Positions 1 through 64,000 of a stretch of DNA of 64,000 nt are shown here, in pieces. How positions within the stretch are numbered: the first letter of the stretch is position 1; the number at the start of each line of letters is the position of its first letter. The stretch comes from PVC group bacterium. GTDB lineage: Bacteria; Auribacterota; Erginobacteria; Erginobacterales; Erginobacteraceae. The stretch is taken from positions 6,498 to 70,497 of the forward strand of contig JAXGWO010000001.1 of assembly GCA_040773245.1 (NCBI GenBank), in the 5' to 3' direction. Below the pieces are notes generated by a model, which saw only the letters and a program-made list of their open reading frames with translations, did no database searches and was not told the DNA's origin. The translations under genes were made by a program, and so were the position numbers.

Positions 1-17
1 TCAACCTCCGCGACTGG

Positions 18-581
18 GTGGACGAAGTTTATGCCGAGGGCCGGACCACGGACATCTCCTCCGACGAGATGATGTTCCAGGTCAAGAAGCACCTTCCCCA
101 CCTCTTCAAGTCGGAGTTCGACCGGATCAAGGAACGGGTGGCGGCGATCTGTCTCGACCTGGTGACCGCGATGGTGACCAACCCGGCCATCCGCTCGATG
201 GACCCGAAGCTCCAGGAACCGGTCCTCGAGGAGTACATCGTCAAGGACCCCTTCATCAAATACCTCTACATCACCGACACCGAGGGGATCAAGATCACCC
301 GCAACGTCGTCCATCCTTACGACCGGGCCAAGTACGACCGGGAGTTCGAGCTCCACCAGGACTTCTCCGACCGGAACTGGTTCATCCGGCCGATGAAGGA
401 CGGCCAGGCCTACATCACCGACTTTTACGTCTCCCGCTTCGACGGCACCCTCTGCATCACCGTCTCCGCCCCGGTCCGGAACGAGCGGGAGGAGATCGTC
501 GGGGTCCTGGGGGCGGACGTCCGCTTCGAGGACGCGGCCAAGCTGGAGGAGGGAGAGGAGCACCTGCAGTATGAAGAGTGA
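18..581 (+). CDS. Cache-like extracellular sensor domain protein, C-terminal part (5' end cut by the window start)
   Basis: The ORF is open to the window edge. It carries the Cache/PDC-like pattern NWFIRPMKDGQAYITDFYVSRFDGTLCITVSAPV...IVGVLGADVRF. No output domain is present in the window. Confidence 0.45.
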   Translation: MDEVYAEGRTTDISSDEMMFQVKKHLPHLFKSEFDRIKERVAAICLDLVTAMVTNPAIRSMDPKLQEPVLEEYIVKDPFIKYLYITDTEGIKITRNVVHPYDRAKYDREFELHQDFSDRNWFIRPMKDGQAYITDFYVSRFDGTLCITVSAPVRNEREEIVGVLGADVRFEDAAKLEEGEEHLQYEE

Positions 582-1776
582 GCACCTGTCCCGCCCGGAA
601 GCGGGAGAGCAATTTCTCGGGATCCTTCAAGCGCAGCTGGACCGGGTGGAGAGGCTGAAGACCGCCCCCGGCTGGATCGACTACTCCTCGCTCCAGCCCC
701 TGCGGATCGGGGTGATCGGGGGCGACGGGATCGGGCCGGTGATCGGCCGGGAGGCGAGCCGGATCCTGAAGGAGATCCTGTCCGAAGAGGTCCGGTCCGG
801 ACGGGTGGAGTTCAAGGATATCGAGGGGCTGACGATCGAGAACCGGGCGGCGGCGGGGAAGGCGATCCCGGACGACGTCCTGGAAGAGATCAGGCAGTGC
901 CCGGTGATCCTCAAGGGCCCCACCACCACCCCCCGGAAAGGCGATCCCTGGCCGAACATCGAGTCGGCCAACGTGGCGATGCGCAAATCCCTCGACCTCT
1001 TCGCCAACGTCCGCCCGGTCCGGGTTTCCCGGCTGGGGATCGACTGGACATTCTTCCGGGAGAACACCGAGGGAGCCTACGTCCTGGGGAGCGAGGGATT
1101 TATGGTCGGCGACGACCTGGCGGTGGACTTCAAAGTGATCACCCGCCCGGGGGCCGAGCGGATCATCCGTTTGGCCTTCGAGTTCGCCCGGAAGAACCGG
1201 ATCGGCCGGGTGACCGCGGTCACCAAGGCCAACGTGATCAAGACCACCGACGGCCTCTTCCTCGACACCTTCGCCGCCGTCGCCTCCGAGTACCCGGAGA
1301 TCTCCGCCGACGACTGGTACATCGACATTATGACCGCCAAGCTCCTCGACCCGCAGCGGCGGACCCAGTTTAAGGTCTTCGTCCTCCCCAACCTCTACGG
1401 CGACATCCTGACCGACGAGGCGGCCCAGCTCCAGGGCGGCGTGGGAACGGCCGGGTCGGCCAATATCGGCCGGCGCTACGCGATGTTCGAGGCCATCCAC
1501 GGCAGCGCCCCCCGGATGGTCGCCGAGGGCCGAGATAAGTACGCCGACCCCTTCAGTATGATCCGGTCGGCGGCGATGCTTCTGAACCACATCGGTCACC
1601 CGGGGAAGGCGAAGCGGCTGGAGATGGCCCTCGACATCTGCGGCAGCTTCGAGAAGAAACTGACCGTCACCGGGCGGCCGGGGGGGGCGACCACCAGCGA
1701 GATCGCCGACTACCTCCTGGAGACGATGGCCGCCGGCGGGCTGGAAGCAAGATGGAAGAAGCTGAGTCAGGGCTGA
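571..1776 (+). CDS. Isocitrate/isopropylmalate dehydrogenase family (NAD(P)-dependent beta-hydroxyacid oxidative decarboxylase)
   Basis: Family motifs are present: IGVIGGDGIGPEV-like N-terminus, KGPTTTP, and NLYGDILTDEAAQLQGGVGTAGSANIG. The length of about 400 aa fits. The exact start is uncertain and overlaps the previous ORF. Confidence 0.8.
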   Translation: MKSEHLSRPEAGEQFLGILQAQLDRVERLKTAPGWIDYSSLQPLRIGVIGGDGIGPVIGREASRILKEILSEEVRSGRVEFKDIEGLTIENRAAAGKAIPDDVLEEIRQCPVILKGPTTTPRKGDPWPNIESANVAMRKSLDLFANVRPVRVSRLGIDWTFFRENTEGAYVLGSEGFMVGDDLAVDFKVITRPGAERIIRLAFEFARKNRIGRVTAVTKANVIKTTDGLFLDTFAAVASEYPEISADDWYIDIMTAKLLDPQRRTQFKVFVLPNLYGDILTDEAAQLQGGVGTAGSANIGRRYAMFEAIHGSAPRMVAEGRDKYADPFSMIRSAAMLLNHIGHPGKAKRLEMALDICGSFEKKLTVTGRPGGATTSEIADYLLETMAAGGLEARWKKLSQG

Positions 1777-3113
1777 AGCCGGAGGGCGGGTTGAAGAAAC
1801 ACAGCCAGCAGCTGGAAAAGGCCCTCCAGCCGGAACGGGAGTCGCTGAGGCTTCACCCCCGCTACCGGGGGAAGATCGAGATCGTGCCCAAGTGCCCCGT
1901 CGCCTCGATCGACGACTTCGCGATCTGGTACACCCCCGGGGTGGCGGCCGCCTGCACCGCGATCCACCGCGATCCGGAACTGGTCTACCAGTACACCAAC
2001 AAGTGGAATACGGTGGCCGTGGTCACCGACGGTTCCCGGGTCCTCGGCCTGGGGGACATCGGCCCCGAGGCGGCCCTCCCGACGATGGAGGGCAAGGCCC
2101 TCCTCTTCAAGTACCTGGGCGGGGTGGACGCCTTTCCCATCTGCCTCGGCACCCGCGACCCCGAGGAGCTGATCCGGACGGTCAAAATCCTCCAGCCCTC
2201 CTTCGGGGGGATCAACCTCGAGGACATCGCCCAGCCGGGCTGCTTCGCGATCCTCGACCGGCTGCGGGCCGAGTGCCGCATCCCCGTCTGGCACGACGAC
2301 CAGCAGGGGACCGCCGCCGTCACCCTGGCCGGGCTGATCAACGCCCTCGAGGTGGTGGGAAAGAAGCTCGGGGAGGTCAGGATCGCCCTGGTCGGGGCCG
2401 GGGCCGCCAACCTCTGCATCGCCCGGATGATCACCGCCGCCGGGGCCGACCCGAAGAAGATCATCATCACCGACAGCCAGGGCACGCTGCACCGGGACCG
2501 GACCGAGCTGAGGGAGACCTCCCCCCGGAAGTGGGAGATGTGCCTGGAGACCAATCCGCAAGGGGTGAAGGGCGGAATCCCGGAGGCGCTGGCGGGGGCC
2601 GACGTCTTGATCGCCCTCTCCCGTCCCGGCCCGGGGACCATCCGTCCGGAGTGGATCGGAAAGATGGCCCCGGACCCGGTCTGCTTCCTCTGCGCCAACC
2701 CGGTCCCCGAGCTCTGGCCCTGGGAAGCGAAGGAGGCCGGGGCCCGGATCGTCGCCACCGGGAGGAGCGACTTCCCCAACCAGATCAACAACTCGCTCGG
2801 CTTCCCCGGGATCTTCCGGGGCGCCCTCGACGTGCGGGCCTCCACCATCAGCGACGGGATGTGCCTGGCCGCGGCGGGGGAACTGGCCGCCTTCGCCCGG
2901 GAACGGGGAATCAGCGAGGAGTGTATCACCCCGACGATGGCCGACCGGGAGATTTACCCCCGGGTGGCGGTGGCGGTGGGGATGGCCGCGATCGGGGAGG
3001 GCCTGGCCGCCGTGCCCCTGACCCGGAAGGAACTGAAAGAGCGGGCCGAGACCATCATCGACCGGGCCCGGGCTGAGACCGAGACCCTGATGCGCGAAGG
3101 CCTGATAGACTGA
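1752..3113 (+). CDS. NAD(P)-dependent malic enzyme (short form, no PTA domain)
   Basis: The sequence IVPKCPVASIDDFAIWYTPGVAAACTAI...NKWNTVAVVTDGSRVLGLGDIGPEAALPTMEGKALLFKYLGGVDAFPICL is typical of malic enzyme, followed by a Rossmann GAGAA motif. The start is uncertain. Confidence 0.85.
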   Translation: MEEAESGLKPEGGLKKHSQQLEKALQPERESLRLHPRYRGKIEIVPKCPVASIDDFAIWYTPGVAAACTAIHRDPELVYQYTNKWNTVAVVTDGSRVLGLGDIGPEAALPTMEGKALLFKYLGGVDAFPICLGTRDPEELIRTVKILQPSFGGINLEDIAQPGCFAILDRLRAECRIPVWHDDQQGTAAVTLAGLINALEVVGKKLGEVRIALVGAGAANLCIARMITAAGADPKKIIITDSQGTLHRDRTELRETSPRKWEMCLETNPQGVKGGIPEALAGADVLIALSRPGPGTIRPEWIGKMAPDPVCFLCANPVPELWPWEAKEAGARIVATGRSDFPNQINNSLGFPGIFRGALDVRASTISDGMCLAAAGELAAFARERGISEECITPTMADREIYPRVAVAVGMAAIGEGLAAVPLTRKELKERAETIIDRARAETETLMREGLID

Positions 3114-3118
3114 AAAAC

Positions 3119-3270
3119 TTCACCGCGGAGGCGCGGAGGACGCGGAGAAAGATATAGTTCTATTATTTCCGCCGGATAAATTTTCGGGAAAGATTATAAT
3201 TTCGGAATTGCAAATATTCCGGGAAAAATAGCTAACATAAATTCCGCGTCCTCCGCGCCTCCGCGGTGAA
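3119..3270. repeat. GC-rich 30-bp terminal-inverted-repeat element, copy 1 (arms at about 3119-3148 and 3242-3270, AT-rich core of about 95 bp)
   Basis: The left arm is TTCACCGCGGAGGCGCGGAGGACGCGGAGA and the right arm is its reverse complement, TCCGCGTCCTCCGCGCCTCCGCGGTGAA. The core is strongly AT-rich against the roughly 68% GC background. The element fills the gap between the malic enzyme stop and the fumarase start. Confidence 0.8.
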
Positions 3271-3290
3271 TATATCGATGTACCAGGTGG

Positions 3291-4139
3291 TTGGTTATGC
3301 GTACTCTCAGGGCTGAACAGGTGGCCGAGGCGGTCGCCCGGCTTTACCGGGAGGCGGCCTGCTCGCCCGACCCGGGGCTGGAGTCGGCGCTCCGGGCCGG
3401 ACGGAAGCGGGAGGAGTCGGAGGGCGGCAAGGCGGTCCTCGACGATCTCCTGGAGAATTTGCGCCTCTCCCGCCAATCCGGCTCGCCCCCCTGCCAGGAC
3501 ACCGGGACCGCGGTGGTCTTCCTCGAAATGGGCCAGGAACTGAGAATCGAGGGCGGCAATCTCGCCGGGGCGGTGAATGAGGGTGTCCGACGGGCGGTCC
3601 GGGAGGGGTACCTGCGGCCCTCGACCGTCGCCGACCCCCTGCGGCGGGAGAACACCGGGGACAACACCCCGGCCGTCATACACCTGGAAATTGTCCCCGG
3701 GGACCGGCTGACCGTTACCGTAGCCGCCAAAGGAGCGGGGAGCGAGAATATGTCCACGGTGAAGATGCTGACCCCGGCCGCCGGGGCGGAGGAGATCGTC
3801 GAGTTCGCCTCCCGGTGGGTGGAAGAGGCCGGGGCCAATCCCTGCCCGCCGGTGGTCGTCGGGCTCGGCCTCGGCGGCAACTTCGAGACCGCCCCGCTGC
3901 TGGCCAAGAAGGCCCTCCTCAAGCCGCTGGGGGAGCGCCACCCTGACCCCTTTTACGCCGCCCTGGAGGAGAAGGTGATCGAAAGGGTCAACCGGACCGG
4001 GGTCGGCCCCGGGGGACTGGGCGGCCGCTTCACCTGCCTCGACTGCCACGTCCTCGTCCGGCCCTGCCACATTGCTTCCCTCCCGGCGGCCGTCAACCTC
4101 GACTGCTGCCTCCCCCGCCACCAAACAGCCTTCCTTTGA
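3291..4139 (+). CDS. Fumarate hydratase class I, alpha subunit (Fe-S hydro-lyase, TtdA/FumA-N type)
   Basis: The Fe-S hydro-lyase alpha signature is present: CQDTGTAVVFLEMGQE...NTPAVIHLEIVPGD...GAGSENMS...GVGPGGLGGRFT. No beta-subunit gene follows. Confidence 0.8.
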   Translation: MVMRTLRAEQVAEAVARLYREAACSPDPGLESALRAGRKREESEGGKAVLDDLLENLRLSRQSGSPPCQDTGTAVVFLEMGQELRIEGGNLAGAVNEGVRRAVREGYLRPSTVADPLRRENTGDNTPAVIHLEIVPGDRLTVTVAAKGAGSENMSTVKMLTPAAGAEEIVEFASRWVEEAGANPCPPVVVGLGLGGNFETAPLLAKKALLKPLGERHPDPFYAALEEKVIERVNRTGVGPGGLGGRFTCLDCHVLVRPCHIASLPAAVNLDCCLPRHQTAFL

Positions 4140-4147
4140 TTTAAGAA

Positions 4148-4457
4148 TTCACCGCGGCGGCGCGGAGGACGCGGAGAGGGGATCGTTGTTTATGTTATGA
4201 GTTCTCTTCTGTTTTGTACGAGCAAGCGGCATTAGTATAATCCGCAGTATTGCCGGAAGATCGGTAACGGAGCAATGGAGTGATGGAGTAGTGGAGTGAT
4301 GGGGACAAACACAATACCCAATAAATCCATTGCTCCAACACCCCAACCCGCGGAATTCACTGAACTTGGCTGACCGGACACGTTGTTTCCCACGCTAAAT
4401 AGATGAGAACCATTTTTAGAATCATTTTCTCCGCGTCCTCCGCGCCTCCGCGGTGAA
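4148..4457. repeat. GC-rich 30-bp TIR element, copy 2 (arms at about 4148-4177 and 4428-4457, core of about 250 bp that includes TGGAGTG-type heptamer repeats)
   Basis: Same arm sequences as copy 1. The core contains agcaatggagtgatggagtagtggagtgatgggg ... ccattgctccaacaccccaacc. The right arm overlaps the annotated GTG start of the downstream GT2 gene. Confidence 0.8.
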
Positions 4458-5364
4458 TTTCTTTGGTAAGTTGAGTGCGAAGACCGCTATCGTGATCGTC
4501 TCCTGGAACGGGAAGGAGGCCCTCCTGGAGTGCCTGGCTTCCCTGGAGAAGCTCGACCCGCCCCGGCCCCGGATCATCGTGGTCGACAACGGATCGACCG
4601 ACGGGACCGCCGCGGCGCTGGAAGAGAGATTCCCCGGGGTCGAGCTGGTCGCCCTCCCGGGGAACCTCGGCTTCGCCGGGGGGAACAACCGGGGGATCGC
4701 GGCGGCCCTGGAGGGCGGTGCCCGGTACGTCTGCCTGCTCAACAACGACACCGTGGCCGATCCCGGCTTCCTCAACGAAATGCTCCGGGCCGCCGCCCAA
4801 TTTCCCCGCGGCGGGATCTTCGGCTCCCGGATCCTCTACCGCTCCCGCCCGGATACCGTCTGGAGCCAGGGTATCGAGGTCTCCCGCCGGACCGGCCGGG
4901 TTTACGCCCCCCACCACAACCGTCCCGCCCGGAAGACCCCCCGTCATCCGGAACAAGTGGGCGGGGTCAGCGGGGCGGCGATGCTCCTGCGGGCGGATAT
5001 GCTGGGGGAGACCGGACTCTTCGACGAGGACTACTTTCTCTGCTTCGAGGACCTCGACCTCTGCCTGCGGGCCGGGGAAAAAGGCTGGGAGGTGATGACC
5101 GTTCCCGGTTCGCTGGTCTATCACTCGGTCAGCGGCTCGATGGGAGGCGAGTACTCCTCCCGGGTCGTCTATTACACGACCCGCAACCACCTCCTGCTGC
5201 TCGACCGCCGCCTCCCCCTCCCCCCGCCCGCCCGGGGGATGCGGTTTTTGCTGGTCACCATTTACTCGCTTCTCTTCGCCCTCTTCACCGCCGGCGGCCG
5301 CCCGGTTTCCTGGGCGCGGGGACTGAACGACTATCTCCGGGGACGGTTCGGCGAAATGAAGTGA
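4453..5364 (+). CDS. Glycosyltransferase family 2
   Basis: GT2 features: IVIVSWNGKE...IIVVDNGSTDGT...LLNNDT (a DxD-type fold). The start codon is uncertain; the GTG at 4453 lies inside the repeat arm, and an alternative TTG lies near 4471. Confidence 0.75.
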   Translation: MNFFGKLSAKTAIVIVSWNGKEALLECLASLEKLDPPRPRIIVVDNGSTDGTAAALEERFPGVELVALPGNLGFAGGNNRGIAAALEGGARYVCLLNNDTVADPGFLNEMLRAAAQFPRGGIFGSRILYRSRPDTVWSQGIEVSRRTGRVYAPHHNRPARKTPRHPEQVGGVSGAAMLLRADMLGETGLFDEDYFLCFEDLDLCLRAGEKGWEVMTVPGSLVYHSVSGSMGGEYSSRVVYYTTRNHLLLLDRRLPLPPPARGMRFLLVTIYSLLFALFTAGGRPVSWARGLNDYLRGRFGEMK

Positions 5365-5421
5365 AAAATTGCTCTTGACGAAGACGCCCGGTTGCGATAT
5401 ACCCGCCCGCAATCGGCAAAA

Positions 5422-5462
5422 GTCGGACCGGTCGGAAGAGTCTGACCTGTCCGGCTTTTTTT
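5422..5462 (+). terminator. Possible rho-independent terminator (GC hairpin plus a T7 run) downstream of the GT2 gene
   Basis: The sequence is agtcggaccggtcggaagagtctgacctgtccggc followed by ttttttt. The stem is imperfect. Confidence 0.35.
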
Positions 5463-5518
5463 CCCCGCAAAGGGGGACGGATCCCTAACAACCTTTTGGA
5501 TAAAAGGAGAATTCGGTT

Positions 5519-5824
5519 ATGCCAGCGAAAAAGAACAAGGTTACCGCCGCGAAGAAAATGGCGGCCCCGAAGAAGCCTGCCGCCCGCAAGCCGGCCGTGA
5601 AGAAACCGGCCGTGAAGAAACCGAAGGCCGTCAAAATACCGGTGGAGGGGAAAACTCCGGCCGCCGTGAAACCGGCCCCGGCCAAGCCCGCGCTCAGCCG
5701 CCACGAGATTCAGCGTCGGATCCGGGTCGCGGCCTACTACAAGTACCTGAAGCGCGGCGGCCAGCACGGCAGCCACGCCCAGGACTGGAAAGAGGCGGAG
5801 AAGGATATCCTCTCCCAGCTGTAA
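5519..5824 (+). CDS. Small basic Lys/Ala/Pro-rich histone-H1-like protein with a DUF2934-like C-terminus
   Basis: The N-terminus has KKPAARKPAVKKPAVKKPKAVK repeats. The C-terminal motif is QRRIRVAAYYKYLKRGG...DWKEAEKDI. A good RBS, aaaaggag, precedes the ATG. Confidence 0.6.
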   Translation: MPAKKNKVTAAKKMAAPKKPAARKPAVKKPAVKKPKAVKIPVEGKTPAAVKPAPAKPALSRHEIQRRIRVAAYYKYLKRGGQHGSHAQDWKEAEKDILSQL

Positions 5825-5825
5825 T

Positions 5826-5860
5826 GGGGAGTGGGGAGTAGGCAGTGGGCAGTAGTGAGC
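5826..5860. repeat. Short copy of the modular composite repeat (GGGAGTGGGGAGTAGGCAGTGGGCAGTAGTGAGC module)
   Basis: It shares the GGGAGTGGGCAGTAGGCA core with the repeats at 51.5, 53.3, 58.4 and 61.3 kb. It contains the GTG start (5845) of the downstream metallophosphoesterase ORF. Confidence 0.7.
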
Positions 5861-6837
5861 GGCGGGCCAACCGGCCGCGCACCAGGAGGAAACGGACCGG
5901 GAAGCAGGCCTGGGAGCGTCCGCTGCCCCCGGTTGACCGGCAGGCTCTCGCTCTCCCCGGGGACTCCGAATTCGTCTTCCGTTTCGCCGTCTACGGCGAC
6001 AACCAGCGGGGGATCCCGATCCACCGCCGGATCGCCCGGAATATCCTGATCTCGGGGGCGGAGGCCGTCCTCCACGTCGGCGATTACGTCCAGGACGGGA
6101 AGAAAGCCGAGCAGTGGGACGAGCAGTTTCTCCGTCCGGCCCGGTTGCTTCTCCGGCACACCCTCTTTCTCGGCGTCCAGGGCAACCACGACAAGGACAG
6201 TCCCCGCTACTACGAGATCGTCCGTCCCCCAGGAGGGAATTCCTGGTTCAAGGCCGCCCGGCCCCCGGTCGCCTTCTTCGGGCTCGACTCCAACCGCCGC
6301 CTGCCGGAGCAGTCCGGCTGGCTGGCGGGGGAACTGGCCGGGACCGCCGAACCCTGGCGGGTTGTCTTCTTCCACGAGGCCCCCTACGCTTCCTCCTGGC
6401 CCTGGCCGGGCGGGGCGCTCAAGACCCGCCACCACTTCCTCCCGGTGCTGGAGGAGGGCGGGGTCGATCTCGTCTTCGCCGGGCATATCCACAACTACGA
6501 GCGGTTCCACAGGGAAGGGATCCCCTACCTCATCACCGGCGGGGGCGGAGACACCCTGGCCAAGCCGGAACAGCTGAAGAACCCTTACCTGATCTGGTCG
6601 GCGAAGAAGCACCACTTCTGCACCGCCGACGTCTACCCTGACCGGATCGTGGTCCTGGCCCGCGACCTGGCCGGGGTCCCCTTCGACGGGGTGATCGTGG
6701 AGAAGGGCGGCCCGCGGGAGATCGAGCTGGAAACCCGGCGGGGCTACACCGGCCCCCGGCCGGCCTCTTTCCCCAACCAGCTCGGGGGAAGAACCAATCC
6801 TTCACCGCTCTTATTTTACAAAAGCGGTATGACTTGA
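5845..6837 (+). CDS. Calcineurin-like metallophosphoesterase (purple-acid-phosphatase-like)
   Basis: Metallophosphoesterase motifs are present: FAVYGDNQ, HVGDYVQDG, GNHD, FFHEAPY and GHIHNYER. The start is a GTG inside the repeat. Confidence 0.75.
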   Translation: MGSSERRANRPRTRRKRTGKQAWERPLPPVDRQALALPGDSEFVFRFAVYGDNQRGIPIHRRIARNILISGAEAVLHVGDYVQDGKKAEQWDEQFLRPARLLLRHTLFLGVQGNHDKDSPRYYEIVRPPGGNSWFKAARPPVAFFGLDSNRRLPEQSGWLAGELAGTAEPWRVVFFHEAPYASSWPWPGGALKTRHHFLPVLEEGGVDLVFAGHIHNYERFHREGIPYLITGGGGDTLAKPEQLKNPYLIWSAKKHHFCTADVYPDRIVVLARDLAGVPFDGVIVEKGGPREIELETRRGYTGPRPASFPNQLGGRTNPSPLLFYKSGMT

Positions 6838-6851
6838 TCTGTAAAACAAGG

Positions 6852-8105
6852 TCAGGTCACCAGCTGCCCGGTGCCGTCGATCACGAATTTGTAGGAGCAG
6901 AGCTCCCGCAGCCCGATCGGTCCCCGGGCGTGGAGTTTCTGGGTCGAGATCCCCATCTCCGCCCCCATCCCGAAGCGGTTGCCGTCGGTGAAACGGGTGG
7001 AGGCGTTCCAGAAGACCGCCGCCGAGTCCACCGAATTCTGAAAGACCCGTGCCGCCGCCTCGTTGGCGGTGACGATGGCGTCGCTGTGGTGGCTTCCGTG
7101 GCGGTTGATGTGGGCGATGGCCGCTTCGAGGGAGTCAACCACCCCCACCGCCAGGATGAGCGCCAGGTACTCGGTGTCCCAGTCCGCCTCGACGGCGTCC
7201 CTCGGCGGGGGATCGAGGTCGGGCGGGGCCAGTTCCCGGGCCCGGCGGTCGAGCCGCAGCTCCACCCCCCGGGCGGCCAGGGCTTTCATCGCCCGGGGGA
7301 GGAAAGCCGGGGCGATCTCCCGGTGGACCAGGAGGGTCTCGGCGGCGTTGCAGACCGCGACCTTCTGGGTCTTGGAGTTGACCGTGATCTCCTCCGCCAT
7401 TTCGAGGTCGGCGGCCCGGTCGACGTAGACGTGGCAGTTCCCGTCGGCGGCGAAGAGGAGGGGGACGGTGGCCACCTCGAGGAGGGCCTTCTTCAGCCCC
7501 TCCCCGCCCCGGGGGATCAGGAGATCGATGCAGCGGTCCCGGGTGGCCAGGTCGGCCAGGGCCTCGTGGCCGCCGCCGGAAGCCAGTTGGAGGGCGCCCG
7601 CCGGCAGCCCGGACTTTTCCAGCGCGGCGGCGGAGGCCGCGACCATCGCCCCGTCGGAGCGGCGGGCGATCGAGGATCCCCTCAGGATCACGGCGTTGCC
7701 GGCCTTCAGGGCCAGGCAGGAGGCGTCGGCCGAGACCTCGGGCCGAGCCTCGTAGACGATCGCCACCACCCCCAGCGGAACCCTCACCCGGCGGATCACC
7801 AGCCCGTTGGGGCGGACGGTCCGCTCCAGCTCCTCCCCGTTCGGGTCGGGGAGAGCGGCCACCTCCCGCACCCCCCGGATCGTCCCCTCCAGCTTCGCCT
7901 CCGAGAGGCGGAGACGGTCGAGCAGCTGGGAGGCGACCCCCTTCTTCTCGGCGTCGGCCACGTCGGCGCGGTTGGCGCGCAGGATCTCTTCCCGGTTCTC
8001 CTCCAGCCCGGCGGCCATCGCCAGCAGGGCGGAGTTCTTGACCGCGGTCTCGAGGACCGCCATCCGGTAGGAGGCCTCGCGGGCCGCCCGGCAGATCTCA
8101 TCCAT
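6852..8105 (-). CDS. proA: Gamma-glutamyl phosphate reductase (glutamate-5-semialdehyde dehydrogenase)
   Basis: It can be aligned along its length to E. coli ProA: VPLGVVAIVYEARPEVSADASCLALKAGNAVILRGSS...NAKTQ(K/R)...STRFTDGNRFGMGAEMGISTQKLHARGP. The start was refined to MDEICRAA, which is residue 20 of the tracked ORF. Confidence 0.85.
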   Translation of the reverse strand: MDEICRAAREASYRMAVLETAVKNSALLAMAAGLEENREEILRANRADVADAEKKGVASQLLDRLRLSEAKLEGTIRGVREVAALPDPNGEELERTVRPNGLVIRRVRVPLGVVAIVYEARPEVSADASCLALKAGNAVILRGSSIARRSDGAMVAASAAALEKSGLPAGALQLASGGGHEALADLATRDRCIDLLIPRGGEGLKKALLEVATVPLLFAADGNCHVYVDRAADLEMAEEITVNSKTQKVAVCNAAETLLVHREIAPAFLPRAMKALAARGVELRLDRRARELAPPDLDPPPRDAVEADWDTEYLALILAVGVVDSLEAAIAHINRHGSHHSDAIVTANEAAARVFQNSVDSAAVFWNASTRFTDGNRFGMGAEMGISTQKLHARGPIGLRELCSYKFVIDGTGQLVT

Positions 8106-8228
8106 TCGGCTTGTCTGTTGGTTGTTCACGCTTCCATCCTCCGGTTCTGGCAACTCGATCATTGTATACCAAATTCCGTTACGGGCAAGTACCGCCGGGT
8201 CCGATGGAGGGTGGATGGGCCTCCCTCT

Positions 8229-10079
8229 TCAGGGGCCGACGATCATCACCTCCCTCCCCCCCGCCTCCCGGAAAGAGAGGTCCCGGCCTTCCCCCCGGAA
8301 GCGCTCGACCAGCTCCCGCCGGGCGGCCCGGTGGGAAGGTTCCCGCTCGAAGACATAGGCCTTCCGCCCGCTCCCCGCCACCTCCCGGGTGTAGGGGGGG
8401 TAACGGTCCTGGGAGAGGAAGGGGGCGGCGATGATCCGTTCCCGGCTCAGGAAGGTGATGGGGTAGGCGAGCCAGTAATCCGCGTACGCCCGGTCCACCT
8501 CTTCCTCCTCGAGAACCCGGATGATCGCCTCCGGGACGGAATCCATCTTTTGCCCGGCCCCCAGATCCCCGTAATTTCCCAGAACCGGCAGCAGCGGGAT
8601 TGCCTCCGAGAGGAGCAGGAGGGCGCCGGCCGCGACCCCGGCCGCGGGAAGGCGGCGGTAAATCCGGATCACCATCACCGCGACGAGGTAGGGGAGCCAG
8701 CTGACCAGGGGGATCAGGTAACGGAACGAGGCCGCGTCCCGGGCCATCCCGCTCGCCCAGAGAACGAGGAGGCTCCCCGCCGTCGAGACCAGGCAAAACG
8801 CCTCCAGGCGGCGGGCGGGGGAGACCAGCCGGGAGGAGAGCCGCGGCAGGACCGACGCCGCGGAGAGAAGAACGGCGGCGGCCGTCAGCGCCGCCCGGAT
8901 GACGGCGCTGATCCGCGCCGCCGCCCCGGCGCCGCCGCCGCTTTCCAGCGACGTGACAAAGGGAATCAGCCGGCCGAAGATCAGCCGGGCGGCGGACGCC
9001 AGCCCCAAACCCCCGGCCACGGTGCCCAGCGGACCGGCGGCGCCGTAGCCGCTTTCCGGGCTCAGGAAAAAATACAGATCGATCGCGGTCAGCAGCGCGG
9101 CGGGCACGGCAACCAGGAGTAGGGCGGTGACCAGGGGGGGGGAGCGGAAGAAGCGGCGAACCGCCGAACCCAGCCCCGAGAGGAAACTCGCCCCCCCTCG
9201 GCGGACGGCCGAGGACGCCGAAAAAAGCAGGCCGGCGGTCAGCAGGGCCCGGAAGAGATCGCGGAGACCGTGATGGGAGGATATCTCCATCCCGGCGACG
9301 GTGATCACCGCGCCCCCCCGCGGCAGCGACGCCAGGGCGAACGCCACCCAGGCCGCCCAGGCCCCGGCCGCCAGCCGGACGCACCATCTCCGGATCTTTC
9401 CCTTCCCCCCCCACCAGGCCAGGCTGGCCCCGATCTCGGCCCGCAGCCCCCGGCAGAGATCGCGGGCCGGCGGATCGCGCCGGGCACACCGGGCGATCAC
9501 CACCGGGACCGGCAGGTAATAGTACACCACCAGGGGGAGGTGCCAGAAGGAGACCGCCGCCGCCAGTGCGGTCAGGAGCGCCCAGCCCCACTTCCTCCGG
9601 TCACCGGAGAGGTAGGTATCCATCGTCCGGAAGAAAAGGAGATAGCCCAGGGCCCCCCAGAAGAGAACGGCGGTGAAACCTCCCCGGGCCTTGGTCGCCC
9701 AGAGGGTGACGACGGGGGAGAAGACCACCGTCAGGGCCAGGGTGAGCAGGGCGTGGCTCCGGTCCCGGTATTGGGCGACCAGACGGTACTGGAGGAGGAG
9801 GAAAAGGAGATAGAAGGTGAAGGGGGCGAGCTTGAGGGCGGCGGCTGATGGTCCGAGAAGGAGAAAATACACCCCGGCCAGCAAGGCTTCCGGGCTTCCC
9901 ATATATCCCTGGCCGTAGTAGTAAACCGGGATCCGGCCCCGGGTGATATGGAGGGCCATCAGCCCCGTCACCGCCTCGTCGGCGTCGAAGTCCAGCCGAG
10001 GCTCCAGGACACCGGGCAGGCTGAGCAAGACGGCCAGGGCGAGAAGCAGGCAAGGAATCAGGGCGGTTCTCTTCAGCAT
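8229..10079 (-). CDS. Polytopic membrane protein, GT-C-type glycosyltransferase-like (PMT/ArnT family, GT39/GT83-like)
   Basis: It has at least 12 predicted TM helices. The N-terminal region MLKRTALIPCLLLALAVLLS...ALHITRGRIPVYYYGQGYMGSPEALL resembles the PMT/ArnT N-terminal loop. The start was refined to MLKR. Confidence 0.5.
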   Translation of the reverse strand: MLKRTALIPCLLLALAVLLSLPGVLEPRLDFDADEAVTGLMALHITRGRIPVYYYGQGYMGSPEALLAGVYFLLLGPSAAALKLAPFTFYLLFLLLQYRLVAQYRDRSHALLTLALTVVFSPVVTLWATKARGGFTAVLFWGALGYLLFFRTMDTYLSGDRRKWGWALLTALAAAVSFWHLPLVVYYYLPVPVVIARCARRDPPARDLCRGLRAEIGASLAWWGGKGKIRRWCVRLAAGAWAAWVAFALASLPRGGAVITVAGMEISSHHGLRDLFRALLTAGLLFSASSAVRRGGASFLSGLGSAVRRFFRSPPLVTALLLVAVPAALLTAIDLYFFLSPESGYGAAGPLGTVAGGLGLASAARLIFGRLIPFVTSLESGGGAGAAARISAVIRAALTAAAVLLSAASVLPRLSSRLVSPARRLEAFCLVSTAGSLLVLWASGMARDAASFRYLIPLVSWLPYLVAVMVIRIYRRLPAAGVAAGALLLLSEAIPLLPVLGNYGDLGAGQKMDSVPEAIIRVLEEEEVDRAYADYWLAYPITFLSRERIIAAPFLSQDRYPPYTREVAGSGRKAYVFEREPSHRAARRELVERFRGEGRDLSFREAGGREVMIVGP

Positions 10080-10194
10080 CGCGGCTCGGCACCCGATTGG
10101 AGAACGGTCCCGCATTCTCCAACACCCCAGCCTGCCCGGCCGGGTGGTCCCGCCGGGAGACCGGTGGGACGCCGGCAGCAACGATGACGCCCGC

Positions 10195-12303
10195 CTACCA
10201 GGAGACGGGGAGGTAGCCCCCGCCGCCCCAGTAAGCCCGAGTCAGACCCCGGACCGCCCACAGGCCGGTGGCGGGACGGTGGACCGCCGCCCCGGCCGTC
10301 CCGGAGCCGGCGTAGTCTCCCGGCTGAGGATAGTCGGAGGCCGCGCCGAAATAGAGCCGGGTCAGCCCCCGGACCGCCCAGAACCCGCCGGACGGACGGA
10401 AGATCCCGGCCTCCGTGGAGCCGTCCCCCCAGTAGCCGCCGGGAACCGGGTAGTCCCCGGTCCGGCCCAGGTAGAACCGGGTCAGCCCCCGCACCGCCCA
10501 CAGCCCGGTCGCCGGGCGGAAGATCCCGATCCGCGCGGCCCCCTCCCCCGCCAGGTCGGCCGGCACCAGCAGGTCGCCCCCGGCTCCGAAGTAGACCCGG
10601 GTCACTCCCCGGACCGCCCACAGCCCCGAGGCCGACCGGAAGATCCCGGGGTCGGTCAGCCCGTCCCCGTTGTAGTCGGCCGGGACCGGGGAGTCGCCCG
10701 CCCCGCCGAAGTAGAACCGGGTCACCCCTCTCGCCGCCCAGAGGCCGTTGGCGGCGCGGAAGATCGCCGGGTCGGTGGTCCCGTCCCCGTCGTAATCGCC
10801 GGAGGCGGGGATGTCCCCGGACTGCCCGAAATAGAATACCTCCGGGGAGATGGGCTGGCCGAAATCAACGTACCAGCGCCCCGAGGTCGGATGCCAGGCC
10901 GAGATATCGTCGAAGCCGTCCCCGTTGTAGTCCTTGCCGTCCACCACCAGCCGGAAGAACACCGGGGTCGGCTCCGGGGGCGGCGGCACGGTCGGCGACG
11001 TGGTCGGCGGGACGGTCGGCGAAGTGGTGGGAGTGGGGGTCGCGGGGCCGCAGCGCAGCCGGGCGACGTAGTTCACCGGGCAGGGCCAGCCGGTGAAGAC
11101 CGACGGCCCGGCCCAGAGCCAGTAAACCCCGGCCGTGAGCTCGGCGGTCAGGGAGACGGTCTCGCAGGGGCCGGCGGTGGCGCTGTCGACTTGCACCAGG
11201 TCGATGCAGTCCTCGCTGCCCGCGTCGAAGATGAAGATCAGGGAAGGGAACTCCGCGGTGACCGACCAGGTGATGGAGTCGTCGGCCTCCAGGCTCAGCC
11301 GGAACCAGTCGGTGTCCCGGTATTGGGCCGATTCTTCGCCATAGAGATAGTTCCCGCTGGTGGCGCAGATCACGTCGCCGCAGTAGATGTCCTGGAAGAC
11401 GGCCGGGTCGGAGTTGCAGCCCCCGTTGTAGCTGTCCACGTAGTCCTCTTGGCAGGGCGGCTCCCCCTCGGGCAGCCCGCCCGGCGGGCAGGGAGCGCAG
11501 GGCGTCGGCGTCGCGGTCGGGATCGGGGTCTTGTAACCGAACGGGGTCGCGGTGCTCGACGGGGTGGGGATGGGCGAGGTCAGGCTGTAAAGGACGGCCA
11601 GGCCGTCGTACACCGGGCCCGGCGCCCCCGGGTTGCAGGAGTACTCGAGCGCGTCGCTGCCGGCGGCGTTCTCGATTCCCAGCGTGGCCGACCGCCCGCC
11701 GGCGTAATCGCCTTCGCCGTCGGACATCGTGTTGAACTGGGTTTTGATCTCGTTGGAACCCTCGTAGAGGATGGCCTGGAAGGTCAGGCGGGACCCGGAG
11801 TCGCTGATATGGGGGACCTGGTACCACTCGACGACGAACTCCCGGTCGGGGGCCGAACCCAGAGTTTCATAATACACCGCCGACGAGGGATTGTGGTAGA
11901 GGCCCAGGTCATCCCAGAAGGCGTAGACGGCGGCGTTGGGGTTTTCCGGGTCGGGGATGCAGACGTTGCTGTAGGCCGAGCACCCGGCGGAGTCGAAGGT
12001 GATGAAGCCGTTGGAGGAGACCACCGCCTCGGTGTAGGTGTTGCCGTAGAAGTCGAAGCTGAAACCGATCGGTGCGGACTCGCAGGCATCATCGGAGCCG
12101 GTCAGGTCGGTGAGTTCCGTCCCGGTTCCGCCCTCGGGCGGGGCGATCTCGACCCAGGAGAAGGGTTCCTGGGGGGCGGGGAGGTTGCTGTCGTACCAGT
12201 AGTGGCCGAAGCCGTCGGGGCCGCCGGTGGCGGCATAGAGCGCCGGGGCGGAGAGGAAGAGGAAGACAACGGCAAGACACGACAACCGGGACAGGATTTT
12301 CAT
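10195..12303 (-). CDS. Secreted protein with an N-terminal beta-sandwich/lectin-like region, Pro/Thr linkers and a C-terminal FG-GAP/VCBS-like repeat module
   Basis: A signal peptide MKILSRLSCLAVVFLFLSAPALYA follows an RBS gggagg. The C-terminus carries about 8 repeats of the form [35 protein letters not shown]. Confidence 0.6.
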   Translation of the reverse strand: MKILSRLSCLAVVFLFLSAPALYAATGGPDGFGHYWYDSNLPAPQEPFSWVEIAPPEGGTGTELTDLTGSDDACESAPIGFSFDFYGNTYTEAVVSSNGFITFDSAGCSAYSNVCIPDPENPNAAVYAFWDDLGLYHNPSSAVYYETLGSAPDREFVVEWYQVPHISDSGSRLTFQAILYEGSNEIKTQFNTMSDGEGDYAGGRSATLGIENAAGSDALEYSCNPGAPGPVYDGLAVLYSLTSPIPTPSSTATPFGYKTPIPTATPTPCAPCPPGGLPEGEPPCQEDYVDSYNGGCNSDPAVFQDIYCGDVICATSGNYLYGEESAQYRDTDWFRLSLEADDSITWSVTAEFPSLIFIFDAGSEDCIDLVQVDSATAGPCETVSLTAELTAGVYWLWAGPSVFTGWPCPVNYVARLRCGPATPTPTTSPTVPPTTSPTVPPPPEPTPVFFRLVVDGKDYNGDGFDDISAWHPTSGRWYVDFGQPISPEVFYFGQSGDIPASGDYDGDGTTDPAIFRAANGLWAARGVTRFYFGGAGDSPVPADYNGDGLTDPGIFRSASGLWAVRGVTRVYFGAGGDLLVPADLAGEGAARIGIFRPATGLWAVRGLTRFYLGRTGDYPVPGGYWGDGSTEAGIFRPSGGFWAVRGLTRLYFGAASDYPQPGDYAGSGTAGAAVHRPATGLWAVRGLTRAYWGGGGYLPVSW

Positions 12304-12460
12304 TGGGACCTCCCTTGACAGCTGTGCGGTGGTATTTTCCCGAAATTTATCTGAACAGATGCCGCTTGGCAAGCTGTATTCCTGCATTGTTCCCCAGCGG
12401 CCGCCGGCGTGGCGCCGCCTGCTGCGACCTGACTCCCGCCGCGAAAACCGGTGAAAATTC

Positions 12461-15400
12461 CTACCGGGTGACCGGGATGTCTCCCCCGGTCCCGAAGTAG
12501 GCCCGGGTCGCTCCCCTCACCGCCCACAAACCCGTGCCGGGACGGAAGACCGCGGCCTGGCCGAGGGCGGCGCCGGTGAAGTCCCCGACGACCGCGGTGT
12601 CGCCGATCCGTCCATAGTAGAACCGGCTGTCGCCCCGGATCGCCCAGAGTCCGGTGGCGGGCCGGAAGATCGCGATCCCGGCCCGGAAGGACCCGTACCA
12701 GCAGTAAACCCCGGGGACCGGGATATCGGAGGCGGAACCGTAGTAGGCCCGGGTCAGGCCCCGGATCGCCCAGAGGCCGGAGGAGGGCCGGAAGATCGCG
12801 ATCTCCTTCGCCCCGTCGCCGTCGTAGTCGCCCGGGACCGGGAGATCCCCCGCCCGGCCGAAGTAGACCCGGGTCAGGCCCCGGACCGCCCAGAGGCCCG
12901 ATGCCTCCTGGAAGACCGCCGGCGACGCGGTCCCCGACCCGTCGTAGTCCCCGGAAACCGCGAGGCCGGCGACGCCGAAGTAGCAGCGGGTGCGGGTCTT
13001 GACCGCCCAGAGGCCGGAAGACGGCCGGAAGACCGCCACGTCGGCCGGGCCGGCGCCCTGGTAGTCGGCGGGGACCGGGATATCCCCCGCCCGGCCGAAA
13101 TATGTCCTGCCCAGCCCCCGGACCGCCCAGAGACCGGAAGACGGCCGGAAGACCGCGATATCCGCGATCCCGTCGCCGTCGTAATCCCCGCTGTCGATCA
13201 CTAGGTACTCCGGCGTGGGATAGACCGTCGGCGTCGGGGTGGTGATGGGCGTTGGAGTTGCAGTAGAGGCCGGGGTAACGCCCGCCGTCGCAGTCGGTTC
13301 CGGGGTCGGAGGCGGAGTCGGGGGGACCGTGGGCGGCGGAGTCGGAGGCACCGTCGGCGGAGGGGTCGGGGACGAACTCGCGGTGGCAGTAGGAGTCGCG
13401 CTGGCGGTCGGGGTGGCGGAAGGCGACGGGGTGGGGGTCGAGGTCGGGGGCGGGGTTGGGGTGATCAGGCAGCGCCGGAAGACCTTGCCGCCCGCGCCAT
13501 CGGAGTTGGCCACCCCGGCGAAGAGGCAGGGGAAGCACCCGGCCAGGGAATGGACCGCCTCGTTTCCAGCGTCACCAAAGCCGTTCTCGTTGACTTGGGT
13601 CCAGGCCGCCCAGCCGTACTCCCAGACCTGGCCGCCGGAAGGGGTGCCGGAGTCGTTCCCGGTCCCCACGTAGAGGCGGCCGTCGAAGACCTCCATACAG
13701 CGGGCGGAGTCGTACTGCATAGCGGAGGAGTCGTTACGCTCGAGGTTCCCTCCCTTGTATTCCCAGACCTGGCAGGAGACGGACCAGCCCGCCGTCCCTA
13801 CGAAGAGGGAAGGACCGGCGGCGGCCAGGCTCCGGAACTCGACGAAATTTCCGCCGAAGCCTCCCTCGGTAACCAGGGCCCAGTCGGTGGTCCCGGGACC
13901 GTCGTAACGGTAGAGGCGGGCGTAATCGGTGGTGTTGTAAACCCCGGCATAAACCTTGCCGTCATAGACGGCCAGGGACCGGATCGCCTGGTTGTCGCTG
14001 TCGCCGAAGCCGTTCTCGTTGACCTGGGTCCACTCGGACCAGTCATAGGTAAAGACGGCCCCCTGCCAGGAGGTCCCCACCCAGAGCTTCCCGTCGTGGA
14101 CGACCATCGAGGATGCCCAGGTGTTGTTATCGTCCCCCAGGCCGCCCGAGGCCCGCCGGGTCCAGGAGGAACCATCGTAGGACCAGACCTCGAAGCCGTC
14201 GCTGTTGTTCGCCGTCCCCACGAAGAGCTCATCGCCGAAGATAGCCAGGGAATGGGCGCCCCGGTTCTGGGAAGTGCCGAAGCCGCCGTCGGTCATCACC
14301 GTCCAGTCGGAGGGGTCGGGGCCGTCATAACGCCAGATCTCGCAGCCGTCGGTGTTGTTCCAGGTTCCGGCGTAGATGCCGCCGTCGTAGCAGGCCAGGG
14401 CGAAAGCCGAGAAGTTGTTGGTATTGCCGAAGCCGTCCTCGTTGATCTGGGTCCAGTCGCTCCAGTTCCCGGTCGGGACCGGGACCGGGGTCGGGGGGAC
14501 GGAGGGGGTGGGCGTGAAGGTGGGCGTCGGCGACGGGGTCTTGTAGCCCTCGGGGGTCGGGGTGGTTGAGGGCGTTGCGGTGGGGGGCGGCGTGGTCGAT
14601 GGTGTGGGGGTCACCGACGGGGTCGGGGTCGGTGTGACCGATGGGGTCGGGGTCACGGATGGTGTAACTGAGGGCGTCGGGGTGACCGAGGGCGTCGGGG
14701 TGACGGTCGGGGTCTTGTAGCCCTCGGGCGTGGGTGTCGGCGTCGGCGTGGTGTAGTAGCTTAAAAGCTCGAACCTGGTCACGAAGCCGTCATCTCCCCC
14801 CCCGCGGGCGGCCTGGAAGGGATCGGCGGTGGGGAAGTTGATCGAAGCCGTCCGGCCGACCGCGTAAATCCTGCCGTCGGCGCCAACATCGACCGCGTAA
14901 CCGAAATCGTTGCCGCTGCCGCCGAGATAGGTGGAGAACTGCAGATCGGAGCCGCCGGAGGAAAACCGGGAGATGGTGGCGTCGTAACCTCCGGGACGAG
15001 CGGGCTGGATGGCAGCCGCGGTGGGGAAGTTGGGCGAGACGGTGATCCCGATCACCCAGGCATTGCCGTCCTGGTCCACGGCGACCCCCTCGCCGTAATC
15101 CCAGTCCCATCCGCCCAGGTAGGTTGAATAGACGAGCGATTGCCCGTCGGGTGCGAACCGGGTGACGAAGTAGTCCGGCTGCCCGCTGATGGCCGCCTGG
15201 TAGGGGTTGACGGTGGGGAAGTCGTTGGACTGGGTGATGCCGGTCAGGTAGACCCCGTCATCGGGGCCGAGGCCGATCCCGACCGCCTGGTCGATATCCT
15301 CTGCGCCGCCGAGGAAGGTGGAGAAGACCAGGGACAAACCGCTCGGGTCGAACTTGGTGAGGACGGCGTCCCAGCTGCCGGGGGATGGCCCGGCGTGGCC

Positions 15401-16795
15401 CGGCTGGTAGGCGTTCAGGGTCGGGTAGTCGGTGGAGGTGGTGGCCCCGGAGAGGTAGGCGTGGCCGGAGGAGTCCACCGCCACCCGGGGGTACTCGTGG
15501 CCGCCGCCGCAGCCGCCCAAATAGGTGGAGTAAACCAGGGCGGAACCGTCGGGCGAGAACTTGGTCAGGGTGAAGTTGTAGCCGCTGGAGACGGCGTTGG
15601 CGGCCTGGAAGGCGTTGAGGGTCGGGAAGTCGGTGGACCAGGCCCGGCCGGCGACGTAGGCGGAGCCGGAACCGTCCACGGCCACGGCGTAGCTGTATTC
15701 GAACATCGAGCCGCCGAGGTAGGTGGAGTAGAGCAGGGAGGAGCCGTCGGCGGCGAGCTTGGCGGCGAAGATGTCGGTCCAGAATCCGTTCCGCGCGGCC
15801 TGGAAGGGGTTGACGGTCGGGAAGTTGTTGGCGTCGGTGTAGCCGCAGATGTAGGCCTGGCCGGCCCCGTCGACGGCGATCCCCATACCCAGGCTGGCCC
15901 CGCCGCTCCCTCCCAGGTAGGTGGAGTAGACCAGGGAAGCGCCGTCGGGGGTGAACCTGGTGACGAAGGCGTCCTGGCTGCCGCGGCGGATCGGCTGGTA
16001 GGCGGCCGCGGTGGGGAAGTCGGCGGAGTAGGTGTATCCGACAACGTAGGCGCAGCCGTCGGTGCCGGCGGCGATGTCCTGGGCGGAGTCGTCGCCGGAA
16101 CCGCCCAGGTAGGTCGAGTAGTCGAAGTCCCAGCGCTCGATGTAGTTCTCCGGGGTGGGAGTGACCATCGGCGTCGGAGATGGCGGCGCGGTCGGCGGAG
16201 GGGTCGCCGTCGGCGGAACGCTCGGCGTGGCCGTCGGCGGCACGGTCGGCGGAGGGGTCGCGGTCGGGGGCACAGTCGGTGTCGCGGTGGTGGCGGCAGC
16301 CCCCACCACGGGGTAGTCCTCGACCTCGCCAAAATCAAAAGTCCCGCAGGGATCGGCCGCGCCGCCCCACTTCAAAATCGCCCGCAGGCGGGTCGGCCCC
16401 GAGAGGGCACCCGACGGCACCGTGATTGTGCCGGTGAAATCGGTCCAGGCCGGGGGCGGGGGGGAGACGGTGAGCTGGGTCCACTCGCCGGCGTCGGAAA
16501 AGCTGGAGTTCTGGTTCCAGTCCACCCAGATGTCGCAGCGGTCTCCATCCCAGGTTTCGTTGTTGGCCACAATGATCTCGTAGGAAGACTCGGGGCTGAC
16601 CACGGTCGAGAAGGCCGTAAAATCGGAATAGTAACTCCCCGTGGTGGAGTTGTCGATCGAGCCGAACTGGACCCGGCTGATGTACTCCACCGAGTAATCC
16701 GTGGAGCTCGCGCTGCAGAAAGTCTGGGCCGAAGCCGTCCCCACCGCCAGCAGCAGAAGAACTGATACCAAAACCGCCGTGATCGCTCTTTTCAT
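12461..16795 (-). CDS. Giant (1444 aa) secreted surface protein: a GEVED domain, Pro/Thr-rich linkers, two SBBP-type beta-propeller regions and a C-terminal FG-GAP/VCBS-like repeat module
   Basis: The domain order is: signal peptide, then the GEVED motif ([14 protein letters not shown]), then repeated [37 protein letters not shown] SBBP units, long [11 protein letters not shown] linkers, and finally 7-8 [19 protein letters not shown]...DYDGDG repeats. Confidence 0.65.
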
Positions 16796-16828
16796 CCGGT
16801 CCCCCTTTATTCCTGCCGACAGATTGAT

Positions 16829-16862
16829 AAAAAAAGAGCGGCCCGAGGGCCGCCGGAAAAAA
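16829..16862. terminator. Bidirectional rho-independent terminator (GC hairpin flanked by A runs and T runs)
   Basis: The sequence is aaaaaaagaGCGGCCCgagGGCCGCcggaaaaaa. Read on the minus strand it gives a hairpin followed by a T run, directly downstream of the TMTC-like gene. Confidence 0.55.
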
Positions 16863-17043
16863 TCCTGATTGCCGTTGGAAAATCGCCCCGGTCGGGCAGT
16901 GAGAAAGTCTCCTCGGGGAAGATTATCTTTCCCGTGAGAGGCGCCGGAGATTCACCGGAGAAGTAGCGGCCGGACCGGTTGTTTTTCATATTGTAGTAAA
17001 ATGTACCCGGACTTTGGATTTCTGTCAATCAGAACATCCGCAA

Positions 17044-19164
17044 TCATTCAATAATTTCTCGAGTTCGGAGATCCTGATCGGCCGCCGGGCGGCGGAAGAA
17101 GGCGGTCACCCGGGGGTCGGCGGGAGCCAGCCGGCGCGCCCGCTCGAACCACTCCCCGGCCGAGGATTGGCCCTGTTGCAGTTTGAGGACACCCAGGTTG
17201 ATGAAGGCTTCCGGGTGCGAGGGATGCGAGCGGGCCAGGGCAAGGAAGAGTTCTTCCGCCCGTTCCCCGTATCCCACCCGCGCATAGAGGACGCCGAGGG
17301 CGTTTCCGGCGTCGAGGTTTCCCGGGTCGAGGCGGAGGGAGGTCTCCAGCTCTCTTTCAGCTTCGGGGTAAAGCCCCATCCTGGCCAGCAGGGCCCCGTA
17401 GTTCCCCCGGGCCGCCGAAGACCGGGGGTCGAGGGCGATGGATTCTTCGAAGGCCTCCCGGGCCCCCCGGTCGTCCCCGGCCAGTTTGCGGACCACCCCG
17501 AGGTTGCTCCAGAGCGCGGCCGAGGGGTGAAGGGTGAGAGCCCGCAGGTAAACTTCCTCCGCTCGGCCGTACAACCCCATCCGCTTGCAGGCTTCGGCGA
17601 GGTCGATCATAATCTCGATCCGGCCGGGATGGATCTCCAGGGCTTCCTCCAGTTCGACCGCCGCCGCTTCGTGATCGCCGAGGGCGGCCAGGGCCTTGCC
17701 CCGGTTGTGCCGGATCGCCGCCGGCACCCGGGAGCCTTCCGCCGCCCGGCCGAGGAGGGCCAGGGCCTCCTCCGGCCGCCCGGCCTCCCTCAGGGCCGAC
17801 GCCAGGTTGACCAGGACCCGGGGGCTGAGACCGGAGAGCGCGGCAGCACGCCGGAGGGTTTCCACGGCCTCGCCGTGCCTCCCCTCCCGGCTGTGGTGAA
17901 TCCCGAGATTGTTCCAGAGCAGCGGTGCCTTCGGGCTGGAGCGGAGCGCGTCGGAGAAGAGCGCGCCCTCGTCCCGCCAGACGGCGTTGCGGCGGACCGT
18001 CAGGACGGCCAGGACCAGGACGGAGACGGCGGTCAGAACAGCCTGGGAACGCCGCCCGCGCACGATCTTCGCAACCAGGGCGATCCCGGCGGCGACCAGG
18101 GCGATCGAGGGGGCGTAGAGGAACCGTTCCGCGGCCGGGAACCCCATATCGCCGGGCCCGCTGATCCGGACGATGTTGGCCAGGGGCAGCAGCGAGACCA
18201 GGGTGAAGGCCAGGATGAAGGCCAGGGGCCGGTCCCCCTTCCGCCAGGACCGGACCAGCGCATACAGAATCGCCGCCAGGATCGCCGCCCCCGCGGCGGC
18301 CCGGGGGTCGAGGAGGGAAGAGGCGGGCGGATTGGTGATGTAGGCGGTCAGGTTGACGGGGAAAAGCATCTTTCCCACATAGAGCCGGAGGGTGGAAAGG
18401 GAGGAAAGGGCCGTCTCCCCCGGGGTGAGGACCGCCACCGCGCCGGTCTTGACATCGGCGACGAAGAAACGCATCGCCAGGTAGCCGGTGACAGCCAAGC
18501 TGTAAAGGATAATCATTCTCCCGGCCCTCTTCCGGGACCACTCCGGCTCATAGGCCGCCAGGTAGGCCGCCGCCAGCGGGGGCAGGATCAGGGCGGACTC
18601 CTTGGCGAAGAGAGCGAGGAGAAAGAGGAGGAGAGAGAGGGGCAGCCCCCACTTCCGGGCGGGTGCGGCGGACAGGGCGAGGAGGCTGCCCAGCATCAGC
18701 AGGGTGGCGGACAGGTCGGTCCGGCCGGAGATCCAGGCCACTGACTCGGTATGGACCGGGTGGACGGCGAAGACCAGGGCCGAGACCAGGGCTGCCCCGG
18801 GACGGCGGGGGAAGACCCGGGCCACGAAGAAGAGGACCAGGACCGAAACGGCGGCGTGGAGAAGAAGGTTGGTCAGGTGGAAACCGAAGGGGCGGGGCCC
18901 CCAGAGGAGGAAGTCGGCCATCAGGGAGAGGCTGACCAGGGGCCGGTAGTAGCCGTACTTGATCTCCTCGTCGGCGTGTTCGAAGTAGTCGCGGAGGAAG
19001 AAGGCGGTGAAGTATCCCGGGTGCTGGAGCTTGTAGTCCTGAAGGATCAGGGTCCGGTCATCCCAGACGAAGTCCCCTTTCAGGCTGTTGAGGAAGGGAA
19101 GAATGGCCGCCAGGACAACCAGGAGGACCAGATACTTTTCGCGCCAACGGTTATTACCTGCCAC
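17044..19164 (-). CDS. TMTC-like membrane protein: N-terminal polytopic DUF1736/PMT_2-like domain plus C-terminal TPR repeats (putative GT-C glycosyltransferase)
   Basis: The N-terminus has FVWDDRTLI...YYRPLVSLSLMADF, typical of TMTC/PMT_2 families, plus multiple TM helices. The C-terminal half carries about 8 TPR-like repeats (ALxxxP..AxxNLG...G.). Confidence 0.65.
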   Translation of the reverse strand: MAGNNRWREKYLVLLVVLAAILPFLNSLKGDFVWDDRTLILQDYKLQHPGYFTAFFLRDYFEHADEEIKYGYYRPLVSLSLMADFLLWGPRPFGFHLTNLLLHAAVSVLVLFFVARVFPRRPGAALVSALVFAVHPVHTESVAWISGRTDLSATLLMLGSLLALSAAPARKWGLPLSLLLFLLALFAKESALILPPLAAAYLAAYEPEWSRKRAGRMIILYSLAVTGYLAMRFFVADVKTGAVAVLTPGETALSSLSTLRLYVGKMLFPVNLTAYITNPPASSLLDPRAAAGAAILAAILYALVRSWRKGDRPLAFILAFTLVSLLPLANIVRISGPGDMGFPAAERFLYAPSIALVAAGIALVAKIVRGRRSQAVLTAVSVLVLAVLTVRRNAVWRDEGALFSDALRSSPKAPLLWNNLGIHHSREGRHGEAVETLRRAAALSGLSPRVLVNLASALREAGRPEEALALLGRAAEGSRVPAAIRHNRGKALAALGDHEAAAVELEEALEIHPGRIEIMIDLAEACKRMGLYGRAEEVYLRALTLHPSAALWSNLGVVRKLAGDDRGAREAFEESIALDPRSSAARGNYGALLARMGLYPEAERELETSLRLDPGNLDAGNALGVLYARVGYGERAEELFLALARSHPSHPEAFINLGVLKLQQGQSSAGEWFERARRLAPADPRVTAFFRRPAADQDLRTREIIE

Positions 19165-19203
19165 GGGATACTCCAGGAAACACGGTTCTGACTTGAGCGA
19201 ACT

Positions 19204-19272
19204 GGAGTAGTGGAGTGTTGGAGTATTGGGTGGCTATTCCCAACCCCACCACTCCATCACTCCACCACTCCA
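19204..19272. repeat. Imperfect inverted repeat built from TGGAGTG-type heptamers
   Basis: It reads ggagtagtggagtgttggagtattggg ... cccaaccccaccactccatcactccaccactcc. It is related to the core of TIR element copy 2 (4271-4348). Confidence 0.6.
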
Positions 19273-19339
19273 TTCAGGCTCAATATCTGGCTTACTGGCT
19301 GTTCACCACCCATACGAAACGGGCTGGCAATCTTCAAAC

Positions 19340-20734
19340 TCAATTCAGGTAGCCGAGCGAGCGCAGCTCCTTGATCTCCTTCTCCCCCAGCGGCTCGTCC
19401 GCCGCGGGGGCCTCGAAGAGGGGGTGGGCCTCCAGCCAACGGTCCAGCTCACCCTCCAGCCGCCGGGCCAGTTCCGGCTCCTCTTCCGCCAGGTTCCGCT
19501 TCTCCCCCGGGTCCCGGGCCAGGTTGTAGAGCCGCCGCCCGATCCCCCTCCCGCCCCTCCGGAGGAACTTCCACTCCCCCCGCCGGATCGCCTCCTGCTG
19601 CCGGGCCGCCCGGGCCCGGCTGAGCTCGGCGAAGACCGCCCGTTCCGGGGCATCACCCGATCCCGCCAGGACCGGGAGCGGTCTACCCTGGAGACCGGGC
19701 GGCGCGGGGACCCCCGCCGCCGCGCAGACGGCGGGGAAGATGTCCACGATCGAGACCGGCTCCTCGATCACCGCCGCCGCCATCCCGCCGGGGGGGACGG
19801 CGATCAGCGGCACCCGGATCTGCTCCTGGTAAAGCGAGCTGCCGTGGCCGATCTCGCCCCGCTCCAGGAACTCCTCCCCGTGGTCGGAGGTGACGATGAT
19901 CAGCGTGTTGCCGGGGTCGGGAAGGGCTTCGACCAGCTGCCGGATATGGTCGTCGGTGTAATTGATCTCGCTGTCGTAGAGGTCGCTGAGGATTTGGGGG
20001 GCGGCGGGGTCCAATCTGATCTCGTCGAGCCGATCCCGGAGCTTCTTCATCGTCTGGTGGGAGTATTCCCGGTAAGAAGTCTTGTCCGGGTTGTAGTCGT
20101 TGATCCAGGGCCGGCAGGCGAAGTAGGGATCGTGGGGATCGAAGTAATGAATCCAGAGAAAATAGGGCCGGGAGGCCCGGATCTCGGGGAGCATCTCCTC
20201 GAAGGCCCCGTTGGCTGCCGCGGCCCGGGAGAAGCCGAGGCTGGCGAAACGGTGAAAGCCCCGGGCGAAGCCGTTGGCCTCGGTCATATGGAGGTTGGTG
20301 GAGATCCCGTAGGTGGAGTAGCCGTTTTTGGCCAGGTGCTCGGCGATCACCGGCAGCCCCTCCACCAGCATCTGCTGCTCCACCACCTTCCCCCGGGCGG
20401 CGTCCATCTGGCCGTGGATGACGCCGTGGCTCCGGGGGTAGAGCCCGGTGAAGATCGAGGCCATCGAGGGCGGCGTCCAGGACGCGGCGGCCCAGGCGTT
20501 GCGGAAGAGCGTCCCCCGGGAGGCCAGGCGGTCTAGGAAGGGCGAAGTTTCCCGGTGGTAGCCGTAGCAGGAGAGGTGGTCGGCCCGGAGGGTGTCGATA
20601 GTGATCAGGACGATGTTATGTCCGGTGGGGGCGGGGGCGGGACGGCCGCAGCCGGCGGCAAACGTCGCCACCGCCAGGAAGACGGCCGGGACCGGGCCGG
20701 GCTTGATCAATCCGGAGTGACGGCGCATCTTCAT
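19340..20734 (-). CDS. Sulfatase (arylsulfatase family), lipoprotein
   Basis: The sulfatase active-site region is present: NIVLITIDTLRADHLSCYGY...SWTPPSMASIFTGLYPRSHG. A lipobox-like AAGCG precedes it. Confidence 0.8.
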   Translation of the reverse strand: MKMRRHSGLIKPGPVPAVFLAVATFAAGCGRPAPAPTGHNIVLITIDTLRADHLSCYGYHRETSPFLDRLASRGTLFRNAWAAASWTPPSMASIFTGLYPRSHGVIHGQMDAARGKVVEQQMLVEGLPVIAEHLAKNGYSTYGISTNLHMTEANGFARGFHRFASLGFSRAAAANGAFEEMLPEIRASRPYFLWIHYFDPHDPYFACRPWINDYNPDKTSYREYSHQTMKKLRDRLDEIRLDPAAPQILSDLYDSEINYTDDHIRQLVEALPDPGNTLIIVTSDHGEEFLERGEIGHGSSLYQEQIRVPLIAVPPGGMAAAVIEEPVSIVDIFPAVCAAAGVPAPPGLQGRPLPVLAGSGDAPERAVFAELSRARAARQQEAIRRGEWKFLRRGGRGIGRRLYNLARDPGEKRNLAEEEPELARRLEGELDRWLEAHPLFEAPAADEPLGEKEIKELRSLGYLN

Positions 20735-20749
20735 CCCGCGCGGATCGGG

Positions 20750-21226
20750 TCACTCCGGGCGGGGGATGATCCCGAAGTGCCGGCCGAGGACGTAACGCAG
20801 ACGCTCGTTGAGCTCCCCGGCGTCCTCGTCGGGCACCTCGGGGGCGATCTCGATCCGGAAGCCGTCGGCGGCGTTCCAAATCCGGACCGTCCCGGCCAGG
20901 ACGTGGGGGAAGAGCTCGGTGTCGGTCTCCAGCTCCTTCCGGACCTTCTCCCGCTCCTCCCAGAGCCAGCGGGCGGCCTCCTCCCCCGGCGCCGGCGGCT
21001 GCTGGAGCACCTCCTGCACCCGTTCCCGGATGAACTGGCGGGTCTCGGGGGACAGGGAGGGGGCGAACCACATAAATTCCTGTTCGGGGTTGTCCACGAT
21101 CCGGAAAACCCCGTCTTCGAAATAGGGCAGGAGCAACGGGTCGGGGCGGAGGATCCGCTCGGCCACCGAGGCCAGGAACCTGTTCTCCTCCCTGAACTCT
21201 CTCTCTTCCGGATGCATATTTTCCAC
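20750..21226 (-). CDS. Hypothetical acidic protein
   Basis: The ORF sits directly upstream of and co-oriented with the sulfatase gene. No recognisable motif was found. Confidence 0.35.
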   Translation of the reverse strand: MENMHPEEREFREENRFLASVAERILRPDPLLLPYFEDGVFRIVDNPEQEFMWFAPSLSPETRQFIRERVQEVLQQPPAPGEEAARWLWEEREKVRKELETDTELFPHVLAGTVRIWNAADGFRIEIAPEVPDEDAGELNERLRYVLGRHFGIIPRPE

Positions 21227-21376
21227 CGGCGCCGGGTTCCGGGATCAAACCCCCGAAAACCGGAAGACCATATATCCTACCAGCCCGGCCGCCGGCTGCC
21301 AATTTAATTTCCTTTTTGCGGATGGGAAACGCGGTGTTAGAGTGATTCAGCGATTACCGCCAGACCTGTTGCCGCG

Positions 21377-23191
<1,815 letters not shown>

Positions 23192-23206
23192 AACATCGCC
23201 GCGGAG

Positions 23207-24157
23207 TCACTCGATCACCGGGCCGGTGACCGCCCGGAAATAGTAGGCATTGGTCTTGTCAGCGTCGTCAACCCGTCCCAGAACATCGAAGTCGAGTATG
23301 AAGGCCCAGGTGGATTCGTTCCTGGTGGTGGTGGAGGTCCAGTAGAAATCCATCTTGGTGTTGGGGAACTTGGCCCCGTCCACGCAGGGATAGGATCGGC
23401 TGGCGTCCACGATGGTCTGGAGCTCCTTGACGTTGGGGAGGCGCCAGTCGGTCCGGTTGAGGTAGTTGAGGTTCTCGCACCAGGCGACCGCGGCGGCCCA
23501 GTTGGTCTCCGTGTTGAAGTTGCAGCCCTTGCTGTCACCATCCGCGGCCCAGATCAGGCCGGTATTGTTGTCCACGGTCCACTTCCCCACCCCGACGACG
23601 CTGAAGAACTCCAAGTCGAAAGGAGCCCCCGCCCGGTGGTCGCCGTCGTCGCCCGCCTGGTATGAGGTCGTCTGGCCGGTAACTGGGAGGAGCTGCCGCA
23701 GCGGGCCGGCGCCCCGGCCCGGGTCGAGGGCGGTGTCGGCGGAGCCGCCGAAATAGATCCGGGTCACCCCCCTCGCCGCCCAGAGGCCCGAAGTGGGGCG
23801 GAAGACCGCGGCCTCCCAGGTCCCGTCGCCGTCGAGGTCGCCCGGGACCGGGCTGTCCCCCGACCCGCCGAAGTAGAACCGGGTCAGGCCCTTCACCGCC
23901 CATAACCCCGAGGAAGAGCGGAAGACCGCCAGGCGGTCCTTCCCCTCCGCCCCGTAGTCCCCGGCCGCCGGCTCGTCGGCGGAACCGCCGAAGTAGGCCC
24001 GGGTCACCCCCCGCACCGCCCACAGCCCCGAGGCGGGACGGAAAACCGCCAGGTCGCCGACCCCGTCCCCGTCGAAGTCGGCGGCGCGTAATATTCCGGC
24101 AACCGCCAGAGAGACCAGCAATACCGCAAGTATGATCGTTCTCACTCCGTCCTCCAT
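23207..24157 (-). CDS. Secreted protein: FG-GAP/VCBS-like repeats followed by a C-terminal DUF1566 (Lcl C-terminal) domain
   Basis: After the signal peptide come 4 repeats of the form [22 protein letters not shown]. The C-terminus reads WRLPNVKELQTIVDASRSYP...YWTSTT, matching DUF1566. Confidence 0.65.
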   Translation of the reverse strand: MEDGVRTIILAVLLVSLAVAGILRAADFDGDGVGDLAVFRPASGLWAVRGVTRAYFGGSADEPAAGDYGAEGKDRLAVFRSSSGLWAVKGLTRFYFGGSGDSPVPGDLDGDGTWEAAVFRPTSGLWAARGVTRIYFGGSADTALDPGRGAGPLRQLLPVTGQTTSYQAGDDGDHRAGAPFDLEFFSVVGVGKWTVDNNTGLIWAADGDSKGCNFNTETNWAAAVAWCENLNYLNRTDWRLPNVKELQTIVDASRSYPCVDGAKFPNTKMDFYWTSTTTRNESTWAFILDFDVLGRVDDADKTNAYYFRAVTGPVIE

Positions 24158-24189
24158 TCCGAGGTGGGGTTGGGCGCGCTGCTCCGGCG

Positions 24190-25143
24190 TTAGGGCCCGC
24201 GGACGGCGCGGAGGTAAACCCGATTAATGCCGAGAGTAACCTTGTTCTGAGAGGAAAAACAACCGGTGGTGAAGCTGATAGTGCAAGCGATATTTGACCA
24301 AGTCGTCCAGGTGGTGGAGGTCCAGTACTCGTAGTTGGCGCTGGTGTTCGGGAAATAGCCGCCGTCGACGGCCGGGTACATCCTCCCGTAATCGACGATC
24401 GACTGCAGTTCCCTGACGTTGGGAAGCCGCCAGTCTTCGTAGCCGCCGAAGTTGAGGCTGTCGCAGTGATTGACGGCCTGGCTCCAGGTCGCCGTCTGAC
24501 CGTTGAAGCAGCCTTCGGCGTTGCCGTCCGCCGCCCAGATGAGTCCGGTGTTCCGGTCGCGGGTGAGCAGGTCCCCGGAACTGATGAAGGTCTGGAAGGA
24601 GAAGGCGGAGCCGGCCTGGAGGTCGCCGTCATCCCCTCCGGCGTAGGACGTGGTCTGGCCGGTAACCGGGAGCCCGCCCCTCCGGGCGCCCTTCCCCGGG
24701 GCGAGCGCCCGGTCGGCGGAGGCGCCGAAGTAAGCCCGGGTCACACCCCGGAAGACCCAGAGGCCGGACCCCGGACGGAAGATCCCCGGTTTCTCCCTCC
24801 GGTCGCCGTCAGGATCGCCGGGAACGGGAGAGTCGCCCGACTGGCCGAAATAAATCCTGGTCACCCCCCTCGCCGTCCACAGTCCCGAGACGGGACGGAA
24901 GATCGCCGGGACGTCCCGGACCCCTCCGTCATAGTCGGCCGGAACGGGGACGTCCCCCGAGGACCCGAAATACGCCCGGGTGATCCCCCGCACCACCCAC
25001 AGGCCTGAGACGGGGCGGAAGACCGCCACGTCGCCCGTGCCGTCGCCGTTGAAGTCGGCTCCCGATGACGCCCCCGCCAGAAACATCAAAGACGCAATAA
25101 TCAACGCCGGTGTTCTCATTGGTTCACCCCAGCTTGAAGGCAT
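24190..25143 (-). CDS. Secreted protein: FG-GAP/VCBS-like repeats plus C-terminal DUF1566 (a paralog of the previous gene)
   Basis: Same architecture as the previous gene. The C-terminus reads WRLPNVRELQSIVDYGRMYP...YWTSTTW. The real start is probably MRTPALII near 25119. Confidence 0.65.
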   Translation of the reverse strand: MPSSWGEPMRTPALIIASLMFLAGASSGADFNGDGTGDVAVFRPVSGLWVVRGITRAYFGSSGDVPVPADYDGGVRDVPAIFRPVSGLWTARGVTRIYFGQSGDSPVPGDPDGDRREKPGIFRPGSGLWVFRGVTRAYFGASADRALAPGKGARRGGLPVTGQTTSYAGGDDGDLQAGSAFSFQTFISSGDLLTRDRNTGLIWAADGNAEGCFNGQTATWSQAVNHCDSLNFGGYEDWRLPNVRELQSIVDYGRMYPAVDGGYFPNTSANYEYWTSTTWTTWSNIACTISFTTGCFSSQNKVTLGINRVYLRAVRGP

Positions 25144-25262
25144 TTAGCATTCATCACTTAACCCTGGGCCGATCTCGCCCGGCATCAAGCCGGATATCAT
25201 TTCAAAGATTATCCGGCACCGGACGAAATTAGCAAGAATAAACGGGCCGGGGTCACGCTTCC

Positions 25263-27233
25263 TCAGCGGGTGACCGGGAGGTCAGCCGGGCCGCCGAAGT
25301 AAACCCGGCTCAACCCCCGGATGGCCCAGAGCCCGGCGCCCGGCCGGAAGACGGCGGCCTCGGCCAGGCTCTTCCCGTCGAAGTCCGCCGGGACCGGGAG
25401 GTCCCCCCAGCCCCCGAAATGGAACCGGGTCTGGCCGGGGATCGCCCACAAGCCGGTCTCCGGGCGGAAGACCGCCGGCTGGAAACGGTAGGGCCCCGCC
25501 TGGCGGGCCGCGGCGTACCACCCGTAAACCCCGGGGGCGGGGAGGTCGCCGGTCCGGCCGAAATAGAAACGGGTCACCCCCCGCGCCGCCCAGAGACCGG
25601 CGCCGGGGCCGAGAATCGAACTGGGGCGAAAGACTGCCGCTTCCGCGATGCCGTCCCCGGAGAAGTCTCCGCTGAGAGGCCAGTCGAACTGTTGGCCAAA
25701 GTAGAACCGGGTCGTTCCCCGGATCGTCCAGAGGCCGGTTACGTCCCGGAAGACGGCGGGGTCGCAGGCGCCGTCGCCGTCATAATCGGCGGGGACCGGG
25801 GTATCCCGCCAGTCGCCGAGGTAGAAACGGGTCAGGTCCTTCACCGCCCAGAGTCCGTCGGCGGGGCGGAAGACGGCGATGTCGGTAAGCCCGTCGCCGT
25901 CGTAGTCTCCCGGGACCGGGATGAACCGCCCGTCGCCGAAGTAGGTCCTTCCCAGCCCCCGAACCGCCCAGAGGCCCCGGTTGAGGCGGTAGACGGCGAC
26001 GTCGGCTATCCCGTCGCCGTCGTAGTCAGAGGAGGCCGGGCGGGGCGGGATGGCCGGGGGGAAGATGTCGACGATCAGCTGGGCGGCCACGAAGGTGGCG
26101 TTGATATTCTCCCGGTTGTTGAGCAGGACGACGATGACGGCGTCCCGGGAAGGCAGGTAGTACATCCCGCTGGTGTAACCGGCCTCCAGGTCGCCGCCGT
26201 GGCCGACCGAACCGAGCAGCGACGACACCCCCAGCCCGTATCCCCCGCCCGGGGCGGGCCAGGGACCCCAGGTCAGCTGCTCGCGGTGGAGCTCCGGAGA
26301 GATCAGGTCGCCGCGGGCATAAGCCCGTCCCCAGGCCGCCAGGTCGGCGGCGGTGGAGATCATCGCCCCGCAGCCGAATTCCCGGGAGGGCTCGTAGGCG
26401 GCGCAGGCGGTGAGCGCGGTGTACCCGCTCCAGTCCGGGCAGTAGTCGGCGAAGTCGGAAGGGGTCCAGTAGCTGTAAACGGCCGGGGCCGGCATCGCCG
26501 GGTCCGCCGGGTAGCTGGTGTGATCCAGGCCGAGGGGGACCAGGATCCGCTCCCGAATCTCCTCCGGCAGCCTGGTCCCGGTCACTTCCGCCTGGAGAAC
26601 CCACTCGACGATCATCCCCAGAAGAATGTAGTTGGTGTCCTCGTACTCGTACCCGGTGCCGGGGGGCGAGCCCCCGACCGAGACCGCCAGGTCGACCATC
26701 GACTGGGGCGCCCACCCGGCCAGGAGGGAGTCGGCGGGGGTTTGGGAACAGTTGGCGGTCCGGTACTCGGTGCTCGCGGTCCAGTCGCCCAGCCCGCTGG
26801 TGTGGTTCATAAGCTGCCGGACCGTGATCCGGTCGGCCAGGGGGACGCCGAAGCCGCCGTTGAACCGGTCCAGGGTATCTTCCAGGGAGAGCAGCCCCTC
26901 TTCGACCAGCTGAAGGACGACGACGGCGGTGAAGGTCTTGGAGATGGAAGCGATCCGGAAGTAGTCCCCGGCCTCGATCGGCCGGCCGGCCTCCAGGTCG
27001 GCGGTCCCCCGGGTCCAGGTCCCCTCCCAGTAAGGGGTGGCGATGAGCACGATTGCCCCCGGCACCCCCTCCGCCTGGAGGTTATCCAGCCAGCCGGCCA
27101 CGATTTCCTCCGCCAGGGGCGGGGGCGGGCCGGCGAAGACCGGCGGAGGCGTCAGGAACGGCGCAAAAGCAAGACTGGCGACGGATACGGTGGCGATGAT
27201 CGTCTTCACTTGGTTCCTCCTGTTCTCAGGCAC
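25263..27233 (-). CDS. Secreted serine hydrolase of the beta-lactamase/PBP fold (class C-like) fused to a C-terminal FG-GAP/VCBS-like repeat module
   Basis: It has an S-x-x-K motif, FRIASISKTFTAVVVLQL, and an YxN-like region in the N-terminal half. The C-terminal half has about 7 FRPxxGLWA(V/I)RGxTRFYFG repeats. Confidence 0.7.
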   Translation of the reverse strand: MPENRRNQVKTIIATVSVASLAFAPFLTPPPVFAGPPPPLAEEIVAGWLDNLQAEGVPGAIVLIATPYWEGTWTRGTADLEAGRPIEAGDYFRIASISKTFTAVVVLQLVEEGLLSLEDTLDRFNGGFGVPLADRITVRQLMNHTSGLGDWTASTEYRTANCSQTPADSLLAGWAPQSMVDLAVSVGGSPPGTGYEYEDTNYILLGMIVEWVLQAEVTGTRLPEEIRERILVPLGLDHTSYPADPAMPAPAVYSYWTPSDFADYCPDWSGYTALTACAAYEPSREFGCGAMISTAADLAAWGRAYARGDLISPELHREQLTWGPWPAPGGGYGLGVSSLLGSVGHGGDLEAGYTSGMYYLPSRDAVIVVLLNNRENINATFVAAQLIVDIFPPAIPPRPASSDYDGDGIADVAVYRLNRGLWAVRGLGRTYFGDGRFIPVPGDYDGDGLTDIAVFRPADGLWAVKDLTRFYLGDWRDTPVPADYDGDGACDPAVFRDVTGLWTIRGTTRFYFGQQFDWPLSGDFSGDGIAEAAVFRPSSILGPGAGLWAARGVTRFYFGRTGDLPAPGVYGWYAAARQAGPYRFQPAVFRPETGLWAIPGQTRFHFGGWGDLPVPADFDGKSLAEAAVFRPGAGLWAIRGLSRVYFGGPADLPVTR

Positions 27234-27299
27234 CGGTCTGTCAGTGCAGCACGGGCATTCCTGCCCGGGTGCCGCCCCGAACAGACAGGAATGTCTGTT

Positions 27300-28190
27300 C
27301 TACCTATCCGGCCGGGGCGGGAGTTCGAGTCTCCGGCCGAGGATGACGCAGTTGTAAAGGGCGCGGCCGACCTGGTCCCGGGTCAGGTAGGCGTTGGACC
27401 CGGCGGCCTCGTGGAGCGAGACCAAGGTCTGCTCGTCGATGTCGTAGGTCCGGACGGCCGGCAGGTCCGTTATCCAGATCTCCGGGTGCTCCAGGTCGAG
27501 GTCGGAGGAGAAGTGGAGGAGGAGCCGGCCGGCCTCCCAGAAGACCCAGACCTCGTTGGCCACCGGGGAGAGGGGGGAGACGTGGACCGCCCGGCTAAAG
27601 GGATCGGACGAATCCGGGAGGAGGGGGTACTCGTCCTCCAGTTCCTCGTTCACGGCTTCCCGCATCCGCTCCAGGAGTTCGGGGTCGGGGAAACGAGCCT
27701 CCGCCCGGGTGCGGAAGAGGTGGTCGCGCAGCTCGGAGTGAGACATCCGGATTTCTTGGTACTGGGCCGGCCTCTCCTCCGGCTCGGGGTAGCGGGCCAC
27801 GTTGACGATCTTGTAAACTTCGGACTGCACCCTCCGGCCGGAGTGCTCGACCGGGTAGTCCGGCTTCTTCACGGTGACGAAGATGTCCAGCCCGGGGATG
27901 ACGATCTCCCCGAAGCGGCTGAAATCTCCGTCGTCAAGCTCCGGTTTCAGTTCCCGCACCCAGAAGACGACGTCGTCCTCCTCCACCTCCGCCTCCTTCT
28001 CCACGTCGGCTTCGTCCATATACCACCGGTAGAGGTGGCGGACCACCTCGCGGAGGTAGCCCTCGTCCAGCAGCGCCGGATCGACCGAGGGAACCGCCGC
28101 CGGCGGCTCCCCCGGCGAGCGGCAGGAGCAGAGGAGAATCGCCAGAACCCACAGGATGCCGGCCAGAGTTTCTTGCCGTCTGATTTTCAT
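27300..28190 (-). CDS. Hypothetical acidic lipoprotein
   Basis: A signal peptide with an LLCSC lipobox is present. No recognisable domain was found. Confidence 0.4.
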   Translation of the reverse strand: MKIRRQETLAGILWVLAILLCSCRSPGEPPAAVPSVDPALLDEGYLREVVRHLYRWYMDEADVEKEAEVEEDDVVFWVRELKPELDDGDFSRFGEIVIPGLDIFVTVKKPDYPVEHSGRRVQSEVYKIVNVARYPEPEERPAQYQEIRMSHSELRDHLFRTRAEARFPDPELLERMREAVNEELEDEYPLLPDSSDPFSRAVHVSPLSPVANEVWVFWEAGRLLLHFSSDLDLEHPEIWITDLPAVRTYDIDEQTLVSLHEAAGSNAYLTRDQVGRALYNCVILGRRLELPPRPDR

Positions 28191-28892
28191 TCAGCGTCGT
28201 TCCAGGGTGAAGAAGCGGTTGCCGCCGAGGACACCGCCATCGGCGTTGGGGATCCGGACGAACTGCCCCCCGGGGTCATAGTAGTCCCTATCCGCCATCC
28301 AGGCGTAACCCCGTCCGGTGACCGGGATTTTCCCGACCCTCTCCAAGCCGGCGAAGCGGTCGGCCTCCTCGATCCCCCCCCGGACGTAGGCCGCGGCCAG
28401 GTCACGTCCATAGACCAGCAGTCGGGAGAACCGTCCCGGCGGGCCCGAGGCGGCGATCCGCAAAAGGTTGTCGATCCGCTCCTCCACCCGGGGGGAGAAG
28501 ACCGGCCGCCCGGCCCGGTCGCGGTAAAAACCGTCGCACTGTCCCTTCTCGCCGCCGGCGGTGATAACGTCGATCGCGTCCTCGGCCCCCGCCGCGCTCA
28601 GCTCCTCCGGCGCGTAGCCCCCGGGGGTGTGCCGAAGGCGGGACTCCACCACCCAGAGCACGGCCAGCATCGCCGACCGGGTGTCCTTTTCGCTGACGTA
28701 ACCCCGCTCCCCCGGGAAGGGGACCTCGTTGATCAGGAGCCGGGCGATGTATCCGGCGGGATCCCCGGGTGGGAGGAGTTCCACCCCGGCCGGAGCCGGG
28801 GAAACCGCGGCGGCAAGCAGGCAGAAAACACCGGCGAATATACCGCACCCGCGAAACTTGATTGCCGGGTTCGAGCGCATATCCGGGGACAA
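28191..28892 (-). CDS. Hypothetical secreted protein (weak resemblance to SleB-type cell-wall hydrolases)
   Basis: It has an N-terminal hydrophobic segment. The region LLINEVPFPGERGYVSEKDTRSAMLAVLWVVESRL loosely resembles the Hydrolase_2 core. Not confident. Confidence 0.35.
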   Translation of the reverse strand: MSPDMRSNPAIKFRGCGIFAGVFCLLAAAVSPAPAGVELLPPGDPAGYIARLLINEVPFPGERGYVSEKDTRSAMLAVLWVVESRLRHTPGGYAPEELSAAGAEDAIDVITAGGEKGQCDGFYRDRAGRPVFSPRVEERIDNLLRIAASGPPGRFSRLLVYGRDLAAAYVRGGIEEADRFAGLERVGKIPVTGRGYAWMADRDYYDPGGQFVRIPNADGGVLGGNRFFTLERR

Positions 28893-28979
28893 CGCAGCGC
28901 AGGCAGTCCTGCCTGTGCAGCGGACGACACAGGCAGGAATGTCTGTGCTACTTTGCCGACACGGACAGGAATGTCCGTG

Positions 28980-31067
28980 CTACCGGGCCACGGGGATGTC
29001 TCCCGCGGTTCCGAAGTAGGCCCGGGTCAGGCCGCGCAGGGCCCAGAGGCCCGTGGCCTCGCGGAAGACCCCGATCTCGGCCACCCCGTCGCCCTGGTAG
29101 TCCGCCGGGACCAGATCGTCCCCGGCCGCCCCGAAGTAGGCCCGGGTGACCTCGCGCACCGCCCACAATCCGGTGGTCTCCCGGAAGATCGCCGGTTCAA
29201 GTCCCGGGTGGGAGTCGTACCCGGCCAGGACCGGGAGATCCCCCGCTCCGCCGAAGTAGATCCGGGCCCCGGCCCGGGAAGCCCAGAGGCCGGTGGACGG
29301 GCGGAAGATCCCGATCCCGGCGGTGCCGTAGCCGTAATAATCACCGGGGACCGGCTCGTCCCCCGCGGCGCCGAAGTAGGCCCGGGTCAGGCCCCGCACC
29401 GCCCAGAGGCCGGTGCTCTCCCGGAAGACGGCGATGTCGCTCGTCCCGTCGCCGTCGTAGTCCCGGGGCAGCGGGGTGTCGGTCGAACCGCCGAAGTAGT
29501 TCCGGCCGCCGTCCCGGACCGCCCAGAGGCCGGTGCTGTCCCGGAAGATCGCCATATCGGTCGTCCCGTTCCCATTGTAATCCCCGGGAACGGGGGTGTC
29601 CCCCGATGTGCCGAAGTAGGCCCGGGTCACCCCCCGGACCGCCCATAAGCCCGTGGTCTCCCGAAAGATCGCGATATCCGAGGTCCCGTCTCCGTCGTAG
29701 TCGTAGTTCCAGGCGCTGGAAGACCGGGCGGGGAAGACGTAGCGCCTGGCGTAGACGTGCGTATCGGAACCGTCTCTCTGGCTGAATACCACCATCGCGT
29801 GGCCGGAGGGGTCGATCGCGACCTGGGGATCGTCGGCCCAGTTGCCCGGCCCCGAGTCGATGGCCGTGGCCCCGGCCCAGGAAGACCCGTCCCAGGTGTT
29901 GGCCCAGGTCCTGATGTCAGTGACCCCCCCGTCCACGGTGTACTCCGTAAAAGTCGCGACCGCCCGCCCGGAGCCGTCGATCGCGACCGGGGCGGAGTAT
30001 GGGCTGACGAGCCATCCGAAGCTGCCGGCGTCGATGATGGCGGGGCCTGACCAGGACGATCCGTCCCAGCGGTTGGCCCAGACACGGGACTTGGAGCCGT
30101 CCGACTGGACGAAGGTCGCCACCGCCTCGCCTCTCCCGTTGAGCGCGACATTCGAACCGGTCACGGAATCTCCCAGCCCGTTATCGATGGTGGTGGCGCC
30201 CGACCAGGACGAGCCGTTCCACCAGTTGGCGCAGAGGCGGTTGTCGGCGCCGTCGTTGTGGTGGAAGATTGCGAGGGCGTTCCCGGACCCGTCCATCACG
30301 ACCTTGGGCGAGATCGCGTGGCCCGCCCAGCCCATATCGATCGGGGTGATGGCCCCCCAGGCGGCCCCGTCCCAGTGGCGGGCCAGGACGCGGTTGGGCG
30401 ACCCGTACTGCCGCCAGACCGCGACCGCGGCGCCGGTCCGGTCCATCGCGACGCCCGGGGAGTCCGCGTTGGTGGTCGCCAGGTTCCAGCTCACCGTGTC
30501 GAGCTGATGCCAACCCGAGCCTTCCCAGCGGCTGGCTTGAATTATGTCGTACGTAGAGTCCTCCACGTAGACGGCGAGAGCATTGCCGCTCCCGTCCATC
30601 GCGATTGCCGGATAGAGGGTGTCGCCAGGGAGGCCCGGGGCGACCGCCGCGGCGCCGGACCAGGCCGAGCCGTCCCAGTGGTTACCGTAGACGTTGGAAG
30701 CGGAGGTGGTCTCCGTGAAAGCCGCGAGGGCGTTACCGCTGGCGTCCATCGCCACCTGCGCGTCGGATTCATCCCAGGTGCCAGGGATACCGACCGGCTG
30801 GGCCGTTCCCCAGGCCGAACCGTCATAGATATTGGCGTATATTACTGGCGTGTACATAGCCCCCGGTACGATCTCGGACCACTCGGTGAAGGCCGCCGCC
30901 GCCCGGCCGTCGGGGCCGACCGCCACCTGGGGGGTTTCGGCGTCCCGGACCCCGCTGCTGATCACCACGGGACCGGACCAACCCTGCCCAAAAACGGAGC
31001 CGAACGGGAAGATCACAACCGCCAACGCCGACAGTAAGACCAGGAACCCGCAAACGCTTCTGCTCAT
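28980..31067 (-). CDS. Secreted protein with BNR/sialidase-like W-x-G-S-x-W-S repeats and a C-terminal FG-GAP/VCBS-like repeat module
   Basis: It has a signal peptide and repeated DGSGNALA(V/I)F...W(D/N)GSSWSG units. The C-terminus has about 7 [19 protein letters not shown]...DYDGDG repeats. Confidence 0.55.
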   Translation of the reverse strand: MSRSVCGFLVLLSALAVVIFPFGSVFGQGWSGPVVISSGVRDAETPQVAVGPDGRAAAAFTEWSEIVPGAMYTPVIYANIYDGSAWGTAQPVGIPGTWDESDAQVAMDASGNALAAFTETTSASNVYGNHWDGSAWSGAAAVAPGLPGDTLYPAIAMDGSGNALAVYVEDSTYDIIQASRWEGSGWHQLDTVSWNLATTNADSPGVAMDRTGAAVAVWRQYGSPNRVLARHWDGAAWGAITPIDMGWAGHAISPKVVMDGSGNALAIFHHNDGADNRLCANWWNGSSWSGATTIDNGLGDSVTGSNVALNGRGEAVATFVQSDGSKSRVWANRWDGSSWSGPAIIDAGSFGWLVSPYSAPVAIDGSGRAVATFTEYTVDGGVTDIRTWANTWDGSSWAGATAIDSGPGNWADDPQVAIDPSGHAMVVFSQRDGSDTHVYARRYVFPARSSSAWNYDYDGDGTSDIAIFRETTGLWAVRGVTRAYFGTSGDTPVPGDYNGNGTTDMAIFRDSTGLWAVRDGGRNYFGGSTDTPLPRDYDGDGTSDIAVFRESTGLWAVRGLTRAYFGAAGDEPVPGDYYGYGTAGIGIFRPSTGLWASRAGARIYFGGAGDLPVLAGYDSHPGLEPAIFRETTGLWAVREVTRAYFGAAGDDLVPADYQGDGVAEIGVFREATGLWALRGLTRAYFGTAGDIPVAR

Positions 31068-31277
31068 CGTTTCCTCCCCGCCCCGGCGGAATCACCCCGG
31101 AGCCTTGGTTGAGATCGGCGGACCGGCCGGCCCGCCCGGCCGGAACTCCCGGCCGGACAACCGTAAATTAACCACGTCAGGGCCGATCGGTCAACCCGAC
31201 CGGCCAGAATTATTGATCCGGGGAACGAACCCGGATGACGACCCCGGGCGGGCCGGGCACGGACCCGCTCCGGAGGG

Positions 31278-32723
31278 TCAGCCCTTCGCTTTTCCGCCTT
31301 CCGGGGGCGACGGCTTCGCCGGCGAGGCCGGATCCGATTTTTTCTCTTCCAGGAGGCGGGGGACGAGGGCGGTCAGGTCCACGCCGGTAGCCGCCTTGAC
31401 CTGCTCGATGAAGGTGACCAGGGCCTTGGGCGCCGCCGTCATCATCCGGGCGACCGATCCGCCGCCCTCCCCGGCGCCACCGTCAATCGCCACCACCTTG
31501 TCGAACTTGATCCCGCCCAGGGCGTCGGCGCCCTTCTCGGCCACCACCTTGAGGGCCTCCAAGGCCAGGTTGAGCTTGGCCGCCTCGCCGTACATCTCCC
31601 AGGCCTGGGCCTTCTCCTTGAGGCCGTCGGCCTCCGCCTGGAGGACCAGCTTGATACCCTTGGCCTCCGCCTCCTTGATCTTCAGGATGGCCGCCGCCTC
31701 CCCCTCGGCCTTGAGGATGGCGGCCTGCCGGGAGGCCTCCGCCGGGACGACCATCTCCGCCCGGTAGCGCTGCTCCTCGGCGGCGGCCCGCGCCGCCTCG
31801 ACCGCCTTCCTCGCCTCCTGCTCCCGCTCCTTCACCCGCTGCTGCTCGGTGACCACCTCCTGGCGGGCCCGGGCCTCGAAGAGCGGGCCCTGCTGGTCGG
31901 CCCGGCTGGTGGCGGCGAAGGTCTCCCCCCGGTACTGCTCCGTGGCCACGTCGCGCTCCTTCTGGGCCTCGGCGACCTGCCGTTCCTGCTCGGCCTTGAC
32001 CACCTCCCCCTCCCGCCGGGCGGTCTCGGACTCGCGCATCGCGTCGCGCATCGCCTTGGCCTCGCCGATCGCGGCGTCCCGCTTCACTTCGGCGGTCCGC
32101 CGGACCCCGAGGGCCTCCAGGTAGCCGCGCTCGTCGCGGATGTCCTGGATGTTGATGATGTCGATGATCACCCCGATCTTGGAGAGCTCCTCGCCGGCCT
32201 GGTCGAGGACCTTGTCCACGAACATCTGGCGCTCCTGGTAGAGCTGCTCGACCGTCATCACGCCGATGATGTCGCGGAGCTGGCCTTCCAGGGTCTCCTT
32301 GATGATCAGCTTGATCTGGTCGGAAGAAGCGCTCAGGAACCGCTCCACCGCCCGGGCCAGCATATCCTCTTCCCCGGAGACCTTGACGTTGGCCACGGCG
32401 TCGATCGTCACCGGGACCCCTTCCTTGGAGTAGGCCTTCTCCACCCGGACGTCGGTCAGGTTGATCAGCTCGAGCGAGATGTGCCCGACCTTCTCCAGGA
32501 TCGGGATCCGGAGGGCGGCCCCGCCGACCACGGCCCGCCACCCCCGGGTGACGACCCGGACGTTGCCCTCCGAATCCACGATCTTCTTCTTATACTTCCG
32601 GCCGGTGAAGATCAGGGCCTCGTTCGGCTCGGCTTTCCGGTAGTTGCCGACGAAGAGAACGAAGACGGCGAAGATCCCGGCCAGGGCGATCACGATCACC
32701 AGGGGAGCGACCAAGCTGGACAT
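31278..32723 (-). CDS. Flotillin (SPFH/band-7 family, FloT/YuaG-like)
   Basis: It has an N-terminal TM helix, an SPFH domain (EALIFTGRKY...VHISLELINLTDVRVEKAYSKEGVPVTIDAVANVKV) and a long E/A/R-rich coiled-coil. An RBS aggagg precedes it. Confidence 0.85.
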   Translation of the reverse strand: MSSLVAPLVIVIALAGIFAVFVLFVGNYRKAEPNEALIFTGRKYKKKIVDSEGNVRVVTRGWRAVVGGAALRIPILEKVGHISLELINLTDVRVEKAYSKEGVPVTIDAVANVKVSGEEDMLARAVERFLSASSDQIKLIIKETLEGQLRDIIGVMTVEQLYQERQMFVDKVLDQAGEELSKIGVIIDIINIQDIRDERGYLEALGVRRTAEVKRDAAIGEAKAMRDAMRESETARREGEVVKAEQERQVAEAQKERDVATEQYRGETFAATSRADQQGPLFEARARQEVVTEQQRVKEREQEARKAVEAARAAAEEQRYRAEMVVPAEASRQAAILKAEGEAAAILKIKEAEAKGIKLVLQAEADGLKEKAQAWEMYGEAAKLNLALEALKVVAEKGADALGGIKFDKVVAIDGGAGEGGGSVARMMTAAPKALVTFIEQVKAATGVDLTALVPRLLEEKKSDPASPAKPSPPEGGKAKG

Positions 32724-32780
32724 CGGATTCCTCCTTCTGTTTACCTCCGGACGCTGGAATGCCCGAGGAGGGTGATTGGA

Positions 32781-33314
32781 TTATTCGACCTTGGCCAGCC
32801 CGGCGATGACGTTCTTCACCGTCACCTCGGAACCGGCCGGGTACTCCTTTTCCGGGTCGGCCGCCCGGGCCCGGAGGTGGATGCTCCGGCCGGTAACCGG
32901 CAGCTCGGCCTTGATCTCCCCGGTACCGCCCCGGGGGATGGCGCTGGTCACCAATCCCCGGCTGCCGGCCACCGAGGCGCCATCGGCCGGGGTGTTGGAC
33001 TGCTGCCCATAGAGAAACTTGAGCAGCTGGTAAACGACAGTGTAGACCACCGCCCCCCCGATCAAGCCGGCAAGGAAATGATGAACCTTCCAGTTGAAGT
33101 ACAGGGCAAGGAATCCGGCCAGGCCGAAGCCGATGACGAAGCTCAGGATCATCTTCACCCCGAAAAAACCGGGGCCGGAGTCGCCGAATTCGAATTCCGC
33201 CTCGACCTCGAGGCCGCCGGCGTCGAAGTCGTCGCCGAGCCCGAAGACGACCATCACGATCAGGATCAGGGCCGGGACGACGGCGATCAAGCCGTAGATG
33301 AGTTCCGGTGACAT
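32781..33314 (-). CDS. NfeD-like membrane protein (flotillin-associated, YuaF/YqiJ-like)
   Basis: It has multiple TM helices and a C-terminal OB-fold-like segment GSEVTVKNVIAGLAKVE. It sits upstream of flotillin in the same operon. The start was refined to MSPELIYG, which has an RBS ccaggaggtgccca in front of it. Confidence 0.6.
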   Translation of the reverse strand: MSPELIYGLIAVVPALILIVMVVFGLGDDFDAGGLEVEAEFEFGDSGPGFFGVKMILSFVIGFGLAGFLALYFNWKVHHFLAGLIGGAVVYTVVYQLLKFLYGQQSNTPADGASVAGSRGLVTSAIPRGGTGEIKAELPVTGRSIHLRARAADPEKEYPAGSEVTVKNVIAGLAKVE

Positions 33315-33626
33315 TGGGCACCTCCTGGGAAGGCGATCCGCTCGCCGGGTTGAAAAGGGAGAATCGGGGTCCCGCGCGGGGCCGAAGCCCCGCCGCGGGG
33401 CGGGAGAGAAAAGAAGGCGAAGAACACAATCGACCGCGCTCGACTGGTGGTCATTCCCACCTCCCGGTTGAAAGGACTTCGCCCGCCGCACTAACGGCGG
33501 CGGAACGTTAAGGCAAATTCAAGTTACATCATACCGGAATTGGTGACAATGATTTCCTTGCTTCAGCCCGATTGAACATCCGGAATGACAAACCCGGCTT
33601 GAAGATATAGCATCCCCTCCCGGGAG

Positions 33627-34520
33627 GTGCAAATGATGACAAACACCAAGATCGCGTGGCGGGAAACCGGCCGACGGGCCGGCGAGACGGATATGTACAA
33701 CGAGGACGAGATCTGGTCGCGCGGCAGCGGCGACAAGCCGGATATCGGCCGGGCGCTACTGGCCGTCCTCCGCAACCTCGACCGGGCCCTTCCCCTCTCC
33801 CGGAAGCTGAGAGCCCTTTCGATCGGCTCCGGCTCGGAGCCCCAGTTCCGGATCCTCGAAGCCGCCTGCCAGGGCGGGCTCTTTCTTCTCGACATCGACC
33901 AGGTGCCGCTCGACGTGGTCCGCAACCGGTGCCGGAGGCAGGGGCTTTCCGGGGTGGCCACGATCCGGGGGGATTACAACCGCCTGCTCCTTGACCCGGC
34001 CCGGGCCGGAAAATTCCGGGAAACCCGCCTGGCCGGAAAACCGATGGACCTGGTCACCCTCCACCACTCCCTCTACTACTCGAAGCCGGAAGATTGGCAA
34101 CGGCTCTTCGTCAATCTCTGCCGGACAATCCTGGCCCGGCGGGGCGCGATCCACGCCGTGATGATGTCGGCGAGGAGCCGGGACCCCCGTTCGACCACCT
34201 GGCTTTACAACCACTTCGCCGGGAAATATTTCAGCGCCCGCAACGACCAGGACCTGCTGGCTTTCGCCGCCGCCCTGAGAGAAAATCGGGCTCTGAAGGC
34301 AACCCGGATCGTCACCTGGACCAGCGAGGTCCGCTTCAGAGCTGACGACTTTAGGAAGTTTATGGCCGTGGTCTGGATGATCCTTCTCTACCCCAACGTC
34401 CACCGCTACACCCGGCAGCAGCGGGAGGAAATCACCGGGTACTTCCACCGGAAGTTCTGGGAAAAGAAGCAGCCCCTCATCCAGCACCAGGATCACCTGG
34501 TTATCTACCGGGACCTTTAA
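33627..34520 (+). CDS. Putative class I SAM-dependent methyltransferase
   Basis: Motif I is LSIGSGSE, post-I is LLDID, and a motif II-like MDLVTLHHSLYY is present. The call is weak. Confidence 0.4.
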   Translation: MQMMTNTKIAWRETGRRAGETDMYNEDEIWSRGSGDKPDIGRALLAVLRNLDRALPLSRKLRALSIGSGSEPQFRILEAACQGGLFLLDIDQVPLDVVRNRCRRQGLSGVATIRGDYNRLLLDPARAGKFRETRLAGKPMDLVTLHHSLYYSKPEDWQRLFVNLCRTILARRGAIHAVMMSARSRDPRSTTWLYNHFAGKYFSARNDQDLLAFAAALRENRALKATRIVTWTSEVRFRADDFRKFMAVVWMILLYPNVHRYTRQQREEITGYFHRKFWEKKQPLIQHQDHLVIYRDL

Positions 34521-35043
34521 CCGGCGGGTGGGTACCCCGGATCACCAGGCAAAAGACGATGCCGGCGGCGGCGCAGAGGGCGTTGATGAGGATGTCCTCG
34601 GGATCCCCCTTGCGGTCGGGGAGATAGTGCTGGAGGATTTCATCGAGAACGGAGAGGGCGAGGGCGATCTCCGTCCCGGTGCGGAGGGAGAAGAGCCGGA
34701 CCGAGAGAAAGCCGAAGCTCCCGAAGAGGGGGATATGGAGCCAGCGGGCCGGGTACTTCCCGACGTGGATCATCAGCGCCGCCGCCAGCAAAACCATCCA
34801 GGCCAGGTGGAGCAGTCCGGCCCAGCCCAACCGGCGGAAGAGGAGGCGGGCGGCGAGGAAGAGGGCCAGACCCACCAGGACCCCCAAAATCCAGGCCAGC
34901 AACGTCTCGCCGAGATTGACCTCCAGGGAGCGCTGGAGAGGACGGCCGAAATACGCCAGCGAAGGGATGGCCGCCAGGTTCAGCACCCAGAGGAACCCCG
35001 TCCAGGGTTTGCCTGCCATCGAGTCTCGCGCTCTATTGATCAT
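34501..35043 (-). CDS. VanZ-like family membrane protein
   Basis: It has 4 TM helices and a C-terminal LDEILQHYLPDRKGDPEDILINALCAAAGIV that matches the VanZ pattern. Confidence 0.5.
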   Translation of the reverse strand: MINRARDSMAGKPWTGFLWVLNLAAIPSLAYFGRPLQRSLEVNLGETLLAWILGVLVGLALFLAARLLFRRLGWAGLLHLAWMVLLAAALMIHVGKYPARWLHIPLFGSFGFLSVRLFSLRTGTEIALALSVLDEILQHYLPDRKGDPEDILINALCAAAGIVFCLVIRGTHPPVKGPGR

Positions 35044-35265
35044 AACTCGCCGGCCGATTGCTTTTCTCCTCCGGCAGAGCGGGGAACCGGCCGCTCCGTG
35101 AACTGTTCCGCGGACCAGGTCTCCCGGGCCGGTCCGTCCTGGTGAAGAACCGCAACCGAACTGGGGAAAGATATTACCACGTTCCGCTTGGGCGGGTCGA
35201 AGATTATACCGGAACCGGCCCCGCGGCGGCGGCGATTGATCTGAGGCGGACGGAAGGCAGCCCGA

Positions 35266-36309
35266 TCAGAAGCCGGTGACGAGGAGAGACTCGAAGCCGA
35301 CCTGCCGGACCTCCCCGTCCGCCGTCACCACCGTGCAGGTTCCCTCGCCCACGGTGACGACGGCGGCGGAGACCGGCTCGTCGCCGGGCCCGGGGAATCG
35401 GACCCGCATCCCCTCCTCCAGGGCCCGGACCCGGAACCGCTCCCGGTCCAGGACCTCCTCGGGCCGGGAGGGGTCGAGGTAGCGGACGGTGAACATCCCC
35501 GCCGAGACCCCGATGACGGTGGCGGGGTGCCAGCCGTCCTCCCCGTATTCCGCAACCATAATCCCCGTCCCCAGTTCCAGGTCCCAGGAACCCGGGCCCA
35601 GCTCCTCGGCCTCGAGGTCCGCGACCCCGGGGGGCTCCGGAGGAGGGGGGGGCGGGACTTCGTCCCGCGGGATCTCGTCAAACGGCAGGTTGTAGGGCCA
35701 GACCTCGTCCGGGGAGCTTTCCTCGGGCGGCATCTCCGGGTCGGCGGAACCCTCCCCCGCCTGGAGCGCTTCCGCCCGGACGGCGGAGGGCGTCACCCGG
35801 GGCGCCTCGGGAGCGAGTGCCGGGGACGGGGTGGCGGCAAATTTCGCGGCGGCGATGGTGCTCGAGCCGGGGAAGGGAACGGCCGGGGATATCCGCGGCG
35901 AAGGCGCCGGCCGGACCGGGGGGGCGATGGCGAAGAACTGCTCCGCCAGCTCCGCGTCGTTCCGGAAGAGAACCACCCTATACTCCCCCGGGGGGAGGTC
36001 CTCGGCGTGGAGGTCGCAGACCGCTTCCGGGGCCGGGGGGTCCGGCTTCTCGATGGTCAGGGAGATCAGCTTCCAGCCCCCCGGTTCGTCGCGGAAGAAG
36101 AGCTGGAAGCCGATCTGGTGGTCGAAGGGGGCGTCCTCGAGGTAGACCGCCTGCCCTTTCGCCCCGGCGGCCAGGGGGAGGCCGATCCTCCCTCCGGCAG
36201 TGTCCTCCAGGTAAAACTCCCAGTCCGCCTCCCGGGAGCAGGCGGAGAAGAGATAAAAAAGGGAGAGCAGCGCCAGGACCGGCGCTGCTCTCCCCCTTAA
36301 CGCTCTCAC
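35266..36309 (-). CDS. Hypothetical Pro/Glu-rich lipoprotein
   Basis: A signal peptide with a lipobox (LFSAC) is present. No recognisable catalytic motif was found. Confidence 0.4.
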   Translation of the reverse strand: MRALRGRAAPVLALLSLFYLFSACSREADWEFYLEDTAGGRIGLPLAAGAKGQAVYLEDAPFDHQIGFQLFFRDEPGGWKLISLTIEKPDPPAPEAVCDLHAEDLPPGEYRVVLFRNDAELAEQFFAIAPPVRPAPSPRISPAVPFPGSSTIAAAKFAATPSPALAPEAPRVTPSAVRAEALQAGEGSADPEMPPEESSPDEVWPYNLPFDEIPRDEVPPPPPPEPPGVADLEAEELGPGSWDLELGTGIMVAEYGEDGWHPATVIGVSAGMFTVRYLDPSRPEEVLDRERFRVRALEEGMRVRFPGPGDEPVSAAVVTVGEGTCTVVTADGEVRQVGFESLLVTGF

Positions 36310-36328
36310 TCTAGCGGGACTCTCCGTT

Positions 36329-37345
36329 TCAATAGGCCTTGTAGGTGTAGACGTAGACCGCGTTGCCCTTGTAGGAGTTGGTCACCGTGGAGTTGAGGAT
36401 GGCCAGGCAGTTTTCGTCGTTGGAGGTGTCGGCGGAGGCGGTCCAGTTGAAGGAGCCGGTGATCGTCCGCGGGGAAGAGGTGGTCCCGCCGTCGATGGCC
36501 ATAAACTTGTCGTGGAGCAGGCCGCTGTAGTTGTCCTTGCGGACCAGGCAGCCGGCGTTCTTCAGGTTGGTGTACTGGCAGTAGGAGCTGCCGGCCTGCC
36601 AGGCGTCGAAGGTGCCCTTGATGGTGACCCCGGCGTTCTTCCGGGCGACCATCGCGTCCTTGATCCCGGCATCGGTGAAGGTGAAGATGTTGAAGTAGAT
36701 GCTGGTGTTGGCGGTGGCGATGTGAGACTTGACGGCGTCGCGGACCAGGGCCTTGGGCGCGAAGTAGGTGTAGACGGTCGAGCCGTCAACCGTGTCGGTC
36801 CCGGAGTAGTTGGTCTTGTAGCTGCCGAACTTCCCGGCGTACATCTGGAGGAACTCGTTCTTGAAGCGGGTGACGATTCCGGTGTTGCCGGTGATGATGA
36901 TGACGTTGTTCTTGTCGACGGTGGTCTGCTCGGTGGTGAAGTTGTAGGAGCCGGTTACCAGCTTGGTCCCGTCGGCGACGATGAATTTGTTGTGCATCAG
37001 GGTGGTGCGGTTGTCGCAGACGATCGGGATGCCCTTGCTGGCCAGCAGGTCGTAGGAAGCCTGGTAGCCGCTCTTGTAGCGGTAGTCGGTGTCGGTGACG
37101 ATCCGGACGTCCACACCCCGGGTCTTGGCAGCGGCCAGGGCATTGACAATGTTGGGCTCGTTCATACCGTAAATGGCGACATAGCAGTAGCTGGTCGCCC
37201 CGTTGATGACGTCGCGAACCCGAGTGTTGATGTAATTCGCACTCGGGGGGTTGTTGTAGGTTATCGTCATCGTGGCCTCGACCGGGGAAACGATCGCCGC
37301 CACCATCGCCATCGCCGCCAGCACCGCCAGAACCTTCACTCTCAT
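36329..37345 (-). CDS. Secreted phospholipase D / nuclease family protein (two HKD motifs)
   Basis: Two HxKxxxxD motifs are present: TTLMHNKFIVADG and GLLHDKFMAIDGG. The start was refined to MRVKVLAV (signal peptide), which has a strong RBS aaggagg 6 nt upstream. Confidence 0.75.
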   Translation of the reverse strand: MRVKVLAVLAAMAMVAAIVSPVEATMTITYNNPPSANYINTRVRDVINGATSYCYVAIYGMNEPNIVNALAAAKTRGVDVRIVTDTDYRYKSGYQASYDLLASKGIPIVCDNRTTLMHNKFIVADGTKLVTGSYNFTTEQTTVDKNNVIIITGNTGIVTRFKNEFLQMYAGKFGSYKTNYSGTDTVDGSTVYTYFAPKALVRDAVKSHIATANTSIYFNIFTFTDAGIKDAMVARKNAGVTIKGTFDAWQAGSSYCQYTNLKNAGCLVRKDNYSGLLHDKFMAIDGGTTSSPRTITGSFNWTASADTSNDENCLAILNSTVTNSYKGNAVYVYTYKAY

Positions 37346-37393
37346 CGCCGCCCTCCTTGGGGTTGGCTTTGTTCTTGTTGACGCCATTAGTTA

Positions 37394-37410
37394 GAGCATA
37401 CCCCGTGCCA
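37394..37410 (-). promoter_or_regulatory. Sigma-54 (RpoN) promoter match: -24 TGGCAC, -12 TGC
   Basis: On the minus strand the sequence is CTGGCACGGGGTATGCT, with GG-N10-GC spacing, about 50 nt upstream of the refined PLD start. An AT-rich tract that could be an IHF site lies upstream at about 37420-37465. The NtrC-type activator gene is immediately adjacent. Coordinates are accurate to about 2 nt. Confidence 0.5.
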
Positions 37411-37553
37411 GGAGGGCCGCGGCGGGATAAATATCTATAATATATTGATCGACAATCTACTATGGATTCACGCCGTGGTGCAGTTCCGGGGTGGTTCGGG
37501 CATTCTGGCCCGAAACCGGGGCGGGAGAGAGAAAAAACTGGGCCAGATTGGCC

Positions 37554-38936
37554 CTACTTTTCACCGGTCGGACGGGGGCGGTCCTTCGGCGAGATCCGGT
37601 AGAGGGCGAGCTTCCGTTTCAGGGAGCGGAGGGGGAAGTCGAGCTCCCGGGCGGCCCGGGTGACGTTCCCCCGGGTGCGGCGCAGGGCCTCCTCGATCAG
37701 GTGCTTCTCGAAGATCCCCACCTTCTCCTTCAGCGAGTCCCCGTTGGCGATGGGGAGGCGGGCGGGCCGGATTTCGCCCCGGACGGTCTCGGGGAGATCC
37801 TCCCGGGAGATGGTCTTCTTCCCCTCCCCGGCGGCCGCGCCCTTGAGGACGTTCTCCAGCTCCCGGATGTTCCCCGGCCAGTCGTGGGCGAGGAGGGCGT
37901 TCATCGCCCCGGGATCGACCCGCACCCCGCCGGGGTTGACCTGGCTGAGAAAGTGGCCGACCAGGAGCGGGATGTCCTCCTTGCGCTCCCGCAGCGGCGG
38001 CAGGCGGAAGCTGAGGACCTGGAGGCGGTAGTAGAGGTCCCGGCGGAACTTCCCGGCGGCCGCCGCCCGTCCCAGGTCCTCGTTGGTGGCGGCGATCACC
38101 CGGATGTCGACCCGGACCGGGCGGTCGGAGCCCAGGGGGTCGAACTGCTTCTCCTCCAGGGCCTGGAGCAGCTTGGCCTGGGCGAAGAGGCTCAGGGTCG
38201 CCACCTCGTCCAGGAAGAGGGTTCCCCGGTCGGCGGAGAGGATCTTCCCCTTCCGCTCCTGGACCGCCCCGGTGAAGGCGCCCTTCTGGTGGCCGAAGAG
38301 CTCGCTCTCGAGCAGGGTGTCGGGGAGGGCGCCGCAGTTGACGGTGACAAAGGGTCCCTTCGCGCGGGAACTCTGCTGGTGGATGGCCCGGGCGACCACG
38401 GACTTCCCGGTTCCGGTCTCGCCGGCGAGCGAGACGCCCAGGTCGATCCCCGCGGCCTTGGCGATGAACTCGTAGACCGCCCGCATCGCCGGGCTCCTCC
38501 CCACCAGGCCGGGGTAGGGGGAGACCGCCCCCAGCTGGCGGCGCAGCGACCTCACCTCGTCGAGGAGCGCCCGGTGGGCGGCGATCTTCTCCAGGACGGC
38601 CAGCAGTTCCTCCCCGTCGACCGGCTTGGTCAGGTAGTCGAAGGCCCCCTTCCGCATCGCCTCCACCGCGTCCTTGATCGACCCGAAGGCGGTCATCACC
38701 AGCCAGGTCACGTCCGGGAACTTCTCCCCGACCCGCTCCCCCAGCTCGAGTCCGTTCATCTCCGGCATCCGGAAATCGGTGAGGAGGACTTCGAACTCCC
38801 CCTTCTCCAGCATCTTCAGGGCCCGGGAGGGTTTGGCCGCGGCCGCGGCCGCGTGGCCGGACATCTCCAGGAAGGTGGAGACGCTCTTGAGGATGTTCTC
38901 CTCGTCGTCCACCACCAGGATCTTCAGCTTTTTCAT
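37554..38936 (-). CDS. Sigma-54-dependent response regulator (NtrC family: REC + AAA+ sigma-54 activator + HTH)
   Basis: The REC domain starts MKKLKILVVDDEEN...D(F)RMPEMNGLEL. The AAA+ domain has GETGTGKSVVARAIH, and the GAFTGA motif is present as KGAFTGA. The C-terminal HTH reads TRGNVTRAARELDFPLRSLKRKL. The start ATG overlaps the upstream histidine kinase stop in a 4-nt ATGA overlap. Confidence 0.9.
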   Translation of the reverse strand: MKKLKILVVDDEENILKSVSTFLEMSGHAAAAAAKPSRALKMLEKGEFEVLLTDFRMPEMNGLELGERVGEKFPDVTWLVMTAFGSIKDAVEAMRKGAFDYLTKPVDGEELLAVLEKIAAHRALLDEVRSLRRQLGAVSPYPGLVGRSPAMRAVYEFIAKAAGIDLGVSLAGETGTGKSVVARAIHQQSSRAKGPFVTVNCGALPDTLLESELFGHQKGAFTGAVQERKGKILSADRGTLFLDEVATLSLFAQAKLLQALEEKQFDPLGSDRPVRVDIRVIAATNEDLGRAAAAGKFRRDLYYRLQVLSFRLPPLRERKEDIPLLVGHFLSQVNPGGVRVDPGAMNALLAHDWPGNIRELENVLKGAAAGEGKKTISREDLPETVRGEIRPARLPIANGDSLKEKVGIFEKHLIEEALRRTRGNVTRAARELDFPLRSLKRKLALYRISPKDRPRPTGEK

Positions 38937-40285
38937 CTTGAGCCCCCGACCGGCAGTTCGATGGTGAACCTGGCCCCCCTCCCGGGCTCGCTCTCCACGG
39001 AGACGGTCCCGTGGTGGCACTCCACGGTCCGGTAGACCTGGGAGAGGCCGATCCCGCTCCCGGCGGCCTTGGTGGTGAAGAAGATGTCGAAGATGTTCTT
39101 CTGGACCGCGGGCTCGATCCCGCAGCCGCCGTCCGCGAACTCGAGGACGATCCGGTCCCCGGCCCGCCGGGTCGCCACCCGGATCCGGCCCCCATCCTCC
39201 ACCGCCTCCAGGGAGTTGCGGAGGAGGTTGAGGACGGCGCGGTGGAACTCGTCCCGGTCGAGGCTGATCCGGGGCAGCCGCGGCTCCAGCGACCGGGAGA
39301 GGCGGACCCGGCGGTGGGCCAGCTCGTCCCGCAGGCTCCGGATCACCCGCTCGATCACCGCGTTGACGCCGGCCTTCTCCAGCCGGGGGGGGGCGGGCCG
39401 GCCGAAGGTGATCAGCCGGTCGACCAGGCTGATCAGCCGCTGGATCTCCTCCCTGATGATGGCCACGCTCTCCCGGCAGTACTTCTCCGCCCGGTCCCGC
39501 TCCGTCCCCGGGGCGAGCGACTTCTCGATCACGGCGGCGGAGAAGAAGATCGAGTTCAGGGGGTTCTTGACCGCGTGGGCCACCCCGGCCACCAGCTTGG
39601 AGGTGGCGGCCAGTTTCTCGGACTGGATCAGCTTGCGCTGGGTCGCCTTCAGGTCGGCCAGCGACCGGCGCAGCTCGGCCGTCCGCTCGGCCACACTCGC
39701 CTCCAGGGTCCGGGCGTACTCCCGCAGCTCCCGGTAGAGCCGGGCGTTCTCGATGGCGATGGCGATATTGCCGCAGATGTGGTTGAGGACCTCCTCGTCC
39801 CGGCGGCTGTAGGCGCCCTCCTCTTTGCTGCCGAGGTTGAAGGTGCCGATCACCCGGTCGCGGTAGACCAGGGGGACGACGATCCCCGACCTGACCCCGG
39901 TCCGAACGATGTACTCGTCCTCCCGGAAGCGGGGGTTTTTCTCGTAGCTCCTCCGGATCAGGGTCTTCCCGCTCCTGATCACCCGCTCCACCCCGGTCCC
40001 CTCCATCGGGAAGACCCGGCCCCGGGCCACCTGCTTGCTCGTCCGGGGCTTGAGGAAGTAGACGATGTTGACCTGGCCCGATTGGTCGACCAGGTCCACG
40101 CTGGCCCGGTCGAAACTGATCAGCTTCTTGGTCTCCCGGAAAATGACCCCCAGCACCTCGGTGAGGTCGAGGCTGGAGGTGATGGCCCGGGTGATCTCGC
40201 CGAGGATCCGCAGCTGCCGGGATTCGGCCGAGGCGGCGGTCCGGGCGTCCCTGGATGGGGGTCGGGCGATCTTCATCGGCGGCAA
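38933..40285 (-). CDS. Sensor histidine kinase with an N-terminal GAF domain (cytoplasmic)
   Basis: The GAF domain reads ILGEITRAITSSLDLTEVLGVIFRETKKLISFDRASVDLVD. The HisKA region has HAVKNPLNSI. The HATPase_c region has NLLRNSLEAV...GCGIEP...GSGIGLS. No TM segment was found. Confidence 0.85.
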   Translation of the reverse strand: MPPMKIARPPSRDARTAASAESRQLRILGEITRAITSSLDLTEVLGVIFRETKKLISFDRASVDLVDQSGQVNIVYFLKPRTSKQVARGRVFPMEGTGVERVIRSGKTLIRRSYEKNPRFREDEYIVRTGVRSGIVVPLVYRDRVIGTFNLGSKEEGAYSRRDEEVLNHICGNIAIAIENARLYRELREYARTLEASVAERTAELRRSLADLKATQRKLIQSEKLAATSKLVAGVAHAVKNPLNSIFFSAAVIEKSLAPGTERDRAEKYCRESVAIIREEIQRLISLVDRLITFGRPAPPRLEKAGVNAVIERVIRSLRDELAHRRVRLSRSLEPRLPRISLDRDEFHRAVLNLLRNSLEAVEDGGRIRVATRRAGDRIVLEFADGGCGIEPAVQKNIFDIFFTTKAAGSGIGLSQVYRTVECHHGTVSVESEPGRGARFTIELPVGGSR

Positions 40286-40416
40286 TATAGCAGATGCGGA
40301 ATCGGGGGGACAAGAATGAAGACTGTTCCGCCGGAAGACAGGGGTTCAGAGAATCCACTTCCGCCGGATGTTGCGAAGGCGGACCGGGAAGATCCGGCCG
40401 GCTCCTGCTTCCCCCG

Positions 40417-41334
40417 TCATCCCCGGGACGTCCCCGACGGATCCGGGACCGGACCGGGCGTCTCCACTTTCGGGCGGGCGAGGGCCCGGATGAAGGAAAC
40501 CGCGCCCTGGAGGAAGAAGATCCCGGCCACCCAGTAGTAAAACAGCCGGGGGCGGGTCAGGATCAGAACCCCGACGACGATATAGGCCAGCCCGGTGACC
40601 AGGAAACTGATTCTTTCGGCGGCTTTCATCTGCATAAACTCCTTTTGAAATAATCTTGCCAGGTAACCGACCCCCCGGACGAAGAATATGATCGCCGCCC
40701 AGTAGCGGATCATCTCCGGGCGGAAGTATACCAGGCCGGCCATCAAAACGTAGAGCACCCCGGTATAGAGGAGACCGGCCTTCTCCGTGCTTCCGGTCTT
40801 CCTGCTGATCGCGTCCGCCAGCCGGAGGAAGTTGTTCCGTCTCAGCAATGAACCGGTGAAGGCGGACTGCGGGTCGGAGGCGGCCAGGTTCTTCCTCATT
40901 GAGACCCAGAAGTTATGGAAGAAGATGATGTTGAGGAAGACGGCGGCCAGGAAGAGGCTCAGGTAGTAGGTGAGCCGGCTGTAATAATCCCCCCAGGTCA
41001 GCAGCAGCCCGATCTCGTCGAAGAAGAGGCCCAGCCCGGCGCCGTACATCACCGCCAGGTGCCGGCGGGAGAGCCGCTCGCTGCCGGCCAGCGCCCACCA
41101 GCCGGCCAGGCCGATCAGGAGGATCCCGATGTAGAAGTGGTGGATGTGGTAACCGAAGAGGATGATGTTGCTCCCGAGGTGGAACCTGACCCCGGGGAGT
41201 TCGCCCATCTCGGCGGCCCGGGCGAACTCGGTGTCGGCCGCCCCGGCCAGGAAGACGCTGAGCCGGATGTATACCAACGCCGCCAGGAAGGAGAGGGCGA
41301 CGAGGAAGGGGATCTCTTTTTCCTTCCGGATCAT
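40417..41334 (-). CDS. Hypothetical polytopic membrane protein
   Basis: It has about 8 predicted TM helices. Its start overlaps the stop of the upstream PAS histidine kinase by 4 nt. Confidence 0.45.
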   Translation of the reverse strand: MIRKEKEIPFLVALSFLAALVYIRLSVFLAGAADTEFARAAEMGELPGVRFHLGSNIILFGYHIHHFYIGILLIGLAGWWALAGSERLSRRHLAVMYGAGLGLFFDEIGLLLTWGDYYSRLTYYLSLFLAAVFLNIIFFHNFWVSMRKNLAASDPQSAFTGSLLRRNNFLRLADAISRKTGSTEKAGLLYTGVLYVLMAGLVYFRPEMIRYWAAIIFFVRGVGYLARLFQKEFMQMKAAERISFLVTGLAYIVVGVLILTRPRLFYYWVAGIFFLQGAVSFIRALARPKVETPGPVPDPSGTSRG

Positions 41335-42467
41335 ACTGACGGCTGCCCGGCCAGGGGGCAGGTGAAGCGGAAGACGGTCCCCGCCTCGGCGGAGGTGGTG
41401 AAATCGACTTTCCCCTTGAGGATCTCCTCCCCGAAGAGCTTCATCGAGTAGGTGCCGAAACCCCGCCCGGGTCCATCCTTGGTGCTGAAACTCCGCTGGA
41501 ACATACGCAACACCGCATCCGGGGGGATCTCACCGGCGTTCCAGACCAGGAAGGAGAGGCGGCGATCACGGATCTCCGTCCAGATCCTGATCTTTCCCCC
41601 CGGCCCGGTGGCCTCCAGGGCGTTGATGACCATATTTCCCAGCACTCTCAGGAGGAGGGCGGGATCGGTTTCGATCCAGGCCTCCCGGCCGAGCGCGCCG
41701 GTAACTATCTCGCGGTCCCGGGCCGCGGCGTGATTGGCGAAGAGGGCGGCGAGCTCTTTCAGGACCGAACCGGCCGGGATCCGCCGCCAGTCCGGACGAT
41801 AGGAGAAATCGCCGCTACCTACCAGCTGCCGCTGGATCGCCACCTCGCCCGTCAGGCGGGTGACGGCCTGCCGCACCATCCCGGCCAATTCCGAGGGATC
41901 CTCCTCCGCCAGCATCTCGCTCGCCCCCTTAAGGACGTTGAGCAGATTGTTGACGTCGTGGAAGAACGACCTTTCCAGGGCGGCCCACCGTTCCCGGCGG
42001 GTAATGTCCTCGAGGAAGAGGAGGCCGTACCTTCCCCCCTCCAGGGTGAGCGGGCAGGACCGGACGGAGAACGCCAGGTCCACGTGCCCGCCGTTCCGGC
42101 GGGCGCGGAGGGCGCAGATCTTCTCCGCCGGCACCCCCTCCTCCAGGCAGGCGACCAGCGCGGCCGCCGCCCCGCAGGAGGGGCAGTACTTCGTGGTGCC
42201 GCAGCCGGCCGGGCCCTCGCCGGCGTGGACGCACTTCAGGGCCTCCCCCGGCCGCATCCCCAGGAGCCGTTGCGGATCATCAAGGCCGAGCATCTTCAGG
42301 AAGGCGTCGTTGAGGGCGACGACCTGGCGCTGGCGATTCACCACGGCCAGGACCATCCCCACCGAGTGAAGCAGGGCGGAGACCAGTCCGCTGGAGGCGA
42401 CCAGATCCAGCTGGCGGGCCAGCTCCTTCTCCCCGGTTCTCCCCGGGGGGGCAAAGAAGGTTTCCAT
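41331..42467 (-). CDS. Sensor histidine kinase (PAS-like sensor, HisKA + HATPase_c)
   Basis: A Cys-rich PAS-like region is present. The H-box reads FFHDVNNLLNVL. The N box is NMVINALEA, and the G-box region is GRGFGTYSMKLFGEEILKG. Confidence 0.75.
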   Translation of the reverse strand: METFFAPPGRTGEKELARQLDLVASSGLVSALLHSVGMVLAVVNRQRQVVALNDAFLKMLGLDDPQRLLGMRPGEALKCVHAGEGPAGCGTTKYCPSCGAAAALVACLEEGVPAEKICALRARRNGGHVDLAFSVRSCPLTLEGGRYGLLFLEDITRRERWAALERSFFHDVNNLLNVLKGASEMLAEEDPSELAGMVRQAVTRLTGEVAIQRQLVGSGDFSYRPDWRRIPAGSVLKELAALFANHAAARDREIVTGALGREAWIETDPALLLRVLGNMVINALEATGPGGKIRIWTEIRDRRLSFLVWNAGEIPPDAVLRMFQRSFSTKDGPGRGFGTYSMKLFGEEILKGKVDFTTSAEAGTVFRFTCPLAGQPSV

Positions 42468-42519
42468 AACCGTCGCCCCGGCACCTCCGGCCCGGATGGA
42501 CCCGCTGTCCGGGCGGCGC

Positions 42520-42987
42520 CTACTCCTCGGGGTTGAAGAGGGCGGCGAGGCCGAGCAGGCGGTGGGTCATCGTCACGTGCTCGAACTCGTCGCGGATGAT
42601 GTTCTGCAGCCCCCGGGCCCATTCGTCGAACCCCCGGATCTTCAGGTACTTCTGGAAGAGTTCCAGGTGCTCGATGAGCATCTTCGACTCGGTCTTGAAG
42701 AGCCCCCCGAACTGGGGGAGGAACCTCATCCGGTCGGGGGAGAGCGAGCGGCTTCCCTTGGTCCCTTCCGCCTGCCTGATCATCTCCTCGAGGAACTTCG
42801 AGTGCTTCTCGGTGTCCTCGAGGATCTTGTCCTGGAGCCGCCGGACCTCCTCCGCCTCGGCGGGGGTGAGCTTCTTCATCGCCTCCCCGTCCGGTTTGGT
42901 GGCGCCGTACATAAAGACGGCGTCGTCCTCGCCCTTCAGCGCGTGGCGCACTTTCTGGAAGAGTTCTCTCTCGCCGATATTGTCCAT
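42520..42987 (-). CDS. Hypothetical ferritin-like/helical protein
   Basis: It contains helical motifs with conserved Glu/His (EExxHxKF, DEFEHVTMTH). An RBS aggagg precedes it. Confidence 0.35.
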   Translation of the reverse strand: MDNIGERELFQKVRHALKGEDDAVFMYGATKPDGEAMKKLTPAEAEEVRRLQDKILEDTEKHSKFLEEMIRQAEGTKGSRSLSPDRMRFLPQFGGLFKTESKMLIEHLELFQKYLKIRGFDEWARGLQNIIRDEFEHVTMTHRLLGLAALFNPEE

Positions 42988-43048
42988 CTCCGACCTCCTT
43001 GCTGGTCCGCTGATTTGAGATCGCTTCGCCCCCCGCTCCGCTCGGGGT

Positions 43049-44248
43049 TCAGCCGGCCCGGTGGCTCCCCTCCCTCAGGATCCGCTCGACCAGGCGGGCG
43101 GGGTCGCGGAAGCGGCAGAGCAGGATCATCGCCGCGATGATGTAGGCCTTGTAACCGGCCTCCCGGTAGGTGTCGATCCGGTACCGGTCGAAGACCCCCA
43201 TCGTCACCTCGCCCTCCTGGCAGTTCAGCCCCTGGACGTCGGCGGGGAGACAGTGGAGGTAGAGGGCGGAGCCGTCCCTGGTCTTCGCCATCAGGTCCTC
43301 ATCGCAGAGCCAGTCCTTGTGGCGGGCGTTCCCGGCCAGGGCCTCCTTCTCCAGGTCCTTGAGCCCGGCGGAGTCGCCGGTTTTGAGGAGCTCGGTCCGC
43401 CGCCCGGCCACGGCCAGGGTGGTCCAGCTCTTCGGGTAGACAACGTCGGCGGCCCGGAAGGCCGCCTCCATATCGTCGGTGACGGTGAAGGAACCTCCGA
43501 ACTTCCCCGCGTTCTCCCCGGCCAGCCGGACCACGTCATCGACCAGCTCGTACCCGGGGGGGTGGGCCAGGGTGATCTCCATCCCGTAGCGGCTCATCAG
43601 GGCGATGATCCCCTGAGGGACGGAGAGGGGCTTGCCGTAGCTGGGGGAGTAGGCCCAGCTCATCGCCAGTTTCTTGCCCCGGAGGTTCTCCAGGCCGCCG
43701 AAGTGGGACCGGAGGTGGTAAAGATCGGCCATTGTCTGGGTGGGGTGGTCGAGGTCGCACTGGAGGTTGATCACCGCCGGCCGGTGGTTGAGAACCCCTT
43801 CCCGGAACCCGCCGGTCAGCGCGTCGGCCACCTCGGTCATAAACCGGTGCCCCCGGCCGAGGAAGAGGTCGTCGCGGATCCCGATCACCTCGCTCAAGAA
43901 AGAGATCATATTCGCGGTCTCCCGGACGGTCTCCCCGTGGGAGATCTGGGACTTCTCCTCCTCCATCTCCTGGACCGTCAGCCCGATCAGGTCGCAGGCC
44001 GAAGCATAGGCCAGCCGGGTCCGGGTGGACTTGTCCCGGAAGAAGGAGACGGCCAGGCCGGTCTGGAAGACGCGGCAGGAGATGTTGGAGCGGTAGAGGG
44101 CGCGGAGCAGCTCGGCCAGGGTGAGGACGGCTTCCAGTTCCTGGTCGGTCTTGTGCCAGGTGAGCAGGAAGTCGCGGCGGAACATCGCCTGGTCGAGACG
44201 GCGGAGGTGATCGAGGCTGCTGGGAATATCCGTGATAGTATCGTTCAT
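43049..44248 (-). CDS. ygeW: YgeW-like (knotted) carbamoyltransferase of the ATCase/OTCase superfamily
   Basis: The carbamoyl-phosphate-binding STRTR motif and the HCLP motif are both present. The length of about 399 aa fits the long YgeW subfamily and not the 310-aa ATC/OTC enzymes. It lies next to an M20 YgeY-like gene. Confidence 0.7.
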   Translation of the reverse strand: MNDTITDIPSSLDHLRRLDQAMFRRDFLLTWHKTDQELEAVLTLAELLRALYRSNISCRVFQTGLAVSFFRDKSTRTRLAYASACDLIGLTVQEMEEEKSQISHGETVRETANMISFLSEVIGIRDDLFLGRGHRFMTEVADALTGGFREGVLNHRPAVINLQCDLDHPTQTMADLYHLRSHFGGLENLRGKKLAMSWAYSPSYGKPLSVPQGIIALMSRYGMEITLAHPPGYELVDDVVRLAGENAGKFGGSFTVTDDMEAAFRAADVVYPKSWTTLAVAGRRTELLKTGDSAGLKDLEKEALAGNARHKDWLCDEDLMAKTRDGSALYLHCLPADVQGLNCQEGEVTMGVFDRYRIDTYREAGYKAYIIAAMILLCRFRDPARLVERILREGSHRAG

Positions 44249-44285
44249 CTCTATCCTCTTCTTTTGCTGCCGGGCGGCCCGGCGG

Positions 44286-45494
44286 TTACCGTCTTGTTCC
44301 TGAACGGAGGAAGAACCCGGGAAAGAGGGCGTACCAGACCGCCGCCTTGACCAGGTGGTCGGCCGGCACCTGTTCGTCCACCTGGTGGGCGTAGATCTCG
44401 TTGCCCGGGCCGAAACCGATGGTGGGAATCCGGAACAGCCCCATCGTCGCCACGCCGTTGGTGGAGAAGGTCCACTTGTCGACCTTCGGCGGCGATCCGA
44501 AGGCCGCGCGGTAGGCCTCCCTTCCGGCCTTGAGCAGCGGGTGGGAGCGGGGAAGCGCCCAGGCCGGGTAGTAGCAGTCGGTCCTGTAGCGGAGCCCCCG
44601 CCATCCCGGAAGGTCGTAGGTGTTGACGAAAACCCTGGCCTTCACCTTGGCCCGCTTCGCGGCCGCCCTCACCTCGGCCAGGGCGGAGGCTTTCGTCTCC
44701 CCGGCGGTCAGGCGGCGGTCGAGATGGATGGCGCAGCCGTCGGGGACCGCGCAGAGCGAGGGGGTGCGGCAGTCGATGTGGGTCACCGCCACCGTCCCCC
44801 GGCCGAGGAAGGGGTCGCTCTTCAGCCGGGGGCCGAGCTGCTCGATCTCGGAGACCACCCGGCTCATCAGGTAAACGGCGTTCCTGCCCCGGTGCGGGGC
44901 CGAACCGTGGGCGGACCGGCCCGCCACGTGGACCTTGATCTCCATCCTCCCCCGCTGGCCGATGTAAAGGTTGAGGTTGGTCGGCTCGGTGATGACCACG
45001 CAGTCCGGCCGGAACCCCTCCTCCCGGACCAGGTACTGCCAGCAGAGGCCGTCGGCGTCCTCCTCCTGGACGGAGCCGACAACCCAGAGGCTGAAGTCGT
45101 CAAGAAGGCCGCACTCCTTGATCATCTTCCCGGCGTAGACCATCGAGGCCATCCCGGCCCGCTGGTCGACGGCCCCCCGGCCGTAGATGATCCCCTTCGC
45201 GCACCTCCCGCGGTAGGGGTCCCACTTCCACTGGTCGGGGCTGCCCACCCCGACGGTGTCGACGTGGGCGTCCATCGCCACCACCGTCTTCCCCCGGCCG
45301 ATCCGGCCCCGGATGTTGCCCATCCTATCGATGATGATCTCGTCGAACCCGGCCGCGGCCATCTCCCGCTTGATCCGCCTGATCACCGCCTCCTCCCGCC
45401 GGCTCTCGCCGGGGATGGCGATCATATCCCTCAGGAAGGCGACCATATCCTTCCGATGGCTTCGGGCGGCCCGCCATATCTTGGACGCAGTCAT
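44286..45494 (-). CDS. ygeY: M20-family peptidase/deacylase (YgeY-like)
   Basis: M20 metal-binding motifs are present: AMDAHVDTV, GRGAVDQRAG and VVGSVQEE(D). The start was refined to MTASKIWRA, which has an RBS ggaggagg. Confidence 0.7.
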   Translation of the reverse strand: MTASKIWRAARSHRKDMVAFLRDMIAIPGESRREEAVIRRIKREMAAAGFDEIIIDRMGNIRGRIGRGKTVVAMDAHVDTVGVGSPDQWKWDPYRGRCAKGIIYGRGAVDQRAGMASMVYAGKMIKECGLLDDFSLWVVGSVQEEDADGLCWQYLVREEGFRPDCVVITEPTNLNLYIGQRGRMEIKVHVAGRSAHGSAPHRGRNAVYLMSRVVSEIEQLGPRLKSDPFLGRGTVAVTHIDCRTPSLCAVPDGCAIHLDRRLTAGETKASALAEVRAAAKRAKVKARVFVNTYDLPGWRGLRYRTDCYYPAWALPRSHPLLKAGREAYRAAFGSPPKVDKWTFSTNGVATMGLFRIPTIGFGPGNEIYAHQVDEQVPADHLVKAAVWYALFPGFFLRSGTRR

Positions 45495-45679
45495 TTCCGT
45501 CTCCTCCTCCAGGTAAAAGAGATTCTCTAACCGGGCGTTCAGAACCCGCAGTATGAAGAAAACGCGCCGGAATGGCAAGCGGGAAAGGGGGGGACAACCA
45601 AACCGCCGGCCCCGGGCGCACCAAAAAAAGGGGTCCCGGCTCTCCGTAAAGAGCCGGGGCCCCGCGGTCCAGACCGGTC

Positions 45680-45886
45680 TTACGACCGCGAACGGATCAC
45701 GTTGATGGCTTGCTCGCCCTTCTTGCCGGGGGCAACCTCGAACTCCACGGCCTCACCCTCGGAGAGAGTCTTGAACCCATCTCCCTGGATAGCGCTGTGG
45801 TGAACGAAGACATCTTCGCCCCCATCGATGGCGATAAATCCGTAACCCTTCCGTTCGTTGAACCATTTCACCGTTCCGGTGGCCAT
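45680..45886 (-). CDS. cspA: Cold-shock protein (CspA family)
   Basis: It has the canonical RNP motifs: [34 protein letters not shown]...[15 protein letters not shown]. The start was refined to MATG. Confidence 0.9.
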
Positions 45887-45974
45887 TTCTCTCATCTCCT
45901 TCTACTGCTTCCGTGACACGGGGAGCGGGACGGAAGACCGTCTCCCGTCCGTTGACACCTCCCCTCCCCGGCTC

Positions 45975-46018
45975 CAAAAAACGGCCGCGCAGGCTGTAGT
46001 AAAGCGCGCGCGGCCGTT
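45975..46018 (-). terminator. Rho-independent terminator (minus strand) between the UPF0145 gene and cspA
   Basis: Top-strand sequence aaaaaaCGGCCGCGCaggctgtagtaaaGCGCGCGGCCGtt. Read on the minus strand it forms a GC stem followed by a T run. Confidence 0.45.
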
Positions 46019-46121
46019 AAGGAAATCATTCCCGTGGACACCAGGGCTTACTCGGGGACCACTCTACTCCTTCCCCTCCCCTGGTCAAGAAGAATTTTGA
46101 CCGAATTTTGACCGCGGGCGG

Positions 46122-46547
46122 TCAGTCCAGCTTGACCGCAGTCCCGTACGCGCAGACCTCGACCAGCCGGGGGGAGATCACGGAGACATCGAAGATGACC
46201 TTGATTACCGCGTCCGCGCCCCGTTCCTGACCGTGGGCGATCATCCGGGAGAGGGCGGTGTCCCTCAGGCGGGTAAGGAGGCAGGAATAGTCCTCCAGTT
46301 CGTTGGGGGGAACGGCCTTCTTCTCCTGTTCCTCGCCCTGCTGGCGCATCTCCCCCGGCGGCACCAGGCCGACCTCTTCCCCGGTGATGATCCTCGGGGC
46401 GAGGGAAACGGCGGAAAGCATCGCCTCCTTGAGCCCCTGCAGGAATGACTCGCTGACCGGCTTCGAACCGACCACGTTGCCCCGGACGATCCCGAGGATC
46501 CGGCTGATTCTTCTTCCAGGCACGGTCTCGATGTTGGTGATGATCAT
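46122..46547 (-). CDS. UPF0145/YbjQ-family protein (heavy-metal-binding-like domain) with an internal insert
   Basis: The N-terminus MIITNIETVPGRRISRILGIVRGNVV and the C-terminus GADAVIKV...AYGTAVKL match the YbjQ fold pattern. An RBS aaggagg precedes it. Confidence 0.5.
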   Translation of the reverse strand: MIITNIETVPGRRISRILGIVRGNVVGSKPVSESFLQGLKEAMLSAVSLAPRIITGEEVGLVPPGEMRQQGEEQEKKAVPPNELEDYSCLLTRLRDTALSRMIAHGQERGADAVIKVIFDVSVISPRLVEVCAYGTAVKLD

Positions 46548-46708
46548 CTTTTTCCTCCTTAACCCGGCCTGTCAAACCAGGTTGTCAAAATTCAGATTGC
46601 CCGCGGATCAATAAGAAAAAGCACCAGTTCAAGCACCTAACAGTGCGATGGTCAAAACCCGGCGATTTCCCTCTCTCCAAGCCCTTACCCGGCGACCGCC
46701 GTCAGCGT

Positions 46709-47740
46709 TTACTTCAGCGTGGAGAGATGGCCGGCCAGACGGATCTTCCTGGCGTCGGTGACCAGGATCGCCCGGCGGGTCCCCGCCGCGGGGGTGGCAA
46801 GATCGACCATCGTCCCCCTCAGGCTGACCCGGTCGCCCCGCCAGAGCTCGCCCCGCAGGGCCCCGTGGTAGACGACCAGCTCCCGGTCGGCCTCCGGCTT
46901 TCCGTCGGCGCGCTTGATCCCGGTCAGGCGGACCAGGGCCGGGAGGTAGAGGTTGTGGATGTCGTCGTCCACCGTCCCTTCCAGGTCCACCTCCTCCTCG
47001 ACCGCCTCCATCTCGAAATCCAGCAGGGGGATTTGGGCGGGATCGGAGTAACGGAAGAAGGGGCAGATCAGGGTGCCGGCGAAGTGGAACCGGATCGGCC
47101 ACTCCTTGCCCAGCTCCACCACCCGTCCTTCCGGATGATCGGCCAGGTAATTCCGAATTCGGCCGGCGACGGCGGCGTTCTCCTCCGGGGACCCGATGAA
47201 GACCAGGTCGACATCGTCCTCGACCAGGCCGTAGGAGAGGGATCCGGTCGCGCCGGTCCGGTCCGGGTCCCAGTCGAGCAGCCGGCAGGTCTTCCGGACG
47301 GCGTCGTCGATCCAGGGATATCCCCCGCGGAGCACCCGCATCGAATGAACGGCGTCGAAGAGACCGCGGCAGCCGGAGAGCGGAAAGCGGACGAGGTGGC
47401 GGGCGTAGATCGGTTTCTCCCCCTGGGACGAACGGAGCTCTGGCGCGACCCGGAACTGGTTCTCCAGCTGCCGGTCGTCGGGGATCATCCTCAGCTCGCC
47501 ATCGACGTACTCCCGGTGGGTCCAGCCGTATCTTCTCCCGAAGAGATCGATGTGCCCGCCGGGGAGCGGATACTTGATGATCATCCCCCAGAAGGCTCCG
47601 GGCGGGTGGGCGTAGCCCTCGGCGAAGACGAAACTTCCGTCCTTCCGGAGAAAATAGGTGCTGTCCATCACCGGCCCCGAAAATTCCGAGAGCGGGACCA
47701 GGAACTTTTTGATCACTTCATCAAATCTATCCCGGGTCAT
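46709..47740 (-). CDS. Uncharacterized protein, paralog 1 of a four-member family carrying a mid-protein Pol-beta-superfamily nucleotidyltransferase signature
   Basis: It has GATGSLSYGLVEDDVDLVFIG, which fits the NTase signature G[GS]-x8-10-D-h-D-h. Family-specific motifs are also present: TYFLRKDGSFVFAEGYAHPP, WPIRF, ICPFFRY and VVYHGALRGELWRGDRV. Confidence 0.5.
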   Translation of the reverse strand: MTRDRFDEVIKKFLVPLSEFSGPVMDSTYFLRKDGSFVFAEGYAHPPGAFWGMIIKYPLPGGHIDLFGRRYGWTHREYVDGELRMIPDDRQLENQFRVAPELRSSQGEKPIYARHLVRFPLSGCRGLFDAVHSMRVLRGGYPWIDDAVRKTCRLLDWDPDRTGATGSLSYGLVEDDVDLVFIGSPEENAAVAGRIRNYLADHPEGRVVELGKEWPIRFHFAGTLICPFFRYSDPAQIPLLDFEMEAVEEEVDLEGTVDDDIHNLYLPALVRLTGIKRADGKPEADRELVVYHGALRGELWRGDRVSLRGTMVDLATPAAGTRRAILVTDARKIRLAGHLSTLK

Positions 47741-47837
47741 AACCTGTCCCTTCCTGATGTCAGACGGTCAACCAAAGATGAAGGCATCATAGCTCGCCGG
47801 GGGGCGCGGTTCAAGATTTAATAATCACCGATCGCCC

Positions 47838-49373
47838 TTGCCAGAACCGGCGGAATGGGCCAGAATGCCCGCTGCGGATATGAAACCGGGTCCCCAGTTA
47901 GTTGCCCTGCTGCTCGCCCTGGCCGCCGTTCCGGGCGGGGAAGGGGAGCCGCTTCCCCGCCCGGAGATAGCCCCGGGATCGGTGGTCCGGCTCAGCCAGT
48001 CCGACCCCGCCGGTTACGTCAGGACAGGGAACGACGCCCGCGGCCCCGGGCTTCTCCTCACCTTCCCCCCGGTCGAGATGACCGTTACCTCCGACCCGGC
48101 GGTCCGGCTGGCGGGGGCGACGGAGGCGGGGGCCCGGGTCCTGATCAACGGGAAGCCGGTCAAGGTCTATCACGCCGGTTCCTTCGTCGCCCTGGTTCCC
48201 CTCGCCGGCGGGGAGAACTCGATCATCGTGACCGCCGCCGGCGGGAAGGGAGAGACCGTCTGTCCCCTGGCCATCCGCCGGGAGAAGACCGCCCCCGCCG
48301 GGAAGGAGCGGACCGAATTCCACCTCCCCCTTCCCGGCCGGATCGCGGCCGGGCCGGAGCCGGTACGATCGCTCCCGGCCGGACCGCGGATTCTCACCGC
48401 CCCCCCGGGGGCGGCCCTCCGGATCACCGGGAGGGAGGGGAGCTGGCTGAGGGCCGACCTCGGCGGCGGTATCTCCGGTTGGATCCCCGCCTCCGCCGTG
48501 GAACTGGGGGACGAACCGCCGCCGGAACCGGTCCGGGTGGGCGACGTCAGCTTCAGCGCGGAAAAGTCGGAGGCCTGGTTCTCCCTGGAGGGCCCGGCGC
48601 CCGCCCGGGTCGACTACCTCGGGCCCGAAGAACTGGACCTGGTCTTTCACCACGCCGCTCCGGCCACCGAGACGATCGATCTCGGGGAGTGGGAGGGGAT
48701 CTGCGTGCCGGCCCCCTCCGGGGAGGGGACCGCGGTCTACCGGCTCCGCGGCGGCCTGGACTGTCACCGCTGGTCGCTGGACTGGCTGCCGGGGGGTTAC
48801 CGCCTCCGCTGGCGGGGACGGCCCCGCCGGGAGGAGGGACCGGTCGGCCTCGACCCCGGCCACGGGGGAAGGCAGCGGGGAGCGGTCAGCCCCTCCGGGG
48901 TAACGGAAAAGGACGCCAACCTCGCCCTGGCCCGGGCGGTGGCGGCGGAACTGGCGAAGGCGGGTGTTACGTCGTTCCTGACCCGGGACGGTGACCGGAC
49001 GCTGGGCCTGGAGGAACGCATCGAGGCCGCCCGCTCCAGGGGGGCCGGGGTCTTGGTCTCCCTCCACCACAACTCGGTCGGCGACGCACGCGATCCGCTC
49101 TCCGGATCCGGCTACACCATCTTCTACTACCATCCTCCGGGGAGGGAGCTGGCCGGGTGCATCCACCGCGCCCTGGAAGCGGCCGGCCGGGAGGGCGCCG
49201 GGGTCCGCCGGCGGAGCCTGGCCCTGATCCGGCCCCCCGACCTGGTGACCGCCCTGGTCGAGACCGCCTACCTCTCCCACCCGGAAGACGAGGCGGAGAT
49301 CCTCGATCCCGCCGTCCGGAACGATACCGCCCGGGCCATCGCCCGGGCCATCCTTGACTATCTCGACCGTTGA
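47838..49373 (+). CDS. N-acetylmuramoyl-L-alanine amidase (Amidase_3 catalytic domain at the C-terminus; N-terminal domain unknown)
   Basis: The C-terminal Amidase_3 pattern reads GLDPGHGG...GVTEKDANLALARAVAAELAKAGV...RDGDRTLGLEERIEAARSRGAGVLVSLHHNS. The signal peptide probably starts at MKPGPQ (about 47880). The tracked start is a TTG. Confidence 0.75.
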   Translation: MPEPAEWARMPAADMKPGPQLVALLLALAAVPGGEGEPLPRPEIAPGSVVRLSQSDPAGYVRTGNDARGPGLLLTFPPVEMTVTSDPAVRLAGATEAGARVLINGKPVKVYHAGSFVALVPLAGGENSIIVTAAGGKGETVCPLAIRREKTAPAGKERTEFHLPLPGRIAAGPEPVRSLPAGPRILTAPPGAALRITGREGSWLRADLGGGISGWIPASAVELGDEPPPEPVRVGDVSFSAEKSEAWFSLEGPAPARVDYLGPEELDLVFHHAAPATETIDLGEWEGICVPAPSGEGTAVYRLRGGLDCHRWSLDWLPGGYRLRWRGRPRREEGPVGLDPGHGGRQRGAVSPSGVTEKDANLALARAVAAELAKAGVTSFLTRDGDRTLGLEERIEAARSRGAGVLVSLHHNSVGDARDPLSGSGYTIFYYHPPGRELAGCIHRALEAAGREGAGVRRRSLALIRPPDLVTALVETAYLSHPEDEAEILDPAVRNDTARAIARAILDYLDR

Positions 49374-49482
49374 CAGCCGTCCGTGGGAAGATTATCCTGC
49401 TGGCGGCGTTTTCAAACCGGGTGGCGATTTTCGAAGTACAAGTCTTTCCCAACTAAAATTTTTCCGAAGGAAAAATTTTACA

Positions 49483-50436
49483 ATGAAACTGATCGTCCAG
49501 ATCCCCTGCCTGAACGAGGAAGCGACCATCGGCGCCACCATCCGGGACATCCCCCGCCAAATCCCCGGGATCGACCGGGTCGAGGTCCTGGTCATCGATG
49601 ACGGATCCACCGACCGCTCCCGCGAAGCGGCCCTCCGGGCGGGGGCCGACCACGTCATCGGCTTCACCAACCGCAAGGGGCTGGCCCGGGCGTTTATGGC
49701 CGGGATCGATACCGCCCTGGCCCGGGGCGCGGACATCATCGTCAACACCGACGCCGACAACCAGTACCGGGGGGAGGACATCCCGAGCCTGATCGGCCCC
49801 ATCCTCCGGGGCGAGGCCGACATCGTGGTCGGGGACCGGGAGGTGGAGACGATCGAGCACTTCTCCCCGGTCAAGAAGGCGCTGCAGAGATTCGGCTCCT
49901 GGGTGGTCCGCAAGCTCTCCCGGACCTCGGTCCCCGACGCCGCCAGCGGTTTCCGGGCCTACAACCGGGAGGCCGCCCTCTCGATCAACGTCGTCTCCGA
50001 CTTCTCCTACACCCTGGAGACCCTGATCCAGGCCGGGACCGGGCGGCTGGCGGTCGGCCACGTCCCGGTTCGGACCAACCCCCAGGCCCGGCCGTCGCGG
50101 CTCTTCACCTCGCTCTTCGACTACCTGCAGCGGTCGGTCGTCACCCTGGTGAGGATCTACACGATGTACCAGCCGCTCAAGGTCTTCTCGGCCATCGGGG
50201 GGCTGTCCATCCTGGCCGGGGCGATCCTCTCCGGTCGCTTCCTCTACTACCTGATCGTCGCCGGGGGGCGGGGGAAGGTCCAGTCCCTGATCTTCGCTGC
50301 CGTCTTCCTGATCGTCGGCTTCCAGATCCTGGTGATCGGGCTGCTGGCCGACACCATCGCCTCCAACCGGAAGCTGACCGAGAACGTCCTCTACCGGGTC
50401 AAGAAGCTGGAGAGCCGGAAAGAAGACGATCGATGA
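49483..50436 (+). CDS. GT2 polyprenyl-phosphate glycosyltransferase (Dpm1/GtrB/ArnC-like) with C-terminal TM helices
   Basis: GT2 motifs: MKLIVQIPCLNEE...VLVIDDGSTDRS...NTDADNQY (DxD). Two C-terminal TM segments follow. The start was refined to MKLIVQ, which has an RBS aagga. Confidence 0.8.
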   Translation: MKLIVQIPCLNEEATIGATIRDIPRQIPGIDRVEVLVIDDGSTDRSREAALRAGADHVIGFTNRKGLARAFMAGIDTALARGADIIVNTDADNQYRGEDIPSLIGPILRGEADIVVGDREVETIEHFSPVKKALQRFGSWVVRKLSRTSVPDAASGFRAYNREAALSINVVSDFSYTLETLIQAGTGRLAVGHVPVRTNPQARPSRLFTSLFDYLQRSVVTLVRIYTMYQPLKVFSAIGGLSILAGAILSGRFLYYLIVAGGRGKVQSLIFAAVFLIVGFQILVIGLLADTIASNRKLTENVLYRVKKLESRKEDDR

Positions 50437-51536
50437 CCCCCCCGCCCGGGAAACCGAAACTGGCTTTCGTGGTCAAGTACTACCGCCCGATGCCGCGGCT
50501 CTCGGGGATTCTCCGCTTCGCGATCGACCTGGTCGAGAACCTGGAGGCGGAGTTCGAGATCCGGGTCTTCACCAGCCGCTACTCGCCGGAGGTCCCGGAA
50601 TACGAGAGGTGCCGCGGCCACGAGATCGTCCGCCTGCCGGGCCCCTTTCCCTTCCGGGCCGGATGGTCGGCCGGGAAGTGGGACCCCGACCTGACCGTCT
50701 TCGGGTCGGGATTCTGGCGATCCTGGTTCCTCCTGCCCTACTGGTTCCTCTTCCGTTGCGGCCTGGGGCGGGCAAACGGACCCGTAATCCTGGCCCAGTT
50801 CACCAATATGACCGGCCGGTTCTTCCGGCTGCTCCGCCTCCTCCGCCCCCGCCCGGCGGCGGTGATCGCCCTCACCGAGCCGCTCCGGGAGCGGTGGGAG
50901 AAACTCCTCCCCGGACTGACCGCCTTCATCCCCGCCGGGATGGCGCTCCCCTCCCCGGAACAAAAGTTCCCGGACCCGGAGATCCCCCCCTCCCCCTTCC
51001 GGATCGGGTTCTTCGGGCACCTGGAGCCCCACAAGGGGCCGGATATCCTGCTGAGAATCTATAAGGAACTCAATCCGCCGGGGACCGACCTGATGATCAA
51101 CGGGGTGGGAGAGATGGAGGAGGAACTCCGGCGGGATTCCCGGGGCTGGAAGAATATCGCCATCCAGGGCTACGTCCCGGAGATCGACCCCTGGATCCAC
51201 TCCTGCAAGCTGATGGTCTTCCCCTACCGCTCCAGCGTCTCGGTCCTCGGCTACTCGCGGGCGGCCCTCGACGGCCTGGCCGCCGGCATCCCCCTGATCG
51301 TCACCTCCTCCCCCGCCCTCGCCCCCCTGGTCCGGGACGGTGAGAACGGCTATGTCTGCCGGAACGAGGAGGAGATCAAGGAGAAGATCCGGGCCGTCAT
51401 CGCCGACCCGGGCCTCCGGAAAAAGCTCGCCGCCGGCGCGAGGCGGGCCGCCGAAGAGTACGACATCCGCCGGATCGCCGGGCGGTGGTCGGAGTTGTTG
51501 CGGAGGGTGGGGGGGATAGTAAGCAGTGAGCAGTAA
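50433..51536 (+). CDS. Glycosyltransferase family 1/4 (GT-B)
   Basis: The C-terminal GT4 motif region reads GYVPEIDPWIHSCKLMVFPYRS...GLAAGIPLIVTSSP...DGENGYVC. Its last codons and its stop lie inside composite repeat A. Confidence 0.75.
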   Translation: MTPPPGKPKLAFVVKYYRPMPRLSGILRFAIDLVENLEAEFEIRVFTSRYSPEVPEYERCRGHEIVRLPGPFPFRAGWSAGKWDPDLTVFGSGFWRSWFLLPYWFLFRCGLGRANGPVILAQFTNMTGRFFRLLRLLRPRPAAVIALTEPLRERWEKLLPGLTAFIPAGMALPSPEQKFPDPEIPPSPFRIGFFGHLEPHKGPDILLRIYKELNPPGTDLMINGVGEMEEELRRDSRGWKNIAIQGYVPEIDPWIHSCKLMVFPYRSSVSVLGYSRAALDGLAAGIPLIVTSSPALAPLVRDGENGYVCRNEEEIKEKIRAVIADPGLRKKLAAGARRAAEEYDIRRIAGRWSELLRRVGGIVSSEQ

Positions 51537-51778
51537 GCAGTGAGCAAAGTGCAAAGAGCATAGCGCATAGCGCCAGGGCATAGAGATTCGCGGTTGAGAT
51601 GGGGAGTGGGCAGTAGGCACAAGTCGATCCAATCCGTGTAATCTGTGTAATCAGTGGACTAAAAAGAGGGCGGGGCGAGGTTGATTAAAATAATTCGTGG
51701 CAATTAGTGGAATTAGTGGACAGCCAAAGGGGGCGCGGCGGGGGTTGATGAAAATTAATTCGTGGTAATTCGCGGACG
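51511..51778. repeat. Modular composite repeat, copy A (long form, about 270 bp)
   Basis: The module order is GCAGTGAGCAGTAAGCAGTGAGC, then GCATAGCGCATAGCGCC, then CGCGGTTGAG, then GGGGAGTGGGCAGTAGGCA, then CAAGTCGATCC, then GTGTAATCTGTGTAATCAGTGGA, then AGAGGGCGGGGCG, then TTGATTAAAA, then AATTCGTGGCAATTAGTGGAATTAGTGGA. It is AT-rich relative to the genome. Confidence 0.8.
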
Positions 51779-51782
51779 GAAG

Positions 51783-53255
51783 ATGAAGATGGTGAGAGGG
51801 ACAGCCTACCTGGCCGCCGCCGAGGTGGTCTTCGTGATCAGCGGCTGGATCATCCACGTCGGCTCGAAGCGCATCCTGGGATTGGTCGAGTACGGGACCT
51901 TCGGCATTCTCCTCTCCCTCCTCACCCACTACCGGATCTTTCTCGCCACCGGGGTCAACCGGGCGGTCTCCCGGGAGATCTCCCGGGAACCCTCCCGGGA
52001 CCGATCGATCCGGAGGGGGGCGCTGAAACTCCAGCTGGGCCTGGGCCTGGGCCTGGGCCTGGCGGTCTGGCTGGCGGCGCCGGGGCTTTCCGGGATCTGG
52101 GGGGATCCGCGGTTCACCGGCTATATCCGGCTGACCGCCTTCTTCCTCCCCGCCTTCGGGATCTACTCGGTCTACCGGGGCGTCCTCAACGGCCACACCC
52201 TCTTCGGGGCGGAGGCCCGCGTATCCATCATCTATTCCGGCCTCAAGGTCGCCGGCCTCTTTTCCCTCATCTTCCTCTTCTCCGCGCTGGGCCGAGACCG
52301 CGTCTCCGGGGCGGTCGGCGGGTACCTGGCCGCCGTCACCGGGGCGGTCTTCCTGGCCCGGGCGCTCTGCCCGCCAGCCGGGGGGGAGGACGGCCCCCCG
52401 TTCCCGCTGGGGAAGATCGCCGCCTTCGCCTTCCCGGTGGTTCTCTTCTCCTTCATCATCAGCCTGGTCCAGCATCTGGACCTCTACTTCGTCCGCGCGC
52501 TGCTGCCGGAGGAAGCCGAGGCGGCGGGGCTTTACACCTGCGCCCAGCAGTTCGCCCGGATCCCCTATATGTTCCTCTACGCGCTGAGCCTGACCATCTT
52601 CCCCGTGGTCGCCGGACGGATCGCGATCGCCGGCGGGGAAACGGCCGCGGCCGCCACCATTCGGCGGGCCCTGAGGGGAGGGCTGCTGGTGGTCCTGCCG
52701 CTGGCCGCCCTGATCGGCGCCAACGCCAGATCCCTGCTCGGCTGGGTTTACGGCCCGGACAGCGCGGCCGGGTCGGCGGCCCTGGAGGTCCTGATCTTCG
52801 GCCAGACCCTCCTCGCTCTTCTCCTGGTCCTGGCCACCGTCATCACCGCCCGGGGGCGGCCCTGGGTCTCCTTTTCCCTGGTCACCGCCACCCTGGCGCT
52901 GGCCGGGATCCTGAATAATTACCTGGTCCCGGAAGCCGGGATCCGGGGAGCGGCGATCGCCACTACCGTGGCCGCCGGGTTGGGGATGGCGGGGGCGGGG
53001 GTGATCGTCTACCGTCTCTTCGGGGCCCTCTTCCCGCCGGCCGCCACCGCCAGGATCGCGGCCGCGGCGGCCCTGGTCTTCGCCCTCGGCCGCTGGTGGG
53101 CGCCGGCCGGCTGGCTGCTTCCCCCGGCCCTGGCGACCCTGGCCGGGGTCTACCTGCTCGTTCTCTTCGGGCTGCGGGAGCTGACCCCCGGCGACGGGAA
53201 GATGATCCTCTCCCTCTTCCGCAAGCCTCCCCCCGCCCCCGGTATAGTCCACTAA
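51783..53255 (+). CDS. Polysaccharide flippase/exporter of the MOP superfamily (Wzx/MATE-like)
   Basis: It has about 12-14 TM helices, and the length and helix spacing are typical of Wzx/MurJ/polysaccharide biosynthesis proteins. The start was taken as MKMVRG. It is bracketed by inverted copies of the composite repeat. Confidence 0.6.
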   Translation: MKMVRGTAYLAAAEVVFVISGWIIHVGSKRILGLVEYGTFGILLSLLTHYRIFLATGVNRAVSREISREPSRDRSIRRGALKLQLGLGLGLGLAVWLAAPGLSGIWGDPRFTGYIRLTAFFLPAFGIYSVYRGVLNGHTLFGAEARVSIIYSGLKVAGLFSLIFLFSALGRDRVSGAVGGYLAAVTGAVFLARALCPPAGGEDGPPFPLGKIAAFAFPVVLFSFIISLVQHLDLYFVRALLPEEAEAAGLYTCAQQFARIPYMFLYALSLTIFPVVAGRIAIAGGETAAAATIRRALRGGLLVVLPLAALIGANARSLLGWVYGPDSAAGSAALEVLIFGQTLLALLLVLATVITARGRPWVSFSLVTATLALAGILNNYLVPEAGIRGAAIATTVAAGLGMAGAGVIVYRLFGALFPPAATARIAAAAALVFALGRWWAPAGWLLPPALATLAGVYLLVLFGLRELTPGDGKMILSLFRKPPPAPGIVH

Positions 53256-53480
53256 TTTCACTAATTACCACGAATTTTTTAATCAACCCCGCCCCGCCCT
53301 CTTTTATTCGTCCACTGATTACACAGATTACACGGATTACACGAATTGGATCGACTTGTGCCTACTGCCCACTCCCCCCCTCAACCGCGAATCCCGCAAA
53401 TCTATACGAACCTGTCCCCCGTTAACTTCGAACTTTGAACTTCGAACTTTGAACTTCTTACCCCACTCCCCATTCCCCGA
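53249..53480. repeat. Modular composite repeat, copy B (inverted relative to copy A)
   Basis: Its reverse complement matches copy A over about 140 bp, from CGCGGTTGAG through GTGTAATCAGTGGA to AATTCGTGGTAATTAGTGAAATTAGTG. It also carries a tandem CGAACTTTGAACTT x2 and a CCCCACTCCCCATTCCCC module. It starts at the flippase stop codon. Confidence 0.8.
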
Positions 53481-53547
53481 TTGACTCTTCGGCTCAACAA
53501 ATATATTCTTAACGCCTAACGTTAACTTTCGCCCAAGAGACCGCGCC

Positions 53548-54228
53548 GTGAAACTCTCGATCGTCGTCCCGATCTACAACGAGGAGAAGACCCTCCGCGA
53601 GATCCTGAAGAAGATCCTCGACCAGCCGCTGGATAAAGAGGTGATTCTGGTCGATGACGGTTCGACCGACGGAACCCGGGAGATCCTCCGCACCCTCGAC
53701 CACCCTGAGGTCCGGGTCATCCTCCTCCCCGAGAACCGGGGCAAGGGGGCGGCCCTCCGGGCGGGGTTCCGGGAAGCCGCCGGGGAGATCGTCATCGTCC
53801 AGGACGCCGACCTGGAGTACAACCCGGAGGAGTACCCCTCCCTGGTCCGTCCGATCGAGGAGGGGGTGGCCGACGTGGTCTTCGGGGCCCGGTTCCTCGG
53901 CGGCCCCCACCGGGTCCTTTACTTCTGGCACTACTGCGGCAACAAGCTCCTGACCCTGATCACCAACATCCTCTTCAACATCAACCTCAACGATATGGAG
54001 ACCTGCTACAAGGTCTTCCGCCGGGAGGCCCTGGAGGGAGTGGAGATCAAGTCCGACCGGTTCGGCTTCGAACCCGAGATCACCGCCAAGATGGTCAAGT
54101 CCGGCCAGCGGATCTACGAGATCCCGATCTCCTACTTCGGCCGCACCTACGAGGAAGGGAAGAAGATCACCTGGAAGGACGGCCTGGTCGCCCTCTATAC
54201 CCTGCTGCGTTTCCGCTTCTCCGGCTGA
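53548..54228 (+). CDS. GT2 glycosyltransferase, DPM/DPG-synthase-like (polyprenyl-phosphate sugar synthase type)
   Basis: GT2 motifs: MKLSIVVPIYNEEKTL...EVILVDDGSTDGT...VQDADLEY (DxD). It is soluble and about 226 aa long, like Dpm1 catalytic subunits. The start is a GTG. Confidence 0.8.
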   Translation: MKLSIVVPIYNEEKTLREILKKILDQPLDKEVILVDDGSTDGTREILRTLDHPEVRVILLPENRGKGAALRAGFREAAGEIVIVQDADLEYNPEEYPSLVRPIEEGVADVVFGARFLGGPHRVLYFWHYCGNKLLTLITNILFNINLNDMETCYKVFRREALEGVEIKSDRFGFEPEITAKMVKSGQRIYEIPISYFGRTYEEGKKITWKDGLVALYTLLRFRFSG

Positions 54229-54278
54229 ATGCCACTCCCGGGCCCGGCCCGCCGCCGATAACAATCGGAGCGACCCCA

Positions 54279-56219
54279 GTGCGCGATCTCCCCGGATTCC
54301 GGGTCCTCTGTCCCCTCTTCTGCCTGCTCCTGGCCGCGATGGCCGTCTTCACCGAGTGGGAGGTTCACGGGCCGTCCACGATCCGGCACCACCTGGAGTG
54401 GCTGGAGACAACCATCGGTCCCGGGGGACCGTGCTTCCAGCTCTCCGGAAGAGCGCTGCTTTCCTCAAGCCGGCTCGCGGTGCGCGCGGGACTGCCGGCG
54501 GCGTGGGGGTTCACCACCCTGCGATTTGCCCAGAACGCGCTGATCCTGGGCCTGGCCCTGGCCTGGTGGCGGCGACTGGCCGTCCCGCCGCCCCGGCGGC
54601 TGATCGGCCTGCTGATGCTGGCCTGGGGACTGCTCTACGCCTTCCGGGAAGGTGGCATCGAGACCGGGCTCTTCTGGGCCGCGGCCTGGATCCTGGCCGG
54701 GATCATTCTCCTGGACTCCGGCCGGAGGAATTTCTACCCCCTGCTGGCTTTCACCGGCGCCCCCTGGAGCGTCTTCTCGGTTATCCTCCCCTTCCTGCCC
54801 CTGGCCGGGAGCGGGGGCGGCCGCGGACGGACCTGGCGGCTCGCCCTCCTCTCTCTCCCCGCTTGGCTGGCCGGGGCCTGGTTGTTCGGCAATCCCCCCA
54901 GCCGGCCCTGGCCCCCGGTCTCCTGGGGACACCGGCCCGGGTTCGACCTGCTGGCCTTCAACCTCGCCCACAGCCTGACCTGGGTGAGACTGATCTGGCT
55001 GGCCAACATCCTCCCCCTCCTCGCCCTGGCCCGGCTGGCGGAGTGGCCGAGGCGGCTGCGGAGATTGCTCCCGGTCTCCCTGATCCCGGCGGGCGTCGCC
55101 CTCCTGGCATACTTCTTCCCCGAATACCGGGTGATCGTCATCCCCCTGGCCGCCTGCCTGATCCCGGGGTTCCTGCTCCTCCCGGCGAAGCCGAACCCCG
55201 CCTTTTCGCGCCTCCGGAGGGCACTGCGCTCCGAAGGGCTGCTGATCGCCCTGCTCGCCCTGGCCGCCCTCTACTCCCAGCTCTGGGTTCTGGGGGGGGT
55301 GGGGGGGCGGTACCTGGGGGAATCCCAGCCGGAACGCCACCGGGAGGTGATGGCCGGAACCGCTTCCAGCCCCTGGCGCTACCGCGTCTTCTCCGAATAC
55401 CTGGTGGAGGGAAGCCTGCGGCTGGGCCGGGCGGCCGGAGTCGAAGAACCGGGGCCGGTCTTCGCCCTCTTCCGCCTCCTCCAGAACCTGCTGATCTTCT
55501 GGCTGGCGGCCAGGCTCTACCGCACCTGGGGATTTGCCCCGGACCAGCGGGCGATCGGCCTGGTCCTGGCCGGCTGGGGGATGATGCACGCCTTTTACAA
55601 CAGCGACCTCTGCTTCAGCACCTACACGGACCTGATCATCTACCTTCTCGGGACCCTCTCCGTGATCAAGGGGAGGATAGGCTGGATTGTTCCGTTGACC
55701 GCCATCGCCGCCTTAAACCGGGAGACCGGCGTGCTGCTCCCCGCCCTGCTCATCCCCGGCGCCCTTAGGAGGGAAGGCCGCCGGTCCTGGATGCTCTTCC
55801 TGGCCGCCGCCGGGGTGTTCTTCGCGATCTTCTTCTCGCTCCGGCTTCTCCTGCTCCCGGGAGGTGATTTCGCCCAGGCCTGGGGTGGACCCGGCTGGCC
55901 GAGACTGCTGGGCAATCTCTCCAACCCCCTGTTCTGGCGAAACTTTTTTCTGCTCGCCAACTTGTTGCCGCTGGCCGGCATATTGGCAGTGCGCCGCTGG
56001 CCGCGCCAGCTTCGAGAATTTTTCATTGTTTTGGTCCCGGCCTGGTTGTTCCTGCATCTGTATGCCGCTTATGCGGAGGAATCAAGGATCTTCCTGGTCC
56101 CGCTCTTCCTGGGGTTTGTCCCCGCCGTCCTCTGCCTGCTGACGGGCGGGGACCCGGCGGGAAGGTCTCCTGACCGCCCCCCGGTTCGGGACGGCGGGAT
56201 TTTAGCCCTTGACTCCTGA
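54279..56219 (+). CDS. Large polytopic membrane protein, possibly a GT-C-type glycosyltransferase or polymerase
   Basis: It has about 16 or more predicted TM helices and sits within the glycan locus next to two Dpm1-like GT2 genes. No catalytic motif could be assigned confidently. Confidence 0.4.
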   Translation: MRDLPGFRVLCPLFCLLLAAMAVFTEWEVHGPSTIRHHLEWLETTIGPGGPCFQLSGRALLSSSRLAVRAGLPAAWGFTTLRFAQNALILGLALAWWRRLAVPPPRRLIGLLMLAWGLLYAFREGGIETGLFWAAAWILAGIILLDSGRRNFYPLLAFTGAPWSVFSVILPFLPLAGSGGGRGRTWRLALLSLPAWLAGAWLFGNPPSRPWPPVSWGHRPGFDLLAFNLAHSLTWVRLIWLANILPLLALARLAEWPRRLRRLLPVSLIPAGVALLAYFFPEYRVIVIPLAACLIPGFLLLPAKPNPAFSRLRRALRSEGLLIALLALAALYSQLWVLGGVGGRYLGESQPERHREVMAGTASSPWRYRVFSEYLVEGSLRLGRAAGVEEPGPVFALFRLLQNLLIFWLAARLYRTWGFAPDQRAIGLVLAGWGMMHAFYNSDLCFSTYTDLIIYLLGTLSVIKGRIGWIVPLTAIAALNRETGVLLPALLIPGALRREGRRSWMLFLAAAGVFFAIFFSLRLLLLPGGDFAQAWGGPGWPRLLGNLSNPLFWRNFFLLANLLPLAGILAVRRWPRQLREFFIVLVPAWLFLHLYAAYAEESRIFLVPLFLGFVPAVLCLLTGGDPAGRSPDRPPVRDGGILALDS

Positions 56220-56271
56220 TGGAATACGTTTATTTTCCCCGGAACAAACTGATTATTTCCAGGAGCGAATT

Positions 56272-57384
56272 ATGCCCGACATCATATCCCGGCTGCGCGA
56301 GAACCCGAAGTTCCACCGCTTCCTGGAACCGGTCGACCTCTCGGCCGACTTCCGGGACGCCACCTACTTCCTGAGGAAGGACGGGACGATGGTCTTCTCC
56401 GAAGGGTACTACCACGGCATCGAAAAACCGCTTCCGGAACGCGAGGTGGTCTCCCACATCGTCTTCATCCCCTGGAATGATCGGCGGCCGGGGCCGGACT
56501 ATGCCCGGAAGGATATCTTCGGGCAGCTCTACGAGAACATCACCAAGGAGATAATGAACAATAACCCCCTCGACCGCTTCTATCCCCTCCAGCTCGAGCG
56601 GTACATCGAGGTCGACCCCTCCCAGCGGGAGAAACGGCGCCCGGTCTACGCCCGCTACAAGTCCCTGGTCCCGGTGTCGGAACTGATCGGCTGCTTCCCC
56701 ACCCGCCACTCCCTCCAGGCGATCATCGACCGGGCCGGCGAGGAAGAAGCGGCGGACAACATCCGGGTGGTGACCGAACACACCGCCGAGCTGCTGGGAA
56801 TCGAAGTCGGCCGGATCGGGATCTCCGGCTCGCTTTCCCTGGGGACCTACGCCGACCCCCACGATGTCGATTACGTCATCTATGGAACATCGGCGGAGGT
56901 CAGGCGGATGGTTCGGTTTATGCAGAAGCTGACCGACACCGAAGAGAAGCGCCGGGTCCGCGAGTTCGGGAAATACTGGCCGATCCGGTTCTGGGACTGG
57001 GCGGGGGGAAAGAAGTTTATGATCTGCCCCTTCTTCTCCTACCTCGACCCGGAAGAAGCCCCGCTGCGGAACTTCGACTGCGAGGATCTCGGACCGGCGG
57101 AGATCACCGCCCGGATCGCCGACGACACCCACAACGCCTTCAATCCGACCTATCTGCTGATCGAGGGGGTGAAACTCGACGGCCGGGACTGCCCCGGCAT
57201 TACCCGGCTGGTCCTCTACCACGGCGGGGAGCGGGGGGACTGGCGGGAGGGTTACCGGGTCCGGGCCCGGGGCAACCGCGTCCGGATCCGGACCTGCCGG
57301 ATGGAAGCGGGGAAGAGAATCACCCGGGAGGAGTTCGAGGCCCTGCTGGTGAACAACCTCGACCGGGTGAAGAAGGTCGGGTGA
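56272..57384 (+). CDS. Uncharacterized NTase-signature protein, paralog 2
   Basis: It has GISGSLSLGTYADPHDVDYVIYG plus the family motifs ATYFLRKDGTMVFSEGYYH, YWPIRF, ICPFFSY and LVLYHGGERGDWREGYRVRARG. The start was refined to MPDIISRL, which has an RBS aggag. Confidence 0.5.
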   Translation: MPDIISRLRENPKFHRFLEPVDLSADFRDATYFLRKDGTMVFSEGYYHGIEKPLPEREVVSHIVFIPWNDRRPGPDYARKDIFGQLYENITKEIMNNNPLDRFYPLQLERYIEVDPSQREKRRPVYARYKSLVPVSELIGCFPTRHSLQAIIDRAGEEEAADNIRVVTEHTAELLGIEVGRIGISGSLSLGTYADPHDVDYVIYGTSAEVRRMVRFMQKLTDTEEKRRVREFGKYWPIRFWDWAGGKKFMICPFFSYLDPEEAPLRNFDCEDLGPAEITARIADDTHNAFNPTYLLIEGVKLDGRDCPGITRLVLYHGGERGDWREGYRVRARGNRVRIRTCRMEAGKRITREEFEALLVNNLDRVKKVG

Positions 57385-57425
57385 GAGGAACCGGGAATAT
57401 CCGCAACTTCGGGGAGCGTATTTCA

Positions 57426-58451
57426 ATGACCAGTTTTTTCGACCAGGTAAAATACAACGATAAGTTTCGGGACTTCGTCCTCCCGATGGAAGAGCTGGCC
57501 CTGATCCGGGACGCCACGATCTTCGTCCACCAGGACGGCTTCCTTCTCTTCTCGGAAGGTTACTGCCACCCGCCGGGCAAACTGATCTGCAATATCATCT
57601 ACATCCCGGACCCGAAGGGGAAGAAGGAGGTCTTCGGCCTCCCCTACCGCTCGATCATCAAGCGGGACCAGGACGGCGAGGAGGCCTGGGTCAACTACGA
57701 GTCCCAGCTGGAGATCTACCGGGAACTGGCTCCGGAGTCCCAGGTCGGCAAACCTCCCTACGCCCGCTACAAGTGCCAGTTCGACCTCGCCGACCTGGTC
57801 GGCTTCGTCGATCACCGCCGCTCGCTGAAGAAAGCCCGGGAACTCTCCCCGGAGATCGACCAGGCGATCCACAACGTCGCCGGGATGCTCCGGATCGACC
57901 CCGAAACCATCGGGGTCACCGGTTCGCTCTCGCTCGGCAACCTGAAGACCGCCCACGATTTCGACCTGGTCTTCTACGGCACCGTCGCCGAGAGCTGGAA
58001 GATCGTCGACCAGATCTACCGGATCGTCGAAGACCCCAAGCGCCAGGTCTTCGAGATGGGGATGCTCTGGGCGATCCGTTTCTTCGACGACTGGGGGAAT
58101 ATGATCTGCCCTTTCTTCTCCTACACCGACCTCTCCGAGATTCCGCTCAAGGATTTTTCGATGGAGATGGAGGAAGGCGGGCTGGAGATGGAGGGCACGG
58201 TGACCGACGACCGGCACACCTTTTATATGCCCTCGGTCCTCCGGCTGGCCGAGTCTTCCATCCCGGGCCGCCGGGACCTGTCCGAGCTGGACCTGATCCT
58301 CTACCACGGGGGACTCCGCGGCGAATACCGGGTCGGCGACCGGGTCCGGGCCCGGGGCGACCTGGTCCGGGTGACCGGCCGGAATGGTTCTTATCCCGCC
58401 TTCCTCTGCACCAACCTGAGCGAGACCGGGAAGGTGGGCAGTGGGGAGTAG
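57426..58451 (+). CDS. Uncharacterized NTase-signature protein, paralog 3 (in tandem with paralog 2)
   Basis: It has GVTGSLSLGNLKTAHDFDLVFYG plus the family motifs ATIFVHQDGFLLFSEGYCHPP, ICPFFSY and LILYHGGLRGEYRVGDRVRARG. Its stop codon lies inside composite repeat C. Confidence 0.5.
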   Translation: MTSFFDQVKYNDKFRDFVLPMEELALIRDATIFVHQDGFLLFSEGYCHPPGKLICNIIYIPDPKGKKEVFGLPYRSIIKRDQDGEEAWVNYESQLEIYRELAPESQVGKPPYARYKCQFDLADLVGFVDHRRSLKKARELSPEIDQAIHNVAGMLRIDPETIGVTGSLSLGNLKTAHDFDLVFYGTVAESWKIVDQIYRIVEDPKRQVFEMGMLWAIRFFDDWGNMICPFFSYTDLSEIPLKDFSMEMEEGGLEMEGTVTDDRHTFYMPSVLRLAESSIPGRRDLSELDLILYHGGLRGEYRVGDRVRARGDLVRVTGRNGSYPAFLCTNLSETGKVGSGE

Positions 58452-58503
58452 GGAGTAGGCAGTGGGCAGTGGACAGAGAGCAGAGCGCATAGAGCATAGC
58501 GCC
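58432..58503. repeat. Modular composite repeat, copy C (short form)
   Basis: It reads GGTGGGCAGTGGGGAGTAGGGAGTAGGCAGTGGGCAGTGGACAGAGAGCAGAGCGCATAGAGCATAGCGCC, which corresponds to the GGGAGT/GCAGTGGGCAG and GCATAGCGC modules. Confidence 0.75.
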
Positions 58504-58540
58504 AGTAACTAACCATCAGCGGACTGAACAGGGATTAAAA

Positions 58541-59827
58541 ATGAAAACAAAGACCAAATCCGTGAAGACAACGAAACCCCCAGCCGAGACCAACCCGCTG
58601 AGGCTGGCCCTCAGCCAGCTCGACCGGGTGGCGAAGAAGATCAAGCTCGACCCCTGCATCCACGAAAAGCTCAAGCACCCCAAGACCATCCTGATCGTCT
58701 CGGTCCCGATCAAGATGGACAACGGGAAGCTGAAGGTCTTCACCGGCTACCGGGTCCAGCACAACATCGACCGGGGCCCCTCCAAGGGGGGGATCCGTTA
58801 CCACCCCGAGGTCTCCCTCGACGAGGTCCAGGCCCTGGCGATGTGGATGACCTGGAAGTGCTCGGTGATGGGTTTGCCCTACGGGGGGGCGAAGGGCGGG
58901 GTCTGCTGCAACCCGAAGAAACTCTCCGAGCGGGAGCTGGAGAAGATCACCCGCCGCTTCACCACCGAGATCACCCCCTTCATCGGACCCCGGAAGGACA
59001 TCCCCGCCCCCGACGTCTACACCAACCCCCAGACGATGGCCTGGATGATGGACACCTTCAGTATGCACTCGGCCTACGCCGTTCCCGGGGTAGTCACCGG
59101 CAAGCCCCTGGAGATCGGCGGTTCCTACGGCCGGAACGAAGCCACCGCCCAGGGCTGCGTCTTCGCCGTCGAGGAGTTTCTGAACTACCGGGGGAAGGAA
59201 CTGGCCGGGTCCACGGTAGTCATCCAGGGCTACGGGAACGCCGGGTCCTTCGCCCACAAGATCGCCCAGGCCGAGGGAGCCAAGGTGATCGCCGTCTCCG
59301 ACAGCAAGTCCGGAATCGTCAACCCCGCCGGTCTCGACTACCCGGCCGTCTCCGCCTTCAAGGAAAAGACCGGCTCGGTGAAGAACTTTCCCGGGGCCAG
59401 GAACATCACCAACCGGAACCTCCTGGAGCTGGAATGCGACGTCCTGATCCCGGCGGCCCTGGGCAACCAGATCACCGCCGCCAACGCCCCCCGGATCAGG
59501 GCCGGCCTGGTCGCCGAGGCCGCCAACGGCCCCACCACCGAAGAGGCCAACGCCGTCCTCCACCGGCGGGGGATCCCGGTCATCCCCGACATCGTCGCCA
59601 ACGCCGGGGGGGTGGTGGTGAGCTGCTTCGAGTGGGCCCAGAACCTGATGGGCTACTTCTGGACCGCGGAGGAGGTGAGCTGCCGCCTCCAGGACATTAT
59701 GGTCCTGGCCTGTCGGAAGGTCTGGGAACTGGCGCAGAAGGAAAAGATCGACCTCCGCCTGGCCGCTTATATGGTGGCAGTGAGCCGGGTGGCCGAAGCC
59801 GCCCGCCTCCGCGGCATCTACCCCTGA
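58541..59827 (+). CDS. gdhA: Glutamate dehydrogenase (Glu/Leu/Phe/Val dehydrogenase family, about 428 aa)
   Basis: The catalytic region reads KGGIRYHPEVSLDEVQALAMWMTWKCSVMGLPYGGAKGGV. The Rossmann motif is GYGNAGS, and GGVVVSCFEWAQN is present. Confidence 0.9.
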   Translation: MKTKTKSVKTTKPPAETNPLRLALSQLDRVAKKIKLDPCIHEKLKHPKTILIVSVPIKMDNGKLKVFTGYRVQHNIDRGPSKGGIRYHPEVSLDEVQALAMWMTWKCSVMGLPYGGAKGGVCCNPKKLSERELEKITRRFTTEITPFIGPRKDIPAPDVYTNPQTMAWMMDTFSMHSAYAVPGVVTGKPLEIGGSYGRNEATAQGCVFAVEEFLNYRGKELAGSTVVIQGYGNAGSFAHKIAQAEGAKVIAVSDSKSGIVNPAGLDYPAVSAFKEKTGSVKNFPGARNITNRNLLELECDVLIPAALGNQITAANAPRIRAGLVAEAANGPTTEEANAVLHRRGIPVIPDIVANAGGVVVSCFEWAQNLMGYFWTAEEVSCRLQDIMVLACRKVWELAQKEKIDLRLAAYMVAVSRVAEAARLRGIYP

Positions 59828-59843
59828 GCCGGCCCCAAATATA

Positions 59844-60021
59844 TCACCGCGGAGGCGCGGAGGGCGCAGAGAAATATTTTTATTAGTCTGGCCTGGGAAA
59901 GACTGCTGACCTCGGAGCGGCAGAAAAGCGCACCGAGAATTATTCCCGGATGATCCAGCCCGCGAACCCGGCCGACAATCCCCAACCACCCTCCCCGCGT
60001 CCTCCGCGTCTCCGCGGTGAA
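59844..60021. repeat. GC-rich 30-bp TIR element, copy 3 (arms at about 59844-59874 and 59991-60021, AT-rich core of about 115 bp)
   Basis: The left arm is TCACCGCGGAGGCGCGGAGGGCGCAGAGAAA and the right arm is CTCCCCGCGTCCTCCGCGTCTCCGCGGTGAA. It fills the gap between the gdhA stop and the convergent paralog-4 stop. Confidence 0.8.
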
Positions 60022-60031
60022 TTCCCGCGGG

Positions 60032-61084
60032 TCAGCCGGCGGATCTTTCCTGCTTGCCCTTCAGGTAGGGGACGCCCTCCCGGAAGCGCTCGAGCTCGAT
60101 GTCGAAGCCGTCGACCACGGCCAGGGCCGGGGTCTTCTTTCCGTCCTTGACCAGGTTGACCAGGCGGCCCTTGATGTGGAGCCGCAACCCCTCGCGGAAC
60201 TCGCCCCGGACCGCCCCGTCGTAGATGATCAGCCGAATGTCATCGGCCTTCCGCCCGTCGAGATATACGTTCTCCAGCTCGAGCACCACGGGAACGTAAA
60301 GCGAGTGGAGGTTGTCGGCCACCGTCCCGTAGGCCTCCACGCTCTCCTTCACCAGTTCCACCTCGCAGTCCCGGACCGGGGCGTCGAGGAGGTTGCGGTA
60401 GACGTAGAAAGTGCAGACTTCCTCTTGATCGACGTAGATCTTGAGCGGCCAGAACTTGCCGTACTCCACCACCTGGTGCTCCGGTTTGCTGTAAACGATC
60501 CCCCAGAGCTTCCGGACGGTGGCGAGGTTCTCCTCCGGGGTCCCGAAGAAGACCAGGTCGATGTCCGCCCCCTGCCTCCCCAGGGCCGAGGAACCGGTTA
60601 TCCCCAGGTGCCCGAGGGGGACCTCGAAGAGTTCGGAGGTCATCCGGACCACCTCGTCGACCCGGGGATAATGGGCCATCACGTACTTGAGCGCCTCCTG
60701 GTCGTTGAAGTAGCCGACGAAACTCTCCCGGGGGAAGGCCACCTGGTACTCGGCCAGGATCAGCTGGTGGGAGTCGGGGGGCAGGTCGGGGAAGAGCCGG
60801 TAAAGCTTGCCGATCTGGTCGCGGTGGGAGACGTAAACCTCCTCCCCGTCCCGGATCTCCTTGACGATGCTGGAGTACCTCCGGCCGTGGATATCCTTCT
60901 CCCCGTCAGGATCGGGGTAGTAGATCAATTTCCCGACCACCGAGTCCGGGGGATGCCAGTACCCCTCGGTATAGACGAAACTTCCGTCGCGGCGCATCAG
61001 GTAGGTGGTGTCGAGCGGCCCCAGCTTCAGCTCCGACATCGGCCGCAGCAGTTCCCCGATCACTTCATCGAATCTGTCGCCCAT
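60032..61084 (-). CDS. Uncharacterized NTase-signature protein, paralog 4
   Basis: It has GITGSSALGRQGADIDLVFFG plus the family motifs TTYLMRRDGSFVYTEGYWHPP, FWPLKIY and LIIYDGAVRGEFREGLRL. Its N-terminus MGDRFDEVIGELL matches paralog 1 (MTRDRFDEVIKKFL). Confidence 0.5.
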   Translation of the reverse strand: MGDRFDEVIGELLRPMSELKLGPLDTTYLMRRDGSFVYTEGYWHPPDSVVGKLIYYPDPDGEKDIHGRRYSSIVKEIRDGEEVYVSHRDQIGKLYRLFPDLPPDSHQLILAEYQVAFPRESFVGYFNDQEALKYVMAHYPRVDEVVRMTSELFEVPLGHLGITGSSALGRQGADIDLVFFGTPEENLATVRKLWGIVYSKPEHQVVEYGKFWPLKIYVDQEEVCTFYVYRNLLDAPVRDCEVELVKESVEAYGTVADNLHSLYVPVVLELENVYLDGRKADDIRLIIYDGAVRGEFREGLRLHIKGRLVNLVKDGKKTPALAVVDGFDIELERFREGVPYLKGKQERSAG

Positions 61085-61097
61085 CGCCAGCTTCCTC

Positions 61098-61490
61098 CAC
61101 TGATTATCATCGTTTGATCCGCCCCCTCGCCTCTCCCCCTTTTTTATCCACTAATTACACGAATTACCTCTAATTGAGTTTTATTCCCCCTACCTCGCCC
61201 TCTTTTGAAACCACGAATCTCCACTGATCTTCACGGGCAAACTCTACCTCGCCCCCGTTTTCAGTCCACTGATTACACAGATTACACGGATCGGTCGATT
61301 TGTTCCCACTGCCCAATCCCCATCTCAACCGCGAATCCCGCGAATCTCTGCGAATGAATATAATCACTATCGGTATCGCTATCGGTATCGAGACTAGTTG
61401 GGTTGCACTATGCTCAATGCGCTCTGCTTACTGCTCACTGGGCTCTATGCGCTATGCGCTTTTCCTCATTCCCCACTCCCCAAACCCGCC
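61098..61490. repeat. Modular composite repeat, copy D (longest copy, about 390 bp, in the same orientation as copy B)
   Basis: It carries all the modules: CCACTGATT, CCACTAATTACACGAATTAC, TCCACTGATTACACAGATTACACGGAT, CACTGCCCA, CTCAACCGCGAATCCCGCGAATCT, tandem TATCGGTATCGC x2, GCGCTCTGCTTACTGCTCACTG, GCGCTATGCGC and CCCCACTCCCC. It overlaps the stop of the large GDH-like gene. Confidence 0.8.
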
Positions 61491-64000
61491 ACGTAGGCGT
61501 AGAAGTCGAGTTCGTCGGCTCCCAGCCCCCGCTCGTAGACGTAGCTGGAGGCGAGGAAGGAGGCGAAGACCGCCCGGAGGTAGTTCTTGGGGACCCGCTG
61601 GAGGATCTTCTCCAGCCCGAGATGCTTCACCAGGGAGGGAGGACAGTGGCGCCGGATAATCGCCTTCCGCAGGGCGCCGTCCTCGAAGAGCGGGGACCGG
61701 GCGACCTGGTCGGCGACGCGGTTGATCTTGTCGCTCAGATGGTCGGAGAGAACCGAGAGGGGGACCCCGGAAGCCTGATGCTCCCGCCAGAGGAGACCGA
61801 ACTCGGAGGAGGCGTTGCGCCGGATGATTTCCAGGATCCCGGCGACGTACCGCTTCCGGAAGGCCGGCTCCTTCCCGCCTTCCGGAACCACCATCAGCCG
61901 CTCGTACTCCCCGTCGGTCAGGGCCAGCGCGGCCAGGACCTCGAGCGAGGAGGAGGTCACCCCGCCCTTGTTGGCCGAGGCGTCCTTGATGAGAATGACC
62001 CCGTTCTCCTCCAGCCGCAAGCGGGCCTCCTGGGTGATGAAGAGGTTGGCCCCCTCGACAATGATCCCGGCCCGAGGATTTCCCTTCTCGTCGAGGAACT
62101 CCCGCCAGTTGTTGATCGTGATCGCCCGGGGGCGGCCGCCGCAGGGGACGAAGAGATCGGCCTTCAGGGCGGGGTAGAAGTGGAAGCGGTTGCGGAACTC
62201 GGTCCCGTTGGCGACCAGGGTGCCGTCGGGGAGACGGACATCCCGGTCTTCCACCCGGACCAGGAACCCGCCGGGCGAGAGCTTCTCCCGGCGGAAGCCG
62301 GCGATCGTCTCCCGCCGCCGGGCCAGGCGCCGCAGCTCCCGCCGGTCGAGGCCCGCCGGATCGCAGGCCACCCCGGAGCCGTCGACCACCGCCACCGTCC
62401 GGTCGCGGGAGACCAGGATCTCGTTGGAACCGAGGTCGCCGTCGGGGCCGCCGGTCTGGAACTTGGTGATCTTCTCCTCCTTCAGCCCCCGGGCCTTCAG
62501 GGTCTCGAGCACGTACTGGTGGACACCCCGGGTGGTCATCCCGTAGGTATCGTGGGGGACCCCCCCTAGGGCCGGACCCTTCCCGGTGGTAAAGGAACGC
62601 CACCAGCGGTAGCCCCGGGTCCGGGCGTAGGCGGCGGCCCAGTCCATCAGCTCCGCCGTCCCCTCGTCCGGGCCGAGGAAGAGAATCTCCTCCTTCCCGT
62701 GGTAATCGACGATCTCCGGGTGGGGGAGAAGGAGGAGATCGAGCAGGCCGTCGATGTAATGGCGGAAGATACGCGGGCCGGCGGCCGAGTACCCCGGGGT
62801 GGGGAGGATCGTCCCCTTCGCCCCCCCCTCGGGGATGTCCTTGTTCTTCCGCTGCTGGGTCAGGGCCAGGTTGTAGTTCTCGTCGAAGATGAAGTCGGAG
62901 TTGAGGTCGTAATCGGCCCTGGTCGGGGAACAGACCAGCCGGATCCCTCCCCGGGCGATGTCCCGGAAGCGGACGTGGAATCCCCGGAACCCCTTCCCGA
63001 CCAGGAAGAAGATCCCGTAGGGCCTTTCCGGGTAATCGACCGGGTTGAGGAAGGCGGGGTCGAGCCGGAAGGCGAGGCAGACCTTCTCCCGGGTGAAGAA
63101 GTTGGTCTTCAGGATCGATTGGTTGAAGAGAATCAGGGCTTCCAGGATGTTACGCTCGATCTCCGAGTCGAGCGTCTCCTCAATCTTCTTCCTCGCCTCC
63201 TCCCGGTGCCGGTTCCTCCCGGAGACCGTCTCCCGGCGCGGGAAGAACCGGTGGAAGAAGTCGTGGAAGAGGTCGCGGACGATCTCCCGGTGGGCCAGGA
63301 CCGTCCGGACCACCCGGTCCGCGTGGTAGGTGTCCTTGGCCAGGTGGGTCTTGAAGAGCGCCAGGGTGCCGAGCAGCTCCGGCTTGCCTTCCAGCGCCCG
63401 GGAGAGCGTGACATACTCCTCGGTGTAGGAGGTGAGGAACTGGTGGGCGAAGGCGGCGGCCGCCGCCGCGTACATCTTCTCCTCGGCGCTGAAATCCCCG
63501 GAGTAGAAGAGTTCCGAGAGGGGCCCGGTGGAGATCATCGCCGCCATCGAGATGTCCTGGAAGAGCCGGTCCAGCTCCAGCCGGTCCTGGAGCCGGTCGA
63601 GGTAGAAGGAGAAGATCACCGTCCCGTCGGCGAAGGGCTCGACGTACTCCCGGTTGATGTGGGCCTCGTGCTTCTTCAGGATGAAGGTGTAGTTGACGAC
63701 GAACCCCCGGGCGGCGTCCTGGCCCATCCCGACCATAATCCGGGTTTCGCCGGTCTTCGGCAGCTGGGAGAAGGCGATCCGGGGGATGTCCGATCCCCGC
63801 ATCCGCCGCCAGATCTTCCGGTAGCGCTCGACGGTGGCCCGGGGGGAGTTCTCGAGAAATTCCCGGGAAGCGTGGCGGGCGAAGTCCTGCGGATCTTCGG
63901 CGGCCCGGGGGTCGAAGTGGGGCCGGGCGGCCACGTAGAAGCGCAGCGGATAACCCTTGCAGCGGTAGCTCTGGAGCCGGAAGACCGAGTACTGGGACTC
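61466..64000 (-). CDS. Large NAD-specific glutamate dehydrogenase-like protein (Bac_GDH-type), 5' end beyond the window
   Basis: The reading frame stays open upstream of the tracked GTG at 63934 all the way to the window edge. The Rossmann and Glu-DH-like region reads GGVPHDTYGMTTRGV...FQTGGPDGDLGSNEI...EGANLFITQEARLRLEENGVILIKDASANKGGVTSSS. The assignment to the large-GDH family is tentative. Confidence 0.45.
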   Translation of the reverse strand, partial: ESQYSVFRLQSYRCKGYPLRFYVAARPHFDPRAAEDPQDFARHASREFLENSPRATVERYRKIWRRMRGSDIPRIAFSQLPKTGETRIMVGMGQDAARGFVVNYTFILKKHEAHINREYVEPFADGTVIFSFYLDRLQDRLELDRLFQDISMAAMISTGPLSELFYSGDFSAEEKMYAAAAAAFAHQFLTSYTEEYVTLSRALEGKPELLGTLALFKTHLAKDTYHADRVVRTVLAHREIVRDLFHDFFHRFFPRRETVSGRNRHREEARKKIEETLDSEIERNILEALILFNQSILKTNFFTREKVCLAFRLDPAFLNPVDYPERPYGIFFLVGKGFRGFHVRFRDIARGGIRLVCSPTRADYDLNSDFIFDENYNLALTQQRKNKDIPEGGAKGTILPTPGYSAAGPRIFRHYIDGLLDLLLLPHPEIVDYHGKEEILFLGPDEGTAELMDWAAAYARTRGYRWWRSFTTGKGPALGGVPHDTYGMTTRGVHQYVLETLKARGLKEEKITKFQTGGPDGDLGSNEILVSRDRTVAVVDGSGVACDPAGLDRRELRRLARRRETIAGFRREKLSPGGFLVRVEDRDVRLPDGTLVANGTEFRNRFHFYPALKADLFVPCGGRPRAITINNWREFLDEKGNPRAGIIVEGANLFITQEARLRLEENGVILIKDASANKGGVTSSSLEVLAALALTDGEYERLMVVPEGGKEPAFRKRYVAGILEIIRRNASSEFGLLWREHQASGVPLSVLSDHLSDKINRVADQVARSPLFEDGALRKAIIRRHCPPSLVKHLGLEKILQRVPKNYLRAVFASFLASSYVYERGLGADELDFYAYVAGLGSGE

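Follow-up and report, generated by a model that had tools for sequence, protein, structure and literature searches.

Palindromic hairpin elements downstream of metabolic genes in Ca. Erginobacter: candidate ORF-less relatives of a nuclease-linked, pan-bacterial cassette family

Three palindromic elements that form long GC-rich hairpins lie in a 64-kb stretch of DNA (the window) from Ca. Erginobacter (Auribacterota), each just past a stop codon and each made of two facing arms around an unrelated core. We put even weight on the reading that they belong, as members without an ORF, to a pan-bacterial family of palindromic cassettes, comparable to MITEs and Correia elements, that makes no target duplication, is linked to a nuclease and plays a part at RNA 3' ends. 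The same arm design encloses a nuclease gene elsewhere, and the window copies are therefore likely non-autonomous relatives. No published description of the repeat family was found in the literature.

Three elements with shared arms and unrelated cores

A search of the window with the 30-mer arm at up to 3 mismatches returns exactly 6 matches, which form 3 convergent pairs (Table 1); none are expected by chance in 100 dinucleotide-preserving shuffles of the window. The three paired-arm copies proposed in the initial annotation are therefore real. The 28-30-nt arm has TTCACC followed by CGCGGAG three times, at intervals of 8 and then 9 nt. The GCGGAGG sub-repeats recognized earlier are likewise genuine and follow a fixed layout of ACC, hexamer, 2 nt, hexamer, 3 nt, hexamer. 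Arms are nearly identical between copies, as described, but the accompanying claim of perfect inverted repeats needs slight amendment to nearly perfect: element 1 has 28 perfect pairs, element 2 32 nt with 1 mismatch and element 3 24 nt at 92%. The right arm of element 1 and the left arm of element 2, which bracket fumA, are also 97% complementary over 29 nt. The enclosed cores differ in length and sequence, in agreement with the initial annotation, and are mutually unrelated in both orientations (z <= 1.1 against shuffles). No relative of the element 3 core was found.

Table 1. Arms, cores and neighbouring genes of the three elements (window coordinates)
Feature	Position	Strand	Remarks
Malic enzyme gene	1752..3113	+	Pfam; upstream neighbour of element 1
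Element 1 left arm	3119..3148	+	TTCACCGCGGAGGCGCGGAGGACGCGGAGA; starts 5 nt past malic-enzyme stop
Element 1 core	3149..3240	.	92 nt, AT-rich
Element 1 right arm	3241..3270	-	Ends 26 nt upstream of fumA ATG (3297)
Fumarate hydratase alpha subunit gene (fumA)	3297..4139	+	Pfam; between elements 1 and 2
Element 2 left arm	4148..4177	+	1 mismatch to consensus; starts 8 nt past fumA stop
Element 2 core	4178..4427	.	250 nt
Degenerate hairpin of a second cross-phylum family	4262..4349	.	GGAGCAATGGAGTGATGGAGTAGTGGAGTGATGGGG ... CCATTGCTCC; nested in element 2 core
Element 2 right arm	4428..4457	-	Followed by TTTCTTT
Glutamate dehydrogenase gene (gdhA)	58541..59827	+	Pfam; upstream neighbour of element 3
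Element 3 left arm	59843..59872	+	3 mismatches; starts 15 nt past gdhA stop
Element 3 core	59873..59991	.	119 nt
Element 3 right arm	59992..60021	-	2 mismatches; ends 10 nt short of the convergent gene's stop codon
Gene convergent with gdhA	60032-61084	-	Stop codon faces element 3

Pfam bears out the earlier naming of the neighbours as malic enzyme, fumarase alpha and gdhA, and all three left arms do begin directly after stop codons. The further claim that each copy reaches the start of the next gene or runs into it does not survive. Element 1 stops short of the fumA ATG, a start inferred from 280-aa homologues. Element 2 touches only the longest-ORF GTG (4453) of a gene whose conserved N-terminus begins near 4473, and element 3 adjoins a stop codon, lying between those of gdhA and the convergent gene. 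No transposase, recombinase, integrase or GxxExxY gene was found in the 64-kb window. Elsewhere in the window, at 51500-51760, palindromes occur in mosaic with other motifs in a REP/BIME-like arrangement.

A cross-phylum arm family associated with GxxExxY nuclease genes

Far from being genome-specific, the arm is present in more than 118 stretches that span at least 15 phyla, which speaks decisively against the suggestion that the 30-mer might be confined to three paralogous loci. Cultured carriers include Botrimarina colliarenosi, Methylibium rhizosphaerae and Lacimicrobium alkaliphilum. An inverted partner lies within 3 kb of 71 of 126 arm matches. A search of 1.11 Mb of fetched loci with a generalised arm pattern yields 391 arms, compared with 0.06 per shuffled window. 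Neighbouring arms in these loci form 130 convergent pairs, with TTCACC ends pointing outward, against 20 divergent and 41 direct. Family members elsewhere are mostly convergent pairs with loops of 13-180 nt, most of them 13-60 nt. The concern that arms might prove to be unpaired single sites elsewhere holds for only a minority of copies. Spacers between hexamers are mostly 2 nt, then 3 nt, and 74 of 253 distinct arms carry the same hexamer three times (8.2 expected).

The MITE reading of the initial annotation comes closest, although only in part. In its favour, arms are dispersed and mostly intergenic in searches across genomes, ORF-bearing relatives exist, and whole elements, core included, are multicopy on chromosome OW818684 and in a second Auribacterota MAG. 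One core family occupies 2-3 sites per genome in both orientations in two genomes (L203, L205), and another locus (L031) has a hairpin from a different arm family that contains a nested element with these arms. Against it, no target-site duplications were found at element borders, and a known transposase is absent. Viral contigs nearly lack the arm 24-mer (2 matches in 2.9 million), so that no vector for horizontal spread is evident.

The ORF-bearing relatives encode GxxExxY proteins, a family (TIGR04256/PDDEXK_3, PF13366) annotated only as protein of unknown function. An arm pair encloses such a gene in locus L051, and a flanking inverted repeat scoring >=15 occurs at 57 of 75 metagenome PDDEXK_3 loci; coordinates shifted by 900 nt gave 0/42 and 0/45. 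At 66 of 75 sampled GxxExxY (PF13366, PD-(D/E)XK) genes the best arm is of the heptamer type. Two loci, L051 and L166 (arm ATTCACCGCGGAGGCGCGGAGGCGCGGAG), carry the same heptamer as the window arms. The protein inside the arm pairs is ~120 aa long and, judged by its sequence, a PD-(D/E)XK nuclease with conserved catalytic residues (E29, D69, E79 and K81 show no variation among 23 of these proteins). No relative of solved structure is detectable by sequence, and no paper describing arms that flank GxxExxY genes was found. The GxxExxY cassettes themselves stay at orthologous sites over long divergences. The cassette family is probably tied to this PD-(D/E)XK nuclease, and the window elements would most likely be non-autonomous relatives of a selfish nuclease cassette.

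Retention, inversion and replacement among relatives, and competing readings

The malic-fumA and fumA-downstream junctions carry a hairpin in 10/10 relatives, with FumA identity down to 67% and conserved synteny of the genes bracketed by elements 1 and 2. No empty site was found among these ten relatives, so that mobility stays putative for this lineage; recent transposition is unsupported here because the same sites are filled in every relative examined. Nor were GxxExxY, transposase or recombinase genes found in the relatives' loci. Long retention of hairpins at both sites is compatible equally well with host function.

Host-owned RNA hairpins, such as long terminators, RNase III processing sites or mRNA-stabiliser stems that are selected in place and immobile, are accordingly the chief competing explanation, which we consider somewhat unlikely. 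Such stems would punctuate the icd-malic-fumA-GT2 row and the convergent gdhA junction, with the similarity of copies arising from gene conversion of a preferred hairpin module. The earlier suggestion of a long RNA stem is physically right: as RNA, the window elements fold into stems of 24-30 bp with z-scores of -6 to -11 and energies of -86 to -146 kcal/mol. Left flanks are A-rich and right flanks T-rich, element 3 is flanked by two stop codons, and in other phyla, 23 of the 26 elements that could be measured start 2-38 nt past a stop codon. The junction hairpins of relatives can even have arms of a wholly different family (AT-rich, CAAATAA-type in L206 and L207; L206 also has GGAGTAATGGAGT-type arms). 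A hairpin, however, needs no single sequence, yet TTCACC and the three-heptamer 8/9-nt design recur in at least 15 phyla; the need for a hairpin is by itself insufficient for arm sequence conservation on this scale. Between the window and one relative (L033), 2 of 112 arm positions differ, against 31% of fumA four-fold sites (P about 2e-15). Host-owned stems also leave unexplained the outward bias of TTCACC and the placement of arms around nuclease genes elsewhere. In ORF cassettes, sense-strand G.U mismatches do not exceed A.C mismatches (36 vs 42, p = 0.57), 33% of pairs mismatch at spacer positions, and the host genome has ordinary short intrinsic terminators elsewhere.

Each arm might instead be a stand-alone, iteron- or operator-like array of three heptamer sites for a DNA- or RNA-binding protein, with pairing incidental. 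Both the heptamers and the 8/9-nt distances between them are conserved, the bases of the spacers match least well, about one arm in three is unpaired or otherwise arranged, and at one locus (L029) directly repeated as well as solitary arms surround a GxxExxY gene. Such an array is improbable all the same: two thirds of arms pair convergently, agreement between partners at spacer positions reaches 67% (32% expected), a compensatory GGAC-to-GGCC change affects both arms in L204, and no candidate regulator is known. The proposal would overlap with the nuclease-linked cassette reading if the binding protein were the cassette nuclease.

Inversion of cores raises the question of invertons, in which a recombinase would flip the AT-rich core between the arms and so switch the promoter of a neighbouring gene. 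The element 1 core is homologous to the same-site cores of L204 (reverse score 62-63, forward 18-21, z = 26) and L033 (z = 7) in the opposite orientation, cores at this site in L203 and L205 are oriented opposite to those in L208 and L202, and glycosyltransferases are among the downstream neighbours. A promoter scan nonetheless found no sigma-70-type promoter in the cores, and the window has no recombinase gene. Only one orientation is seen in a close strain (L209) and two Logan contigs (L199, L200), and loops elsewhere are mostly too short for a promoter. Cores are poorly conserved or replaced; the 250-nt core of element 2 and the 88-nt core that L033 has at this site show no relationship (z = 0.5). 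Ordinary recombination between 28-30-bp inverted repeats would give flips over evolutionary time, and a dedicated switch is more doubtful still than a binding array.

The attC/attI and riboswitch readings of the initial annotation, which we regard as highly improbable and effectively refuted by these tests, rest on a superficial likeness (imperfect inverted repeats of variable length at gene 3' ends, strong predicted folds): the arms lack a GTTRRRY/RYYYAAC core site and any R'/R'' consensus, the window has no integrase or cassette array and the bracketed housekeeping genes are syntenic across relatives, while Rfam gives no gathering-threshold match and, at E <= 10, nothing beyond noise, and the cores, besides lacking conservation, can be inverted or exchanged.

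Comparison with known repeats and a proposed mechanism

Correia elements are known only from Neisseria, share a conserved core and generate a duplication of a TA target. These elements (CREE/NEMIS) are intergenic, ~100-150 bp long, bounded by ~26-nt inverted repeats and co-transcribed with their neighbours, and the window elements match them in size, closeness to a stop codon and 24-30-bp stems. In contrast, the present family spans at least 15 phyla, makes no target duplication, has interchangeable cores and three-heptamer arms, and includes ORF-bearing relatives that encode a PD-(D/E)XK nuclease. RNase III binds the long Correia hairpin, which it cleaves or protects, and the element can alter adjacent gene expression (PMC2649163; PMC10969869).

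REP, REPIN and BIME sequences are similarly short, GC-rich extragenic palindromes, frequently inverted doublets right after genes, that form mosaics with other motifs and lack target duplications. A REP unit by itself forms an imperfect palindrome headed by GTAG or CGTC (PMC3733652), and a single-copy enzyme acting in trans, RAYT, is proposed to mobilise REPINs (PMC3116915; PMC3733652). In the present family a TTCACC head is instead followed by three tandem repeats, and single arms as a class are not palindromes. Unlike REP sequences, which are restricted to particular lineages, this arm recurs in many phyla; no Y1 (RAYT) gene was seen, and the linked ORF is a PD-(D/E)XK protein. Intervening sequences (IVS) of 23S rRNA have a terminal inverted-repeat stem that encloses a variable, at times ORF-bearing loop, are excised from the transcript by RNase III, and may have a link to the four-helix-bundle IVS protein family. 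They offer a parallel for a hairpin cassette tolerated inside a transcription unit, but the present elements lie between protein-coding genes, not in rRNA, and RNase III cleavage here is only putative. The arms that bracket GxxExxY genes share the window arm design; the window elements differ in having no ORF.

Under the nuclease-linked cassette reading, the family would be defined by its arm, a TTCACC terminus and three heptamers (here CGCGGAG) at 8- then 9-nt spacing, with two arms facing one another and their TTCACC ends outward. A sequence-specific constraint might preserve the arms: the family nuclease could recognise them, copies could undergo gene conversion, or the two could act together. 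The elements would spread and turn over by break repair or recombination, since the lack of target duplications argues against a cut-and-paste mode of transposition. The arms, 28-30 bp long, could serve as recombination handles, leaving the DNA between them free to invert, swap or take in other hairpins, while elements would persist directly downstream of stop codons. Once transcribed, the elements are predicted to fold into 24-30-bp GC-rich hairpins between A-rich and T-rich tracts. By analogy with Correia elements in Neisseria, these RNA hairpins probably mark transcript ends at gene 3' ends, as terminator-like structures, RNase III substrates or exonuclease blocks that would act as 3'-end or processing signals.

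Three arm-bounded elements in the window

Scanning the window with the 30-mer TTCACCGCGGAGGCGCGGAGGACGCGGAGA yields six matches at ≤3 mismatches, where 100 dinucleotide-preserving shuffles predict zero, and these six form three convergent pairs. The three copies described in the initial annotation are thereby borne out. Each arm is a 28-30-nt unit of TTCACC and three CGCGGAG sub-repeats, with TTCACC facing outward; the inverted repeats span 24-32 nt and enclose no ORF. Perfect arm complementarity, claimed for every copy, holds for element 1 and fails for elements 2 and 3. The cores (the DNA between the arms) are mutually unrelated in either orientation, as proposed (z ≤ 1.1), and the placement of each copy just after a stop codon also stands. 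The further claim that each copy ends at or inside the start of the next gene does not. Element 1 ends 26 nt short of the fumA ATG at 3297, a start placed from 280-aa homologues, element 2 overlaps only the GTG at 4453 of a longest-ORF call, and element 3 adjoins a convergent minus-strand gene (60032-61084) at its stop codon.

Positions of the arm-bounded elements and of other repeats (window coordinates unless a locus is named)
Feature	Position	Arms (left / right)	Complementary arm positions	Length; core (nt)	Upstream gene (stop codon to left arm)
Element 1	3119-3270	3119-3148 / 3241-3270	28/28	152; 92	malic enzyme (5 nt)
Element 2	4148-4457	4148-4177 / 4428-4457	31/32	310; 250	fumarase alpha (8 nt)
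Element 3	59843-60021	59843-59872 / 59992-60021	22/24	179; 119	glutamate dehydrogenase (15 nt)
Nested hairpin in element 2 core	4262-4349				
Related hairpin between two genes	19203-19275; L079 3455-3520				
Composite inverted repeat		51585-51721 / 53247-53393			
Intergenic mosaics	51499-51566; 58421-58502; 61125-61337				
Short palindromes	27278-27300; 28896-28949; 28958-28980				
120-nt-period coding repeats	10213-10872; 12485-13190; 23686-26042; 28998-29706				
12-nt-period runs	10938-11069; 13288-13449; 16138-16287				
Divergent patch, close strain	3149-3296; L209 116-263				
Insert interrupting arms	L202 2295-2322, 3363-3390; L203 3495-3522				
Toxin-antitoxin pair	L205 3596-4080				
Nested element of OW818684	L052 4780-4992; L056 4733-4948; L076 6263-6488				

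Other repeats occur alongside. A composite inverted repeat of ~137 nt surrounds a Polysacc_synt (flippase) gene at 51762-53255. Its four blocks, 91-100% complementary, are other "triple sub-repeat" arms with GTGGAC ends (for example, AATCCGTGTAATCTGTGTAATCAGTGGAC), and thus an ordinary flippase gene sits inside a stack of nested arms. The intergenic mosaics combine GCAGTGA and GCATAGC heptamers with CCACTAATT/CACGAATT units, and their arms are common to several loci in both orientations, in a BIME-like manner. A separate hairpin family (GGAGTAGTGGAGTGTTGGAGT ... ACTCCATCACTCCACCACTCC) recurs in a Verrucomicrobiia MAG (L079) and at loci L009 and L206, and ACAGGCAGGAATGTCTGT-type palindromes lie beside the genes at 27300-28892. 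The 120-nt-period repeats fall within several large secreted-type proteins (FG-GAP, Lcl_C, SBBP domains), and runs with a 12-nt period are also present.

Arm design, phyletic spread and GxxExxY nuclease genes

The arm extends far beyond the three window loci, to which the 30-mer might have been confined. When scanned over one genome per species, the degenerate 24-mer TCACCGCGGNGNCGCGGAGGNCGC matches in at least 118 stretches from at least 15 phyla. The matches listed include Acidobacteriota, Planctomycetota, Verrucomicrobiota, Lentisphaerota, Spirochaetota, Myxococcota, Desulfobacterota, Binatota, Chloroflexota, Gemmatimonadota, Latescibacterota, Hydrogenedentota, Elusimicrobiota, Sumerlaeota, Auribacterota and Beta-/Gammaproteobacteria, with Botrimarina colliarenosi Pla108, Methylibium rhizosphaerae and Lacimicrobium alkaliphilum as cultured carriers. 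An inverted partner lies within 3 kb for 71 of the 126 matches listed (loops of 21-530 nt, mostly <110 nt), and a few matches fall inside coding sequence, possibly by chance. Viral contigs contribute only 2 matches to the arm in 2.9 million. One arm-bearing contig (L100) is binned as a Thermoplasmatota archaeon MAG, which could be mis-binning or genuine archaeal presence.

Arms follow a strict layout of TTC, ACC, hexamer, 2 nt, hexamer, 3 nt, hexamer or, equivalently, TTCACC and then three heptamers at 8-nt and 9-nt spacing. Searched over the fetched loci (1.11 Mb), this pattern identifies 391 arms, compared with 0.06 per shuffled window, and neighbouring arms in these loci pair convergently, with TTCACC facing outward, in 130 cases, divergently in 20 and directly in 41. 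Heptamer types include CGCGGAG, CGCAGAG, CACAGAG, CACGGAG and CGCAAAG, and all three sub-repeats are the same within 74 of 253 distinct arms (8.2 expected). Spacers are the worst-matched arm positions, with mismatches that are largely transitions, and they match between paired arms at 67% of positions (32% expected). Loop lengths over all pairs form two groups, 13-175 nt and ~375-520 nt, a split that arises partly from locus sampling; the window elements fall in the ORF-less group.

Arms of this design bracket genes for GxxExxY proteins (TIGR04256; Pfam PDDEXK_3, PF13366), a PD-(D/E)XK nuclease family of ~120 aa. In a Tepidisphaeraceae MAG (L051), one arm pair surrounds a 130-aa ORF that matches both PDDEXK_3 (E = 1e-42) and the NCBIfam model TIGR04256, "GxxExxY protein". 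A second GxxExxY gene (L029) has arms alongside in direct orientation, and a further locus (L166) carries the arm sequence ATTCACCGCGGAGGCGCGGAGGCGCGGAG. The reverse test used 80 metagenome loci encoding relatives of the L051 protein, 75 of them with sufficient flank. A flanking inverted repeat scoring ≥15 is found at 57 of these 75 loci, compared with 0/42 and 0/45 when coordinates are moved by 900 nt. The best arm is heptamer-type in 66 of the 75, with canonical orientation in 62 of those 66. All 23 sequences compared keep the catalytic D, E and K as well as the GxxExxY glutamate; sequence and profile searches of the PDB returned no solved structure for a GxxExxY nuclease. Cassette ORF calls often extend into the arms, producing peptides like MIHHGDTETRS and SAPSASLR. 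Four-helix-bundle (PF05635) genes may sit in arms of a similar kind.

All three window elements fit the arms of GxxExxY cassettes, being convergent with TTCACC outward and three heptamers. Their cores measure 92-250 nt, and phmmer with the L051 ORF against window ORFs of ≥60 aa gives no match, leaving the arms without a GxxExxY ORF. A search of the 64-kb window for a cognate enzyme yielded a RecQ helicase and a PLD-like protein only, and neither a transposase, an integrase or a recombinase nor a PDDEXK_3 gene.

Orthologous sites and relation to known repeat classes

The window is ~85% identical to a contig of Ca. Erginobacter occultus (L033; Auribacterota, PVC group) across icd, malic enzyme, fumA and GT2. 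Ten syntenic loci of relatives were reached via FumA homologues, and all ten carry a hairpin element both at the malic enzyme-fumA junction and after fumA. A comparison of orthologous intergenic regions, suggested for presence or absence, therefore finds every site filled among the ten, and the changes seen are limited to arm-family switch, core inversion and core replacement. Arms of the CGCGGAG type occur in the window, L209, L033 and element 1 of L204. CGCAAAG/CGCAGAG arms with TTCACC or TGAACC ends occur in L201-L203, L205, L208 and element 2 of L204, and L206 and L207 have arms either of an AT-rich CAAATAA type or of GGAGTAATGGAGT type. Element 2 of L204 departs from that of L033 in core as well as arm type, with flanking genes that are 93% identical. 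Comparison of the window with L033 shows 2 differences in 112 arm positions, whereas fumA four-fold sites differ at 31% (P ~2e-15). In L204, a compensatory GGAC-to-GGCC change affects both arms.

The core of element 1 is homologous to the L204 and L033 cores in reverse orientation only (L204, reverse score 62-63 and forward 18-21, z = 26; L033, reverse 28.5 and forward 19, z = 7), which is why forward alignment failed. Within the CGCAAAG clade, one core family occupies two or three sites per genome, and its orientation at a given site varies. For element 2, the window core is unrelated to that of L033 (z = 0.5) and contains a degenerate hairpin nested within it; this hairpin belongs to another cross-phylum family, with further members at 19203-19275 and in one Verrucomicrobiia and one deltaproteobacterial MAG. 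In a close strain (L209, 98.7% identical), the two elements share the orientation seen in the window.

Smaller features were noted at these sites. The element 1 core differs between the window and L209 at 6 of 92 nt, with several further differences in the 26 nt before fumA and only 2 of 181 at fumA four-fold sites, and this stretch is a local patch of excess divergence. Two relatives have, between them, three elements in which a 26-28-nt insert (CCTTCGACTTCGCTCAGGATCTTCGAC) interrupts an arm, and the L201 and L202 cores carry GTCATTGCGAGGAGCGAAGCGACGAAGCAATCTC-like motifs; both look like further tiny repeat families. At the fumA-GT2 site of L205, two hairpin elements flank a toxin-antitoxin pair (Unstab_antitox and a 98-aa ORF), which suggests that arms are able to frame other cargo.

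We rate the family as belonging with palindromic intergenic repeats or MITE-like elements, and the open-access literature yielded no earlier description of the arm sequences or of GxxExxY cassettes. The MITE reading of the initial annotation stands in part. Terminal inverted repeats around a short non-coding body are present; the window copies share arms only, while copies that include the core exist elsewhere, in the L203 and L205 cores, at three loci of the OW818684 chromosome and on two contigs of another Auribacterota MAG (L023/L098, 91.5% identity). Target-site duplications are the part that fails: flanking direct repeats of 2-8 nt do not exceed shuffled pairing in 136 elements, and none is seen at the window copies. 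Presence/absence polymorphism at orthologous sites is likewise lacking among the ten relatives, and ORF-bearing elements of the same arm design encode a predicted PD-(D/E)XK nuclease rather than a recognised transposase. The three OW818684 copies (70-77% identical) are dispersed and nested, with outer arms of the CGCGGAG type and inner arms of the AGTGAAAAGTGAGTAGTG type.

REP/REPIN units are imperfect palindromes of 20-40 nt headed by GTAG or CGTC, whereas the present arm is TTCACC followed by three tandem heptamers. Its sole internal palindrome is a 5-bp CCGCG/CGCGG mini-stem produced by the CGCGGAG heptamer itself, and no Y1 (RAYT) transposase gene lies within the 64-kb window. An inverton reading could draw on the core inversions, but it fails, as these are seen only between species. 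Near-identical contigs (L209 and the Logan contigs L199 and L200) show a single core orientation, a sigma-70 scan of the three element regions gives no promoter match, and the window holds no recombinase. Integron attC arrays are defined by RYYYAAC ... GTTRRRY sites, intI/attI and promoterless cassettes; the proposed likeness to them falls because the arms end in TTCACC/GGTGAA and lack R''/R' sites, the window has no integrase domain and the neighbouring genes are syntenic across relatives. A riboswitch is rejected, since nothing in the window matches Rfam at gathering score and 3050-4520 gives only noise at E ≤ 10 (E = 4-9, far under gathering scores).

Candidate roles in RNA and DNA

The suggestion of a long RNA stem is upheld by folding. 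The element RNAs have closing stems of 24-30 bp and energies of -86.2, -145.6 and -89.7 kcal/mol for elements 1, 2 and 3 (z = -11, -9 and -6). An intrinsic terminator combines a short GC-rich stem-loop with a direct U-tract, and the window elements, with 28-30-bp stems around loops of 92-250 nt, do not resemble a typical one; ordinary intrinsic terminators are present elsewhere in the window. All that a terminator scan picks out is the mini-stem CCGCGCCTCCGCGG with TGAATTTCTT or TGAAGTTTTT at the arm ends, without excess over shuffles. Across the family, left flanks are A-rich and right flanks T-rich (31-43% T). For 23 of the 26 elements measurable in other phyla, a stop codon lies 2-38 nt before the element, and the surrounding genes are co-directional in 16, convergent in 5 and divergent in 2 (23 usable, too few for a test of divergent depletion). 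Because they sit just past stop codons with A/T-rich flanks and 24-30-bp stems, the elements are likely transcript 3'-end or RNase III-type processing signals, however they spread. Correia elements provide a precedent for such a role (PMC2649163; PMC10969869). On the sense strand of ORF cassettes, G.U mismatches show no excess over A.C (36 vs 42), and arm matching therefore lacks a signature of RNA-level selection.

Generic need for a hairpin would not yield a fixed design, an outward conserved terminus, six matching heptamers per element and a cross-phylum distribution, and these features point instead to sequence-specific recognition of the arms as DNA. That a gene for a predicted, catalytically intact PD-(D/E)XK nuclease is enclosed time and again suggests a selfish cassette, and the ORF-less hairpins may be its non-autonomous relatives. 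Several results would agree with a spread through recombination or repair in place of transposition: target duplications are missing, fixed sites stay occupied over long periods, the arms are conserved well beyond neutral expectation, and the DNA between them is inverted and replaced. We infer this account of cassette, recognition and spread as a whole, no empty site having been found. Its fullest form is possible but doubtful: GxxExxY proteins would be the enzymes of pan-bacterial selfish hairpin cassettes and the arms their recognition sites. Repair of nuclease-induced breaks would then spread and homogenise the cassettes in a homing-like manner, without target duplications, and leave ORF-less hairpins, the three in the window included, as non-autonomous progeny. 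Hosts might co-opt such hairpins as operon punctuation, and the hairpins could also act as recombination handles for flipping or exchanging intergenic DNA.

Lineage specificity is the norm for palindromic intergenic repeats (REP, ERIC and Correia elements, for example), yet at least 15 phyla have a single 30-nt arm and a strict arm design in common. Arms of this design bracket the genes of a large protein family known by its motif name alone, which supplies a testable hypothesis for the role of the GxxExxY nuclease, and cassette ORF calls that enter the arms might explain many spurious small annotated ORFs. Since B. colliarenosi Pla108, M. rhizosphaerae and L. alkaliphilum are cultured carriers, roles in RNA and in DNA are both directly testable. 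The elements may also point to a mechanism by which intergenic DNA is inverted or swapped while its boundaries stay fixed.

Follow-up and report, generated by a model that had tools for sequence, protein, structure and literature searches.

The four adjacent genes described here, on the minus strand of the window (the whole 64-kb stretch of DNA that was analyzed), are best read as one cassette of two transcription units, one encoding a sensor kinase with its response regulator and the other, driven by a predicted sigma-54 promoter, an exported nuclease-like enzyme and a lipoprotein; we assign this joint reading a probability of about 70%. The make-up of the first unit rests on sequence and domains, and the proposed control of the second is drawn from sequence together with strong comparative footprints. 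The switch would be of an ordinary bacterial type, set in an uncultured lineage. In order, the minus strand carries the kinase (38933-40276), the regulator (37554-38936), the element TGGCACGGGGTATGCT (37410-37395), and the two-HKD protein (36329-37345). A preliminary description had given this kinase-regulator-PLD layout, and Pfam and the sequence place every part at or very near the positions reported there. Its central claim, a compact cassette in which an adjacent kinase/NtrC-type pair acts on a PLD gene via a sigma-54 promoter, is supported by a gene order kept in seven loci with differing outer flanks, an invariant -24/-12 core within a diverged spacer, an inverted-repeat UAS whose proximal dyad sits at a fixed -120 to -122, and the co-occurrence of the sigma-54 site with the activator.

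40284..40313, minus strand: sigma-70-like promoter predicted for the kinase/regulator operon (TTGTCC-18-TATATT with TG)
38933..40276, minus strand: sensor histidine kinase, GAF-HisKA-HATPase_c (Pfam)
37554..38936, minus strand: NtrC-type response regulator/bacterial enhancer-binding protein (Pfam, NCBIfam, GAFTGA, orthologs)
37540..37554, minus strand: predicted distal dyad UAS1, GGGCCAATCTGGCCC (GCCA-N3-TGGC core invariant in 7/7 loci)
37497..37511, minus strand: predicted proximal dyad UAS2, GGGCCAGAATGCCCG (center about -120; present in 7/7 loci)
37426..37463, minus strand: AT-rich tract between enhancer and promoter, including the IHF-like core GATCAATATATTA
37395..37410, minus strand: predicted sigma-54 promoter, TGGCACGGGGTATGCT (pattern scan and conservation in 7/7 loci)
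36329..37345, minus strand: exported two-domain HKD (PLD-superfamily) phosphodiesterase, 338 aa (Pfam, motifs, fold)
36251..36298, minus strand: stem-loop AAGGGGGAGAGCAGCGCCG/UGGCGCUGCUCUCCCUUUU, 19 bp, followed by a T-run (dG, z-score, conservation)
35266..36309, minus strand: lipoprotein gene, predicted second in the operon (GTG start; lipobox LFSAC)

The kinase/regulator unit

Pfam assigns GAF, HisKA, and HATPase_c domains to the kinase frame (38933-40285, minus strand), whose H-box reads AHAVKNPL. Gene and domains thus stand as previously described, but the start is most likely ATG 40276 instead of TTG 40285; the ATG was also chosen by the gene caller in the orthologous locus L094. A hydropathy scan of the kinase (19-residue window, maximum of 1.17) found no transmembrane segment, and the protein is predicted to be soluble and cytoplasmic. 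Its transmitter region gives AtoS/ZraS-like NCBIfam matches that remain under the equivalog cutoffs. Scanning upstream of the gene revealed one sigma-70-like promoter (0.3 expected), which is identical in L001 and not kept in L003 or L005. Since its -10 ends 7 nt ahead of the kinase ATG and no Shine-Dalgarno sequence was found before this codon, the kinase/regulator mRNA may have little or no leader.

The regulator start overlaps the kinase stop as ATGA (ggctcaagATGAaaaag), so that the overlap proposed earlier is real. According to Pfam, the regulator comprises Response_reg, Sigma54_activat, AAA_lid_14, and HTH_8; its AAA+ sigma-54 interaction domain carries GAFTGA, the helix-turn-helix is of the Fis type, and it is the sole GAFTGA protein in the 64-kb window, within which rpoN was not found. 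Orthologs with 54 to 85% identity are located at the corresponding place in the remaining cassette loci. The best NCBIfam matches are AtoC, NtrC, and ZraR, with scores so far under the equivalog cutoffs that the regulator does not represent an ortholog of any named system. The architecture is nevertheless comparable to that of NtrB/NtrC-glnAp2, AtoS/AtoC, and ZraS/ZraR, i.e., a histidine kinase and a REC-AAA+(GAFTGA)-Fis-HTH regulator, two dyads about 110 to 165 bp upstream of a GG-N10-GC promoter, a bendable spacer, and an adjacent target gene. In contrast to these systems, the cassette has a soluble GAF kinase as its sensor and GCCA-N3-TGGC as its dyad core, and it targets an exported HKD enzyme with a lipoprotein rather than metabolic genes.

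The predicted sigma-54 promoter and its enhancer

The element TGGCACGGGGTATGCT has the form TGGCACG-N4-ATGCT, with the -24 GG at 37409-08 and the -12 GC at 37397-96; the first base of its TTGC is A, not T. The GC is located 51 nt 5' of the PLD ATG, which confirms the previously noted GG-N10-GC match about 50 nt before the start, and transcription is predicted to begin at about 37384-37386, some 39 nt upstream of the ATG. The intergenic region had been put at about 145 bp, a value that holds for the distance to the promoter, while the regulator stop and the PLD ATG are 208 bp apart. On both strands of the 64 kb, TGGCAC-N6-TGC matches once, at TGGCACGGGGTATGCT (0.14 expected), which is also the sole window match to TGGCACG-N4-TTGCW with up to one mismatch (0.19 expected). 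Shuffled sequence yields a sigma-54 match by chance in 14 to 17% of cases, and the uniqueness within the window is, taken alone, only suggestive.

The decisive support for the predicted site is comparative, namely its retention in 7/7 distinct orthologous loci as TGG[CT]A[CT]-N5-[TA]TGC. This set (one contig ends inside the regulator gene) shares the order kinase-regulator-PLD-lipoprotein at PLD identities of 63 to 96%, with outer flanks that differ or are unrelated. Mean column identity in the regulator-PLD spacer is 51%, and the -24/-12 core and both dyads are invariant. A sigma-54 site was present in all seven loci with the regulator and in none of four upstream regions without it, the latter (L008, L009, L092, and L093) having been read by eye; L093 has a perfect 12/12 sigma-70 promoter instead. 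No regulator was located by tblastn within the 5- to 6-kb flanks of L008-L087, 80 genome-collection loci with a PLD identity of ≤54%, or, according to gene tables, within those of L092/L093 (51 to 52%). Since the PLD-hairpin-lipoprotein core also exists without a two-component system (L092), the predicted sigma-54 control is a clade-specific addition.

These comparisons bear on the possibility that the -24/-12 match is nonfunctional and that PLD expression depends on regulator-operon read-through or on an unrecognized sigma-70 promoter in the AT-rich tract. Chance matches at the above frequency would allow this, AT-rich DNA could conceal -10-like hexamers, and distant PLD homologs do use sigma-70 promoters. 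However, the core is invariant across seven diverged spacers, the promoter scan found no sigma-70-like site in the regulator-PLD spacer, and the match is accompanied by a dedicated activator and an enhancer at the canonical distance, which makes this explanation the least probable of those considered here.

The preliminary description had suggested looking upstream for an inverted-repeat UAS, and two GCCA-N3-TGGC dyads conserved in 7/7 loci (37554-37540 and 37511-37497) form the predicted enhancer. UAS1 opens on the last base of the regulator TAG stop and is centered at about -163 relative to the predicted start. The center of UAS2 lies at -120 to -122 in 7/7 loci despite promoter-to-ATG distances that vary from 35 to 105 nt. 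NtrC binds TGCACCA-N3-TGGTGCA, a site of similar dyad architecture. At the paralogous regulator locus L096, the cassette dyad recurs as TGCCA-N3-TGGCA at -153; downstream of it lies a GG-N10-GC element chosen by eye, CGGCAT-N5-TTGCT, whose first base is off consensus.

Alternatively, the dyads might be terminators or RNA structures closing the kinase/regulator operon, with the regulator acting elsewhere and another activator serving the promoter. In the window, UAS1 forms a weak 6-bp hairpin followed by TTTTTT (-11 kcal/mol) and may double as terminator of the regulator operon, UAS2 could fold as well (-14.3 kcal/mol), and the pairing survives a symmetric change in the flanks (GGGCCA/TGGCCC to GCGCCA/TGGCG). 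Yet the comparison of the seven loci showed no conserved T-run after either dyad, the stems are merely 4 to 6 bp long, and in most loci UAS2 is imperfectly palindromic. Its fixed position is unneeded for a terminator, and together with the NtrC-like architecture, the strict co-occurrence of sigma-54 site and regulator, and the single GAFTGA protein in the window, it renders a purely terminating role very improbable.

Regarding the AT-rich tract as a possible IHF site, the sequence GATCAATATATTA (37450-37438, center at about -59) fits 12/13 of the IHF core and could bend the DNA; the strict pattern is, however, confined to the window, and the orthologs retain AT-richness and an AA-N4-TT pattern. 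In the proposed enhancer-dependent mechanism, the sigma-70-like promoter would provide the GAF kinase and the translationally coupled regulator, which the kinase would phosphorylate. The regulator would then bind both dyads (centers at about -163 and -120), contact the sigma-54 holoenzyme with the aid of the AT-rich, possibly IHF-bent spacer, and hydrolyze ATP to open the promoter. The resulting transcript would encode the Sec-exported two-HKD phosphodiesterase, then the lipoprotein.

The exported HKD enzyme

The enzyme contains two Pfam PLDc_2 domains with intact HxK(x)4D motifs (H118/K120/D125 and H278/K280/D285), and its structure prediction is a confident two-domain HKD fold (pLDDT of 94). 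ATG 37345, preceded by AAGGAGGG, was taken as the start, and the ORF-maximal ATG 37387 was rejected. The protein had been called secreted; a Sec signal peptide with predicted cleavage after VEA agrees with export, but the protein may ultimately reside in the periplasm.

Of the two activities suggested earlier, phospholipase or nuclease, the latter is favored, and the lipase/toxin reading is less so. The enzyme is probably of the Nuc type, given that the nearest characterized relatives are nucleases and that homologs carry DNA-binding fusions. PDB profile matches of its halves are Zucchini/MitoPLD, Nuc (1byr), and NucT (E = 1e-24 to 1e-10), and the best NCBIfam match is NucT, weak and far under family cutoffs. 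The HKD catalytic motif is common to the enzyme and to Nuc (pKM101/Salmonella), NucT (Helicobacter pylori), and Zucchini/MitoPLD; the latter three are single-HKD nucleases acting as homodimers, whereas two Nuc-like halves are joined here in one 338-aa chain, a pseudo-dimer architecture as in PLD3/PLD4 and F13. Like the present enzyme, Nuc and NucT are exported. On the basis of these relatives, degradation of periplasmic or extracellular nucleic acid would be the most likely job of the enzyme.

The same regulation could instead serve an enzyme acting on lipids, i.e., a phospholipase D or lipid-remodeling protein, secreted or periplasmic, functioning as effector or as phosphate/lipid scavenger in line with the preliminary description. 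Pfam gives the generic PLDc_2 only, JGI names homologs "cardiolipin synthase-like," the fold search, which does not separate nucleases from lipid-acting HKD enzymes, has as its top match 7e0m, deposited as phospholipase D, with PLD1/2 also matching, and in Chlamydia the sigma-54 target CT084 carries the annotation of a phosphatidylcholine-hydrolyzing PLD. Against this, cardiolipin synthase is a far weaker match (E = 1e-3), the 5' exonucleases PLD3 and PLD4 are equally good structural matches, and the compact protein of two Nuc-sized halves lacks extra lipid-binding insertions. Moreover, fusions to HhH/ComEA-type and lamin-tail domains occur among homologs, as is typical of DNA-binding extracellular nucleases; lamin-tail domains are known to accompany extracellular nucleases (PMC8289736). 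A lipid substrate is therefore unlikely, if the most serious of the competing explanations.

In Chlamydia trachomatis, the direct targets of the sigma-54 regulon (CtcB/CtcC), to which its authors ascribe membrane reorganization and secreted effectors, include the PLD-family gene CT084, a precedent for sigma-54 control of such a gene (PMC7482065). CT084 is likened to the present enzyme at the superfamily level only, and it belongs to a dispersed regulon, whereas the cassette is dedicated, adjacent, and equipped with its own enhancer dyads.

The lipoprotein gene and the embedded hairpin

The transcription unit would be wider than the PLD gene alone, also comprising the lipoprotein gene and a hairpin embedded in it. 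The GTG start lies 20 nt past the PLD stop, and the two genes are predicted to be cotranscribed. The lipoprotein has an N-terminal beta-sandwich domain (about residues 28 to 130) and, after a disordered Pro-rich linker, tandem Tudor/KOW-like barrels at the C terminus. The family is rare; its N-terminal domain is encoded 3' of PLD at all cassette loci and also at L092, a locus lacking the two-component system.

The hairpin begins 11 nt past the lipoprotein start codon, inside the signal-peptide codons, and is very stable (dG of -39.7 kcal/mol, z of -6.3). The conserved structure measures 19 to 22 bp. It is retained in all cassette loci, with compensatory changes in two pairs, and each cassette has one copy of the motif, with no copies elsewhere; L092 has a 22-bp hairpin of different sequence in the same place. 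The T-run is weaker in L001 and L092. Because the lower stem also codes for the conserved residues G-R-A ... L-L-S-L, part of the conservation could be at the protein level. The hairpin is predicted to act as a partial terminator, 3'-end stabilizer, and/or translational brake; most likely, it would end or stabilize most transcripts past the enzyme gene and limit translation of the lipoprotein, in which case much more enzyme than lipoprotein would be made. Intercistronic stem-loops set unequal operon expression, e.g., the puf operon hairpins and the REP elements in malEFG, where likewise a very stable hairpin straight after the first cistron predicts more upstream than downstream product. In contrast to these cases, the present hairpin lies within the coding sequence of the downstream gene, and unlike the dispersed REP elements, it is specific to the PLD-lipoprotein pair.

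The kinase-regulator pair and its probable sigma-54 promoter

The cassette comprises four consecutive minus-strand genes, with candidate control elements between the second and the third:

38933-40276, minus strand: GAF + HisKA + HATPase_c histidine kinase, 447 aa (Pfam domains, translation)
37554-38936, minus strand: regulator, 460 aa, Response_reg + Sigma54_activat + AAA_lid_14 + HTH_8 (Pfam domains)
37554-37540, minus strand: distal dyad GCCA-N3-TGGC, conserved block at the regulator stop, candidate enhancer (UAS)
37511-37497, minus strand: proximal dyad GCCA-N3-TGGC, conserved block, candidate UAS
37410-37395, minus strand: TGGCACGGGGTATGCT, match to the sigma-54 (-24/-12) promoter
36329-37345, minus strand: two-PLDc_2 (phospholipase D [PLD]-family) protein, 338 aa (Pfam), ATG at 37345
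35266-36309, minus strand: lipoprotein gene, 347 aa, lipobox LFSAC, GTG at 36309, 20 nt past the PLD stop

The gene order and domains of the preliminary description, including the coupling of the regulator start to the kinase stop by an ATGA overlap, were borne out, except for the kinase start, which is most likely ATG 40276. The kinase has Pfam matches to HisKA (E = 6.5e-9; His within AHAVKNPL), HATPase_c (8e-23), and GAF (1.7e-17), and it is predicted to be cytoplasmic because no hydrophobic or transmembrane segment was detected by 19-residue hydropathy (maximum, 1.17). A sigma-70-like promoter, TTGTCC-18-(TG)TATATT at 40284-40313 (minus strand), ends 7 nt upstream of the kinase ATG, which is not preceded by a Shine-Dalgarno sequence; this position and the missing Shine-Dalgarno sequence suggest that the kinase mRNA is leaderless or nearly so. 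Of the compared loci, L001 retains this promoter sequence, whereas L003 and L005 do not.

The regulator combines a receiver domain (Response_reg, E = 3.5e-26; DD at residues 10-11, D54 in LLTDFRMP, K in LTKP), an AAA+ domain (Sigma54_activat, E = 6.8e-66) with the GAFTGA loop and the Walker A motif GETGTGKS, and a C-terminal Fis-type HTH (HTH_8, E = 6.6e-11); no second GAFTGA protein is encoded in the window. Together with the candidate dyads, these features place it, as judged from its sequence, among the NtrC-type bacterial enhancer-binding proteins. It scored below the NCBIfam equivalog cut-offs for AtoC (426 versus 714 bits), NtrC (389 versus 559), and ZraR (352 versus 760), and GlrR likewise did not qualify as an equivalog. 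The system would work like those of the NtrBC/AtoSC/ZraSR class, but none of the named members is its equivalog. Immediately upstream, the cassette is flanked by a 305-aa ORF without a family match (40417-41334, minus strand), whose frame contains a possible 72-aa membrane protein (ATG 40635, RBS AAAGGAG), and by a second histidine kinase, PAS-HATPase_c (41331-42467, minus strand); no cognate response regulator adjoins this pair (40417-42467).

PLD orthologs with 63 to 96% identity were traced to their own contigs, and the order kinase-regulator-PLD-downstream ORF is common to seven distinct loci, i.e., the window, L088, L001, L003, L005, L090 (whose contig is cut inside the regulator gene), and L091. 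Beyond the four genes the flanks vary by locus (ABC transporter, GH64, amine oxidases, Na/H exchanger, and others), and the conserved order within differing flanks indicates that the genes travel as a cassette. A look-up with the regulator found the same cassette in runs SRR27544752 and SRR27544757, and only two loci were recovered by scanning metagenomes for the PLD protein. The genome collection contained no close PLD relative (best, 54% identity, from a Hydrogenedentota MAG), and the regulator was present within the 5- to 6-kb flank of none of its 80 loci (PLD identity of ≤54%), nor in the additional loci L092 and L093 (51 to 52%).

The proposed sigma-54 promoter upstream of the PLD gene holds up well. 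TGGCACGGGGTATGCT has its GG and GC exactly 10 nt apart and differs from TGGCAC-N5-TTGCW at one of the 12 specified bases. In the window of this uncultured bacterium (66.6% GC), it is the unique match to TGGCAC-N6-TGC on 128 kb of strand (expected, 0.14) and to TGGCACG-N4-TTGCW with ≤1 mismatch (expected, 0.19), which taken alone is only suggestive. The -24/-12 element is, however, kept with its correct spacing in all seven loci with the regulator and in none of the four upstream regions read from loci without it (L008, L009, L092, and L093); upstream of the PLD homolog of L093, there is instead a 12/12 sigma-70 promoter. A six-frame regular-expression search for the RpoN box showed that no such protein is encoded in the window. 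Two further corrections concern the PLD start, which is ATG 37345 behind AAGGAGGG, and the intergenic length, put at about 145 bp in the preliminary description, which is 208 bp from the regulator stop to the PLD start.

Conserved blocks between regulator and enzyme genes

This spacer has a mean identity of only 51% across the loci, yet four blocks are kept, namely, the regulator stop and the GCCA-N3-TGGC that follows it, a further GCCA-N3-TG(G/C)C, the promoter-type motif TGG(C/T)A(C/T)-N5-(T/A)TGC, and the ribosome-binding site. The first two blocks would supply the inverted-repeat UAS for which a search had been proposed. With the transcription start set 12 nt past the C of the -12 GC, the center of the proximal dyad lies at -120 to -122 from the predicted start in 7/7 loci (-120 in the window) and that of the distal dyad at -152 to -165 (-163 in the window), while the distance from promoter to ATG ranges from 35 to 105 nt. 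Since the enhancer-to-promoter distance is fixed while the leader length varies, the dyads are best read as an activator site, and plain terminators, which need no such fixed spacing, were rejected. Their outer bases shift along with the divergence of the regulator (GGGCCA.., GCGCCA.., GTGCCA..). Overall, the proposed control of the enzyme gene by kinase, regulator, and sigma-54 is very likely right.

The relaxed dyad GGCCA-N3-TGGCC (≤1 mismatch) occurs 20 times in the window versus 4.8 times expected from shuffles, probably a codon or composition effect; because of this overrepresentation, only the conserved pair is meaningful and lone matches are not. Examples are found at 9417-9429 and at 47858-47870, the latter being exactly the core of the proximal dyad but located where an ORF begins (ATGGCCAGAATGCCC). 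As to the suggestion that the AT-rich tract could be an IHF site, the window has the IHF-like core GATCAATATATTA at about -59, between candidate enhancer and promoter, but the orthologs retain only AT-richness and AA-N4-TT, not the strict WATCAA-N4-TTR core.

L096 carries a paralog of the regulator (58% identity) with a different target, and there a perfect TGCCA-N3-TGGCA dyad at -153 precedes the GG-N10-GC element CGGCAT-N5-TTGCT, which was picked by eye and missed by the strict pattern. In L096 (3199-11368) and L097 (2967-11376), regulators 57 to 58% identical to that of the window stand beside a REC-GAF-HisKA-HATPase hybrid kinase; after them come a sigma-54-like site and a giant ORF (1600 to 1650 aa, no Pfam match), with an additional single REC gene in between in L096. 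The arrangement resembles a sister system acting on another exported target.

Exterior-facing functions are an established object of sigma-54 control (PMC3162934), and in Chlamydia the PLD-family gene CT084 has been listed as a direct sigma-54 target (PMC7482065). The cassette does not change the knowledge of sigma-54 regulation, but among uncultured bacteria it is a clean case of a dedicated two-component/sigma-54 switch that lends itself to experiment. Promoter, both dyads with their exact spacing, and target operon are all delimited by comparative footprinting, so that reconstruction of the cassette in a heterologous host could serve to identify the GAF ligand.

The predicted exported HKD enzyme

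The HKD motifs H118/K120/D125/N135 and H278/K280/D285/N300 are invariant or nearly so in an alignment of 32 sequences, and AlphaFold gave a confident two-lobed, two-domain HKD model (pLDDT of 94). In this model, the two HxK(x)4D(x)6G(S/T)xN motifs would form one active site, as in the HKD/phospholipase D superfamily. The preliminary description had left the choice between an HKD phospholipase and a nuclease, and the fold alone does not decide the substrate, since the 5' exonucleases PLD3/PLD4 and the 7e0m PLD (TM of about 0.75) as well as vaccinia F13 all match the model. In sequence, the enzyme appears nearer to Nuc, NucT, and Zucchini than to lipid-acting PLDs: a PDB profile search with the family gave Zucchini/MitoPLD at 7.8e-25, Nuc at 9.5e-24, and NucT at 1e-9 versus 5e-7 for the 7e0m PLD. 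The best NCBIfam match was NucT (2.6e-16, sub-threshold), with cardiolipin synthase at 1.2e-3. More distant homologs have helix-hairpin-helix/ComEA-type or lamin-tail domains attached, and lamin-tail domains are found alongside extracellular nucleases (PMC8289736). On account of the Nuc-like profile matches, the NucT match, and these fusions, we somewhat favor an exported nuclease over a phospholipase.

Export is indicated by an N-terminal signal peptide (hydropathy of 2.20; MRVKVLAVLAAMAMVAAIVSPVEA), but no lipobox or C-terminal sorting signal was found in the enzyme, so that the protein described as secreted might be periplasmic. Should the enzyme prove to be a nuclease, a cytoplasmic signal would be tied by the cassette to environmental or periplasmic nucleic-acid degradation, with a bearing on nutrient scavenging or biofilm remodeling.

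The lipoprotein gene and its embedded hairpin

The product of the fourth gene is predicted from its signal peptide and lipobox to be a bacterial lipoprotein; the lipobox Cys (C24) is nearly invariant in an alignment of 10 sequences, the ortholog in L001 lacking it. The N-terminal domain (about 130 aa) shows 53 to 88% identity in the five closest cassette loci, and the copies in L090 and L091 are recognizable but more distant homologs. In the model, a disordered linker rich in Pro connects a beta-sandwich (pLDDT of about 90) to tandem Tudor/KOW-like barrels, and the fold search gave generic beta-sandwich and Tudor/KOW matches but no informative one. There is a short form of 123 to 149 aa with the beta-sandwich only (e.g., L001 9025-9441 and L090 2969-3340) and a long form of 330 to 373 aa with linker and barrels, such as that of the window. 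The family is rare: an exhaustive search with the N-terminal domain found 12 clusters among 1.84 billion representatives, and a word-indexed homology search with the full-length protein gave three matches, a low yield probably due to the Pro-rich linker. In the 3313-aa protein P0127, a segment that matches residues 48-106 of the N-terminal domain is repeated about 24 times in tandem, so that this domain also occurs as a repeat unit of large proteins that are probably located at the surface.

Within the signal-peptide codons of the lipoprotein gene, 11 nt into the coding sequence, a hairpin with a 19-bp stem is followed by UUUUUU (dG of -39.7 kcal/mol, z = -6.3). Each cassette has a single copy of the motif, which is absent from the rest of the window and from 85 other loci; a dispersed repeat was rejected on this uniqueness. 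All cassette loci retain the stem, with compensatory changes at two pairs, although its conservation may partly act at the protein level, since it encodes G-R-A ... L-L-S-L. The U-tract is intact in the window but interrupted in L001 and weak in L092, and a site in a coding region is atypical for a terminator. L092 has the PLD (52% identity) and the lipoprotein gene (38%) without the two-component system, and a 22-bp hairpin of different sequence occupies the same place in its lipoprotein gene; it could not be aligned in one column register with the other hairpins and was not included when pairs were counted. This arrangement indicates that enzyme, hairpin, and lipoprotein form the older unit, to which sigma-54/two-component control was added in one clade.

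The hairpin would terminate or stabilize most transcripts past the enzyme gene and would hinder initiation of the lipoprotein. The conserved core might be the enzyme-hairpin-lipoprotein module rather than the sigma-54 switch; the hairpin, of 19 to 22 bp, is kept, in different sequence, despite a differing type of promoter. It could then be an attenuator coupled to translation, setting a high ratio of nuclease to lipoprotein, and the lipoprotein a surface tether, inhibitor, or substrate-binding partner of the nuclease; capture of the module by the GAF-kinase/NtrC pair in one uncultured clade would have made extracellular or periplasmic nucleic-acid degradation responsive to a cytoplasmic metabolite. 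We give this joint reading a probability of roughly one in five. Textbook counterparts are obvious for every part of the cassette except the hairpin within the coding sequence and the rare lipoprotein partner.

Scanning the window for Rfam families and tRNAs gave no matches. Downstream of the cassette lie a VanZ-like membrane protein (34501-35043, minus strand), VanZ being also located <7 kb from the cassette in L001, and, on the opposite strand, a 297-aa ORF without a family match (33627-34520, plus strand). Further ORFs of the window are very large, i.e., a 1444-aa ORF with GEVED and SBBP beta-propeller repeats (12461-16795, minus strand), a 1409-aa ORF without a Pfam match (25419-29648, plus strand), and a 695-aa ORF with FG-GAP (28980-31067, minus strand). 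Given overlaps on opposite strands in a genome with 67% GC, some of them may be spurious, but those that are genuine suggest a rich exported or surface proteome.

What the first reader, a model, noticed from the sequence alone, without database searches (positions are those of the whole stretch)
46709..61084. Four-paralog family of about 350-aa proteins with a mid-protein Pol-beta-type nucleotidyltransferase signature, clustered around a glycan-assembly locus
There are four divergent copies in 15 kb. One of them is a tandem pair at 56272-58451. All share colinear motifs: TYFLRKDG(S/T)xV(F/Y)xEGYxHPP, GxxGSxSxG-x5-(D)xDxVxxG, (K/Y/F)WP(I/L)(R/K)F, ICPFF(R/S)Y and (V/I)(L/V)YHG(G/A)xRG(E/D)xRxGxR. 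The G[GS]-x9-D-h-D-h pattern is the classical minimal nucleotidyltransferase (Pol beta, GlnE, CCA-adding, MNT) motif. Here it sits at about residue 170-200, not near the N-terminus, and is preceded by a conserved domain of about 160 aa that I cannot assign. The overall size and motif position are reminiscent of Pol X palm domains, but no HhH motifs are present. These proteins may be a new family of NTases, for example protein or glycan nucleotidylylation or a signalling nucleotide synthase. The paralogs sit at both ends of, and immediately downstream of, the flippase/GT locus. That placement, together with the tight interleaving with the composite repeats, suggests an accessory and possibly mobile gene family.
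Basis: partly seen in the sequence, partly recalled or inferred. Interest (0 to 1): 0.75.

Follow-up and report, generated by a model that had tools for sequence, protein, structure and literature searches.

The report
Conserved seven-paralog nucleotidyltransferase family, uncharacterised
Four related genes here encode an unstudied three-part enzyme of the nucleotide-transferring (Pol-beta-like) kind; they are four of seven ancient copies kept by genomes of a little-known bacterial phylum, they are not mobile, and their substrate is unknown.

Summary
There are four colinear paralogs: A 46709-47740(-), B 56272-57384(+), C 57426-58451(+) and D 60032-61084(-). They are 30-38% identical (E 1e-40 to 1e-73).

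An AlphaFold model (pLDDT 95) shows three domains:
- an N-terminal SH3-like/helical domain with no recognisable relative;

No Pfam, NCBIfam, PADLOC or PDB sequence match reaches threshold.

The genes are not accessory or mobile. About 20 Auribacterota MAGs carry seven orthologous subfamilies (A-G) in conserved arrangements: A then YbjQ, a B-C tandem, D, and a separate E-F-G triplet. Codon usage is native and there are no phage or plasmid relatives. Wallbacteria share the B-C pair. Adjacency to the glycan locus holds only in close relatives. All 123 copies keep the catalytic residues.

Remote branches of the same superfamily sit in tetrahydromethanopterin-biosynthesis clusters (some fused to HPPK) and in actinobacterial operons with a PycTM effector.

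Best reading: active, possibly heteromeric nucleotidyl (phosphodiester-forming) transferases with an unknown, probably small-molecule, acceptor. This is an unmodelled family within a known superfamily.

The parts
46709..47740 (-). Paralog A (343 aa), orthogroup A
   Evidence: ORF. Homology to B, C and D. Orthogroup assignment.
56272..57384 (+). Paralog B (370 aa), orthogroup B; this is the protein that was modelled
   Evidence: AF2 model, pLDDT 95.2, pTM 0.92.
57426..58451 (+). Paralog C (341 aa from the ATG at 57426; an alternative GTG start at 57381 overlaps B's stop), orthogroup C
   Evidence: P0075 is identical from MTSFF.
60032..61084 (-). Paralog D (350 aa), orthogroup D
56272..56700 (+). 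B residues 1-143: N-terminal domain with two short helices, a five-stranded SH3-like barrel, a helical segment and a beta-hairpin. It carries the motif ATYFLRKDGTMVFSEGYYH at 56359-56415.
56701..57057 (+). B residues 144-262: minimal Pol-beta-type nucleotidyltransferase core
57058..57381 (+). B residues 263-370: C-terminal OB fold with the conserved loop LYHGGERGD (57214-57240)
56818..56877 (+). B G-S...D-x-D motif: GISGSLSLGTYADPHDVDYV (G186, S187, D198, D200)
   Evidence: The residues are invariant in 123/123 family members.
56956..56988 (+). B VREFGKYWPIR: candidate third catalytic carboxylate E231, plus W236 and R239
47201..47254 (-). A G-S...D-x-D motif: GATGSLSYGLVEDDVDLV
57912..57971 (+). 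C G-S...D-x-D motif: GVTGSLSLGNLKTAHDFDLV
60551..60604 (-). D G-S...D-x-D motif: GITGSSALGRQGADIDLV
46122..46547 (-). YbjQ_1 (UPF0145) gene immediately downstream of A; this is the only neighbour conserved with A across distant genomes
   Evidence: Pfam. A followed by YbjQ on the same strand in 10 A-type loci.
58541..59827 (+). Glutamate dehydrogenase (428 aa) downstream of C; a frequent but not universal neighbour of the B-C pair
   Evidence: Pfam. Synteny.
61466..63934 (-). Large NAD-GDH-like gene (822 aa) upstream of D on the same strand; a frequent neighbour of D
   Evidence: Pfam. Synteny.

Best explanation
The four genes are four (A, B, C, D) of seven ancient, vertically inherited paralogs (A-G) of an uncharacterised three-domain enzyme family of the candidate phylum Auribacterota.

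Shown: each protein has an N-terminal SH3-like/helical domain, a minimal Pol-beta-superfamily nucleotidyltransferase core, and a C-terminal OB-fold barrel. Every copy keeps the G-S turn, the D-x-D pair and a third glutamate.

Inferred: each is a catalytically active, two-metal-ion enzyme. It transfers a nucleotidyl group, or another phosphodiester-linked group, from an NTP-type donor to a hydroxyl acceptor and releases pyrophosphate.

Inferred, weaker: the tandem, tightly spaced or overlapping genes (B-C here; E-F-G elsewhere in these genomes) suggest heteromeric enzymes rather than redundant isoenzymes.

Inferred, weakest: the acceptor is more likely a small metabolite, or possibly a protein, than a nucleic acid or the neighbouring glycan. 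The reasons are that the proteins and their OB domains are acidic, and that remote branches of the same superfamily are embedded in a cofactor (tetrahydromethanopterin) biosynthesis cluster and in a PycTM-effector operon.

They are core chromosomal genes, not a mobile or accessory family.
For: Homology and motifs:
- Full-length homology and shared motifs among the four paralogs.

Structure:
- AF2 model of B has pLDDT 95.2; the 1-262 fragment has 92.8.

Catalytic motifs:
- G-S and D-x-D align with a minimal NTase (2rff) and with kanamycin NTase.
- Relatives P0203 (24.1 bits) and P0391 (28.6 bits) pass the Pfam NTP_transf_2 cutoff of 21.
- G186, S187, D198, D200 and E231 are invariant in 123/123 members from about 20 MAGs.
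- E231 lies on predicted strand 228-231, directly after helix alpha-3.

Conserved, non-mobile family:
- There are seven orthogroups, and five MAGs hold exactly one of each. Identity is 54-62% within groups and 27-45% between them.
- Conserved arrays are B-C in 20/20 genomes, E-F-G triplets with 4- and 8-nt overlaps, and A followed by YbjQ.
- Wallbacteria carry orthologs of B and C in tandem, plus two more copies within 8 kb.
- GC3 equals that of the neighbouring genes.
- No relatives were found in viral contigs or plasmids.

Acceptor:
- Whole proteins have pI 5.3-5.9 and the OB domains carry a net charge of -1 to -5.
- hhalign probability is 100% (E 3.5e-58) to the actinobacterial/other set and 99.4% (E 4e-21) to the H4MPT-cluster branch, across all three domains.
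- The H4MPT branch sits next to DmrB/AfpA-like and MptH-like genes in three independent loci, and some members are fused to FolK-type HPPK.
- The Streptomyces branch lies in a five-gene operon that ends in PycTM.
Against: - There is no biochemical evidence of any kind.
- I could not obtain the model coordinates. The spatial clustering of D198, D200 and E231, and the orientation of the OB barrel towards the active site, are therefore unverified.
- An OB fold of the RPA/SSB/aaRS type is classically a nucleic-acid binder. This favours an RNA or DNA acceptor.
- Heteromer formation rests only on gene order and spacing. No fused paralogs were seen among 150 listed representatives.
- The contexts that point to a small-molecule acceptor come from branches only about 20-30% identical to the window proteins, so function may differ.
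- Neighbourhoods in Auribacterota (YbjQ, GDH, LpxA-like, NupC, glycosyltransferases) give no single coherent pathway.
Confidence: 0.55

Rival explanations
1. RNA/tRNA (or ssDNA) 3'-end nucleotidyltransferases. The OB fold binds a single-stranded nucleic acid and the NTase core adds nucleotides, as in tailing, repair or MenT/CCA-like tRNA modification. The seven paralogs would have different RNA targets.
Against: The proteins and their OB domains are acidic in all seven orthogroups (pI 5.3-5.9; OB net charge -1 to -5). They lack the PAP/TUTase-type C-terminal RNA-binding domain. No RNA-processing genes are conserved next to them in Auribacterota. No tRNA or Rfam element lies in the window. Remote branches sit in small-molecule contexts.
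Confidence: 0.2
2. Protein nucleotidylyltransferases (AMPylases or UMPylases of the GlnE/GlnD/MntA kind) that regulate neighbouring gene products, for example the two glutamate dehydrogenases or YbjQ.
For: By sequence, the nearest profiles are the minimal NTases of the MNT/KNT group. The block C then GDH, and large GDH then D, recurs in genomes where the upstream genes differ (L011, L012, L015, L030, L066). A is followed by YbjQ in 10 loci. That GlnE and GlnD are Pol-beta-fold NTases regulating nitrogen assimilation by nucleotidylylation is established knowledge recalled from memory.
Against: GDH adjacency is lost in the more distant Auribacterota genomes (L019-L025) and in Wallbacteria. The E-F-G triplet has unrelated neighbours (LpxA-like, NupC). 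No known case of GDH nucleotidylylation is available to me. Nothing explains the need for seven paralogs.
Confidence: 0.12
3. Glycan or envelope-modifying enzymes of the adjacent flippase/glycosyltransferase locus. This is the first reader's idea: nucleotidylylation of a glycan, or LicD/fukutin-like phospho-alcohol transfer to it.
For: In the window and its close relatives, A and B-C bracket an amidase-GT2-GT1-flippase-GT2-membrane protein locus. Other family members lie next to a GT2/GT1 fusion and an LpxA-like gene, and next to NeuB/CMP-sugar synthetase/WbqC genes in Wallbacteria. That LicD-type enzymes are NTase-fold proteins is recalled from memory.
Against: The adjacency is seen in the 8 B loci at least 75% identical to the window's B. 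It is absent in at least 6 more distant loci that have enough flanking sequence (L011, L012, L019-L021, L025) and in Wallbacteria L001. There is no Pfam LicD or sugar-nucleotidyltransferase match at E up to 1. A's conserved partner is YbjQ, not the glycan genes. The proteins have no signal peptide or membrane segment evident in the sequence or model.
Confidence: 0.08
4. Signalling-nucleotide synthases (CD-NTase-like), possibly components of a defence or signalling system.
Against: The window proteins lack the C-terminal helical domain of CD-NTases and have no PADLOC or SMODS match. There is no effector-like gene next to any of the seven Auribacterota orthogroups. Strict one-to-one orthology across a phylum and native codon usage are unlike defence islands.
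Confidence: 0.07
5. A mobile or accessory gene family spread by the neighbouring composite repeats.
For: Composite intergenic repeats lie downstream of C (58421-58502) and upstream of D (61253-61440).
Against: The same repeats also flank the flippase gene (51499-51721 and 53247-53410), and none brackets a paralog as a unit. Orthologs and gene order are conserved across about 20 MAGs and in Wallbacteria. There are no viral or plasmid relatives. GC3 is the same as in neighbouring genes. No transposase or integrase turned up among the ORFs I annotated in 43-64 kb.
Confidence: 0.02

Closest known systems
Minimal nucleotidyltransferases of the Pol-beta superfamily (Pfam NTP_transf_2 PF01909 / Polbeta PF18765; e.g. 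kanamycin nucleotidyltransferase, MNT/MntA-type enzymes)
   Same: The helix-strand(G-S)-helix-strand(D-x-D)-helix-strand(E) core is shared. The spacing is G-S x10 D-x-D. Weak profile alignments place G-S and D-x-D on the corresponding residues of 2rff and KNTase. Remote relatives pass the PF01909 cutoff.
   Different: The window proteins score below the Pfam cutoff (13.2 against 21 bits, or no hit). The core sits in the middle of a 340-370 aa protein, between an unassigned 140-aa N-terminal domain and an OB fold. There is no HEPN partner and no KNTase-type helical C-domain.
cGAS/DncV-like nucleotidyltransferases (CD-NTases), Pol X palm domains and non-canonical poly(A)/(U) polymerases
   Different: Only 85-120 residues superpose, with rmsd 3-6 A. 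The helical substrate-binding domain (PAP/OAS type) and the Pol X fingers, thumb and HhH elements are absent. There are no Pfam or PADLOC matches.
Unnamed 'predicted nucleotidyltransferase' branch found in tetrahydromethanopterin/methanofuran biosynthesis clusters (Chloroflexota and others; also labelled by JGI 'Uncharacterized protein conserved in archaea')
   Same: The three-domain layout is colinear. hhalign probability is 99.4% (E 4e-21) over 288 columns, including the N-terminal EG..HP motif, G-S/D-x-D and the OB 'RG...GD.V' region.
   Different: Identity is only about 22%. There is an insertion after helix alpha-3. Members are single or double copy rather than seven. The genomic context is different and coherent: next to DmrB/AfpA-like flavoprotein and an MptH-like pterin-binding gene, with some members fused to HPPK. 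This branch is itself uncharacterised and has no Pfam or NCBIfam model.
Actinobacterial branch in PycTM-containing operons (Streptomyces microflavus, Streptomyces sp. NL15-2K, Actinoplanes)
   Same: The architecture is the same. hhalign probability is 100% (E 3.5e-58) over 297 columns, and the ExGKxWxxR, CxFF and RGxFxxGD motifs are shared.
   Different: Identity is 25-30%. Members are single copy, in a five-gene operon with three unknown proteins and a Pycsar-type transmembrane effector, next to TIR-STAND genes. Nothing of that kind lies near the window genes.

Membership tests
Pol-beta-like nucleotidyltransferase fold superfamily | h-G-[GS] turn between strand 1 and helix 2 | tested here: met
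   G186-S187 (B numbering) are present in all four paralogs and invariant in 123/123 relatives. They align to the G-S of 2rff and of KNTase.
Pol-beta-like nucleotidyltransferase fold superfamily | [DE]-h-[DE]-h on strand 2, about 10-13 residues after G-S | tested here: met
   D198-x-D200 lie on predicted strand 198-205. They are invariant in 123/123 members and in 98% of 83 remote relatives.
Pol-beta-like nucleotidyltransferase fold superfamily | Third catalytic carboxylate on a neighbouring strand, close in space to the D-x-D pair | tested here: inconclusive
   E231 is invariant and sits on predicted strand 228-231, right after helix 207-223. E231 is kept in only 63% of remote relatives in an automatic alignment.
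Pol-beta-like nucleotidyltransferase fold superfamily | alpha/beta core superposable on known NTases | tested here: met
Pol-beta-like nucleotidyltransferase fold superfamily | Nucleotidyl-transfer activity | not testable with these tools
   This needs an enzyme assay.
Pfam NTP_transf_2 (PF01909) | Score at or above the gathering cutoff (21 bits) | tested here: not met
   B and D score 13.2 bits (E of about 0.1). A and C have no hit. Remote relatives P0203 (24.1 bits) and P0391 (28.6 bits) do pass.
DNA polymerase X family | Palm plus fingers, thumb and 8-kDa/HhH DNA-binding modules | tested here: not met
CD-NTase / SMODS (CBASS-type signalling synthases) | NTase core plus C-terminal helical domain; family HMM match; adjacent effector gene | tested here: not met
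   There is no Pfam or PADLOC match. The C-terminal domain is an OB fold. The neighbours are YbjQ, GDH and glycan genes.
MNT-HEPN type VII toxin-antitoxin minimal NTases | NTase of about 100-150 aa encoded next to a HEPN gene | tested here: not met
   The proteins are 341-370 aa with three domains. No HEPN domain occurs among the neighbours. NCBIfam MntA scores only E 0.01-0.03, and only in remote relatives.
LicD/fukutin-type phosphotransferases of glycan loci | Match to the LicD family model; conserved linkage to glycan or teichoic-acid genes | tested here: not met
   There is no LicD hit at E up to 1. Glycan-locus adjacency is not conserved beyond close relatives.
Unnamed three-domain superfamily (SH3-like N-domain, NTase, OB; JGI label 'predicted nucleotidyltransferase') | Colinear three-domain homology across branches | tested here: met
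   hhalign gives probability 100% (297 columns) against the A4 set and 99.4% (288 columns) against the A5 set. The exhaustive HMM search finds 447 cluster representatives at E up to 1e-3, most of them 310-370 aa.

The most novel reading that the evidence does not exclude
The four genes are components of a phylum-wide, fixed set of seven catalytically intact paralogs that assemble into heteromeric enzymes (B-C, E-F-G, perhaps A and D with partners). These belong to a previously unrecognised three-domain branch of the Pol-beta superfamily that forms phosphodiester bonds on small molecules. Other branches of the same superfamily would then be a missing enzyme of tetrahydromethanopterin biosynthesis (the HPPK-fused, DmrB/MptH-linked branch) and the signal-making or signal-sensing partner of PycTM effectors in actinobacteria.
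Probability: 0.2. Interest if true: 0.8.

Novelty: new variant of a known kind. Interest (0 to 1): 0.5.

Why it matters
The catalytic fold is familiar. The family is not. It has no Pfam, NCBIfam, PADLOC or PDB representative, it has a domain architecture I could not match to any solved structure, and I found no paper that describes it.

In Auribacterota it is kept as seven one-to-one orthologous copies, all with intact active-site residues. That pattern points to a housekeeping process specific to this uncultured lineage (and Wallbacteria), which current annotation misses entirely.

The wider superfamily reaches two places where enzymes are actively sought. The first is the tetrahydromethanopterin biosynthesis clusters, where it is fused to HPPK in some genomes. 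From memory, several steps of that pathway still lack assigned enzymes. The second is a PycTM-effector operon in Streptomyces, which looks like an undescribed defence system.

Characterising any one member would give a functional handle on thousands of 'hypothetical' proteins.

Tried and rejected
- Curated family libraries. Pfam, NCBIfam and PADLOC gave nothing above threshold for the window proteins or for remote branches.
- PDB by sequence. There was no significant hit with three different profiles. The best were 2rff at E 0.55 and KNTase at E 0.29.
- Foldseek against the PDB with the full model gave nothing at E up to 1e-3.
- The AlphaFold-database libraries were not available, so no full-length structural homologue could be sought.
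- My recollection that this might be COG1665 could not be checked. A literature search for that term found nothing. JGI's labels 'predicted nucleotidyltransferase' and 'Uncharacterized protein conserved in archaea' show that some COG-type model exists.
- Mobile-element reading. It is rejected on synteny, GC3, absence from viral contigs and plasmids, and the repeat layout.
- Functional link to the glycan locus. It is rejected as not conserved.
- Rfam and tRNA scans of the window were empty.
- Literature searches on Auribacterota, PycTM plus nucleotidyltransferase, and methanopterin plus nucleotidyltransferase found no description of the family.
- A first attempt at a neighbour-joining tree timed out. 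I replaced it with average-linkage clustering on pairwise identity. The orthogroups therefore rest on clustering and synteny, not on a bootstrapped phylogeny.

Full report
**Observation.** The region holds four ORFs of 341-370 aa: A 46709-47740(-), B 56272-57384(+), C 57381/57426-58451(+) and D 60032-61084(-). They align over their full length with 30-38% identity and blastp E-values between 8e-40 and 8e-73. tblastn finds no further copy in the 64-kb window. B and C form a head-to-tail pair. B's stop overlaps a possible GTG start of C, and the database version of C begins at the ATG at 57426.

**Anatomy.** An AlphaFold2 model of B, built on a 58-sequence alignment, has mean pLDDT 95.2 and pTM 0.92. 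It shows three domains.

**Is the G-S/D-x-D segment an active site?**
- In sequence searches the window proteins stay below every curated threshold. Pfam NTP_transf_2 scores 13.2 bits against a cutoff of 21 for B and D, and nothing for A and C. NCBIfam and PADLOC give nothing.
- The weak alignments nevertheless put G-S and D-x-D exactly on the corresponding residues of a minimal NTase (2rff) and of kanamycin nucleotidyltransferase.
- Remote members of the same family pass the Pfam cutoff: P0203 at 24.1 bits and P0391 at 28.6 bits.
- D198 and D200 lie on predicted strand 198-205.
- An invariant glutamate, E231, lies on the next strand after helix alpha-3. This is the position expected for the third metal ligand.
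- G186, S187, D198, D200 and E231 are unchanged in all 123 family members I collected.

I could not obtain model coordinates, so the spatial clustering of the three carboxylates is inferred, not measured.

**Distribution and evolution.** The closest database relatives come from Candidatus Auribacterota/Aureabacteria MAGs (Euphemobacter, Tritonobacter, Erginobacter, 'PVC group') and from Wallbacteria. All are annotated as hypothetical or, by JGI, 'predicted nucleotidyltransferase', with no Pfam domain. The window itself comes from a 174,787-bp NCBI contig of such a MAG.
- A scan of one genome per GTDB species found 55 loci in about 20 MAGs. An HMM search of their ORFs found 123 family members.
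- Clustering resolves seven orthogroups. A, B, C and D are the four in this window. E, F and G always form a separate tandem triplet.
- Identity is 54-62% within orthogroups and 27-45% between them. Five MAGs hold exactly one of each. The others are consistent with incomplete recovery, and a few carry extra solitary B-type copies.
- Arrangements are conserved. C follows B in 20/20 genomes. E-F-G genes overlap by 4 and 8 nt in a called contig. A is followed on the same strand by a YbjQ_1 gene in 10 loci. D often lies after a GDH gene and next to a large NAD-GDH-like gene.
- A Wallbacteria contig carries orthologs of B (50%) and C (47%) in tandem, plus two further copies within 8 kb. Another Wallbacteria gene is E-like.
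- GC3 of A-D (0.86-0.90) matches that of the neighbouring genes (0.86-0.94).
- No relatives were found in 2.9 million viral contigs or in PLSDB plasmids.

These genes are therefore an old, vertically inherited, core-like set, not an accessory or mobile family.

**The glycan locus.** In the window, A and B-C bracket genes for an amidase, GT2, GT1, a flippase, GT2 and a 646-aa membrane protein. The same layout occurs in the relatives whose B is at least 75% identical. It is absent in at least six more distant Auribacterota loci with enough flanking sequence, and in Wallbacteria (L066). No LicD-type or sugar-nucleotidyltransferase signature is present. The adjacency is lineage-specific synteny and carries little functional weight. 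Glycan or envelope genes do recur near other members: a GT2/GT1 fusion and an LpxA-like gene by E-F-G, and NeuB/WbqC in Wallbacteria. A role in the envelope therefore cannot be excluded.

**The wider superfamily.** An exhaustive profile search of 1.84 billion cluster representatives finds 447 at E up to 1e-3, mostly 310-370 aa.
- *Actinobacterial branch.* It shares all three domains (hhalign probability 100%, E 3.5e-58, 297 columns). In Streptomyces microflavus and relatives it is the first gene of a five-gene operon with overlapping stops and starts: this gene, then proteins of 406, 461 and 277 aa without any family match, then PycTM. The operon lies beside TIR-STAND and HTH genes. In Streptomyces sp. 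NL15-2K the same gene set has PycTM in front.
- *H4MPT-cluster branch.* This much larger branch has more than 2,400 90%-identity clusters. It also shares the three domains (probability 99.4%, E 4e-21, 288 columns). It lies inside tetrahydromethanopterin/methanofuran biosynthesis clusters, next to a DmrB/AfpA-like flavoprotein and an MptH-like pterin-binding gene, in three independent loci. Two copies occur in one of them, and some members are fused to FolK-type HPPK.
- *Methyltransferase fusion.* One representative has a SAM-dependent methyltransferase in place of the OB region.
- None of these branches has a Pfam, NCBIfam or PDB representative, and I found no paper describing them.

**Mechanism: shown and inferred.**
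- *Shown:* the fold, the conserved catalytic residues in every copy, the seven-orthogroup structure, the conserved gene arrays and the absence of mobility signals.
- *Inferred with fair confidence:* each protein is an active two-metal nucleotidyl (or related phosphodiester-forming) transferase.
- *Inferred with lower confidence:* tandem, tightly coupled genes encode heteromeric enzymes. Some minimal NTases such as KNTase build their active sites across a dimer interface (from memory). No fused paralogs were seen to back this up.
- *The acceptor is unknown.* The OB fold suggests a nucleic acid. However, all seven orthogroups are acidic (pI 5.3-5.9) and have acidic OB domains with net charge -1 to -5. 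The only coherent genomic contexts anywhere in the superfamily are a cofactor pathway and an operon whose PycTM-type effector responds, in Pycsar systems, to a nucleotide signal. I therefore rank a small-molecule acceptor first (about 0.4). RNA/tRNA (about 0.2), a protein such as GDH or YbjQ (about 0.12), glycan (about 0.08) and signalling-nucleotide synthesis (about 0.07) follow.

**Comparison with known families.** The proteins work like minimal Pol-beta-superfamily NTases and meet the sequence and fold criteria of that superfamily. They are not members of Pfam NTP_transf_2 by its own cutoff. They are not Pol X polymerases (no fingers, thumb or HhH), nor CD-NTases (no helical C-domain, no HMM match, no effector neighbour). 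They are not MNT-HEPN antitoxins, nor LicD-type enzymes. Their nearest relatives are two equally uncharacterised branches of the same unnamed three-domain superfamily.

**Verdict.** This is a real, well-supported gene family and the NTase reading is right. The 'mobile accessory family tied to the glycan locus' reading is wrong. The novelty lies in the architecture (SH3-like domain, NTase, OB), the complete lack of curated models or structures, the fixed seven-paralog set in a candidate phylum, and the links of sister branches to H4MPT biosynthesis and to a PycTM operon. Function remains unassigned, so I rate interest as moderate (0.5). I class it as a new variant of a known kind.

Noticed in passing
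window 51499-51721, 53247-53410, 58421-58502, 61253-61440: Composite intergenic repeats. One module is GTCCACTGATTACACAGATTACACGGAT, present as 3 exact copies where 0 are expected by chance. A second is CC[CT]ACTGCCCA.TCCCC..CTCAACCGCGAATC. There are also GCAGTG/GAGCA-rich tracts. Two inverted copies (93% complementary over 72 nt) flank the flippase gene. The others lie after C and before D. They look REP/MITE-like. None brackets a paralog.
   Followed up: partly
window 46122-46547 (-): The YbjQ_1/UPF0145 gene downstream of paralog A matches the Pfam model in two stretches, which suggests an insertion in the middle of the domain. A followed by YbjQ is the most widely conserved neighbour pair of any paralog (10 loci).
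   Followed up: partly
window 54279-56219 (+): A 646-aa polytopic membrane protein at the end of the glycan locus has no Pfam match at E up to 0.05. It is present (69% identical) in L008 but was not detected between GT2b and B in the other close relatives (L005, L027).
   Followed up: no
window 58541-59827 (+) and 61466-63934 (-): Two different glutamate dehydrogenases flank paralog D. One is a 428-aa ELFV-type GDH. The other is an 822-aa protein with Bac_GDH_CD and GDH_2nd domains, which from memory is short for a 'large' NAD-GDH. This block recurs with C and D in several MAGs.
   Followed up: partly
window 43049-45578 (-): A carbamoyltransferase-like gene (OTCace domains) and an M20 peptidase lie together upstream of YbjQ and A. 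From memory, this resembles the ygeW/ygeY pair of E. coli.
   Followed up: no
L070-L072 8001-13006; L069 9373-14363: Streptomyces operon with a family member (338 aa), then proteins of 406, 461 and 277 aa without any family match, then a PycTM effector. It lies beside a TIR-STAND NTPase and an HTH gene. In strain NL15-2K the 440-aa protein has a weak PycC match (E 4e-4). This may be an undescribed Pycsar-like defence system.
   Followed up: partly
L073 8001-9062 and 10960-12012; L074 9001-10020; JGI 3300075153 contig (no DNA): A large sister branch of the family is embedded in tetrahydromethanopterin/methanofuran biosynthesis clusters. The conserved trio is family member, DmrB/AfpA-like flavoprotein and DUF6513/PterinBD. 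A CitG homologue lies nearby. Some members (P0383, P0386, P0389) are fused to FolK-type HPPK. It is a candidate for an unassigned step of H4MPT biosynthesis.
   Followed up: partly
L001 4585-12217 (Wallbacteria): Four family members lie within 8 kb, interleaved with guanylate kinase, an AAA_17/18 kinase and a NUDIX gene. They are followed by DUF5591 and queuosine-salvage genes. The first copy overlaps the end of a 1392-aa protein that has no Pfam match.
   Followed up: no
L013, L014, L016, L018, L026, L028: Some Auribacterota MAGs carry one or two extra, solitary B-type copies (49-63% identical to the window's B) without an adjacent C.
   Followed up: no
protein P0176 (533 aa; metagenomic): A family member whose C-terminal region is a class I SAM-dependent methyltransferase (best matches BioC, UbiE and ArsM types) instead of the OB fold.
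   Followed up: no
L064 4556-9914 and L029, L038, L039, L041, L045, L046: The E-F-G triplet, which is not in this window, is followed in 8 loci by an LpxA-like acyltransferase. In 7 of these (not L042) a NupC-type nucleoside transporter also follows. In L064 a GT2/GT1 fusion and a radical-SAM/SPASM gene lie upstream.
   Followed up: partly
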